Below are positions 1 to 64,000 of a DNA stretch of 64,000 nt, one piece after another. The position numbers and the translations under genes are program-made. Below the pieces are notes generated by a model that searched no databases, was not told where the DNA came from, and saw only the letters and a list, made by a program, of their open reading frames with translations. Source of the DNA: Epiperipatus broadwayi. Lineage: Eukaryota > Animalia > Onychophora. The DNA lies in contig JAQFVV010000010.1 of assembly GCA_028023455.1 (NCBI GenBank), positions 3,968,001 through 4,032,000 on the forward strand, read 5' to 3'. Within the stretch, counting starts at the first letter, position 1; every line of letters starts with the position of its first letter.

Positions 1-3000
1 ACCGCTATATTACATGTTGTATCTGAGAAAACCTTGCTTGAATTGGAAAAGAAGAATATGTATTAAATGCTAAATTAAAAATGATTATCTACATAAAAAA
101 AGTGCAATCAGTGTAATGTGATAAAAGTGTTGAACTGTTCTGTCAGGTGTATGTGTAATAATTCGTGAAATAATAGCTATTCATTTATTTATTTATATTT
201 TCTTTGTGTGTGTGTGTGTGTAGAAGTCTTAAAAAAGAACTATTAATGCAAATGCATTTGTTGAATTATATTATCAGCGTACATAGAAGCTCCTTATGTG
301 TTGAATTGTTAGACCAGGAATTGTGCCAGATTAAGAACTTGAGTATATTTTCTTTTTATTTTTAAAAAAAAAAAGTTTTGGTAAAATTTATGCTTACTAA
401 ATTTAAGTTATGTATTATAAAATATATTATTGTATGCTATTTTAAATATTAAGAGTTTTATATTTTATATTGTACGATCTAACATGCCTAATAGAGGTTC
501 ACTTATTATTATTGTTAGCATTAATGATACTAAGCTATATAATGACTTAGTATAAGTTATTTAAAATAGTATTGCTATGCCCTTTATTATAAGAATGTTA
601 TTTATAGTGAATGTTATATGTTTATGAAAATGGTGTATATTGCTTGTTTGTTTTAATTTCTAAAGGTTACATTTTATTCAGTCATATTTGACAATTATTA
701 TTAGTTTATCGTTTTTATGCATTAATTTAGTATTATATTTATCAAGAGTTTAGAATTAATTCCTCTCTAGTATATGTGATATAAATTATCTGATCTTTGT
801 GCATTTCCAAGGTATGCAAATTTTATTTCTGCCATGATGGTTAGGAGGATGAGCTTGGCTCTCTCATTAGTGTTGATATTGAAATAATTTAGAAATTTTA
901 TTAGGAGATAGAGGGTTACTCTCTTCAATATTGGCGATATTTTTTTTGAGTGTTATTTTCTCATGTTTATGTTTGTAGTGTGTTGGTTCATTCCCGTTTA
1001 TTAAATATGTCTAGAGACAAAGTCCTAACAAATTTTATTGCTCCCAGATAGTAGGTGCTTATTCTGGGTTCATGCCATCACAGGTTTAGTGCTTTATTAG
1101 CTTTTCCTCTCGTAAATATCTTTGTTATTATATATTTACCACCATGTATGGTGTTATTAATATTTAGTATGTTGGTCATTAATAAGTTTTGTTATTTGAA
1201 GTGTATCATCTTCTTCAGGAACACTTTTAACTCCCTAATTGTAGGTTTGATAGTTTTGATGTATAATCTGTTTTGTTGTGTTTTCCAGCAAAACATAAAA
1301 TAAAACTGATAATGATTTATTCAAATTTATAAGTTTTATTATTAGACTAAAATAAACAATGTGCATCATAATGATCATCATCCAGATGCAAGTTATCACT
1401 GGACTGGTAAGATCTAAATCATTTAGCTTTACTCGTTGAGACAAATAGCACAGATTGTATGAGTGGATATGTGTAACCTCTGCAAATAATTGAAGGTTTT
1501 AGTAAAACTCTGATAGTTAAAGACCATAGTTAATAAATAATGCATGAATTAGTAAAGCTCATTATCAAATTATAGCATGATTTAGAGTGTGTATGCCGAA
1601 AGATATAACATGTATCATAAATTTATTAGTAGTGTATTAAAGTTATATTACTTGAATGGAGCAGAATATTAATTGAGAATAGTGAAAAATAAGTATTTTA
1701 TTTGAAGGGTAAATTTTCTTATAATAATTTTAATTGGTCAAATGAGCTTGTCCACCTAAATCCATTCTCCGTCATGGATATGTAATTCAGTCATGTCATG
1801 TGTTAATTTGAGAAATTTGAAATTGTAAAGTATTCTCCTGTAAGCAATTACATAAGACTGTTATAAATTTTTTTTTTTAATTCTTTAATGACCTTCCAAG
1901 CTATTTCATGTTTATGAAATTTTATTCATTATAAATAAATGATGTTTTGTTGTTTAATCTGGTGTAGTGTCTTTATAATGTTCTCGTTATTCACTAAATT
2001 AATATCCAGAAATCTAAACATTATGTACTTTATAATGCAAATATTTTTCAAATATTTATTCAAACTACAAATACATAAATTAAATGTTACTATTTAACTA
2101 ATAATTATTTTGCAGATATGAAGAGTGCATTAAATAAAATATTATTCATTTATTCTATTAATCACTATAATTTAAAACTGCAATTTATAAAAATAAGACC
2201 ATGTTTACAATCAATTATTGTCTATTTCCATGTAATAAATGTATTTTGTGTTGTTAATGAATATTTTGAGTGGACATCAAATCCCTTTCCCACTCTGGGT
2301 ATTCGTATGTTCTCCTAGTAGATGATTATATTATTCCAAATTTAGAGTTTGATGCAATTTTGTCTTAATTAAATTATTTATTAAATTATCATTATTATTA
2401 TTCAATAATAGGTAGATATTGACTTATAGATTAAGTATATGTGTTCTCTTGTCGATCGCTAGGATATCATTCATTTATCAACAACATATTCATGAAATCA
2501 ATATTGAAAACTTAATATTAAAATAATATAAGAACCCTCAGATTATAATACTATAATTCTATAAATAATAACTTACATCTATTGACAAAAAAAGGCAAAA
2601 TGGCATAACAAATCAGTAAGATTTATACAAGTTGACTATTTATTAAATGTGGATCTGATCATAGAAATATGAAGAGGAAGAAGGAGTTATAGATGTAAGA
2701 ATATGCTGGAGTGGGGATAATGGAAGAGATTTTATTATAAGAGAACAATTAATTGTATCATTGCTACTTTGTGTTATAATACTGAGAGCTTTTAAATGTT
2801 TTGCAAGAGTGAGTTGAGGTTTCTCCTCCTCTTAAATTTATTAGCTATACTTTATAATGTTTATTATTGTTGTTGTTGTAATTCTCTGTGTTCTCACATA
2901 AATTACAGTAGGAAAAAAAACCCTGAGCTTAGCTAGAGCTTTAGCTTAGCCTTATTAACCTTATTTATCTTGACCTTATTTAGCTTGTTAGCTTTAATTA

Positions 3001-4172
3001 CTAGCCCTTTCTTTCCCTAGGTACAATATATATTTATTTACATCCTAAATAATATATAATATATAAATAATATATAATATATTTATATCCTAAATAATAT
3101 TAATCAATGATATTCTTGGAAACTTTTATTGCTTAGAATTATATAACAGTTTGAAAGATTTGGAAACCAAAGAATGCTATTAATAAAAGATAAAAAAAGT
3201 ATTAATTTAGGTAAAGAATAAATAAGATTCTATCCAAAAAATGTGAGAAATTGAAATAAACTTTAATCACTTAAAATTAATATCATGAAAAAAAGTTAAA
3301 AATTATATAAAATAAAAATAGATATGTATGCATATCATTTCTACAAATAAAATAAAAATTTTAATAGAAATTTAATGATAATTAAAAAAAACTTCAAAAT
3401 TACAATTTTGAGAATGACTCATATTCCATTATTACCCCCCCCCCCAATCAAAATGATACAACTTCAGACATTTTTTTAATAAAATATACTATTACCCAAT
3501 CCTGCTGTTAACAAATGTTGTGCCTTTACTTCTTTGTCAATTAACTAATACTCAAACATCTCAAGATCCAGAAATTTTCAAGTGTAAAGATTCTGTAATC
3601 ACTATTATTTTTCCAAACATAAATTTTATTCAAGTCCACCACTAAAAATCATAATAAATAAATGAGATCTCTATCTTAACAATATCTATCATATTTAGTG
3701 ACAAATGCAAAATTTACATTAACACATTTTTGAAAATTTTGCACTTATGAGCATATTTTTTCTTAATATAGACACAAAAAATCATTACTTGACTTTATAT
3801 ACTTAATAACTTTACATAAGTTTCCATTATAGCTTCATTACTTAATAATACAAATCTGATTATTAAATGCTGGAATAAATCATGTTTAAAGAATATTAAG
3901 TAATAGCAATTTACCAATAAAAATTAGAATAAATCATATTGTTTGAATGAAGTATTCATATCCTATTATCTAAAATCCGCTCAATGCTGCCTTGTAAAGA
4001 AACATAAAAAATTTAATAAATATGCATAAAAAAATAAAATTATAATTGCATTTCTCCTGTCTTGCATTCAGTGTATAATTATTATCATTAATTATTACTT
4101 TCTTTTTAATGCTGGAAAAAAGTTTTAAAAAATCTGCATTGCTTTTTTTTTTTTTTTGCAAATTAAACATAC

Positions 4173-4260
4173 CCATTGGTGGCATAGCAAATCCTGGCGG
4201 GATTAATCCTGGATGTAATGGTGGCATTCCCAAAGGAGGCCGATGCGGAGGAAAAGACAT
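4173..4260 (-). CDS. RBM25: First coding exon of an RBM25-like splicing factor (MSFPPHRPPLGMPPLHPGLIPPGFAMPPM+G); whole exon 4173-4278
   Basis: Minus strand reads ttttttatttttag|aattactggagaaacagtATG. 88 coding nt end in ATG G|gtatgt (phase-1 donor at 4172-4171). The peptide closely resembles the start of metazoan RBM25 (human MSFPPHLNRPPMGIPALPPG...). The ORF-track extension to 3970 is intron read-through. Confidence 0.78.
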
Positions 4261-5639
4261 ACTGTTTCTCCAGTAATTCTAAAAATAAAAAATTAAAATT
4301 TGAGAAAAAAAAAAGACTAATTTCAGCATAATGAGTTTAAATTACAATAATGCAATCACTTATTCAGATTCTTTACACAACATTAAACACATATACACAA
4401 TGTTCAATTATTTACACTTGAATGTAACAAATATACATTTATATTGTAAAATAAAATGTATCTAAATTATAGCAAAAAACAGTGATTGTAAAAAAAAAAA
4501 ATCAGCTCAGAAAATGGTCTTGAAAAATTTCAAAAACAATATATTTAGAATACATTAGTCATTATTATTCATAACTTTTGCTAATAAATTTTTCATTTAT
4601 GATATCCCTCCACCACCATGAGTGTAACTACTTTAATTATATAAAGATAATAAGATTGCTGGACAGTGGAAATTATAAGATTTTATCCAGTTAAGAATAA
4701 ATTATTGCATTGTAAAAAGTGTATAAAGGAGTATTTGTTGTATAAAGATAACAATAGATGAATATAGATCTTTGATAGTATATTTTGATATACATGTATA
4801 TATATTTCATTCATAATAACAATTTTAATTAGCTTAATCAAACTATTTCTTTGGCTATTGGTCTTCATTAATAGAAAAAAGTTTTGTAAATCTCTTTCAA
4901 ATACTTAGACAACTTTTACTCCCATTATATTATTCAACCTAACAGTTTAAAAATTTCATGGTGGTTAAGGCCAAGAGCTGAAAAAAAGTCTGGGGATAAA
5001 TTTACTAATTTCATTAATTACTCAAACCTTCTACAGATAGCTTTAAATTGCTATTCAGCAATGAAAGTTTAATTGATGAATAATCTTTATTAATAACATG
5101 GAGCTAAACTGGAAAAAGTCTTTCAATCAAATGAAATTTAAATATTAAAATATATTTATAGTTTTTTGTGAAGTTAATAATGCTAAACATGCATTATCTA
5201 AGAATTGAGATTATATATTTAAAACTCATTAAAATTTATATGCATAGATTAATTCTTTTTAACTGCTATTTTTTTGTTGTTGTTGTTGTTCTGAGAAATG
5301 CATTCATAAACTTTTTTTTTATTAAAAAAAAAAAAAAATTACAAATATATATACAAGGAATAAGCTCCTGAATAGCTAGCTAATCTACAAACAGCACTGC
5401 TCACTAAAATTTTCCATAAAACTGAATAACATTAAAATATATAAAAATTAAATAGAATGAAGTACTGAAAATATGCACTAGAAATTCTACACAATATTTT
5501 TAAAAATGCATCATGAGAAAAAGACAACTGCTAATATTAATTCTACCAACAATATATCAAATGATATAATACTGTACTATAAAATTAAACAGAAATCAAA
5601 TGAAATAGCTGTAACTATGAAATTAATCATTATGCTTTT

Positions 5640-6240
5640 AGCATCTAAATCACATAAACATGTTAATGTAATCTGATATTTTTTTTTGTTATACTTTTAC
5701 CATCAAATAAAAGGAAACAAACTGTCCACATACTTCTGACAGTAAACAATAGATGTATTATACAAATTAAAATGTAAATAAGTATACGACTGAAATAACT
5801 ATAACATACTTTCTGGATTCTAAATGCTAAGGACAGATAATATCAAAATTCAAATAAAATCTGAAAATGAGGTATTGTTAAATAGAAACAATATTTTGAA
5901 GATAGTTGAACAAGAATTTAAATTAGGATTGTAGTTCACAAAGATTGTAGAATCTGTTTTTGCAACTGGTAAACATGTTCATATATTATCCTGAGGATAA
6001 ATAATTTTTATATAAGATAGTTAATGAAATCTAATAGAAAATTCTAGAATAAATCATCAAATTAATTGGAGTTGATGATATAGCTTTTATGTGTGGCAGT
6101 ATACATTCAAACTTATGAGAATAAAAAAAAAACTACTTATCTTCTATTGATGAATAAATTTAAAACATCAACTGAAAAAAATATTATTGTTAAATCACTA
6201 AACATCACATGATCACCATCTCATACTAGCACATAATTGT
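5640..6240 (+). mobile_element. Possible heavily decayed Penelope-like element (thumb/GIY-YIG relic) upstream of the ribozyme
   Basis: The frame from 5820 reads LNAKDR*...GIVK*KQYFEDS*TRI*IRIVVHKDCR, a weak match to the Penelope-type L.n.KD...GVVY...YIGET.R.L..RI.EHK pattern. Penelope-like elements are known to carry terminal hammerheads. Confidence 0.4.
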
Positions 6241-6242
6241 TG

Positions 6243-6508
6243 TAAACAAAAGCAAAACTCCATACAGTAGTGCCACCCTGTGCTAACCAGAGTAATCAAT
6301 AGATGCCAGAAGGCTTGTGCATAAAATCCCTATCTAGTGCCTACTCATCCAATATCCCCACTGATGATGGCCACAAGCCAGAAACTAGTCTGGGGATATT
6401 GGATGAGTAGGCACTAGATAGGGATTTTATGCACAAGCCTTCTGGCATCTATTGATTACTCTGGTTAGCACAGGGTGGCACTACTGTATGGAGTTTTGCT
6501 TTTGTTTA
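6243..6508. repeat. Perfect 118-bp inverted repeat (6243-6360 / 6391-6508) forming the extended stem I of the ribozyme
   Basis: Arms checked base by base with no mismatch; the 30-nt spacer is exactly the hammerhead core. Confidence 0.97.
6355..6396 (+). ncRNA. Type I hammerhead ribozyme, minimal/dimer type
   Basis: tcccca-CTGATGA(6361-6367)-TGGC cacaa GCCA (stem II)-GAAA(6381-6384)-CTAG-TC(6389-6390)-tgggga. All core nucleotides are present. Stem III is the palindrome ACTAGT. Predicted cleavage after 6390. Confidence 0.85.
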
Positions 6509-9299
6509 AAAATATTGATGAATTTTCATAAAAATCGTTAACAAATTAAAAAGAGCCAATTTGTCTAAATAAATTAAATAAAACAAGAATGTAAAATCTA
6601 AATAATAATGTAGTCTAAACTTTTGTAAACAATACCAGTCAATTGCCAGCATAATATATTTTCATAAATAATAGTACAGTATTATATAATGTCAGAAAGA
6701 TTAATATATAGATGTTTGATAACAAATCGCAACAAATTCAGCTGTAACACTTAATATATAAACAAACATCAAACAAAAAGGAATTAATGTTTGTTAAGTA
6801 ATTAATTATACAAGTTGTATAAACAGTTTATTTCAAATATTTAGTTTCTTTGGCTTTAATTCAAAATGGAAACTGATACAAATTATGCATGTAATTGATG
6901 TCATTTTAAAATTTTCTCAAAATCTTTTATATCTTAAGACATTTTTTCTTAAATCAAAACACTGATTTTTATAATTTATATTTTTCTAAACTTCATATTT
7001 TTTAAAAAAATTTTACCACAAAATTATTTTTAATACTAGATAAACTATGTGAACATTCTCATAAATAATTAATAGCACAATACAATGATTTTTATAAATG
7101 TTTCTTTTTTAGTATAAATAAAATTTACAAAACCTCTGACGAATTATTTTTCATTAGATAATTAATTATCATCTTCAAAAAATAAAATAAGATAGAAAGT
7201 AATCTATGCAAGAAATTACCACCTGTATATAGTGAGAAAATGTATTTTCCCCTTATATTTAGAAAAAATTGATTTCTATAATAAATAAATAGTTAATACT
7301 GTAACAGTCAAAAATGCCCAGCTAACACGCAAATCGCTCAAAGGTAATCTGCATGCAGCTCTACATTCCAATGTCATATGATCTAAAACTTTTCCTTTTT
7401 ACATCCCGCGAAACTCAGTAAGATGCGAGAGACTTATGATAGATTAATTACCATTATTGATTGCAATAAAAGATATGTTAGAATAATGAGAAATTACAAT
7501 ATATTTATTTATTTATATACATAATCACCAAACAAATAATAATAGAATTGACAGAACCCTTTGGTAACACAGTCTATTGGTCTTTTACCTGGATTGAATT
7601 CAGTATAACAACACTTAATGATCAATTGTTTTATTTAACTGCCGTAGCTAGTTTGAGACAAAATTCATATGATTAGATATTTATTCACTGCCTCGTTATG
7701 CACAGATAATATACGGTTCTATGCATCTTAATTGTCACTGGGTAGATCCTGACTTGCTGCATAGATTAACTATAAATACCATTACTTATTAATATAACTG
7801 GTCACTACCCAGATTCAAGAACCGTCAATCTGGCTCACAGGCCCAAGGATAAGTTAAACTTCATTTATATAAAATATATTATTAGAAGGCTGACATTAAT
7901 CTAGAGCATTTTAGGCTGCAGCGATTGGAGAATTATATTAAGTGAACTAAGTGTCATGTATGTCAGACGATCTTTAAAATCTGTTTCAATAACATTTGAA
8001 TATATATCAGCAAAGGCCTGTACAGGAATTACGCACCTACCTGGCATTAATGACCAAGACTTAAGAACTAAATGGTAGGAATGGGTATCTATCTGATAAA
8101 TAACAATAATAATCCAAGTTAAAGTGGCAAAAAAACATCCGCTTTACATTTGTTGGCAAACAATCAAAGGATACATAAAACATACGATATATGGTAGAAA
8201 TGTGCATATACCAAATAATACTGCTCAAACTAAGTCACTGACTGCAATTGGCAGAAAAATCATTTGTTTTACACTCGTTTTTGAACCATCGAAAATATAT
8301 ATAAATAAAGCAAACTGAAATAATATCACATGAAATTCAAGACATTGCTTAAAGAAAGTTTAATAATTGGCTTATATGATCCATAAATATCCTCCTCCTT
8401 ATGCCTGCCTATCCTAAACCTAGGGCTTTTTAATTCCAACTATGTTTTTTTTGTAACGATTAAAAATAATCTTTCTCAATACATTCAATCTGTCTATGCA
8501 GCTTTTTATTCTATCCAGACCATTAATCAATATTATTTACATCACCCTTACTATATTTCAAGCTAGTGGAAATAATCTATTAACTCATTTTAAAATAATT
8601 AATTAAAATAATATTAAATAAGCTTTTTAGTGAATGGCAAAAGTTTGCAATGATTAACGAATTGTTTTATTATAAATATTTTCTTTTATGTTATGATGTC
8701 TGAATGTAGCATGTCTAAATAAATTACGCAATCCATTGCCATTCTGATCTCTAAATATATATATTTATGTCAAAAAATCATAATAATCTCTACAAAATTT
8801 CAATATAAATTAAATATAAATACATAGGAGATTAAATATCTAATCTTAATGAAATTAAGTCATAATAGCGTACAATTAAAGTTCATACAAATTTCCCTTT
8901 TCATCTTTAATAGTTCAAGTTATGAATTCAGGTACCTGTAGATTTTTTGGGAAACAGTAGTAGGAACTGTTTTTTTTCTGGACTTTGGTATTCCTGGGAT
9001 TATTGTGGGTGAAATTAAAACTGAAAATTTTACAGCATTTTATTCATTTACATATATATATTGAACTGCCCATTTATTTTATATAATAGTAACAAATAGA
9101 AATATATTATTCTTCCTTCCTTACTAAAACCATCCAATCTCTGAAGGTGCTTGGTTCTCAGGTAGAGTGAACAATATCATTGGCAGCAAGCTACCAATAA
9201 TATAATCACTCAGCTACTAGACAAATACTGACCAAATAAACACTTAATTTATTTTAAGGTAAACCCTTTAAGTGCCAGTTAATCACATAGTAATTAACA

Positions 9300-10260
9300 A
9301 TGTTTACCCGACCAGCAACGAATCTAGTACCTGAGATAACAGCTAGCTCACCGAATTATAGCTGCCTTTTAAAAAACTCCGCACAATCTAAAAAATTCTA
9401 TTTTTAATAATGACGATTTACCATCCGATAAACTTTGACATCTTTAAATAACAAATCATTTTTAAAAAAAATTCTCCCTATTCTTTTCGTTGTAACTTAA
9501 TCATTTCTCAATAATAATTCATTCTTTCCATTCCCATTTTACTAAACATATTACTTCAGCATAAATATATGTATTCATATATCAATATAAATATTTCAAC
9601 GACAGTTTAAATCCTTTTTTGTCTTTTTAAAACAATCGTTTTGTTTTATAATTCAACCACGCACACTCTTTTCATTTAAATAAATGTTTTAATACATTAT
9701 AAATAACTAAAAGTGTACATAACATATTAAATTAAAATTCATACATACATACAATTAATGTCTCTGAATAAAGTTGAACGCAGAAGCCGATATCATTTAT
9801 ATCTTCCAAATACTAATCGGTAAAGGTTGAAAGTTTTAATTTATTTATTTATCACAGTTTTAAAAAAAGCAAGAATTAGAGAATATGAAAATTAAACATT
9901 ACCTAGGATTTGAAATCTGATTTGAAATACGTCCAGCAAAAGTAATTTCCATAGAATGTTATCTCTAACCTCTACACAAATCTTCCCTGAATTCGTGATG
10001 TTATATGGCATTCGTGGCTCTTAGCATAGACACTCCGGTACTCTGTTTACCTTATCCGAACATGGTTTCCCTCTGAACTATCTGCTGATGGTATTACAGA
10101 GAAAGCTCCAGTCAGCTACACGATACGATGAATTTAACAATGCATCATATTGTCTGAATAGCAATTTATATAGTTTTCTTTTGATCGTTTGATTTTATAA
10201 AATATTTTGAAATATTTTAAAAATATAATAATAATGGAATGTTGAAATTTTAAAACCGTC
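9300..10260 (-). promoter_or_regulatory. Second CpG-enriched promoter-like island with minus-strand donor sites (candidate 5'UTR exons for the MSFPP exon)
   Basis: CpG cluster. Minus donors TCG|GTGAGC (9351), TAG|GTAATG (9902) and AAG|GTAAAC (10050). Confidence 0.45.
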
Positions 10261-10893
10261 TTAACAATAACCAAGTTTGTTTATATCCAGCATTTATTAT
10301 CTCATGAAATCATTGTACTTTTACTTCCCTCTGATTGGGCTTCTATTTTATTTTTTATTCAAAATTTTTACACACTCACACATTTAATTCTTTTATTATA
10401 AAACAAAGCGAATTTTTTCTTTATTAGTTTTATTATGAACTAATCAAAAGTAATATGGAATCATTTTTATTTCACACTCTTTTTTTAAAAAAAATAAAGG
10501 AAAAAAATCTTACCCTCCTTTTAAAATCGTTTATTATTTATTTTTCTTTAACAATAAATCCCCCTACCCTACTCCTTAGTTTTTTTTAATTTTCTTTTCC
10601 TTCAACTTTTAACTTTTATTTTAACTTAATTTCCCCACTTTATTTTTTTTTTAAACAAAATTTATTAAATATTATTACTTTCAAAGAATATTATACATTC
10701 GGTCCCAATGTACCCCGGTACAATATAAATTAAAAATTGAAACGAATTCAAAACTTACTTTTCAGAAAATTATTTTTTTTTAAACCAGGACAGACTAATG
10801 GCTACATTGTTTAAAAAAAAATTTTTTCACTTTAGTTTAGTTTGAGACTGATTTGGCAATTGACAAGTAATATGAACGTAAGAAACAGGCAAT

Positions 10894-11163
10894 TTATGCT
10901 TTTATTGCTGAGAATGAACACTTTTTGAAATATTTCAAAGAGATTTCTACAGATTCATCCCATGCAGAACGTTTGAGGTTACAACCATTTGTCGATGTAA
11001 GCTTCCTGAAAGAATGTTTAATTTTTAAATGCCGAGCAAGGCACTTGCAGAAAAAACCTCTACATTTGGGTATTGCAGCAAAATGATTACACTTTGCTTT
11101 TTCATTATTACTACATTTAATGAAGTCTTGCCAGGCAGATGTTTTTGATTTCTTCATCATCAC
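10894..11163 (-). mobile_element. BED zinc-finger relic, probably from an hAT-type transposase
   Basis: KTSAWQDF...KAKCNHF...LARHLKIKH matches the BED pattern W..F...A.C..C...L.RHL...H with the second Cys lost. Confidence 0.55.
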
Positions 11164-11380
11164 AAAAAAATTTAAAAAATTAAATATATGAAAAGCGGTT
11201 TAACTGCAAAAGTATCTGTCAAAAAAAAAAATGACATGTATAATTGTGAACATGAGAGCTCGAATCTACTCAGTCAAGAAGGAGTCTAGAGTCAATAAAT
11301 GATAACATTACAGAGATATATAAGAAAGGACTTCTTGACTTTCATTTTCTATTATATATATATATATTGCAAATGAAATG

Positions 11381-12499
11381 TAGTTGTGTACTCTTAGCGT
11401 GTTGAAACTGCATGAGGGCGTAATTTCTATGTAAGCAAACAGAATTATAATGTTACCAGGCCGTTGTTTTTTTCCCAACATTAAAGTGCTTTTTTGATTT
11501 ACAATAAAATCATGAATAATGAAATTTATCTAAAAGAAATAAAAAATAAATTGGATAAACCTTTTTTTTTTAAATATTTTTTTACCTAAAATGAAATTTG
11601 TATTTTAGCAAAAATAAAAACAAATAAAAACAATATCGTGGCTGCACAAATCAAATTTTAACAAGAATAAAGAGAAATAATTTCCCCAAAACAACATCAT
11701 GGTCACGCAAATATCATTTTGTTATTTTAACAAGAATAAAAAAAAAGAATTTATTCAAAACAACATCGTGGCCAAAAATAAAACCGGTATTTTTTATTGT
11801 TCTCGCAATTTTTCTCATGCAAATGTGAATTTTAGCATGATTTCATAAAAATCATGCTTACACTCCTCTTTGACGATTAAAGTGTCATCCTTGACTAGAG
11901 AAGCGGAGCAAAGTTTCCACAATTTTTATTACTTCATACTACATCATTGGATATGGAAAATAATAACTTGGGCATGCAAATTTGAAGACTTTTGACAGAC
12001 TCAATTACAGTCACCCTCATAAACGACCGTAGTGAAATTTAAAATGGGATTGTTCATATAAACTGCGTAACACAAAGTTCTCCATAAGCGGCAGCAGCCG
12101 TGGTGGCAGAATAAACATCCTACTTCTGTGCTGTAAATACTGTAGCGAAATGTTAATAATAGAATTGTTCGTATAAACAGTGGCAGAATAATACGTCCTA
12201 TTTTTGTGCTGTAGCATAGAAATAGATACTATAGCGAAATTTAAAATGTGATTGTTCGTATAAACTGCGTAACTCAAAGTTCACCGTAAGCAGCGGTGTC
12301 TGCTGCAGCAGAATAAACGTCCTATTTCGTGCTGTAGCATAGAAATGGGTGCCGCAGACCAGTAAACAGACTTTCTATGCTTAAACATTGAAAAAAAACG
12401 TTATATAGCGGCACGGCCACTTAAACGGCATATTTCTGTGCATTTGCATAAAAATTACACCCTCAAGCGGTTTCCAACACGCTAAGAATAAACAATCTG
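11381..12499 (+). mobile_element. Non-autonomous TIR element (family copy 1)
   Basis: About 70-bp imperfect TIRs (tagttgtgtactcttagcgtgttg... versus the reverse complement of 12430-12499). Candidate TSD aaatg at 11376-11380 and 12500-12504. Internal tandem subrepeats at 11630-11775 and 12025-12350. Confidence 0.75.
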
Positions 12500-13645
12500 A
12501 AATGTATGAAAATAAATATTTTTCTAAATTAAAATAATACACATCTTTATTGCTGACGATCTCAAATTATGAAGAAACTTTATTTTGCTAGTGCATGATG
12601 GTTGCATATATTTATATAAGTGTGTGTAAGACTGTAAGTATTGATTATGGAAGTTAGTAATTCAAACTGGGGAAATCTCGGGATTAAGAAAATTTCCCGG
12701 ATAAATCCTACACCAAAATCAGCTAAGATCCCAGAAGACAGTCCCTAAACAAAAGGTAACATAGCTATATCTGACAATCTTCTATGAAGCTTCCATTGAT
12801 ATTGGTACTTCTATTTGATTCAGTGGCAGCACATGATAGTCTTTTCTTGCTGAATGATAGATGGTCTATTCCTCAAAGTTATAGACAATTTTAAAACTTA
12901 GGCAGCTATACAATCTACATATAATCTGGACACAATGATCAATGAGATGTTTACATTATTTTATGGCTTCTTCTCAGCACTTCAATATTGGACTTAAGCT
13001 TGCACTCAGTCAACTTGACCAAAGTGGAATGGATGATGTGCTTCCATGATACAACAGCGATCGCAATATTTTAAAACGACTTTGATGATCAAGAGAATAA
13101 GTGAAAGAACCAAAACAAAGAACAAAAGCATAATAATAGATATTTTGAGAGATCCTTTTTAAAGTTCACCAAGCTGCCTTATTTATAAAATCAGTTTTCA
13201 TGGTTTGATTTCACATATTCATCCATTGATTGTAGATTAGTCCTAAACTTTGCTGTGGTCCATGGCTTACTGACCAATTACAGACTACAAAAATTAAGTT
13301 TACAAAATAATAAAATTAATATTTTAACTAGACAACATACAATATGAATCTCATAATTAGTTGGGTCTGCTTATCAATAAATTAATTAATTTATAAAAAT
13401 AATTTTATTTCCACCTTCACCTAATTAGCAACATAATTTTATAATTCATAATTAATAAAATATTTTATAAACTTTGTTTAAATTACTTAAAATTAATTTA
13501 GAATTAATAAGGCCTAATATATTTTATCTATGCACATACTTATAACAGTATATATATTTTTAGTTTAGCAAAAATGTAGCTTTCGTTTACAAGTTACTAA
13601 TAAATTTTTAAATGGTATATGTGAAGCACATATATATCGCTTCAA

Positions 13646-14145
13646 NNNNNNNNNNNNNNNNNNNNNNNNNNNNNNNNNNNNNNNNNNNNNNNNNNNNNNN
13701 NNNNNNNNNNNNNNNNNNNNNNNNNNNNNNNNNNNNNNNNNNNNNNNNNNNNNNNNNNNNNNNNNNNNNNNNNNNNNNNNNNNNNNNNNNNNNNNNNNNN
13801 NNNNNNNNNNNNNNNNNNNNNNNNNNNNNNNNNNNNNNNNNNNNNNNNNNNNNNNNNNNNNNNNNNNNNNNNNNNNNNNNNNNNNNNNNNNNNNNNNNNN
13901 NNNNNNNNNNNNNNNNNNNNNNNNNNNNNNNNNNNNNNNNNNNNNNNNNNNNNNNNNNNNNNNNNNNNNNNNNNNNNNNNNNNNNNNNNNNNNNNNNNNN
14001 NNNNNNNNNNNNNNNNNNNNNNNNNNNNNNNNNNNNNNNNNNNNNNNNNNNNNNNNNNNNNNNNNNNNNNNNNNNNNNNNNNNNNNNNNNNNNNNNNNNN
14101 NNNNNNNNNNNNNNNNNNNNNNNNNNNNNNNNNNNNNNNNNNNNN
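13646..14145. other. Scaffold gap (500 N)
   Basis: Run of exactly 500 N; the round size suggests a placeholder. Confidence 0.99.
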
Positions 14146-15043
14146 ATTCCAAAATATTGAATGATGATTGAAATAATATAATTTCCCATTAGAGTAAAAC
14201 ATTAGCATACTAAAACTAATTTAATAAGAGATATATTTAAAATAAGTTTTGCCACATGAAATAAAATAATTAGAGGTGAAACTTTAAAAACTAATGATAG
14301 GTTTAAAGTATTAATTCTGTGCTTAGGCGTTTTCAAAGAACGTTATTTAGTTGAAAGCTTAAGAGAAAATCATAAATTTAATGATAATTAGTTTACAGTC
14401 ATTTACCAAATAAATAAAAGTTACATTCTGATTACAATTAAGATTTAGAACAGGAATGAAGTGAGGAAAATTAAGAGTTTATTCTTCAGCAAAACAGATT
14501 ACCTTTATTATTTATGGCGGCCATTTAAGATAACTACACGAAGTTTGGACACGAAGGCACAATATTAATAAAATAATGGTAGGCATCTTCCAATATTCTT
14601 TTATAATTAAGCACAACAGTTTTCAAGCAGTGATGGCATAGCAGGGAGGCAGGACAGAGGCGATTTAAGATCAGGGAGGCAAATTCCTTTTACTCACAGT
14701 CCATTTTATTACCACTCTCTACACAAATACCAGAGAGAAGAGTGATTTGAACTCCTTTTGCACATTCCTAGAACTTCTGCTCCTCCTATACTTGAAATTT
14801 AGCAATATTGGAAGATGTAAACAATACGTTCCAGAAAGCAGATTATTTAAACATATTTTTGACATTTTAAAATTGTAATAATATTTTTTTAGAATTTCTG
14901 GCATTGCTTTAGCTCTACATTAATTGTATTTATTTTCATATCTGTAATACATATACGCACATATACAATTATTTAAATGAAGGAAATTTACAAGCTTGAA
15001 AATAAAATATACTTAAACTAAAATAATAATTTAACTGGTTACA
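14146..15043 (-). repeat. Probable 3' LTR of the Gypsy element, running into the gap
   Basis: 14146-14898 is a close direct repeat of 21989-22737. The minus strand shows a PPT-like ttaagaaaagg followed by TGTAACC starting at 15043. Confidence 0.6.
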
Positions 15044-15472
15044 CATAACCTTTTCTTAAATAACCTAGGTGAAAGTGTTATGTGTATATGTGCGTGCTTA
15101 ACATCCCTGGATGACCAAATAAACACATAAACAGGTTCAAACCCTACTTTAAAGGTATGTAATGTCATCAGGCAGTGAAGTTAAATATGTACCACAAATT
15201 TACTACTTCACATTCCCATAATTAGAGGAACAAACAAAAAAATAATTTGTTAAAAAAAATGATTTTACTTATACCTTTAAAAATTGTTATTCCAAATGGC
15301 AAAGAAACACATGGTCAACTAATAATAGCAAACTAGTCTGTCTATTTCCCACTACTATGTTTATGTCTCACTTCATGAAATTTTAACTACAATGTACTAA
15401 TTAGAATCTCCCTAATCTCTGAAATCCTTTTGAAAATCAATGATCCCTCCTAATATCTCAAACACTTTTTTA

Positions 15473-18025
15473 CTATTCTTTTCCTGGGTTAGGTTGTATA
15501 TATGGCTTTAATTGGCGCGCATTGTATATGCCTTTAATTACTTTTCCTTCTCTTAAAAGGAAAGCATTTTCCCCACATTTCTTCTTAATTATATAAGGAC
15601 CTTTATATAAAGGGAAAAAATTATGGAACTCTTGGCATGTGACATTACTGCGCTTAGGAACTTTAAGCCACACTTGATCTCCTTCACAAAATCTATGATG
15701 AGGAATACGCCCCTTCCTAATTCTAATTTTAACCATATGAGCTAACCTTGATCGAGCACGTTGCTGGTCACATTTTTGATCAATACAAACATCCTCATTT
15801 GGTAAGGATTTGAAAATCTCCGAGCATGGTTTGCCAAAGTGAAGACGCCTTGGTGTAAAACCTGTTGATTCATTAACTGATTGGTTAATAAAATCTGTTA
15901 TCTTCTTGGTATTGTTGACCCAACCTCTATAATTCTCAAAAGTATAGGTGCGGAATAGTCAGTTTATCTCTTTCATTACATGCTCACATGGGTTAGATTG
16001 GGGGTTTCGAACCGATGTGAGACGATGTGTTAGTCCTTGTCGAAGAATCCAGGCTCTCCATTCCTTGGATGTGAATGCAGAACCATGGTCTGATAGCAAA
16101 ATTTCAGGTTTACCTACTTCAGGGAATTGTTTGTTTTGTAAAACCCGAATCACATTTCTGAAATCCGCTCGTGGTACCGGATATGCTTGAACATATTTAG
16201 AGAAAACATCATAAGTAACTAACAGATACTGGAAGCGTCTAAATCTGGGCAAAGGACCATAGTGATCTATAGCCAATAATTCATTTGGCTTGGAAGCAAC
16301 AATAGGAATGACTGTCCCTGCATACGATTTCGTAAGGTGCTTTGATTTTGCACATAAGGAACACCCTCTTAATATGGTCAAAATTTGAGCATACATTCCG
16401 GGCCAATAAAACCTTCGTCTCACTGCCTCTTCGGTTTTTCTGGGTCCATAATGTCCAAGACTTTGATGAGTTGCATTTATAATTTGTTTCCTCATGCGGT
16501 GTGGTACCACAATTTTCCATGGATTATCTTCTTTGTTTGTCCTTATATGTAGTTTTCCTTCCCTTATTTGATACCGACTTATCCTTCTGGCACTCAGTTT
16601 GGAAACATTTTCTTCTCTTTTCCTTAACACTGCACGAATGATAATTCCATATTGGAGATCCCTTTCTTGCCAATATCTGATATTTTTTAGATCAGACTCA
16701 ACGGATATCTCATTAGCTGTGATCATTACCTTAGCAGTTCGATCGACAAGTTCCGGATTCTGAAGTGACATTGGTATGGGATTCCGGCTTAATATATCTG
16801 CCACTATATTTTCATGACCTGGACAATAAACTATACTATAATTAAATTTTTGTAAAATGAGGCTCCACATTATGAGCCTTTCATTTGTAAGGAAACTTTT
16901 ATTTAAGAATTCCAAACATTTATGATCCGTGACTATGATAACTTCAGATTCCAAGAGAAATTGCCGAAACTTTTGGCACACCCAAACAATGGCAAGTGTT
17001 TCTTGTTCGGTCGTAGTATAATTATTCTCTGCTCCTTTTAATGTTCTGCTACAAAAATATAAAACCCCATGTTTTCCTTCCTCATCCACTTGAAACAGTA
17101 AAGCTCCCAAACCTTTCTTATTGTCAGTTTGGACATAGAATGGATGATTAAAGTTAGGATGATGAAGTATCACAGTGTCAAGAAACTTCCTCTTAATATT
17201 AGAAAACTCTTGGTCATGTACGTTGCTCCAATTCCACTTTTGCCCTTTCCGTAGTAACGCTATCATGTTGGATGTTTCTTGAGAAAAACCAGGATAAAAC
17301 CTGTGGTAGAAATTACATAAACCCAAGAAAGATCGAATATGTTTGCGAGTAGTTGGGCATGGAAAATCCTCTATTGCCTTAATTTTATCCGGGTGTGCTC
17401 GTATTCCTTGCTCACCAATTAGATGGCCCAAGAAAGCTATTTCCCTGAGACCAAACAAACTCTTTTTTAAATTTATGGAAATGTTCTTTTTTTTTACACT
17501 CCTTAAAAAACATTTCTAAATATTTTAAATGTTCCAATGGATTCTTAGATGCAATCACGATGTCATCAACATATGAAACCAAATGTTTTTGCAAGTCTTC
17601 TGACAAAACTTGGCTTAGACATCTCACAAGTCCGGCTCCACTATTTATAAGTCCAAATGGCACTCTTTTGAACACATGAGTTTGCCCATTATACCGGAAT
17701 GCTGTATATTTACGGTCTTGTGGGTCTAAAACCATTTGCCAATAACTAGAAGTAAGATCTACAGTAGAAAACAGGCATTTCCTGCTAACTTTACAAATAA
17801 TTATTGTGCTGAAGGAGGTATGTCCCGCTCCGGAATAGTCATACTATTCAACTTCCGGGCATCTAAGCACAATCGAAGAGTACCATTTTTCTTTTTAACA
17901 ACTACCAATGGATTATTATATGGTGAAGGGCTTCTCTCAATGATATTCCACTCAACCATTTGACGGATTTGTTTTTCAACTTCCTCGTGGTACTGGAACG
18001 GAATTGGATAGGTTCGTGATTGCAC
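15473..18025 (-). mobile_element. Gypsy/Ty3 pol (RT-RNase H-integrase), pseudogenised
   Basis: YPIP...PLVVVKKK...RLCLDARKLN, VDLTSSYWQ, YVDD, RNase H TD...EQETLAIVW...TDHK, integrase HHCC, DDE (IDHYG, SDHGSAF, SNPCE) and GPY. Domain order RT-RH-INT. Stops at about 17801 and 15959-15961 plus frameshifts. Confidence 0.95.
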
Positions 18026-18541
18026 ATACAAATTTTCCATTCTTCCATCTTCTGTTGCTTTTCATCTTGCCTTTCTAATAAACCCTGCATCATCTTCCAG
18101 AATTCTTTAGCTTCTTTCTTCCAGTTCTTCAGCTTGGTCGGCTTTATTAGACCTTCCATCTTCTTCTGGGATTCTTCAGCTTCTTTCTTCTTTCGTTCTT
18201 CAGCTTTTTTCTCTCTGGAAAATTTTTAAGGAACAGCTCCTATCTTCTGTTCTTCAGCTTGTTGCTTTAATAGACTTTGCATCATCATAAATAATTGATG
18301 GTTATTGTCGATGACCTCTGGTCCCTTATTCACATCTCCCAAAAAAAGCTCTGGCTCCTTGAAAGTAATTTCTGGACTTTCCATTGAATTGGCATTCCCC
18401 AAAAAAATCTTGTTCCAACTCCCCACTACTGCTTTCACTCTCATCTAATTTGTTAATCTCTTCTGAATCTTCATGTCTGTATTCTTCACTAATTATTTCA
18501 TATTGTTTCATTTTACTGATATCACTAACTCTATGACTCAT
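18026..18541 (-). mobile_element. Gag N-terminal coiled-coil remnant of the Gypsy element
   Basis: Frameshifted E/K/Q-rich helical fragments with two similar MMQ.LL.xQ.E.Q motifs, joined directly to the start of RT. Confidence 0.55.
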
Positions 18542-19640
18542 TATTATTTGCTATTGGTTATTCGCCTATCCCTTTTCCTCAATCGCCTCTATACTACCAT
18601 TATTCCACCATACCTACTACTTTCTTCCTGCCCTGCCTAACTTATATGATGCCCAACCACTTTATTATCTATGCTTACTCTTCTCACTACTTGAATCTGC
18701 CTATATAATTTAAGCTATATATTATACTTGAATCTGCCTATATCATTTAACCTATATATTATAAAATTATTAACTATCAATTCTATAACAAAATATATTT
18801 AAAAATTACCACGCCTTTACTTCTTTGCCACTTTTCATCTGTTCTCTTTGCACCTGGAATTGACTAAAAATCTTTATTAGTAAATTGATAATACAAAATA
18901 TAACAGAAAGCCAAAGCAAAGTATGATTTTCTCTCTTTTAAATATTTGCTTGTGTTTGAATCTCACTCAATGTAGGTTATGTTAACACATGAAATCACCG
19001 GTTGGCAAAATTTATAATTGTATAAATACAAAGGTGCCATGCCAACACGGCAATATTAATGACTTATTATATAATATTTAGGTTATTCATGCTCACAGAA
19101 ATGGATACCAAAATTTCCTTTTGCAATGATCAAATAATTCACAACTATTATACTACATAAATATATATTTTATTTTCAATGCTGTTTTGAAATCAGCAAG
19201 ATATATCCTTATATTTATCTCTTTGCAATAATCTGCAACAGCTATAAAATTTATTTCACATAAATAAATTTTAAGTATACATAAAATAGTGTTTAAGTTG
19301 ACTTATGTTACAATCCAGCAAAATAATGCTAAAAAATATTATGACAATATGCAAGTTATACAACATGGATTGACATATTTAGAATAAAAACAATTTATTT
19401 CATGAATAGTTATTATTTACTACAAACTAACAATGTGTGACTAACCTAAGTTTGAATATAGGAATTTAACTCAATTATCTATATCATTTCCAAGAAGCGT
19501 GAGGCTATCAAAAATGTCAAAATTAATATTCTTCCCAGTAATTTATATTTATCGATATCAACTTTCACTTTCACTTGCATAAGAATATGTAAACCATTTA
19601 AGCATTTTGCCAACTGCATCTGGCTACTTGGTATTACATA

Positions 19641-19762
19641 AAAGGTCTTCACCTGCTTTGAGGTTACTCTAAGAATCAATGTCATTGAAGCGTAATGTCC
19701 ACTACATCAGACCGCTTGACATAGAATTATATTTAAAGGTCTTCACCTGCTTTGAGGCTACT
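19641..19762. repeat. 28-bp direct repeats around a 66-bp spacer
   Basis: aaaggtcttcacctgctttgagg(t/c)tact at 19641-19668 and 19735-19762. Confidence 0.9.
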
Positions 19763-20191
19763 AATAATAGGAAATCAAACATTTTAAATACTTACTAGTA
19801 AGCAATGCTTTTATATTAAAGTTTTTAAAATAATATCGATATTGGATACTTCTAAATATCAAAACTGAGATATACACCACTTAATGTTGACAAAGAAAAG
19901 AAATCTTTATCATCCATTCTACCCCTCACTCCAATCTACTCTTACTACCTTTCTAACTTAAATTTTCTTTCTCCTTATTGTCACGAATGCATATTAACAA
20001 ATGTATAATATATACACTGAGATAGTACAAGCTACACATATAATTAATTTATATATCTATTAACTATCTTATTACTTTTGAAATAATTATTTTGACTAAC
20101 AATACTGTTTACTCACATAAATTATAGCATTTAACCAACAAAATTAATTACTGAACCTACATTTATATAATCTTGGAGACACTAAAATATA

Positions 20192-20322
20192 AGCCACCAA
20201 AACATAAGCACTTTACATGGTGTAAGATTTAATTAATAGAGGCCTCAATGATTGGGCCAACAACAAAATAAGCAGTCTACAGGGTGTGAGATTTAATTAA
20301 TCGATGCCCCAAACGTTTGGGT
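20192..20322. repeat. Two copies of a roughly 64-bp unit
   Basis: taagca..tac..ggtgt.agatttaattaat.ga.gcc occurs twice. Confidence 0.7.
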
Positions 20323-21653
20323 TGCCAAGTCCAAGAAAGAAAAAAAAAAAATCCTGTACCGGTCAGAATTGTATGTTCATTTAACAAGGTTTGGAATCTA
20401 AGAAAAAGTACCCTAAATCCACTCATGCCCGAGATACACAGGTCAGGAGCAATCATGAATTCGGCCCTATTTGCTCTTCTCTAAAACTATAACATTATAA
20501 ACAACATTTCTGATGATAACATGGAATTTTATTTATTCTGGTCCCAGAGACACAGCAGAGAAACATGAGATCTACAGGGTAATTAGCATAAATAAATAGT
20601 GTTTAAATCTTGGCTCAATCAAATATCTTATATAAAGGAAAATCTATAAGACTAAATGAATTGCACACAGCTAGCATTGCAAAAGAAACATGAATTATAA
20701 AATTAGTATCCATCCAGAATGAGCAAAGACAGAATAACTCAGAGATAAATGTTTATTTAAGATAATGTTATAACTTCTAAATAAGATTAATATTATTTAT
20801 AAATATTAAATGGAATTCAATGAATGAGATTCAGTAAGACACAAACGAATGAGTAATTATTAAAACATAATAATTTAATAAATATAAACAATTTTATTTA
20901 CATTAGAAAAAAAACATAGCACAGATTTAATGTGGTTTACTTTGCATATAAGCAACTGATTTAGTATGCTAATAAGTTATAGATAATAATAAATCAATGT
21001 TATCAATGCTGTAACCATTACTTTAAAGTAATGATAAGGGTGTTTAAAAATTCATCTCTAAAGAGAGTTTTACTCTTGATATGATACTTAATAATATATA
21101 GTTCATGAGCATATTTGGACCTGTACAGATGAGGAATGGGTTAGCCTAAATTAATCTTTACCTATGACAATCCTAAAATATTCGACTAATTATAAAATGA
21201 GTGGTTTACAAACATCACTGCGCTACGTCTTATAGTTAATATGAGAACTATACATAAACGAACTCGCAGTGCTGACTTATAATAATAGCGTAAAATGGAG
21301 AAGATGTCTGTCTTTAGACTGGAAGACTTTATCACATATATGATTCCGCTTGTATTTATCACAAGGCTATATTCAAAAATATGAGTGGTAAGGATTTCCA
21401 TGGGACGCCCTCAACATGTCACATGCAGAGCCTTAATACTCTAACGCTTATCCTAAGATTGGTTATATTCAAACTTCATTACTATACGAGTTCCGTGAAG
21501 AAAATCCGGATTTCGGATGAGTAAATATGATAAAGTAAAATATAATTCTTTAAATGTTATCACAAGTAAGCAACGCGAATAAGGCTTTAAGTCTTCAATG
21601 ACTAATGAAATAATTTAAGCTTATATAAAGCAATAATAGTATGCGTAACGCCA

Positions 21654-22737
21654 TGATAAAATAATAACCCACTCAGCATCCTATGTATAACTTTAATACA
21701 TTTAGGATGTCGAATATAGAAGAGGGAAAAATATTATTTTCCTATTTAACAAGTCCAAGTATTCCTAAACGACAATACATTATAAGCAATTTAACTCTTA
21801 ATGGTATATAAACAATAAATAGTTATTAAGTATATTAATAATCAAGTTTATTAAAAGAACATAAATTGCATTTAAATATCGATAGTGAATATGATTTTTA
21901 AACAATCCGCCATTAACCATAACTTCAAAATATTTAACCGAGCGAACAGCGTTCAGTAGAAGAAATTTTACGTTTAAACTATTTAAACATTCCAAAATAT
22001 TGGAATGATGATTGAAATAATATAATTTCGCTAGATTAAAACATTAGCATACTAAAACTAATTTAATAAGAGATATATTTAAAAATAAGTTTTGCCGCAT
22101 GAAATAAAATAATTAGAGTGTGAAAACTTATAAAAACTAATGATATGTTTAAAGTACAATAATTATGTGCTTAGCGTCTTCAAAGAACGAGTTTAAAGCT
22201 TAAGAGAGAAAATCACAAATTTAATGATAATTAGTTTATAGTCATTTATCAAATAAATAATAGTTACATTCTGATTACAATTAAGATTTAGGACAGGAAT
22301 GAAGTCAGGAAAATTAAGAGTTCATTCTTCGGCAAAATGGATTACCTTTATTATTTAGTGGTGGCCACTTATGATAAGCTACACGAAGTTTGGACCGAAG
22401 GCACAATATTAATAAAATAATGGTAGGCATCTTCCAATATTCTTCTACAATTAAGCATAACAGTTCTCAAGCAGCGATGGCATAGCAGGAAGGGGACAGA
22501 GGCGATTTAAGATCAGGGAGGCAAATTTTTTTACTCACAGTTCATTTTATTTCCACCCTCTACACAAATACCAGAAGAGCCGAGAAAAAAACTCCTTTTG
22601 CGCATTCCTAGAACTTCTGCTCTTCCTATACTTGAAATTTAGCAATATTGGAAGATGTAAACAATACGTTCCAGAAAGCAGATTATTTAAACGTATTTTT
22701 GACATTTTAAAATTGTAATAATATTTTTTAGAATTTC
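21654..22737 (-). repeat. Probable 5' LTR of the Gypsy element; outer end lost at the LINE junction
   Basis: Direct repeat of 14146-14898. The minus strand ends ...ttttatCA at 21654, immediately followed by PBS-like TGGCGTTACGCA (21653-21642). Confidence 0.6.
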
Positions 22738-24220
22738 GTTTCAGTAAAGGTCACGGCATTTATAGATGATATTGTAATAATTTTTGAAAACTGTTATAAT
22801 ATTGATGTTGTAATGAATATAATCAGAAAATTTCAGCAGGCAACTGGAGCATTAATTCAAGTAAATAAATCAGCAGCTTGGCAATTGGCAACAGGCAAAA
22901 GAATTCCCAATGAGTTTGTAGCCCTACCTAAGTCCTTCCTTGGCCTTCCATTATATTTACCAAAAACTAAGATGAATGGACTATTAAACAAATTAGTCAC
23001 AAGGAAAAATTGAGGAAAGAATTAATGGTTTTATGCCTTTTAAACTCTATGAAATAACTAAAACCAAAATATTTAATGCAATTGCAATGGGAGTGCTAGG
23101 ATATTATGGCCCATGGTTAAAATTATATAATAAATCAAACCTAAAGATTATACAGATGGCAAAAAAATTCATATGGGGAAAGAAAACTTATCTCCTCTCT
23201 ACCTCGCTTTTACAGCTTCCAATAAATAAGGGTGGTCTCAATTTAATTGACCCAAAAGCTTATGTTCAATTTGTTACTGCTAAAGCTTATATGAATGTAG
23301 CCAAGGATCAGTCATTTAATCTCCCAAATGGTGACATATTTATTATTAATGGATTGGGAGCTGAAAAAAGATCGTATCTTACTGACATGTTGATGGCATA
23401 TAAAGATTTGCAAGATGAACTTAATGTAACCACCCTAGATGGTATTAGATATAAAGATTTAAAAAAAGCAAATTACCAAAATGAAAATAATTGGTTGAGT
23501 TGTTCAATGAAAAATGTATTAAAAAAATTTCACTCAATATACCTCAGACATCAATGAGATTTATTTTTAAGTTAATCAATGGGATTCTACCTACAACTAC
23601 CTTTATTAATAAAAGACTGGGATTGAGTTTGAATGAAACCTGCATTATGTGTAAGAGGCACAATGAAACTTTTATGCACTTATTTGAAGAATGCTACGCC
23701 TTTAGAGAAATTAGAATGAAGGTCTTTCACAGGCCTATAATAAATCTCAAATATCTTATGAAAAAATATGTTATAAACTTTAACCCGCACAATGCGAATG
23801 TAATGATCCATACATTGAAATCATTGTGGGCAATAAGATGTTCACTTTTATTTGATAATAAGAAATTCAATTGGTTAAAAAAAAATGGATAGAGATTGGG
23901 AGAACTACTTCAACTTATGCCTAAAATATTGGCCCCAAAAAACCTTCCAACATGTATGGGGAGGAATTGCTCTCTCCAGATGTGAAATCTGGGAGTAAAA
24001 CATAAAATAAAGAAGGGTAATGTTGTTAAAGAAAAAGAGTCTAAATCGTAAACAATGAACAGGTAACAGGAGAATTAAGTGAACGTGTTGCAATGTGTAT
24101 AATGGACAAGTGAAGTATAATACTGTTCTTTTTTTTTTTTTTGTCTGTACTAAAAATTGATCTTGTAATTATGTAAATATGTTGTGATTTAATAAAGTGT
24201 GTTACTTAAAATAAAAAAAA
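22738..24220 (+). mobile_element. 5'-truncated L1/Tx1-clade non-LTR retrotransposon
   Basis: KVTAFIDDIV (RT), FLGLPL, LPINKGGLNL, C-terminal CIMC...ETFMHLFEEC and LWAIRCSLLF; AATAAA at 24191 then an A-rich tail. Confidence 0.88.
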
Positions 24221-26185
24221 TAAGTTCTCATCAGCAATTCACAAATATAATATAACAATTATAATCGTTGTGATACCAACACAAGCTAGTTCATCAAATA
24301 AGCATTGAAAGTTAATGCATCAATAAATGGTCTAAGTAATAAATAATAGTTCCCTTCTAACAAATGGTTGACGAGTATCAATCATTTTAATAGTAGGGGA
24401 AGTATTTTAGGGGATCAAAATTAATTACTAATTATAAAATACACATTCATAATATATCTATGGTTAGCATCACTTATTGATTAAAATAACCGTTATACTA
24501 TACTCTAGTTTTAGTATTGGCAGACCTGAATATTTATTAAGGACTGAATTTCAAATCAAAGTCAATCTTTATAATGATCGCAAGGTGATCAAACATGACT
24601 GGGCAACTCAATTTTGAAATAGCAAGTAAGATTTAAATAATGAAGTGTTATTTGTAATTATTAGATCGAAGATAGAATATCTTCAGCACAAACTTACTAT
24701 ACTTAAGATGCTTGCTATTTCGAGTGGCATTTGGCATTTTATCACATATATAAAATAAAATCTTAATAACTAAGATTTCTAATACAGAATTGACATCACA
24801 TTGAGCACAAAAGCAAAGATAGGCTACAATTAATAGTGTGATCGTTAATTTTCCATTTTAGTTTAAGTAAAATTAAAGGTTTTTCAGATATTAAAAGTTA
24901 ATTTACAAAGAGTAAGACAAGCAGCAATTGGCGATTTACAATTTAATTAAAGGAGAGGTTGTGGAAATTAAATTTACTTTGAATGTTCAGTGGGATCAAT
25001 ACATTACATTTAGCTTTAGATTTCCAAATTAAAGTTCATTTTAGAGCTCTTTGTGGTGATGTTAGTAATTTTCCTTTGGCTTGTTGGTGGAGCCGTGTCT
25101 ATTGATGCCAGCATTTCTGGATGGCAGCAGTAATCATTTGTAGGATAGGCAGCATATCTTTTTAAGTATGGAAATATTAGTGTGGCAGGTTCATTACAGA
25201 GATTTTCCATTAGTATGGCAGCTGGATGATTCCAGCAAGCGAAATGGAGTTCACCATTCTCCGGGTTTGGAGCACAGCAATTCCCACCTCCCCTACTCAG
25301 ACATTAAAGATTAAACTGTTGTCAATTTTATTAGCAAATCCTTACACAACTTGGCAGTGTATATTTTACTTAGAAAATGGTGGTCTACATATATCTGCCT
25401 TCCAATTTCTTGCACATTTTAATAAATTAGCCCTATAGCAAAACAAACCATTAGCACATTGTTTTATAATTTTAGAAACTAAAATACCTCCTATATTTGT
25501 ATAATTTTTGACAAGATGTTTACCAGAATTTACTTTTTTTTCATATTATAAGATTTTAGTAATTAACGAAGTTGGTTAAGTGCTTATTTTAACAATAAAA
25601 CATGTTTTGAAAAATATCTATTAATATCAATTAACCCACCATCCTAAAACAGATTTGAATTGTGTGATATTTTTACAAATTATTTTAGAAACCATATTTT
25701 TTTAAAGTACAACAAGTGATAAAACAAAATATGTCTAATATATATGTATTGGGGTAATATGTATGATCTACATATATATATTTTAATAAACTGCATTATA
25801 AATAGAATTATAAATTGAATTAAATTATACATCAATTTTAAAACCCCTAGGGGCAGAACTGCCAATTTGAATGTCAAAAAAAAATTACAGGACATATAAT
25901 TTTAAATGAAAATTCTAATTTATTACAATAAATATAAATATATATATATACATTTTTAGAAAGTGCAAATATGAAAGGATGTAATAAAGCTGATAAAATA
26001 GTCATTACCAAAAAAAAAAAAAAAAATTAAAAAAGATTTTTTTTACATTTTTAAACATATTTATTTTTACATTGGTTCACAAATTCTCAATTTTGAAAGA
26101 TATAACTTGAAATTACAATTTCATAGACAGCTTCATCAGATGCATCTCAAAATGCTGAAAAAAAATGATATATAATACATCTTAC

Positions 26186-26321
26186 CTGAGATGATTTTTC
26201 TATGCAAAAATTACAAAAACAATGCGAATGGTAAGTTCCATTTTTACTAGCCACCCTACATGTTCTACTTTTATAACAGAGTATATGTTAGAAATGTTTG
26301 GTTGTCCTTGCATGCAGGTAT
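26186..26321 (-). other. Possible non-coding exon of a leftward transcript from the 27.4 kb promoter
   Basis: Minus strand catatttctaacag|...tctCAG|GTAAGA: strong donor and plausible acceptor; no long open frame. Confidence 0.3.
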
Positions 26322-27169
26322 CTGTTAGAAATATGTTTGGTTTTTAGTGGGGAAAAAAATAACAGAAATAATTTACAAGATGTTGAGGACTTTAGTAAAT
26401 TATATAGTAATGTATAGTATAATATTATTATATATTACTTTTACTATATTATATTAGTGAAAAATGGAATGGTGTGTGACCTAAAATGTGTATTCTTTTC
26501 AACTAAATAAAATGTACTCAAAAAATAAATATCAAGCAAAAATTTCTCCAAGATAAAATGAATAAGAAAAATCAATAAATATCAAAATAAACAAATTTAT
26601 TATGAGCACTGATTATATATGTGTGTGGGAGATGAAATATGAGAGTGGAGGTCTCGGTATATGATGAGTGTGGATGTGCATGTTTTTATATTATTCAAAT
26701 GTATTGTCTAAAATTCTATCGTATATATATATATATTGTTTTCTATATGTATATATCAAATTCTATCGTATATATATATTCTTTTTTGCATATATATATA
26801 TATAATTCTATTGTATATATATTGTTTTGTATGTGTATATATATAATAAAGAGTTATAAACTCTGTGAGAAAAATAATTCAAAAAACGTTTTTATATTAT
26901 TTCACCTGTGTTATATCATATATATTTATATATAAAAAAAAGTAATAAAAAGTAGGTCATAAAACAAATTGAGGTAAAAGATTCTCAATTTTCAAATGTG
27001 CTTTTTATCTAAAAGTTGATCGTTTTTATAAAAAGATAGTTCTAGAACTAGGTCAGAAAAATATTAAAATAAACATTTCTATATTATTTTAGCTGTATTA
27101 TATCATATGTATATATAATTATTTTTAATGATATTTAATTATAGAAAGCAATAATTAATAATAAAAATA

Positions 27170-27720
27170 ATAAAACGAGTACGTACAGAACGAGTACGTA
27201 CAGAATCCTGTCAAAATGTTAGCATCATTTTCAAATTTCAATCCAATTATGAAGGCATCAAAACTCGTTTTTAAAAATAAATCCAATAGTAATCCTTATA
27301 TGTTTTTGATATAATCTTTTTTTTTATTTTTAAGCTTTTAACTGTATTTTTACAAAAAAATTTGTTCCTACTAAGAGGGCTTATAAAAGCCCTTACGTAA
27401 TTGAAAGGAATTATTACACTGTAAAACAATTCAATGGACCGCGAATCATATTTACGGTCATTAAATCTAAAAAACAAAAGAAAAATAAAAAAATCGTATT
27501 TTACAAAAACTTTCATAAAAAATCCCAATTTTATCGTAAAAATACAAGTTATAGCTCATTTTAACCGCAACAAGATGGCGGATTGAATGATCCGAGAACC
27601 GTAAGTGTACTACTTACTGTTTCCGCGCAGACTCAGTTGAAAGTCTAAATTTTTGTTCAGGGGCTCTTCGGTCTCAAAGTTAAATAAAGCTACTACTGTA
27701 ATCTACACATGATCGTTAGA
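27170..27720. promoter_or_regulatory. CpG-enriched, probably bidirectional promoter
   Basis: Cluster of CpGs in a CpG-poor background. YY1-type AAGATGGCGG at 27572-27581 with plus donor CC|GTAAGT at 27601. Minus-strand donor AC|GTAAGG at 27396-27395. Strand skew appears to flip here. Confidence 0.65.
27572..27600 (+). other. Putative short first (5'UTR) exon of the plus-strand transcript; true start may lie slightly upstream
   Basis: aagATGGCGGATTGAATGATCCGAGAACC|gtaagt; YY1 motif plus a consensus donor. Confidence 0.55.
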
Positions 27721-27990
27721 TTACTGATGTTAATGCACACCTATATATATACAAGATTATATCTATACATTTGTATAGATGTCTGTTGGGTAACCTGGCA
27801 TTTATGGGTGACTATGACCCATGATATAACAAACACACCACAGGTGTACTAATGTTTGTATATATTGAATAACCATAGTAAGAAATGACCAATTTATAAA
27901 CATAATGAATTAATAGAATTAAATATATGTATGAAATAAGTGCTGGTTTTTTGAGTTGATATTTTAGGTCTAGTGTCCGAATGTTCTAGC

Positions 27991-28036
27991 TCTCCACTGA
28001 CGTGAGCCATAAGCTCGAAACCAGTTGGTCTGGAGA
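27991..28036 (+). ncRNA. Type I hammerhead-like motif with A9->U core change
   Basis: tctcca-CTGACGT-GAGC cataa GCTC-GAAA-CCAgtTGG-TC-tggaga. Stems I, II and III all pair. The stem II loop cataa resembles cacaa of the 6361 copy. Confidence 0.7.
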
Positions 28037-28709
28037 TGAGAGTGTTCTGGTTAGAGATTTTAAATATTTTCTTATACCGCACTTATTAATTAAAAGCTTG
28101 TTTGAGCTATTTGTATGCTCTCTGTGTGCATTTTTGTAACTACAAGCTTATTAAAAGTAACGTCACCTTATATATGACTTGCTTTTTTAATTATTAAACT
28201 AATCCTGTAAATAAAATAATGATTTAAATAATTAAATAAAAAGATGTAATTTCAATTTTTTTATTTTCAAATATATTTAAAAAATAATTAAAATAATTTA
28301 AAAATGAAAAAATAATATTTTTACAAACCATATTGAGATTTAAAAATATGTAAAAGTTAAATATTGTGTGGTGAAAAAATGTATATATAATAAAAAATCA
28401 TTAATGACCTTTCAAGTAACTTGATTGTGGTATATATTGTGAGTAGAAATTATCTTGTATATTGAATCAAATGGAAAAAGTAGAAAAAAAATATCATTAG
28501 ACATATAAGATATTAATTTAAAAAACAATGGATTATAATTTTGGTATCTGGGAAATATTTTTATGTAATAATATTGTTTTGGATTTTTGTAACTTATAAT
28601 TATATCAGTTGATCATAAATCTTTTGGAATTAAATACAATAAGTTTTAAGATAAATATTGCTTATGTTTATATTTATCTATTTTTAAAATATTTATATCA
28701 TAATTTTAG

Positions 28710-28756
28710 GTGCTCCTATGATGCCAATTAGTATTGGATTAATGCCTGGTGCGCCA
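28710..28756 (+). CDS. RBM25: 47-nt internal exon, (G)APMMPISIGLMPGAP, RBM25-like
   Basis: taattttag|GT GCT CCT ATG ATG...GCG CCA|gtgagt: phase-1 start, phase-0 end. Resembles the short RBM25 segment TPMIPVPMSIMAPAP that follows the MSFPP exon. Confidence 0.68.
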
Positions 28757-29782
28757 GTGAGTATTTTAATTATTTTATTTTTAATATGTTGTGTCCAAGA
28801 AATTAAAAGATATATTTAACATACATTATCAAACTTAAAGACCAAATCTAATGACATTTTTTTATTATTATATAATATAAATTTAAATCTGATAAAATAA
28901 AATATAGTAAAAACTTATATATTATTATTAGAAATCTCACAGTTAGTAAATAATTGAAACAGCTTTTATTAGCCACTGCAGGGCAAAAAGTCTGGAAAGC
29001 ATGTTTGAAGAAGTGTTCACTATGCTAATTGAATGCTACATGGTGAAGATTTATTATTTAGATTCTTGTTTTAATATCTAGCTAATAATAAATACTCATT
29101 TACTAACCAATAATTAAATGGCAACTGGATTTGTTTTGTAAAGTTATTCAAAACCGGAAAAAAACTTCCAAGTTTTATTTGACCTTGACTCTTATAGACA
29201 AATAGTTTTTTCAGTCTCTCTCCTTTCTTTACCTTGTTAACTCACTTATGCTAGGGTAGGACTTTAGTATAACGAGTCTTTCATGTCATTAGTTATCTCC
29301 TCATACTAACTATGATGATGAGATTTTGTGCTCGTGCGATATTTCTTTTATCTATCCACACAACAAATTTTGACTTAGAATTTTCTTTCTTTTTTTTCAG
29401 TTTTTATTCCATGGTCTGAAGAATTAAGAAAATAATGACAGAGACATGTTTAATAAGCTTTCAATATTTAATTGCAATTTTTGCTCAGAGAGCACAATCA
29501 TTAATGAAATGGATTGGAATTTGAGACACGAGTTTCAGCTGGGAAAAGATTATGCTTAGACATCTCTATTTATGAATGCTGCTGGTTACTATGGTAGTGA
29601 AAGAAATCTAAAAAATGTGGTCAAAATTGGCCTTTCTCATGCAATCTGATCGAATATTTATTAGTAATCTAGCAGCAATTTTCTTCTAATCTTACTATGT
29701 TTATGAAATTTAATGTAAGTTTTAGTAATCAATAGATATCAGATGATAATGCTTAATAAGTCATTATCCTATGCTATCCTAT

Positions 29783-29850
29783 CCAGACTAGTTTCTAGCT
29801 AGTTTATAAACAAAGATCATGAGGTGTTTTAGTAGGCATGTGATGTTTTA
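29783..29850 (-). mobile_element. Short relic of the same family
   Basis: Minus strand retains aacatcacatg and agaaactagtctgg. Confidence 0.45.
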
Positions 29851-30329
29851 TTGACTTATCAATCTGGTCAGGTTGTTGTGTCTGGAAGATTACTCATTAA
29901 AGCAGTAGAAATTATAATATCAGTAATGATGATTAAGCAGTAGGCAGTGTAGTATTAAAAGTAAGTATTATAAATCTTTTTTTTTTTTTTTTTAATGTAG
30001 ATACATGATATGTCTTAACTTTATTTGATGTAAACTCTACAAGATCTGAATGTAGGACAGCAATAAATTTTAAGATCATGCTCTCATCTTGCACAAGAAG
30101 TTTTAGTAGAATAGGTAAATGGGTACAAGGTTTTTTTGGAAGGACAGATCATTTAGTAAAAGGAAAATACATAGTGTTAAATTTTTAAAGACTAATAATG
30201 TTAAAACATGGCACTAGGGCTCATTTTACCAGTGCCTATGCTTCTCAACATTAGATTCAAACATAGAAAGTTTATTTTTTGCTAAATATTTTTATTACAG
30301 CAATATGATTAAAAGAGTGAATTTTTTTC

Positions 30330-32480
30330 CTCTCAACACTTCAATGTACATGTTCATACAAATAGTACACTTTGACCCAAAGTTGTTGGATATACATATA
30401 AATTGAAATGATGTACTATTATTGAATTTTTGCTCAACATATGGATTGATTATCATATATGCTTTGTTTTAAAAAGTCATTATAAAGAAACATGGATGCA
30501 TCCAAGCTCAAAACATTTAATAGATTATATTATAATTAGTATGCAGACTACATCAAAAGTATATATTATGCAAGTACTTAAAGTGCAGATTGCTGGATGG
30601 ATCATAGTTTAGTATTGTTGCATTAAAAATTATCATATTCCAATCATATTCGCACCATAAAATGGATATTTAGGAGTAGCTATTTCATGCTCAATTTTAA
30701 CAGCTATTAAACACTAAAATTTCTAATTTGGCATATTAAAATTGCCATGTTACTATGGCACAGAATTTTCTTAAGCAGTGTATTAGATTCTGGAATTCAT
30801 GAAAAAGAAATGTCTTTTCTACCTATGATATTATTATTAGTGACATGATTTGTGGCATTTTTTTCTTGGCAGAGTATTAAACATGGAGGTTTATAATAAA
30901 TAGAGATTTAAAGACAGAAGTTCAACATTTGACAAGAAGAGTTAAAAATGATAGATGGCTTAACATTATAAAGGATATAGACATTCATAGATTGTAATCA
31001 TTTTTGCACTGAAAAGCAACATATGAATCTGAGAAACAGTATCATAAATATATTATATTCAGCAATGGCACTCTTATATGGTAATGGTATTTCAAACTGA
31101 TGGAAAAAATATTTTGATCATTATTTAAATAATGATAACAAGAATTGAGATACAACCTTTAATGATATATTCATGTTATCTGCTCATTTAGATTGGCATA
31201 AAGATACCCTGCTTAGTGAAGTCAAAACCTTTTTATAATCTTAAAAATGGAAAGTTGGTCTTGATGAACCTGAAGGGAGTTTTAAAATATGGTGGTGATA
31301 CATTAGCTTTAAAATATTTGAATTTTTTAGGAATATATGAATTGATAAAATTGTATTGCTTTATCATAAAGATATCTCCTTTGTTCCAATTTTTTAAAAT
31401 AAAAGAAGTAACAACATTGCATGGAATATTGTTATTGTCCACTACAACAAAACTACTTCCAAAAGTTTTGTTTAATAAGTTACTTCCTGTTTTTGATGAA
31501 TGGTTACCAGAGAGACTCTCAATATTGTTTTAGAGAATCAAGAAGCACAAATAGGTATGATTTTGTTACTAGATAAATGCAAAAATAGTGTCAGAAGTAT
31601 ATTGCTTTGCCCAAGGCATTAGACTCACTTAATTGAGAAGTTCTGTGGCATTGCTTGGGATTAGATGGTTATCCATCAAAAATTGAATCAATTAAAACAA
31701 AAACTTCATCTTAAATTCTGGATGTAAGGGTTGCTGATGATTATGCCATTTTTGCCAATAACAAACGATAATCTACAAAATAAACTTAATATTTTGAATA
31801 CAACATATAAGTGTGGTTTAGTAATTGATGCTGAAAAAAATCAAGTTCTTTATCATCAGTGATAGAAGAAAAGTCTTAATACACTTTTAGCTTGTATGTT
31901 TATCAACTTGAGAATGGAAACCAACATAAATATTTGTTAATTTTTATGTAAAAAGATGGAATTTTCATGTTGAGGTGTAGTGCAGACTAATGTGATGCCA
32001 CTATTTATCAAGTTAAAGGATAGGATTTCATCACAGGAAATAACTATTACAACTAAATTCGCTGTATATAGAACTGTTATTTCATCTAATTTATTATATG
32101 GAAGTGAGATTTGAACAACCTTTTGATATATCATAAAGACATTAGAAAAATTTCATTTAAAGATCTTCATAAATTTAAAAAAGTATGTTTTTCACAGTTC
32201 TGGATGACAGTCCATTGTTGTAAAATCACTTCTATTGGATTGGACATGTGAAGTGAATGAAGAATGCAATATTTAAAAAAAAAAAAAAAAAGTTTTTTGA
32301 ACATGGTTTTTGTGGGAGAAGTAGACCCTGTTTATTTTGTAAAAGATTTTCTCAAAAATATTTTAAAGAAATGCAAAGTTGATTGTTTTCATTGGGAAGA
32401 TGTGGCAGAGAATAATAAATATTGGACAACTACAATTAGGCACAGTGTTGAAATATTTAAAGCAAAAGTTTCCTGCAGAA
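30330..32480 (+). mobile_element. Decayed RTE-BovB-like LINE
   Basis: TWMHPSSKHLIDYII (endonuclease), ADD relic at about 31733 and C-terminal WEDVAENNKYWTTTI...FK, as in RTE/BovB ORFs. Confidence 0.7.
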
Positions 32481-33259
32481 GTTAAAAATAATATCACATA
32501 TGTAACAAAAAAAAAAAGAAGATAACAAACCAGTTTGTTCTATACTTGGATTTATTTGTGATTAACAGATTCTGATTATAATATTGATATATTAGTTTTT
32601 TTTTATTTATGAAATTGGAACAATACTTGATTGAAACTGTCTGCTGATGATGGCGACATTATTCTTTATTATCAATGATCTCTCATTTATAGTAGATCGT
32701 CCCCCCCCCCCCCACCAAGCTTTTACAAAAAATTTAAATGTTATCTTAAAATTTTTTATTATTTTTAATTTACTAGTTCTTAAAAATAAACTTGAGATTG
32801 CTTGGAAATTAGCTTTAATTGAAAGTCTCCCTTCTAAATAATCTACATGTTAAATGTTTGTTTTCATATTAATTTTGAGCTTCTAACTTTTTTCTTCATA
32901 ATATTTTAGCTGCATATTTAAAATAAATGTTTCATATTTATTTTATTTTGTATTGCATTCATAATTAGAAGTAAGAATTAATATATTAGCATTATTGACT
33001 GACTTAAAGTTTATCACCAATATTTAAATAATATGCAAACTTAATGTATATATAGATTTGTATGCATATAAATATATAAAACATTATTTACTCTTGTAAA
33101 GATAATTAACTTTGGATATCTTTTAAGAATTTTATTTTATCATTCTATACGTTTTTTTTCTTTTAATTCTAAAGATAGGGAACTACCAGTTTCCTATAAA
33201 ATTTTCATTTCTACTCATTATTATTTCATTGCAGTATAAAGGTTTTTCCAAATTTAATC

Positions 33260-36200
33260 CAGCTTCAGCCAGTTCACAACTTATTGAACTCTGCTTATCA
33301 TTCCTGCAAATATTCCAATGTTATCAATTCTCTTTACACACAGTCTCTTTCTAGATCTTTTTCAATGTCTTAGGGTGCAGTTTAAAACTTCCATTGCTCA
33401 CCTATTCTTATCTTCTCTAGTGATATATCTAACCCTTTTTTATTTCAACCTCTAAATTTTTTTTAATGTCAGTGATATCTATGTTTTCACCCATGTGCTT
33501 CATTTTCAATTTGCCTTTGCTATTTTCAACAATCTGTCAATATTTTGTTGTGTCATCCAAAATTTCTTTTTCGTTCCTTTTCAAACATTTAGATATATTT
33601 CTTTTTATTGTTCAATTATTTCTAACAAATACTTTCAAATTTTCTTTTGTGATTAATTTCATCCTTTTCCTTTTGTATTTATAAACTGACCAAGGTATTT
33701 GTTATTATTAATTAGTTTATTAAATCATTTTTTGAAAGCTACAGCACACGACCTTAGTCCTTTTGAGCATTTATTTTTAGTCTTACTTTCATCTAATAGA
33801 TATTGTAATACTTGTTGAATCTATAAAGAACTTATATTTATTTATATTTTTTTAGTTTCTCATTTAATTCACAAAGCATTTCCTGTGAAACTGTAAAAAG
33901 ATTTAGGAGTGGAATCACCCTGCCATATATGCTTATTATTATTAATCTTTTTTGATGCTATCATGTAGTGTAAACATTGCGTTCATATTTTAATAAATAT
34001 TCTTCAGAATTAAATAATATTATGAATGTATATCTTGATGATTCAAAGCTTTAATCACTATCAAAATGATTTTGATAAATCTACACATCCAAAGTATAGT
34101 TGCAACTTATATTCATTGGTTCTTTCTATAACTTCATTTAATACTTGAATGTGGTCTGCGCTCTTATATTTTTTACGTCTAGGTTTTTTTTTTTTTGATT
34201 GTTCTTCATATGTAATTATAATGATCTTAATACAGATCAGGTATAGAACTAACAGAAGATTGGTAAATCTGTTTGTATTTTTTTTTTTTTCAGCTTTTTT
34301 AAATATCAACCATTGTTACAATCATATAGTATATCTTTATTATTTAAATATGTGGTATATAGTTTTGTCAGCAATTTTTTTTATTTCTTCATCTGCTTGT
34401 TTTAAAGTATCTATAATAATTCCATTATATTTTTGAACTTTTCCATTCTTCATAGATTTAATTGCATATATTATTTACAATACTCATCATTTCAAAAGGT
34501 GTTCTTATTATTGTAGGAGTTACTTTATTTTTTTTACTCTCTATTATTATATATCCCTTGACATAACAAACAATTCCATATATTTCATGATGCTATTTAT
34601 TTTGTTTTCAATTATGCTATCTTTTTTATTGCTGAAGTAATTTTTCTTCCACTATTAAGATGAATTTTTTTTTTTTTAGGGTTTTTATATATCCTTTATT
34701 GAAAATTATTCATAGTTATGTATTTTATTATATCATCATTAATTTTTTTTTGTACATTTTTAATGGATCATTACACACACACCCCATATATTGTCTTGTC
34801 TTTGAAAGTTTTCTGAATTGCAGGGTTTTTTAAACCAGTTTTATCTATGCTGCTATTATTAGGTAGTGTTCTGTTCTGTTGTGTTGGCTGCTTGACAGCG
34901 CTATTTCTAGCTAAATTGCTAGAAATATGCCGTTTCCATGGCCGCAGCCAAGCAGATAGCCTTCTTTCTACAATAAAACAAAGAAAGAGTCTGTTTACTC
35001 GACTGCCAGATACCGCGGCGGCTTTTTTTCTATGCTAAAAGCACAGAAAAATACCTTCATTGGCTGCTGTAGTTGCTTGTGTTACGCACTTTATCATTAT
35101 GCTGGGTTGTCTATTTTCGCTACAATATCATGTGAGAGGGTGTGTTGACTGCATCGTGTTTAAATAATTGAACTTTTCAGGTCCAACTTTTTTTTTTTCA
35201 TGTGAACTGACCTACTGGTACCTTCTAACAGTTTTAACACTGTCGTCACTGTTCCATCAGGACTGTGTAACCATCACAAATTGGAATCTAGGGTGCGACA
35301 CAGCACTCTATCGAAGATCCGGAGGAAAGTAGCGTATCCACAGACATTGTCCGAGACAAGTAAGATGGCTGCTTTGAACTCTGAAAATTGGCAATTGTCA
35401 GACACCGGAGTCGACTTTCATTTTAATAGTTTGTTATAATTATTAACTTTAGTGGGTAAATTGCAATCTAATTTACTTTATTACCCCAAAACGCAGTGTC
35501 TGATTAATTACTATCCAAAAAAGGGTAAAATTTACTTTTATTTTTTATTACAAAAAGTGTACCGTAACTTTTCTGATCCACACACACAGCCACACCCAAA
35601 GAAGCCCGTCTCTCTGAATAATTCTCTGCTATATTTACTATTATTTGTTATTAAAAAAGTAACATAACTCTTTATGGATATCCACACACACATACAAAAA
35701 AAATGCCACTCTCTGATTAGTTACTGTCCCAAAAAGGTCAAAGTCAGCTTTTATTGTAAAATTTTGTTTGAATTTGTTAAATTTTGTTGAAAAGTTGTAA
35801 TATAATTGACTTTGATTTCAAAACACAGTGTCTGATTAATTAAAGTCTTAAAAAGACTAAAATTTACTCTTATTTTTTAGTTAAAAAGGAACGTAACTTT
35901 TTATATCCACACACACACAAAAAAGCCATTCTCTGATTAATTACTGTCCAAAAAAAGTCAGCTTACATTTTTGTATTTTGTTTGAATTTTTTAATTTTAT
36001 GAAAATCGTAATATAATTTACTTTTATTTCCTATTCCAAAAATAAAGTCAATAGTTCTATAGAATCGCTGGCCTGGGAACGTTATATTATCTGTGTTTTT
36101 GCTTAGCATCAATGCCATCAAGCAGCTGACACGGTAGAACAGAACACTACTTTACTATTTGTCTTACGATTTCATTTAACTTTGGATCATGTTTGAAATC

Positions 36201-36900
36201 TGCTAAAATTGTAAAACAATTTAAAATTTATATCAATCTTAATAATTGTTTGTTTTAAAAGATTTTATAGTTTTGCATTAGCACAATATCTCACTAATCA
36301 TTGATTCTATTAACTGTACATATATTCTATTTGTCAAAATATCTGATTCTGCCACATTTTCATTTGGATGCTTCCATGTTTATTTCCACTTAATTATTTT
36401 TCTTAGAAAAAAATAGAAGGAATTCATAATATATTTGTTTTTCTTTGAAAATAACATAATTCTGTGGTCTCTTATTTCTTTGTCCATATCCAAATTTATC
36501 CACTGCAATTTCAATTGATTTTCAATTTTAGCATTAAAGTCTCTTGTGACAATTTAAAAATATTATTTCTGTCTGATATCACTTATTCTATATATCTATA
36601 TAAAAGTCCTTTATCACAGTGTGAGCTTTTGATGAATTTGAATCTTCCATTAAGCTGAATAATTAATCTTTCTGCTCTCTCAGATATATTATCAATCTTA
36701 GTATTGTTCTTCCATCTTTGCTTATGATAAATTCCATTTCACTTATATTTCCAATATTTATGTCTCTTTTGTAATATACATGCTGTCCGCTTTTCAAATC
36801 ATTTGTTTTTCTTTTAACTTCATAAAGTTTAGCAATATCTCGATTAATATTGGTTAGTTTCTTTTAATTCATGCAATGTACGCAGTTAAAGTAAAGACAA
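33260..36900 (-). mobile_element. Decayed RTE-like LINE, interrupted by TIR copy 2
   Basis: ADHIQVLNEVIERTNEYKLQLYFGCVDLSKSF at 34061-34160; outer limits approximate. Confidence 0.6.
34858..36154 (-). mobile_element. Non-autonomous TIR element (family copy 2)
   Basis: Inverted ends gtagtgttctgttct...gctgcttga. Shares ataacgtt.cc.ggcc, aaacggcatatttct and agtaaacagact with copies 1 and 3. Internal tandem subrepeats at 35430-36040. Confidence 0.7.
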
Positions 36901-39469
36901 ACATCAAATGGCAGCTTAGATTTGTAATCAAGGAATTCTTAAAATTTTTGCATTTAGATAACAACTGCTACTTTAGCTAATAGTTTTCAGTATTTTGGAA
37001 ATAAGAAACATAATTTAATTTTTTAAAATCTTGGTTACAAATATATATAAAAGATAATTAATACTCAAACACACTTCAAGGAAACACTGATCAATGTTTT
37101 TGTTAAAAGATATAGTGGTATTATTTTGATTTTAAATTCAGAAGTGAAAAACAGTAAACTCCATGTTAATTGAATCATATTGATAAATGGATTATCATGT
37201 TAATGTTTTCACAGTTATAACAATTGTATCAGCTAAAATATCTGGAGTGAATGATAGAAAATTTATCTTGCTCTTTTTTAAAAAAAAATCTCGAAGGGGA
37301 ATCAAAGAGGTTTTTTGCAAAATTATTCTTGTGCTTTCTCTCTCTCTATATATATATGGAGACTATATTTATTTCAATCTACCATTAGACTTTTTTTTTT
37401 TCCTAATAATTTTCAAAATTTGCAATTGTAATGGATAGTGTTATATATCCAAATTTCAAAATAGAAAAATTTCCTGCTACTTTTGATTTTGGGAAAAATT
37501 TGGAATCAAAAAAATTTAACTGTAGTATTACTAATGATAAGTAAGCCATTGAAATTTTGTTCAATTAACTCTCCAAATCAGGCATTGATATAGCCATCTT
37601 AAGCCTCAGAAAAAAAAAATTGAAAATTCTTAATGATGATGGCCAGTATAATTGCAATTTGACAATGGAGACTGATAAATGTTTTGATGATTGGTTTAAT
37701 GTCTTCACTTAGCTACTGATATTCTAAATTTTTATTCCATGTTGGATCAATATTCTGACAAATTTTACTTTTTGGCAATTTTGAGTATGATTTAAAAGTA
37801 TTGTATTTTTTTCCTTTGTTAAGCATTCAGTCTCATTAGATAATTTGTTTAGAGGCTTGGATTTGAGAAAGCTCTTTCAATTATTCATATAATTTTAATT
37901 TTTTTGTTTACCAGTTGCTGAGTCCACAATTTTTGTGATAATCAAACTATTTTGTTTGCCTTTTCTGTAGTTGTTGTTTGTTTGTTTCACTTTTTTGTTG
38001 TTGTTGTTGTTGTTCATTTATTTATATATAATTTTATTCATGCAAGTTTATTAAATTTTAAGTGATTTTAAATGGTTTAACTGGAAACTGTTTGTGCAAG
38101 ATAAATTTTGTAATGGAATTTTAATATACTTCTGTCAAATGAATTTTCATCATATTTTATACATGTTAGAAATCTATGACAGTGACATATTTTAGAATTG
38201 TTAAGTGGTGTATATAAACTAAGGATGTTGGCAGATCAAATTTCAAACAGTATCGTAAATTTTTAATGATATGCATGAGAGGGCGGCATACTTTTTAAAC
38301 ATTTATTTTTAAAAAAGGTTATTAATTAGAAATAAAATATTTTAATTGATTGTAAAAGTTGCTTCTTTTAAAATGAATGAATTTTTATATTTTCTTGATT
38401 CAAAGTTTCTTTTTTTTTACAACTTTTTTTTCATTTACAAAATAATATTGGAATGAGCGAATGTTAATGGACTAATAATAATTACAAAAAATATCCAAAT
38501 ACTAAAAAATTAAAATATATAAAAAGTATAATAAATAAACACTTGCTAGGCACAAAAATGAAAAAAATAATTGTTTTTTTTTTTCCAACTATAATTGGGG
38601 TTTTTATATTTAACTTGAAAGGAAAGTATGGCATATTCAAAAATTAATGAACTTAATATTTAGTTTTTACAACAAGTGATTGAATTAATTAATTTCTGGA
38701 TACCCATACTTGGACGAAACCATTATTTTTTGACTTTTTAGTGCATATTTGATATATATATTTAAGTAATATCAACAAATACATTTTACTTATAAATGAA
38801 TAGGCATGTAATTTGCATTTTTTCGATTTTTATTTGAATAATAGTTATTCATTTACAAAATATTTATTAAAAAAATGTCTTTAAAGAATTTTGTGTCAAA
38901 GATTTTGATTATTTAATTTTAGTTTAACATCTTGTTTGAAAAGGTGGGGAGGGGGCAATAATGAAGTGAATTTTAAATTAAGGCAGTTTTATAAAGTGTG
39001 TAATGTGTTTTGAGAAATTACATTGTAAAAATAACTGTGCTTGTAGATATTACATAGTTATAGTCTAAAAAAAAATTAAAATATTAATGTTATATATTAG
39101 GCTGCAGAAAGGATTTTGCTATTAACTGAAATGAAATCTTCTGTTTCCTCTTTGAGATCTTAAAGGAACTGAGTAGGGCAAATTCCTACTCTCTACTTGA
39201 GATATTCTTGTCATTATAGGTATTATTACTTTAAGGTTTATTAATATAGTAATGGAGCATAGATGGGCGTTCACCAAAATGCATCATTTATTTCGGAGTT
39301 TAAAATCAAGAAACATCAGTCTTTTGTATCAGTTTCTGATAATTCTTAATTGAAATATTATTTGAGTTTTTTTGAAAGCAGAATGAATATGTGTGAATAA
39401 ACTTATATATGTATATAGATATTTGCAACCATGATAAAGTAAATTCGTAGCATTGTTCCTAGGAGACCA

Positions 39470-42150
39470 TAAAGTCACCAACTAAAATAATAGTTGATGG
39501 CCGAAAAGAGAAGATGCTAATAAGTCGCCTAATTATGGACCCAAACTGCCATTTGATAACAAGCTTTTAGTTAGCAACTTATAATTGCAGATCACTTTCA
39601 AGTGAAGAATGTGGGCATGAATTAGAACTAATCATTATTATATATGACACTTTGAGAAGTTAAAAGAAAAAGTAAAGAGACAAATAATTTAAAAAGTGGT
39701 CATGTACTTTACTACAAAAACACAAATATTGGAAGCACAAATTGAGAGGGAGTTATTACAAATAAAAAGTAGAACAACATTGGAGAGAATGATTGATTTA
39801 TGACATAAGTGGCAAAATTATTTGTTCAAATTAATGGAAGATAGCAAATGCACAATTCAGATTTATGTTTCAACAAGTTTTCATTTTAATGAAGTAGAGA
39901 ATTTTTATATGAATATACAAAATGGTTTTGATTAGACTAAACACTATTTTACAATTGTTATGGGAGACTTTAATGCTAGAATTGGTAAACAATTAAAAGA
40001 TGGAAGTTCTGAGAGTAAATTGGTTATGGTGATAGAATTGAGAGGAGACTTAGACTTGTGAATTTTCAGAAAAAGGAAAACTATAATTTATAGTACAAAT
40101 TATTTCTTTGAAAAAAAAATGCTTAATGGAAATTGGACATGGAAGCATCCAAATGAAAGTATAGTAGAATCTGATTATATTTTGACTGACAAAAATATAT
40201 ATATTTCAACATTGTAATATTTTTAATAGATTCAACACAAGAAGTGGTCATTGATTAGTGAAGTATAAGATACATGTTAATTTAAAAGTAGTGATATGAA
40301 ATCATTAAGGAAAACAATATTAACAGTTACTATTCCTAATCATCAGAATCATTCTAATGAATTTAAATTAAAAGTTGCAAATCATTTTAAAATATTAACA
40401 GATTTTAAAAAAATGTTCAGACTTCACTGAAATGAATAAGAAGAATAAGATTGGTACAAGAAGCAATTTACAAATTAATTTTCTATTGAAGAAAAATTTT
40501 AAAAATGAGCTATTAAGAAGAATTGAATATCTAGAATTGTGCAAAAATGATATGAAAAAGAATTAATAATAATGCAAAAAAAAAAAAAAAAAAATACAAT
40601 TGTGAATTGGCAAAGAAAGCTATAGAAGAGAATAAAAGTCTCAAAAATGTAGAACAACTCCTTGATTTGAAAAGAAAATTATTTCTGAAGTAAGAAGAAA
40701 AAATGAAACTATTTTTAAAAAGCTGATATCATGGTATGTTTGGAAAATTTTTATAAAGAATTATATAATAATGCAGAACAAAGTATTTCCTACATTTATT
40801 ACATCTGAATTATTCAGCATTTTAAATGAAGATATAAAATGTCCAATTAAATTTATAAAGAAGGAAAAAGCTCCAGGAAATGATGAATTGTAATTGATAT
40901 CTTAAAAAAATCAGATGAAAAAAATAGAAAAATTATTGGCAAAATTATATAGCAAAAATCAGAATGATTGGAAGAATGCAGTAGTAACATTTGATATTTA
41001 AGAAAGGTAATGAAAAAGATATTAGAAATTACAGATTTGTCTATCTTTTATCAGTTTTAAATAAGACAGCAAACTTTTGCATTTTAATCAACCAGAAGAA
41101 TAAATTGGATTTCAAAATTGTTTTAGCAGATTTAGGGCAGTTGTAGAAAGGAACAATGAATACTAGTTGCAGTTATGCTTTGGATTTGTAGATTATGGTG
41201 ATGCATTTGATTCTATGAACATTTTTACAGTGATTTAAACATTGTATCATGAAAATGTAGATCCAGGATATTGTCATATTCTGATGAATATTTGTAATGA
41301 TCAGAATACACGGTGATATTAAGAAGATTAACATTGAGAAACATGTAGGACAGGATGTTTTTTTAACAATTTTACAAGAAATATTTTGTCAATTAAAATG
41401 GGAAGCTAAGGGAAGAAAAGTAAATGGAAATTATTTAAGTCATCTAGATTTTGGTGATGACGTGGATATTTTTGCAAATAATGCTCCGGAAATGTGCAAG
41501 AGTTATCAGGTGAAAGTAAGAAAGTAGAACTAAGGATAAATATTAAAAAAGGTTAAAGTAATATTCAGTGGAATTTCTCAAAAAATAAAAAGATTGTTAA
41601 TGATGAATTAGAATAAGTTATTAACTATAAATATCTTGGTCAGATTATTATTGAAGATTGAAACATAACAGATAAAATTTAACATAGAAATAAACTTGGA
41701 TGAATTGCTTTTGATATAAATAATTAATATTAAAACGGAAAAATGTGTCTATGTGTTCAAAAAATATTTTTAATAAATGTGTTTTTCAGTTTTTATTTTT
41801 GAATCTAAGACTTGGACACCTAACAGAAGCACTGTTCAGAGACTTCAGATCATTCAATGAAGTATGGAGTGATATATGCTAGGAGTAACAAGATGAGATC
41901 CAGTCTAAAATACATGAATGAGAAAACAAACAAATATTACTGATATTTTTGAAAGAATTATGAAACCGAAATAGGACTAAACTAGAACTTTCTGGTTGAA
42001 GAGATTATAAGAGATGGATAGTCGATGTCTTAAACAGAATTCTAAGAGATTGAAAAATATTTATAATCAGACTATATGTAAGATGAATGGATGAAATAAG
42101 GAAATTTGTAGTTTTGTTATGTAGAAGAGAAACTGAATCTGAATTACACT
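39470..42150 (+). mobile_element. Decayed RTE-like LINE (EN-RT)
   Basis: VMGDFNARIG, WTWKHPN, DYILT, FVDY..AFDS and HLDFGDDV relics. Confidence 0.8.
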
Positions 42151-42926
42151 TTGAGAGACCGTCATCATATAGTGAAATTGAAAATGGGTGAAAATGATGA
42201 CAATATGTAAAACACAAATTATATGTGACAAAACAATGCATGGGATTTTTTTTGAGATAATTAGTAATTAATGTGATGAATGTATTGTGGAATTAATATT
42301 AGTTTTGTTGTATCTATGTCTGTCAGTTTTCTTTCTAATCAATGTAGTTACTCATTCTTTTATTGATATATACATACATGGATCAAGATTAAGCTATATA
42401 GAGATATAACTTTATGTTAAAAATACTTTTTAATAAAATATAAACCAAAAGTATAAACTATTTAAATAGATATTTTAGAGTTTATGTACATCATATTAGC
42501 AGTATTTAAAGAAAATCGAACAAAATATCATTTATGACTTACTTGATATTGGACAAATGTGACTGAATTAAATAAAATTATGAATGGGTTTACAAATATA
42601 ATTATATAGATGCAATCCTGCTATCTGAATTGTAATGTAATTTTAAAAAGATTCTAGCTTGTAGTTTTAGCAAAGTAATTAAATTGTCAAGAAGTTATAG
42701 TATGAACAATAATAAATATAGATGATGATGTAATGATGATCTCAGGAGGAACACAGGAAGGCAATAGAGTAGAAAGGTGATCTGTAACATAAAAAGCAAA
42801 TAGAGTAGAAAGATAGGCTGTAAGAATATAGAACAACCTCAGGCACAGTATATGTGTTGAAAGAAATTGCATATAAACATATATTTGTACAAATATATAT
42901 ATAAAAATATGTTTTTATTTATTTAG

Positions 42927-43040
42927 ATGATGCCTCCCGGTGTGCCTATGCCTTTGCCAGATGCACGAGGACCTCCACCTAAAATGATGAATCGTAAAAT
43001 GTACCACCCTAGTCAAATAATGCATAAGCAACTCAGGACT
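42927..43040 (+). CDS. RBM25: 114-nt internal exon MMPPGVPMPLPDARGPPPKMMNRKMYHPSQIMHKQLRT, probable next RBM25-like exon
   Basis: tttttatttatttag|ATG...ACT|gtaagt; 38 codons, open, phase 0/0, compatible with exon 28710-28756; GC-rich and Pro/Met-rich in AT-rich surroundings. The gene identity is inferred from context. Confidence 0.6.
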
Positions 43041-44559
43041 GTAAGTTAATGTAAAAAATATATTATCTTTTATTTAAAGTTTAAGATATAGATTAAAAAA
43101 AAATTTTTTTTTCTTTAAAATTTCACAATTTCCTGTGATACTCCATTAATATTTATAAATATTTACATGATATAATGCGCTGTTGTTTTTTATTTAACTA
43201 GTATGGAAAGCTAATATTTCAAAAATATTGTATAATGATCATTTTCTGAAAAATAAACAGTGAGAGACTAAGAACCCATCACCAAAGTCTCTACTTTTAG
43301 GGTAAACCTCATTTTCAGCTGGTTCACTCTTTCAGCATTATCATTTACTATTAAGTAACAAAACTATTTATGATTACATACAATTTAATTTCCACATTCA
43401 AAATAGATTTAGAATGTATTTTTATATAAGCTACATTTCTTTTTACAACTTAATTCAAAATTGTTACATCTTATTAAATGTCAATGAGGAGATTCATTTT
43501 ACTTTATTTTTTATTATATATGATCATATTAATTATTTATGGTATTGTGTTAATGAAACAATTTGCATAACTTCAAGCATATTTTGCTAAGAAAATTAAT
43601 ACTACTATTAATAATTAAAATTATAAAATAAATATTTTTTAAAATCATTTCTTTTGTGTTTAATTACAATGTTTTAATTTTTATAGATAAGTTATAAAAT
43701 AAAATTTACATTTTTTTACTTTTTTGTAACAGTTTTATATTCATCATAAAAATTATTAAAATAGTATATAATAGCATCTGTAATTCATGATTACATAAGT
43801 AAAAGTAATAAATTCTAGTTGCTCAGTTACAAGTCTAATTAGTTTTTATAAATTATTGCATTAATAATATAGATATCATAAAAGCCCCCCCCCAAAAAAA
43901 AAAAATCAATTTAATAATAATAGATAGCGCTAATGATAAGTTTCAGCTATTTAGTTTACAAGTCTAATTATTTTTATGAATTATTATATAAATATATTGT
44001 TTTTCAGAATTAGCGATGTAAATTTATGACAGGCCTATTAAATAACAAATGTTTTTTCCCAACTATAATTGTGTCTTTTAAAAACATATGATTATGTCAG
44101 TTTGATGCCTAAATTTAATACTGGCAACATGGCTACCTTTTGTGAAGAAAGCATATGAAAAAATACTATCATACTAATATTGCCAAATTTTCAGAAGATA
44201 CAAATAATAATAACATATCAGAGGTCAATTGGGATGCCAATATCAAGCAAAATACAAATACGAGATTTCATAGGATCATAAAAGCATTGCATATCTAGAT
44301 CTTTTCATGGACAAAGCTTGAGAAACTAATGAAATCCCTCTAAAATATGGATTGACGAAAACTGCAGAATATTTCAAATAAATTTAATTCAGTTTTACCT
44401 AGGGAATTATTTAACTCCTTAAACTACTTTTTTATGATAGGTCTCTTATTTTACTTGTCACTGATACTGCATATTTATTACATATATTTTTGAGAGAAAT
44501 ATTATATGAAGCCTTCAGTACAAACAATATATGGAATTGCATTCTTTGAATACTTGATG

Positions 44560-45200
44560 ACCAAAATTACTGACACCTTATATTAGAATTTTATGTTACA
44601 ATGCAAAATAAAAAAAAACAAAAAATAATCGAAGTAATTACCAGAGTAATTTAATAATGCCTACTTAAATGACATGATAAATGATTTTAAAAAGCTAATA
44701 CAGACTCTGGTTTAACCAATATACCTTGGAAGATATACTAATCATTTGGAAATAGCTATGAATTTAAAATAAGGTTACATCCTCAAAATTTACAACACAA
44801 ATTACAGAAGCAACATTGTTAATATTTATTAGCAGAATTAAGTCTTAATATTTTTAGTATGGTTTCCACAGACATTTAGCAGTAAAACTATCACCAAAGC
44901 TCGATGCAATTGCTGTAACGTGATCATCACGCCCACACATCAATGCCCAACAGTTGAATCTCTGACTAAAGTTGTCATTACTTTTACAGAAAGGCAAAAC
45001 AATATAGAAATAAATAAAATACAATCTGACAAGGAACACAATAGTCATCACGAGAAAAAAGTGTAAGGATTACATTTCAAGTAATTTAATAATGTTGACT
45101 GTAATAAATAAAACATCAACAGAGATCAATGTGACACTTTCAGCAAAAAGAAAGTCTGGTCAGCCACCAAGAAAAGAAACATTGAAAGAAAAAGTAAAGT
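44560..45200 (+). mobile_element. Possible LINE ORF1/gag-like relic
   Basis: The frame near 44870-45060 reads KARCNCCNV...HQC, a zinc-knuckle-like pattern; weak. Confidence 0.25.
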
Positions 45201-45399
45201 GCACCACAAGACACCATTGTGATGTGGGACAATGATGGATTCACATCTCAAATTGATAATAATTGCAATATAACTTTATGATAACTTGAATACTGATGAA
45301 ATTAATACTGGAGTACTGAAAACCCCCCGTGTGCTACATATAGACTAACTGTCAGCAAATGTAAAATATAGAATGAGCCTCCCTTTACATTTAGCTTTG

Positions 45400-46190
45400 A
45401 TCATATATAAGCATAATTAATAAAAGAGAAATCCTGAATTTTATGTTTAACACCTATCTATTAAATCAATCTTCAATTAATAGATGTAAATATAACTTTT
45501 CTACATTTTAGATTTGCTGATGGTTAGTTTATATATGGCTCACTGAGGTTTTTCATTATTCCATTTAATTTCATTTACTATTTGAGCCATTAAAAAGTTA
45601 TATTTACAACTATTAATTGAGGATCGATTTAATATTTAGAGTGTGTTAAATATGAGGCTCAGCCTTTCCCTCGGATTAATTACAGTGAATTTTAAAATAA
45701 CTTATAGTTGTCTTGAAATTATATTAGTATATATAAATCACACTCTGCGTATAAGTACATAAATGGATATTATGCTTTTATACGATCAAAACTAAAGTAT
45801 AGGTGAGTTCATTCTCTATTTTGTGTTTTCTAATGGTTGGTTTACATATAGTTTACTGGGATTTTTTGGTAGTTCCTTAATATTTTAATCTATATTAGAG
45901 CTATTCAAAAGTTATATTTACTTCTATTAATTGAAGATCAATTTAATATTTAGAGGGTGTTAAATATGAAGTTCAGCCATTCCCTCTGGTTAGTTATAGT
46001 GATTTCAGGCTTTGTTATAGTTGTCATGAAATTAAGTTAGTATATGAAAATCATGCTTTGCATATAAGTATGTCAGTAAATGTTATGCTTATATACGATC
46101 AAAGCTAAATTGTAAGTAGGCTCATTCAACATTTTATGTTTGCTGACAGTTTATATATAACTCACTGGGAGTTTTCAGTACTTTTGTATT
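45400..46190. repeat. Diverged tandem duplication, unit about 315 bp, roughly 2.3 copies
   Basis: aaaagttatatttac...atacgatcaaa...cactggga recurs at about 45590 and 45905. Confidence 0.85.
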
Positions 46191-48419
46191 AATTTCATGA
46201 TAATAATTATATAGTTCTGATACTGTTACTTGTTAGCATTGTTCTAATACATTAACTTGCAATGATATATTGGCAACACAAGTAGGTAAATTAATATATC
46301 ATGAAGTCTATTATAAAAATAAATTTGAGAATATAGGTTAAGTAAATACATACTATCCATTCAATTGTTAAAACTTTTCCAAAGGCTTAGCAGGAAATAA
46401 GTACAACAGTTATACTCTATGCTTTTGTGGGGCACAAGATGATGTAATATTTTTGTCTTTGTGTTTGTTTGAAAAACATTATGTAAGATATGGAAGGTTT
46501 ACTTGAAGTATTTTTTTAACTTTGAGAGAAGAGCATCAAGATCCCTAACAAGTGCTTTAGGGGTCTTATTACTTTGAATATAAAATTTGATTATTGATAT
46601 AATTAATGTTTATAAATGAATCAAGCCTCTAGTGGATTTAAGAGAGTATTTATTTTCTGAAAATAAATATAGATTTCTGAGATGACTGCTTTTAGAGTAG
46701 AGGTTTTGAGAAGTAGCTTCACAGTACTATTGACATAGATTGATGGTTGATTAAGGATGTCGATTGCAAGTTTTACATTAAGATAATCAGAGTATGTTTT
46801 AGGTGAAAGAGCCTTATGTAAAAGTGAATATGAAGAGTAAAATAACAAATCAACAAGTGTTGAATATATATTTTTTTTTTGTATAGAAGGACATAGAATT
46901 ACTTAAGAAGGATCTCTGCACTCATGAGTTTCCTATTGTTGTGATGCATATATTTTCAGACAAATTTCTGCATATGATTTACTGAAATTCTGTTGTATAT
47001 GATTAATAATGTTATGTATTAATGAGGCTTTGTGATATAATGTAATTAGATTAATACTGAAAGCTGTGTGTTAGAAAATAATAGGGCACATAGTTTGGTC
47101 TATATACAGAATTTTAAAGGATTGCTGCAGCAGTGTTGGGTTGTTTTATATGAAAGTAATCAAACTTTTTTAAAAAAAATCTGTGCTATTAACAAAGTAC
47201 TCAGTTTCTTGATATACAATTTTATGAGGTGAAAACTAATCGATCTAATTTTTGTTTATGGGCATCCTGTTACATCAATCTCTGTTTTATCTAAGATCAT
47301 GGTCTTTTGTGAACAATATACTGTTGATTAAACTAAGTTGATAATATTAATTTATTCTAGAAGATAGACATATATTAGTAATAAATAATAAATATAACAA
47401 TCATATATAGTAATCAAACTGACATACTTTACTTATATAGAAAGAATTACTAATATTATCTGAAGAGATTTTTTTTCTTTTAGGAGTTCGCTTATTTCTA
47501 TCCACTTCTGCTAAAAGAAATAGTAGTAGTAGAAATATAGGGATGGATGGGTTTAAATTGGTTTTTAGTTTAATGATTAGAAATATGGGTTAAGATTCTT
47601 GACTGAAGTAAAAGATTGTCAATATGATTTTTTTTTTTTTTGATGATAACAGAGGTTTTATTTCAATGAAGACCTTTTTTAAATTTTTGATTAGATGAAA
47701 TTCTTCTCCACCCTCTGATGATGAGAGAGATGATAAGATAGATGTCCTTTATATCATCCAATTTTGGGTCACTAAAGTTTTTTACACAAAACATATGTTA
47801 TTAGAAGTTTTATTGCAGCAGACTGCTTCTTTTTATCATAGCCCTGATTATCGATACTGTTGTTAATGAGTGGAGTATCACAAATGTTAGATTGGAATCA
47901 TTATATATTGAAGAGATAGTTTTTTTTTTTTGAAGACTGGCGAGTCCCGATTTTTCCAAAACCACATTGTTTGCAGAAGTGATTCAAGAAGTTCTCTATG
48001 ATGTGAACTCAAGCTTTACATTAGAAGCAATATGGGGGTGAATGTGGGGATTTTCATTTAAAGTTTATATCAGTGGTGAGGAATCATTAGAGGGTAATAT
48101 AAATATATCCAATCTTTTTTTCAGTGTCATATTAAATACAACTGTCTTAATTAAACAAGTGCTGAAACCCTCTTTTCTAACAGGTATCTGATGCTGGAGA
48201 CTTTGCCATAATTGTTCTTTGTAGTAAATATGGCAGTTTTTAAAATTGACCTGCAAGGGTAATATTTCTATTAATATCTGTGTAATATTATTTTTCATTT
48301 AAAAACCAACTTTAGTTTTGAAAATTATTTTTCTGTGCAATGTTATGGAAATCTAAAAATTAAATAGCAATTATTTGGCTGATATAGAACCTTATATAGC
48401 ATCTTCCAGAGTTTCTTTT

Positions 48420-48595
48420 CTGTTAAAAGCTATAGAACTTATCTGTAGGAAATTTCATGTTGGTACCAATACAGTAGGTATTATCTTTCTCCCTCATTGT
48501 TTCAGCTTCTGTTTTTACTCACTAAATGGAGCTATCTGTGGGAAATTTCATAGTTGATATGTTGGTACCAGTATAGTAGGTATTATCTTTCTCCA
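48420..48595. repeat. Short diverged tandem duplication
   Basis: tatctgt.ggaaatttcat...gttggtacca.ta.agtaggtattatctttctcc occurs twice. Confidence 0.8.
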
Positions 48596-51500
48596 TCAGG
48601 GTATAAATAGTAAAGAAAAAGAAAAAAGGGGTGGTGGTACAGATGTTATATCAAAAAAAAATTTTAAATACGGTTAAATGTCAAGAACATTTGTGGTTTG
48701 AAATGAGATTGGGAAGACAAGAATGGATAGTGGATATAAGTTTATATAGCTACTGGAGATAGTCAAACTATAATGGAGTGGAACAGTAGCATATATGAAT
48801 GTCTAGTTAAGGATATACAGAGTTTTAAAGAAAAGGGGAAGAGAATAATGGTTATAGGGGATATGAATGGATGAAGAAATTGATGATATAGATAATAAGA
48901 ATGGACAGCTTTTAAAGAAATTTTGTCAGAGAGTGAATTTGAGCATTGGAAATTTATCAAATATTTATGAGGGAGAATACACATGGTCTAGAAATAATAT
49001 ATTCCAGATAATAGATTATGTATTGGTAAAGAAAGAGGGAATGAATAAAGTACAGAAAATTAAATTGTTTGATAATGAATAGAGAGTATGTAATAGTGAT
49101 CATAACTTTTTTGTAATAGAAATGGTTAGTAATGTGATGGAGAATAGAAATAAAAGTAGAAACAATAGTGAAAGATGTGGATGGAGACTGAATGATAAGA
49201 ATAAGTTGGAAGAGTATAAAATACAAGTTGAATAAGCCATGAAAGAGTTGGTTGAGTATGAGTATAAGGACTGGTGTGATGAAATAGAAAAAGTGGCAAA
49301 TAGGGTTTTAGGTGAGAATATTCAGAAGAATAAAAGTGAAAAAGAAAGGCAAAAAAGCATACAGAGAATATAAATGTTCTATTAAGAAGAAAAAGTGAAA
49401 AAGATATTAATGCTAAATGGGAAAAGTACTTAGAAAAGAAAAAGTTGGCTAAAATAGATAATTATAAAGAGAGAATGAAATTGAATAGTAAATTGTTGGA
49501 GGATATTAATAAAAGTGGTAGAGATGGGAGCAAAAAATTTTGGAATTACATTAAAAAGAGAAATGTAGGAGAGCAAGTGTACCTCTAGAGAAGAATTAGA
49601 GAGAATCTTAAATAGGTATATAATGGATATAGAAAAGATGTTAGATGTGAAGGGTCAGAATGATAGAAAACATGAAAGCATATATTAATGGGAATATTAG
49701 GTTTACAGAAAATGAACTGAATGAGGCAGGGAAGAAATTGAAATGTGGAAAGGCAAGTAGTTTAGATGGATGGGCAGCAAAGATTGTAATGAATTTAGGG
49801 CATAGGGCAAAAGTAAAGTTATTATCATGTTTTAATAAGATGGCACAGAAGAGAGTTTTTTTCAGGTAGTTGGATTAATATACAAGATTATTATTTAAAG
49901 GAAAGAATAAGGATCATAAAAAGTTAAACAATTGTAGACCGATAGCGGTAACATCAGTTTTATATAAAGTTTTTTCATATATGGTGGCTGGAAGAGGTGC
50001 AAAATGGATGGAAGAAAACAATGTAGTGGGGGAAATACAAGGAGGTTTTAGATCAGATAGGCGTATAGGACATAGTTTATTTGTAGTTACACAACTTATG
50101 GATATGAGTAGAAATTCAGGTAGATAGTTATGTATGAGGTTTATAGATATAGAGAAGGCATATGATAGAGTAAATAGAAATAGATTATGGGTAAGTTTAG
50201 CAAATTTGGCAATGGATGAAGTTTTAGTGGATATTATTAAGAAATTATATGAAAATAATTAGTATACATATCAATTAGGGGATATAGAATCAGTTAAAGT
50301 TAAAAATGGGATGGGACTAAGGCAAGGATGCCCTATGTCACCTATTTTGTTTTTCTTGTATTTGAATGGAGAGAGCAATAGAGAGATTAGGAAGAGGGAT
50401 AGAGATACTGTTAAAAGGTAGCAAGGGAGTATATACTTTGTCGGGTTTTTTTTTTTTTGTGGATGACGTCTTTTTGTGTGCAGAAAGAAGAGAAGATATG
50501 GAAGTTATGCTGATGACATGCAAGGGTGGGTAAAGAGATGGGGGATTAAATTTAGTGAAAAAAAATCAAATATAATGATTGTTAATTCAGGGGAAAGAGA
50601 AGATGAAGAATTTTTATTGGAGGATATAAAGTTAAGTGTGGTGAATAGATATAATTATTTGGGAATCATATTAAGTAATTAGAAAAATTGCTTTGGTGAA
50701 TGAAAGAAAAACTTGATAAATGAAGCAAGGAAAAGAAAGGGATTGATAAAGAAATTAACAGTGTTTTCGTATAATAAATATGATATAGCTAGAATTGTAT
50801 GGAAGGGAGTTGAAGTTGCAGGGTTAACATATGGCAATGATGCGTTATGTGTTAGTAAAGGTGTATTAGATTATTTAGAAAAAGCACAAAGGGAAATAGG
50901 AAGACATGTGTTAGATGCAGATGTGTGGACAGCAAAGGAGGCAATTCAAGGAGAAATGGGATGGTCAAGTTTTTATATGAGAGATGCAAAAAGCAAAATG
51001 AAAATGTTTGGTAGATTGCAGTTTATGGATAGTAAAAGAATATCCAAAGTATTTAATTGGGTTACGAGTAAAGGGCAGGCAACAAGATGAGTGAGAAAGA
51101 TAATGCGATATGCAGAACATTTGGATAAAGAATTTATATCAGTACACTTGTACAAAAGGTGGAATGGTTGTGTTAGGAGTATTGTTGAGGTTATAGTGGT
51201 AAGGAATGGGATAGAAGAATAATGCATTAATAAAGAATAGGGAGTTGGAGAGTTAGTATGGAGAGTAAAAAGAGTTTAAATGTATATGGAAGTAAACGGA
51301 ACATTGGGTGCGAGTTAATTTATGAGAATAGCAAGGAAAGTAGTTATTATTTGAGGCTCAAACGGGATTTTTAGCAACAAGGGACTATACATGCAAATGG
51401 GAAAATATGGGTTATTTAGTCTGCAAGTTGTGCTTAGGAAGGCATAGAAAATATTAGGCATCTGTTAATTCAATGTAAATGCCTGAAAGCAGAAATGGAA

Positions 51501-51754
51501 GATTAAATATGAACAAAGTGATTATACAGAAAGTGGGTTACTAGTTTTTATGCTGGGTTTGTGAAAAGATAAGATGAATTTAGATATGAAGGCCATGGAG
51601 TTGACCAAGATTTTGTTGTGGAAATGGGATGGAGCAGATTATGGGAAAACTTAGGGTGGGTAAATGGAAAGGGAAGATTCTCTGGGCATAGTTGCTGTGA
51701 GATTCCTGACTTCGTATAAGGAGAAGTCACAGTGCATCACATTGCATCACTATT
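48595..51754 (+). mobile_element. APE-type LINE copy A (clade uncertain)
   Basis: IDYVLV, FIDIEKAYDRVNR, GLRQGCP, YNYLGI, AIQGEMGWSSF and a C-terminal CKLC...HLLIQC relic; 3' end gcatcacattgcatcactatt. Confidence 0.85.
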
Positions 51755-53387
51755 ATGGGAAACTTATAAAGGAGGGTAGGGTTTAAATTGCAGTATTATC
51801 AAAAAGAAAAAGAATGGATGACATGAGATATAAATGTAGATGTGGAGAGGGAATGGGTCTGTAAAATTAACGATAAACAAGATGATTACAAATGTAATAG
51901 AGAAGAAATAGTCAAAAGAATTTATAAAAGGGTAGTAAGAAAAGAAGAAAATATTAAAATTGGATATTTGAATATGCAAGGTGGTGGGAGACCAGCAAAG
52001 TGGCTGGAATTAAACAAAGCACTTAAAATTGAAGAGCTTGAGATATTAGCAGTAGTGGAAATACATCCGAGAGAAAAACAACTTTTAATGGAAGACTTGG
52101 TATGGCAGGATGTAAATGGAAAAGAAAAAGAAAAAAGGACTGGTGGTGTAGGAGTTATATAAAAAAAATATTTACTGTTAAGTGTCACATTTGTGGTTTG
52201 AGATAAAGTTAGGAAGATAAGAATGGATGATGACGATAGTGTATATGGCTACTGGAGATAATCAAACTAATGGAGTGGAACAGCAGCATATATGAGTGTC
52301 TAGTTAAGGATATACAGAGTTTCAAGAAAAAGGGGATAAAATAATGGTTATAGGAAATATGAGTGAGCATATTGTAGAAATTGATGACTTGGTTAACAAA
52401 AATGGGCTTTTGAAAATTTTTTGGCAGAGAGTGAATTTGAGCATTGGAAATTTATCAAATATTTACGAGGGACAATACACATGATCTACATATAATTTTT
52501 TTCACACAATAGATTATGTATTAGTAGAGAAAGAAGGAATGAACAAAGTATGGAAAGTAGTGTTTTATAATGAAGAGACAGTATGTAATAGTAATTATAA
52601 TTTCTTTACAATAGAAATGGTTAGTAATGTGATGGAAAATAGTAATAAAAATAGAAAGGATAGTGAAAGACATGGATTGAGAATGAATGATAAAAATAAG
52701 TTAGAAGAATATAAAATAAAAGAAGAAATTATGGAAGAGTTTGTTGGGGATGTGGTAAATACGGTTTTAGGTGAGAATATTCAGAAGAATAAAAGTAATA
52801 GAAAAGTGAGAATTAGTAAAAGTGTAAAAGGTAGAAAAAAAGCATGCAGAGAATTTAAATATGCTATTAAGAAGAAAGAAAGTGAAAAAGATGTTAATGT
52901 TAAATGGGAAAACTATTTAAATAAAAAGTAGTTGACTAAAATAGTTAATTATATAGAGAGAATGAAATTAAATAATAAATTATTGGAGAATATCAACAAG
53001 AGTGGAAAAGGTAGAAGTAAAAAAAATTGGAATTATATTAAAAAAAGGAATGTTGGGGACAGTGAAATAATATTACTAGATCATGAGGAAAAAGAATGTA
53101 GCTCTAGAAAAGATTTAGAGACAATCTTAAATAAGTATGTAATGGAGATAGAAAAGATGTTAGATGTGAAGGATAGAGTTATAACAAAAATAAAAGTATA
53201 TAGTAATGGAAATGTTAGGTTTACAGAAAATGAATTGAATGAGCCAGGGAAGAAACTGAAAAATGGAAAAGCAAGAGGTTTAGATGGATGGACAGCAGAG
53301 ATGGTGATGAATTTAGGAAATAGGACAAAATTAAATCTATTATCATGTTTCAATAAGATGGCACAGAAAAGTGGTGATATCAGTGTT

Positions 53388-53487
53388 ATATAAAACTTTT
53401 GCATATGCAAAAGTTTTATATGGTGTGTGGAAGGATGGCAAAACTTTTGCATATGCAAAAGTTTTATATGGTGTGTGGAAGGATGGC
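53388..53487. repeat. 34-bp perfect palindrome inside an exact 48-bp tandem duplication
   Basis: atataaaacttttgcatatgcaaaagttttatat (53388-53421); units 53392-53439 and 53440-53487. Confidence 0.95.
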
Positions 53488-54663
53488 AAAATGGATGGAA
53501 GAAAATAATATAGTGAGAGAAATGCAAGGATGTTTTCGATCGGATAGGCATACAGGAGATAGTTTATTTGTAGTCCACAACTCATAGATATGAGTAGGAA
53601 TACAGCTAGACAGTTATATATGGTCTTTATAGATATAGAGCAGGCATATGATAGAGTAAATAGAAATAGATTGTGAATAAGTTTAGTAAATTTGGAAATA
53701 AATGGAGGTTTAGTGCATCTTATTAAGAGTTTGTATGAAAATAATTTCTATATGTATCAATTAGGAAATATAGAATCAGAATTAAAAGTGAGTGGTGTGG
53801 ACCCTATGTTATTTATTCTCTTTTTATATTTGAGAGAAATGGAGAAAGCAATAGACAAACTAGGAAGAGGGTAGAGATACCATTAACAGGTGGCAAGGGA
53901 GTGTGTATATTATCAGGTCTTATTTGCTGATGATATGTTCTTGGGCACAGAAAGTACGGAAGATATGAAAGTTATGCTGAAGACATGCGCAAGGCAGTTA
54001 AAGAGATGGGAATTACATTTAGTGAAGTAAAATCAAAAGTAATAATGATATGTGCTGTGGAAAGAGAAGAGAATTTTTATTGTGGGATATAAAGTTAAAT
54101 GTGGAGAATAGGTATAACTATTTGGGAATTACCTAATTAATGAGAGAAATTGCTTGCATGAATGGGAGAAAAAAAATTGGTAAATGAAGCGAAGAAAAGA
54201 AAGGGACTGATAACGAAATTAACAGTGTTTTCATATAATAAATATGATGTAGCTAGAATTGTATGGAAGGGAGTGATAGTAGCATTGTTAACTTATGGTA
54301 ATGATGGATTGTGCTAGTAAGGGGGTGTTAAATTACTTAGAAAAAGTACAAAGAGAAGTAGAAAGACATGCATTAGATGTAGATATGTTGTTGGAAAGGA
54401 GACAATTGAAGGAGAAATGGGATAGTCAAGTTTTTATATGAGAAATGCAAAAAGTAAATTGAAAATGTTCGGTACATTGCAATTTATGGATAACAAGAGA
54501 TAACCAAAATAGTATTTAATTGGGTTAAAAGGTGAGGCAACAAGATAGTATGGTATGCAGAAGATTTGGATAAAGACTTTTATGTCAGTGTATTTATACA
54601 AAAGGTGGAATGATTGTATTAGGAGATTAGTTGATTGTTATAGTGGCAAGGAATGAGATAGAA

Positions 54664-55385
54664 TAGGTTGTTGTGTACTTGAGCTCGTGTGGCCGCTTAT
54701 TGGCGTTATTGCTCGCAAAGGTAATGAAATATAACGTTACCGGGCCGATAATTTTTAGCTTTCTGAACTCCGACAATTTTTCCAAGTATTTTAAAATAAT
54801 TTATGAACCAACATTATTTTATAAATTCGCGCTGGCAGTGCAGGGAGGGTGTCCGATGGGGAAACAAGCTTTTAGTGCGTAGTGCTGGAATATGCGGGGG
54901 GGGGGGGATGATACATGCACTACTCTGAGCAATTATTAATCTCGTAGCTGTTCTCCTGCAAACATGCCTTTTCGCTTGACCTATGTCAAATGGTTATAGG
55001 ACCTACCCTTTTGCAATTGTTTTCATCTTCCAAGATGTGAAGGTAAATGTGGCGATTGGCTTACAATTATTAGTATGTAATAGTACGTCAGGTAAGTTGT
55101 AAGATTGTTACTTCGAATGCACATTAAAACACTTATGGCCAGTTGAATTCCATACCCCCTCACATCATATGGTAGCAATCTGTAAAGTGTGTGCTATTTC
55201 CATAGTGACATGAAGCACATCAGCGGGCCATAATATTTTGTGCAACGCCACCTAGGTCTGCTAACGGTTAATATGAGCAGAACTGTTCTATAGGCTGTAA
55301 GTTTAACCGCATAAACGGCATATTTCTGTGCTTTTGCAGAGAAATAACGCCATCAAGCTACCACATTAGCCCAAGTACACAACTA
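54664..55385 (+). mobile_element. Non-autonomous TIR element (family copy 3) inserted in LINE copy B
   Basis: About 50-bp imperfect TIRs ttgtgtactt...gcaaa. Interrupts the LINE relative to copy A. Candidate TSD tagaa / tcgaa. Confidence 0.8.
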
Positions 55386-58135
55386 TCGAAGGGTAGATGC
55401 ATTAATAAAAAATAGAGATTTGGAGAACTAGTATGGAGAAAAAGATTTTATATGTAGAAATAAACAATATTGGGTGCTAGTTAATTTATATTAATAGCAA
55501 ATTAAATAGTTTACTGTTTAAGGCTCAAGAGAATCATAAGCAACAAGGGAATATACACAAAAATGAGAAATGTGGATAATTTAGTCTGCAAGTTATGTAA
55601 GGAAGGCATGGAGAATATTAGGAATCTATTAACTGAATGTAAATGTTAGAAGCAGAAAGTGTACAAATAATGAAGTTCTGGAAGAATTAATATAAACAAA
55701 TGAAAATGATTATACAGAAAATGGGTTCTTGGTTTTTTTGCTAGGTTTGTTAAAAAGATATGGGGAATTTAGATATAAAGCCATAGAGTAGACAAAGATA
55801 AGAATAATGTTGTGGAAATGGGATGAAATAGTATAGAGAAGAATATGCGGAAAACTTAGGTTGAGAATTAAAAGTGAGGGTAATGTGGCTAATAGGTTTC
55901 TCTGGGCATAGTGACTGAGACATTCCTATCTCCGAGAAAGGAGAAGCCATAATGCATCGCATTGCACTATTCTATAAATTCAACATTTTTTTGAAAGTTT
56001 GGTTCTCGTGAAAGTATTTTATATTAAAGTATAAATTAATTATAAATTATGTATTTTAAATCTTATTATTAGTTGTAAATTACATATTTACAAAAATTTT
56101 GTCTTTCAAATTTTTAAGTTTTTTATTTGTCTTATAAACGGGCAAAAAATAAGGTCAACTGTAAATATTGAATTTTATGTCATACAATACTAAAGGATAA
56201 ATAAATTGGAAGTTACATATTTGTTTCTTTTTCATAAAAGAAAATATCTTACTTAATCAATGCCTAGTACAATAAAAATGAGCTGAGTTAATGAAAAAAA
56301 AAAAGAATTTAAATTGTTAAAATTTTGATTACTGGCAACAAACACAATGAACATCCTGAAGAACGGATAGAAAGAGTTTCTGGTTTGCTGCTGTTTTATT
56401 GCCAAGATAATATATGTGATCTAGATGAATCCGAAATAGTTCATTTTCTTCAGAATTTGGCTTCAGTCCATTAATATTCAGTCACTTAGGTGTTTACTCC
56501 AGTCAGCAGATTGATGTAATGTCTTTGATAGTTAACAGTTGAATAAGTGTTTTATTTTTTAATTATGAATTGGATACATAAATGTTCAATATTTCAACAA
56601 AGCATATTTTATTATTGTACAGGTACAAACATATTTATTTTCAGATTACTTTGTAAAAAGTAAAAAAAAACTATTTCACATTACAGGAAAATATTTTATT
56701 TTTCAGTTATAAAATATGCATAAATGTTTAATTTTTGCAGCTTAATAATAAAAAAAAACTATTTTATTTAAATAAAGATAAATGATATAAAAATACAAAT
56801 ATCTATTTTTTACTATTTACATATTTATTTTTAGATTACTTTATAAAAATCTGTTTCAATATTCATGCCTTTAAACATGCATCACTATAAAATATTATTA
56901 ATTTTTACATTATGCTGTCCACTATCATCCTATCTCCTTTCATTCCATGAATAGTCCTTTCATTAAATTATTTTTCTATCTAAAACACAGTTATTGTTTT
57001 ACTATTTGAATATGCCATCCATCAGATATGGTAATCTAGCCAAATTTTATGATACATCAGTTTTTTTTTTACAATTTTTTATATTAGTTTGCCTAAAGGA
57101 AGAGACGAGATGTTTAAATGTGACTGCTTAAGTATTCACTTATATCCTGAATAAAGCTGATGTTTCAAATTTCGTGCCAGATCTTGTGTAATGATTCCCA
57201 ATCCTCTAAATCTACTTTCTCCACTACTTTGTTATATAATAATTAATACATAGAAATATTTGATAGCATGAATAGTTTATGACAAACCGGTTCTATACCA
57301 CAGATGTCACAAATGGTAACTAGTCTGATGAATTATTTATCAATCTATAAGGCAGTAGATAATTTGTATTGGAATTGAGATTTAGCCTGTGATGATCCAA
57401 TATCATATTATACAAAATAGCAGAAGATAATCTTGATTGGCATTACTTATATCCTTTTTATAATTAATTTTTATATTTTAAAAGTAATTGTTATAATCTT
57501 AATTCAGCACTTGATAGAAGCTGGGCTACCAGGTGAAATATTCAGCCATTAATACTCTTAAGCTCTTTCACAATTGAAAAATGACAAAGGCAATATTTTA
57601 TTATATAATATGGATTTAAAAAAATTCATATTTTAGTAACATATAGCATGTAAAAGTTGGATCTGTGATCACGTGTCTATTTTCTAATTTTGACAATACA
57701 TAGCATCAAACCATTCAATCTCTCATTGTCAAAAATAATAAAGTTTTTTAATCAATGAATGATTATTAAAAATTAGTTTTGCCTCCACCTTTTTTTGTAG
57801 AGAAGATAGCAAAAAAATTCCAATTACAGTCCATTGGTCAGGAAATCATAATCTATAACTGAAAACAATGCCAAAAATAGCAATTCCCTGCTTCTAAATG
57901 TTGCCCCATATAAATCTTTTCCACGTAAAAAATTTTGACTTTGAAAGATGGAACGTCATTGTTTATTAATTTTTTTCCTAGATTTGAAAAATTGAAAATA
58001 ATTTCAAATAAATTACAGATATTTTTTTTTTAAAGAGATAAAACATAAATTTACATGAGAAATAATATCTGTTATGAAAAAAAGTTAGTTGTTTGAAATG
58101 TGTATAAAAACAGGAAAAACTCTCTATATACATAT

Positions 58136-58321
58136 TGCCACTCAGTGCAAGCCAGAGTAATCAATGGATGCCAGAAGGCTTGTGCATAAAATCTTTAACT
58201 AGTGTCTACTTATCCAATATCCTCGGACTAGTTTCTGGCTTGTGGCCTTCGTATAGAGAGTTTTGCATGTTTTAATAACAGTTAAGAGCAAACATAAAAA
58301 ATGGTGATCATGTGATGTTTA
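58136..58321 (-). mobile_element. Deleted relic of the hammerhead-hairpin element
   Basis: Minus strand shares catcacatgatcacc...gcaaaactc, ggccacaagccagaaactagtc and the whole 3' arm with 6200-6480, but lacks the 5' arm and CTGAT. Confidence 0.8.
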
Positions 58322-60817
58322 AAATGTGTTTGTGGTTTTTTTTAAAATTATCACTTTCTATTTTTTTTTTTTTAATGTGGTTGATTAAATTCGATGCCCA
58401 AACTGTGTTACTATCATAATTGCATTTGACAAAATCTCTGATCAATGATTTCTCAGTCTTTTGTGTTCTTTTCAAAAATCCTCAATATCTGCTGCTGCAA
58501 TTTCTATTGAAATTTCATTAGATTGTAATAATTTATTTCTCTCAATAGTAGTCAATATTTTAAACTCTTGGAAAATCATTTCTTTGGGAAAATAAAAACA
58601 TTTTAATCTATGTGCGTCTGAATGATGCTGAATTGTTTTTAGTAAAAAATTTTTACTATTTGGACTGGAATTAAAAAATGTAGACAGGTGTTATTTATTT
58701 TCAAAAAAAGAAGATATAATAACATTTGGTTGCATTTATACCCAATGAATTAAATGAATATCCCCTGGACTGAAAATTGAGCATAACCTTGTTTAATTTT
58801 GAATAAAAGTTGAATACCTCTTATTTTTCCAGACATGTTAGTCCTTGTTGAAATCTAGGTTTAGGTTTTCTTATATGAATTTCAAATTCATTTAATCATG
58901 ATAACTATTTTGTTGCTAATTCTTTGCCTACCTTAACAACAGAAACCAAAAAATTGAACAAATCTATGCGGTTACAATTTATTTTTGAATTTGTAAATTC
59001 TTGTATTTACTATAAACATATTATAACAAAATTGAAACATTTTGCTCTATATGTAAATGGTTGATGTAACGGTATTCCACGTGGCCCTCTTATTCTTTGC
59101 TGTAATGTATGTGGATTTCATGTTAGGATTAATGGGTGTTATGATTGATCAAACTAGATGCCTTTAATATAAACATCCTAGGTGATCAGAATGGGTCTGT
59201 GTTAAAACTATTTTAAGCACTAACACCAGCCATATTTCTTGACCATGATTCCCTATAAAATCGGTTCAAATTGGAGATTCTATTCCCAGTTACTCTAAAT
59301 ATTTTTTTGTATTTATAATTGATCTACTATTGCAACAGAATCTAGGGTGCCACTTCAATAATGAGGAATGTAACCCCCCCCCTCTTTTTTGATATTAAAT
59401 CCTTTCATTGTCTGTAACTCATTCAGATAAACATGAAAACGTCTACAGGGTCATCATATTTATTGATTCAATGAACATATATTATTGCTTATCTGTAATC
59501 CAAAAGAAAAGTATCACAATTACATTTACATTTATGTGTTAATGTCACAGTCTAGAGAATAGATGCTATTCATAGCATTTTCATAATATAATTTTATTGT
59601 ATTTTTCATATTGAATTTTTTATTTCTTTTAACATTTAAAATATATTGATTATAAATGGAGATAAATTATTTTTCTGATATTTATTTGGAATTGCTTTTC
59701 TTGTTTTACTAGTATTCTTTAGCATGTTCAAAGTCTTCTTTTAATAACTTGATCATAGTTAGAAATTAATTTTTAACAAATCTAAAAAATTTGCTGTTAT
59801 ACGGATAATTAGTTTTGTGATTTTCATTATGAAATGGTACATTTTTAATTGCTGAAACTATAAACATATTGAGCAATTTTTAAAGTATTTCTCTGAATTT
59901 ATTTACTGATTATTAATTTTCATTTCATAATTCAAATTTGATTCTTCACTGCTTGCCAAGCTAGACTTAAACTTTTTTCAGATCTTAACAGATTTTGATT
60001 AAAGCAAATAGGAAGAGAAGGTTTATTCTTAAAAAATTTGATATTAATTTTGTCCATTTAAATACTTTAATTTCAGTATTTAATTTATCATTGACGTCTT
60101 ATTTTCACTTAAACTCTCAGGGCAATATTTCTGATCTTACAATTGAAAAAAAAAACATATCAGTCTCCATATGATATTGGTAAGTGTGATTTTCATTTTC
60201 AATTTCTTTTTTATTTTTAGTTTCTTATTGATGATTTTTGTTTTTGTTTAATTGTTAATTTGGTGATTGGATATATGTATCCTGATTCTTATTATGATTG
60301 AAATATCTCAACAACTAATGTTTTGTTTTTTCAATATTTTCTTATTTATTTATTTATCTTTAACAATTTTTTTTTTTGAATGGCAGAAGAAAACTTATTT
60401 TTCATAGGATGCAACAATAATATGGAATATTAAAAAAGTTCCAATAGTAGATGGGAGTTGTTAAGCAACTATTAAATATTAGCTTTTAACTAGTATTCTT
60501 GTAGTTAGTAAATTGAATTTTTTTTGGGTTATATTTAGATATTTGTCCCTCCATAGCGCTCTTTTGTTTTTTTGGCTAAGAACATCTACTTTTCGTATTT
60601 TGTTGATTACTTTTTTTATGCATGATTTCATGCCATAGTTATAAGATATGTTTGGAAAGTTTTTTTCAACACATATCCTTTCCCTATTAAAGATTGTCAT
60701 ATATTTAAAGCACCATAGGTTTCTGGCAATTTAAACAGGTAATAAATGTAAATATTAACTAATATTAATGTTAATATTTTGATATATATTTACCACAGTA
60801 TCCCTTATACTATGTTA

Positions 60818-61050
60818 TTTTTTTTCTATCTATATATTTATCTTTATGATAAAAAAAATACAAATTTATTTTAAATTGTTTATATATACTTTCATGGCAG
60901 CAGAAAAGAGTTTGCTGTTAACTGAAAAGAGAATCTTTGATTTTTTCTATCTATATATTTATCTTTATGATGAAAAAAAAATACAAATTTATTTTAAATT
61001 GTTTATATATACTTTCATGGCAGCAGAAAAGAATTTGCTGTTAACTGAAA
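60818..61050. repeat. Near-perfect tandem duplication, unit about 121 bp
   Basis: ttttttctatctatatatttatc...gctgttaactgaaa occurs twice. Confidence 0.92.
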
Positions 61051-61199
61051 GGAAACCTCTGAATTTAAGATCAAGAAACACTAATGATTTCTCAGATGTC
61101 TGAATTCTTAACTAAAATATCAGTTGTTTTTTTTGAAGGCAGATAATGTGTGTGGAAATGAATTTTTTTTGGAGGCTGTAAATTTGTGAGCCAAGCCAG

Positions 61200-63030
61200 C
61201 ACAGTTGGCAATCAATATGAAGGATAATAAGAATCCCCTGATTGGAAATTTCAGGCTGCTATTTGATGGTAATTTTTTTATTTGGATATTTATAACTGCA
61301 AACCACTTTCCCTTGAAGGAAGATTGCACTAATTGAAAGAACTGCCTAATATTAAATGAGACATTGTTCGACTTTATGAAATTAAAAGGAACGGTGAAGA
61401 GACAATCAATTTAAAACCAGTGGACATGTATTACATTGCAAAGGTACAAAAATTGGGAGCACAAGTGAAGTCAGATTTATTATAAATTAAAAGTGGAAGA
61501 ATAACATTATGGAGATTAATAATATATTAGACAGAGTTATAAGATTAGTTATTCATTTTAATGAAAGATAACAAATATAGATAGTTCATGTTTAAGCCCC
61601 AGCAAATTATCATTGTGATGAAGTAGAGCAAACATTTAAAAATTGTTTTGGGAGACTAATGCTAGAATTGGTAATTAATTGAAAGATGAAATATTTGATT
61701 ATTATGATAGAAATGAGGGTGGATACAGATTTGTGGGATCCATAGGCAAAGAAAAACTTTATAATGACATTCTTTTTTTGAAAAAAATATGAAATGTACA
61801 TGGCAGCATCCAAGTGAAGGTACAACAGGATTGGGTTAAAATTTGACTAACAGAAAATATGCATTTCAAGATAGTAATATTCTTAATAAATTCAGCACTA
61901 AAAGTGATCATCAATTAGTTAGATGTAAGATACATGTCAGTGCAAAACTAGAAACAAAAATTAAGAAAAACTGTTCATAATTGATATTCTTAATCTTGAG
62001 AAATATTCAAATCAGTTTAAATTAGAACATGGAAATCATTTTAAATTATTAACATATTTTGAAGATGACTCAGATTTGGATGAAATCAATAAGAAAATAA
62101 TATTCTATTAAGAACTACAATGAAAATGAAAATAGTTGGTACAAAACACCAGTAATTAACTACTAATATTTTACTTAGATAAGACAATTTATGAAGAAAA
62201 AAATATGAATATATAAATATGAACTTTTAAAATATATTGAATATCTAGAGTTTTGTAAAATGATACAAAGAAGAGTTAATAAAAATATAAGTTAACAAGG
62301 AAAGCTATAGATGAGAACAAAAATTTCAAAAGTGTGAAACATTTTAGTATTGATAAGAAACTTATTTCCGCAAGAAGAAGGAAAGATGAAATTATTGTTA
62401 AAAAGAAAGATTATATTACGAAATGTGTGGAAGAAGTCTATAAAGAATTTTATAGTAATAAAGAACAAAAAAAAAATATTCTCAAACAATTACTACATCT
62501 TTTGAATGTCTCAGCATTTTAAATAACGATGAGAGTGCAATTAAATCTATGAAAAAGATAAAAACTCCATGCAATGAATATTTTAAAAGAAATTTCAAAA
62601 AAATTGAAAAATTGTTGGTAAAGTTTTATAACAAATTTCTAAATGATAAAGTGCATCAGATAATTGGAAGAATGCAGTAGTAATATTAATATTTTTAAAA
62701 AAAGGTGATAAAAAGGATATTATTCATTAGAGACAAAATTATTACCAAAATAATTACCACTTCCTTTACTGCAAACACCAACTAAAAACAAATGCTGGAT
62801 TTAATAATGGTTTTAGCACCAGGGAATCACATCCTAGTAGTTATAGAAAAGACAAATATGAGTTGCCATTATCCTTTGGATTTATAGATTATGAAAAGGC
62901 ATTTGATTCTATAAAAAGCATTTTTACAGTGATCAAAGCATTGGATCATCAAGATATAGACCCAGGATATGGTAATATTTTGAAACATTTCATCACAATG
63001 CAATTGTAAAAATTAGATTACATAATGATA
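61200..63030 (+). mobile_element. Decayed RTE-like LINE of the same family, 3'-truncated
   Basis: NARIG, TWQHPS and GFIDYEKAFDS relics; similar to 39.5-41.3 kb. Confidence 0.75.
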
Positions 63031-64000
63031 CTAAATAATAAAAGCCTAAAGCTAAATTAGACAATAAAATAATTAAAATTACCCCAAATTCAAAATTAAA
63101 TAAGACTAGATAAAAGAAAATAAACTCTATAACACAACAATTGGTTTCCCTGCCAAAAGCAGATTTCAACTGTAAAAGATTAAAAACATTCCCAATTATA
63201 AGGAACTCTTAAACAGGTTAATTGCTTCAGAATCATAAATTTTTAACAGTAAAGGTTCCTTAATTTTTCTTTTTATTTTATTTCTTTCAAAGAAGACAAC
63301 CATAACCTCCATCAAAAGTATTAGTGGGGCCTGTATTTCTTTCGTGGATATATATATATAAAGCAGAAGTAAGATATTTATTTGTAGCCCTACTTTTATG
63401 TATTTTATTTTTTCATACAAACTCAAACTATTCTGACTTATATATCACTTTTTACAAAAACAAGGAATAATATACATTACTCCAGTAATAGTTTTCCTGT
63501 CAAAAATCTCTTTTTGTATTATTTAATCAATCATTCAATATAAAACTTTTCTTCCAAGCAAATTTCTAATTTTCAGACAAATTAATATTTTTACCTACAA
63601 TTCTATAAGAAGAAAAAAACAAAATAATATTTTTCTTTATTTTTCACATTATTAAAATTATAACAACACCACAATTACTATTAATTAAAATACTTTTAAC
63701 AAATTTATCAGAGTAGCCAACACTCAAATAATTTTTATAAAATTGTTTAGTTTCAAAAAATAATGGATGTATTAGTAAATAAATATATATATAAAATATA
63801 AATCTTTATTAAAAAGAGGCACAAAATAAAATAAATACAAAGCTAAAAAAATGCCGAAAAATAAAATATAATAAAAAAAAACTTATAGAATTTAAAAAAA
63901 CAACAACATAACATACTAAATTAATATTTAGCTTTTAGTTATAATGCATGTAATTTGATAGCTTCAGTATAATTTATTGTTTTAAATGTAGTTGTTTCTA

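Follow-up and report, generated by a model that had tools for sequence, protein, structure and literature searches.

In the Drosophila mod(mdg4) gene, a shared set of 5′ exons is trans-spliced to many alternative 3′ exons driven by promoters of their own; the chimeric mRNAs as well as the underlying DNA arrangement have been proven. In broken genes such as eri-6/7 of C. elegans and BGIBMGA008294::SIBSBM001135 of Bombyx (PMC4667647), a gene that is cis-spliced elsewhere is divided into two separately transcribed pieces, and the joining of these pieces was demonstrated by RT-PCR or by allele-specific proof. Conserved trans-splicing events besides mod(mdg4) are described as rare by Kong et al.

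We analysed a 64,000-nucleotide stretch of Epiperipatus broadwayi DNA (the window) that contains an RBM25-like gene with a similar layout. As in mod(mdg4), the 5′ exon with its GT donor and the exons with AG acceptors occupy opposite strands within tens of kilobases, and as in the broken genes, the gene would fall into two pieces. Unlike mod(mdg4), there is one acceptor rather than many, and the arrangement is known from an assembled sequence that contains a gap. In contrast to eri-6/7 and the Bombyx case, the split itself may not exist in the animal. The features of the locus are as follows.

4278–4173, minus strand: exon 1 of the RBM25-like gene, with its ATG at 4260–4258 and a GT donor at 4172–4171, in phase 1
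13646–14145, no strand: assembly gap of exactly 500 N, in non-coding sequence, between exons 1 and 2
14146–14898, plus strand: transposon repeat that opens the right-hand contig
15476–18225, minus strand: Gypsy-type retrotransposon pol, between the gap and exon 2
28710–28756, plus strand: exon 2, 47 nt, phase 1 at its start and phase 0 at its end
42927–43040, plus strand: exon 3, 114 nt (38 codons), with both boundaries in phase 0

Exon 1 consists of an 18-nt tail of the 5′ UTR followed by 29 codons and one base, encodes MSFPPHRPPLGMPPLHPGLIPPGFAMPPM together with the first base of a Gly codon, and ends at the donor G/GTATGT. Directly 5′ of it, an acceptor-like tttttag ends at 4279 (AG at 4280–4279), and a polypyrimidine tract precedes this AG. 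Therefore, a 5′ UTR exon should lie further to the right on the minus strand. Exon 2 is bounded by the acceptor ttttag/GT at 28710 and the donor CCA/GTGAGT at 28756, and its product is (G)APMMPISIGLMPGAP; an alternative end in phase 1 after 28757 was rejected because it would lead to a stop codon in exon 3. Exon 3 runs from the acceptor tatttag/ATG at 42927 to the donor ACT/GTAAGT at 43040 and encodes MMPPGVPMPLPDARGPPPKMMNRKMYHPSQIMHKQLRT. The introns are long, with 14.2 kb for intron 2 (28757–42926) and more than 21 kb for intron 3.

We found that all splice sites of the three exons are canonical and that the exons form a single open frame once joined, with the peptide ...AMPPMG-APMMPISIGLMPGAP-MMPPGVPMPLPD.... 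The claim of the initial annotation that opposite-strand exons share a compatible phase-1 junction is thus borne out, as both splice sites and the join can be read directly in the sequence. The donor of exon 1 and the acceptor of exon 2 are canonical GT/AG sites of matching phase, which is also what cis-splicing predicts. The phase match by itself has a chance of 1 in 3; what gives the observation its weight is the order of the peptides, as in human RBM25.

We determined the copy number of each exon with a sensitive tblastn search of the three exon peptides against the window, leaving out positions 3043–3090. Exons 1, 2 and 3 each gave one match (E = 8e-31, 2e-14 and 5e-41, respectively), while the next-best matches had E = 0.04 or worse. 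In agreement, a regular-expression search of all six frames found MSFPP a single time in the window. These results uphold two earlier statements, namely that the plus strand upstream of 28710 carries no MSFPP exon and that positions 1–4170 of the minus strand, outside 3043–3090, carry no GAPMM-type exon. Single copies, in-frame joins and canonical sites together have the look of one cis-spliced gene.

The family name is a provisional one, drawn solely from three Pro/Met-rich exons. The exon peptides contain an MSFPPH N-terminus followed by a Pro-rich region, an order that appears to match the 5′ end of human RBM25 (an MSFPPH start, then a Pro/Met-rich stretch), and exon 2 resembles the PMIPVPMSIMAPAP segment of the human protein. 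Human RBM25 differs in having an RRM, an Arg/Glu-rich region and a PWI domain, which were not found in the window. Apart from transposon ORFs, none of the six frames of the window, including the 21 kb that follow exon 3, contained an RNP-type motif of an RRM, and we detected no genic PWI motif or E/R run of at least 8 residues. The RRM exon is expected to the right of position 64000, outside the window rather than missing from the gene, and the PWI and Arg/Glu-rich parts probably also lie outside it. Exon 3 had no phmmer match among 1.84 billion representatives, the joined 83 residues had none in a word-index search of proteins of 46–145 aa, and a PDB search with the short exon peptides also returned none; the ESM Atlas gave solely unrelated, low-scoring Pro-rich clusters.

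Words from positions 4173–4292, which include exon 1, are present in contigs assembled from runs labelled as RNA and assigned to five organism labels, which suggests that the exon is expressed and conserved, a property that does not separate the possible readings of the locus. The same words fit exon 1 being a normally used exon of an essential, conserved gene. Degenerate patterns for the junction (AMPPMGAPMMP) and for exon 1 had no match among metagenome contigs, and a search for contigs encoding the exon 1 ORF or two transposon ORFs of the window returned no record.

We then considered the gap. Common scaffolders insert 500 N by default, and Hi-C scaffolding frequently places contigs in the wrong orientation. 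The gap here is such a fixed-size placeholder, so that the order and orientation of the flanking contigs come from the scaffolder and are not read from sequence; apparent ORFs that span it were discarded as mere runs of X. The transposon repeat at 14146–14898 has a direct copy of 91% identity at 21989–22737, 7.8 kb away. Because the right-hand contig begins at the first base of this repeat, the contig break lies in or at the repeat, and the join consequently rests on scaffolding, with no sequence read across it. The pol of the Gypsy-type element further right contains reverse transcriptase, RNase H, integrase zinc finger, integrase core and Tf2-type SH3 domains. An Rfam search of the window returned nothing at gathering score.

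If exon 1 is inverted, the breakpoint on its right must fall in the interval from 4.3 to 28.7 kb, which also contains the window's only scaffold gap. As the scaffold gap lies between the opposite-strand exons, a misoriented contig is likelier than a new case of trans-splicing. From the exon anatomy, the single copies, the gap and the contig end in a repeat, all of which were observed, we infer that the left contig was probably joined in the wrong orientation, or also misplaced, and that the gene is an ordinary, cis-spliced one. Under this mechanism, exons 1 to 3 would be the consecutive 5′ exons of a single RBM25-like gene whose introns are very long and filled with transposons. The left contig (window positions 1–13645, extending further left) would hold the promoter, the 5′ UTR exon and exon 1, and the scaffolder would have set it backwards, or misplaced it too. 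Reversing it would bring the promoter and all three exons into collinear order on the plus strand.

The locus has several marks of a contig orientation error: a fixed-size N gap in the breakpoint interval, a contig that ends in a repeat, and a gene that becomes collinear after one contig is turned. It differs from such an error in that the second contig boundary would lie outside the window. For the flip, intron 1 has to span several tens of kilobases, which fits with the lengths of introns 2 and 3. A simple flip would be implausible if the left contig, whose left end is outside the window, spans hundreds of kilobases with other genes, and the position of the gap between the exons could be due to chance in a repeat-rich region. 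If the split is an artefact, as is likely, it matters for the assembly only: one contig needs to be reversed, and the annotated RBM25 gene model probably lacks the true start.

The initial annotation had ranked misassembly or a paralog as the more common explanation, and this ranking stands. Two head-to-head paralogs or partial duplicates would account for the arrangement if exon 1 belonged to a second RBM25-like gene running left on the minus strand, while exon 1 of the plus-strand gene was hidden by the gap or lost. With introns as long as those seen here (14 kb for intron 2, over 21 kb for intron 3), exon 2 of the minus-strand gene could lie beyond the visible 4.2 kb, and the gap, whose 500 N are a placeholder, could conceal a plus-strand exon 1. 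Against this, exons 1, 2 and 3 occur once each in the window and are complementary rather than redundant, and two coincidences are needed, one gene lacking exon 1 and the other having its exon 2 outside the window. We also found that, within the window, exon 1 is not flanked by inverted repeats of at least 120 bp. Repeats of this kind would mark an inverted duplication, and their absence counts against a recent inverted duplication, which we rejected within the window, as well as against a recombination-driven inversion. We therefore regard paralogs as unlikely.

A real inversion, fixed or polymorphic in the sequenced animal, could also have separated exon 1 from the rest of the gene. If no trans-splicing followed, the protein would come from a plus-strand transcript and start at the ATG ATG of exon 2 or exon 3, leaving exon 1 as an orphan; both exons offer in-frame starts (ATGATGCCA and ATGATGCCT, respectively), so that a protein made in cis without about 33 N-terminal residues is possible. 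However, an orphan exon should decay and be absent from RNA, while the ATG, open frame, donor and upstream acceptor of exon 1 are all intact and its words occur in the RNA-run contigs of five organism labels. The scaffold gap inside the needed breakpoint interval would, moreover, be a coincidence. This makes an unhealed inversion quite improbable. Least probable of all, by a little, is an inversion healed by opposite-strand trans-splicing, whereby the donor of a minus-strand pre-mRNA that ends after exon 1 is joined to the plus-strand exon 2 acceptor on a separate transcript, restoring the full-length mRNA after an inversion in this lineage. The canonical, phase-matched donor and acceptor, and an exon 1 that appears expressed and conserved, are in its favour, but a flipped contig predicts all of this evidence equally, the prior is low, and the gap sits where an artefactual breakpoint would fall. 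If true, it would be a clear example from nature of trans-splicing between opposite strands preserving a housekeeping gene, and would add to the few proven cases in arthropods other than mod(mdg4).

Finally, the earlier objection that a simple flip at the gap fits poorly, since strand skew looks alike on both sides, does not survive closer analysis. Directly to the right of the gap lie the transposon repeat and then the minus-strand gypsy-type pol. Skew tracks transposon content, and a like skew on either side of the gap is therefore uninformative on contig orientation; we rejected skew as an orientation marker in this transposon-dominated sequence. Even within intron 2 (28757–42926), whose plus-strand orientation is undisputed, 2-kb bins swing between −0.157 and +0.151 in AT skew and between −0.085 and +0.315 in GC skew.

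The opposite-strand exons and compatible splice junction described in the initial annotation are real features of this AT-rich window (about 23-38% GC in 2-kb bins), in which transposons are abundant. The three putative 5′ exons of the RBM25-like gene are as follows:

4278-4173, minus strand: exon 1, with its ATG at 4260-4258, coding for MSFPPHRPPLGMPPLHPGLIPPGFAMPPM and the first base of a Gly codon.
28710-28756 (47 nt), plus strand: exon 2, opening ttttag/GT, finishing the Gly codon and then coding for APMMPISIGLMPGAP.
42927-43040, plus strand: exon 3, 38 codons (MMPPGVPMPLPDARGPPPKMMNRKMYHPSQIMHKQLRT), with donor GTAAGT.

On the minus strand, exon 1 is preceded by a polypyrimidine tract and AG (4280-4279) and ends at a phase-1 donor (G/GTATGT). 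When joined, exons 1, 2 and 3 form a single open frame; intron 2 is 14.2 kb long. The exon account stood in all but the end of exon 2, which we corrected to 28756, before GTGAGT and in phase 0, because a phase-1 end meets a stop codon in exon 3.

We searched the window (positions 3043-3090 left out) with the three exon peptides, using deliberately sensitive tblastn settings (PAM30, word size 2). Each exon gave one match (E = 8e-31, 2e-14 and 5e-41 for exons 1, 2 and 3), the runner-up matches in the window had E = 0.04 or worse, and regular expressions in all six frames found MSFPP once; the window holds no second MSFPP or copy of exon 2. Six-frame patterns for RNP-type, PWI and Arg/Glu-run motifs matched nothing in the window outside transposon ORFs. 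Together with the single tblastn matches, this indicates that the window contains the 5′ end of a single gene, whose RRM exon must be over 21 kb to the right of exon 3. The name RBM25 comes from a resemblance to the human protein, which starts MSFPPHLNRPP and has a PMIPVPMSIMAPAP segment like exon 2. In sequence and structure searches the exon peptides, whose length and complexity are too low for such searches, returned no match confirming RBM25. Degenerate patterns for the junction and exon 1 were absent from metagenome contigs, and searching for exact products of the exon 1 ORF and of two transposon ORFs gave no record.

For exons 1 and 2 to be collinear, a segment with exon 1 and its upstream region would have to be turned around, its right breakpoint lying between 4.3 and 28.7 kb and its left breakpoint left of 4173. 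The left interval extends beyond the window, and the window's only gap falls in the right one:

13646-14145: gap of exactly 500 N, a fixed-size placeholder in non-coding sequence.
14146-14898: repeat, from the right contig's first base onward, with a 91% direct copy at 21989-22737.
15.5-18.2 kb, minus strand: gypsy-type pol, following the repeat.

Listed ORFs spanning the gap are runs of X, and the sequence to its left (13300-13645) is AT-rich and unique. The contig break looks like one caused by the repeat; therefore, the join was inferred by a scaffolder, and the adjacency and orientation of the two sides cannot be read from the sequence. The direct repeats bracket the pol. They may be its two LTRs (91% similar) or else pieces of a LINE, with the RT tail of that LINE extending over 22.7-23.9 kb. 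Neither a clear TG...CA nor a clear primer-binding site was seen at their termini.

If the left contig (window positions 1-13645, running on leftward) were turned, one strand would carry the promoter, a 5′ UTR exon, exon 1, the remainder of that contig, the gap and then exons 2 and 3, with 14.6 kb of transposon-rich intron between the gap and exon 2. As intron 2 spans 14 kb and intron 3 over 21 kb, the resulting long intron 1 would fit this gene. Orientation errors are common at scaffold joins. The initial annotation had argued against such a flip from the likeness of skew to the left and right of the gap. This argument fails, as skew here tracks transposon content: transposon sequence makes up the 4 kb immediately to the right of the gap, and within the undisputed plus-strand intron 2, 2-kb bins vary between -0.157 and +0.151 in AT skew and between -0.085 and +0.315 in GC skew. 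The skew argument is therefore without weight. In our view the left contig was probably oriented or placed wrongly, and the exons most likely do not lie on opposite strands in the animal itself.

Of the words sampled from 3646-13645, about 0.63 occur in DNA runs X1-X4 of organism A. For exon 1, 7 words were sampled from 120 bases (4173-4292) and sought in contigs of RNA-labelled runs, the run kinds being guesses.

Fraction of the 7 exon 1 words present in contigs of RNA-labelled runs
Organism A: 0.71
Organism B: 0.71
Organism C: 0.71
Organism D: 0.43
Organism E: 0.29

This word sharing suggests expression of exon 1 and its conservation in close relatives, a pattern that fits cis-splicing on a misoriented contig and trans-splicing alike. 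It argues against exon 1 as a decaying orphan. A real inversion that left exon 1 orphaned, with the start codon downstream, is thus very improbable, words being present under five organism labels. Head-to-head paralogs, a somewhat less unlikely reading, would sit poorly with one copy each of exons 1-3 in the window, and the absence of inverted repeats of at least 120 bp flanking exon 1 in the window argues against a recent inverted duplication.

A real inversion healed by trans-splicing would be expected to show complementary exons in single copy, phases that match, canonical splice sites and expression of exon 1, and repair of broken genes by trans-splicing is documented (Kong et al., PMC4667647). 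In that paper, conserved events besides mod(mdg4) are rare. A flipped contig predicts the same sequence facts. What separates the two is their prior probability and the gap, which a flip needs between the exons and a real inversion makes a coincidence; we regard trans-splicing as the most improbable of these alternatives. The probability left over belongs to other assembly problems.

Other elements were observed in the window. An open frame of 101 aa at 10897-11199 on the minus strand recalls a BED-type zinc finger in its Cys/His spacing; Pfam gave no match with E < 0.01. Also on the minus strand, overlapping open frames at 12004-12374 have a recurring peptide motif (LRSLYEQSHFKF...) that points to a short tandem repeat with an open frame. 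Within a hairpin/hammerhead element (6243-6508), the 121 bp at 6369-6489 recur as an 88% inverted copy at 58128-58247, 52 kb off; Rfam gave no family at gathering score across the whole window. Two tandem non-LTR retrotransposon-like copies at 48597-55825 (48.6-51.6 kb and 52.1-55.8 kb, roughly 80% identical) have a GC skew that is strongly positive (as high as +0.6), and another LINE-like element has more distant copies at 39.6-41.3 kb and 61.4-63.0 kb.
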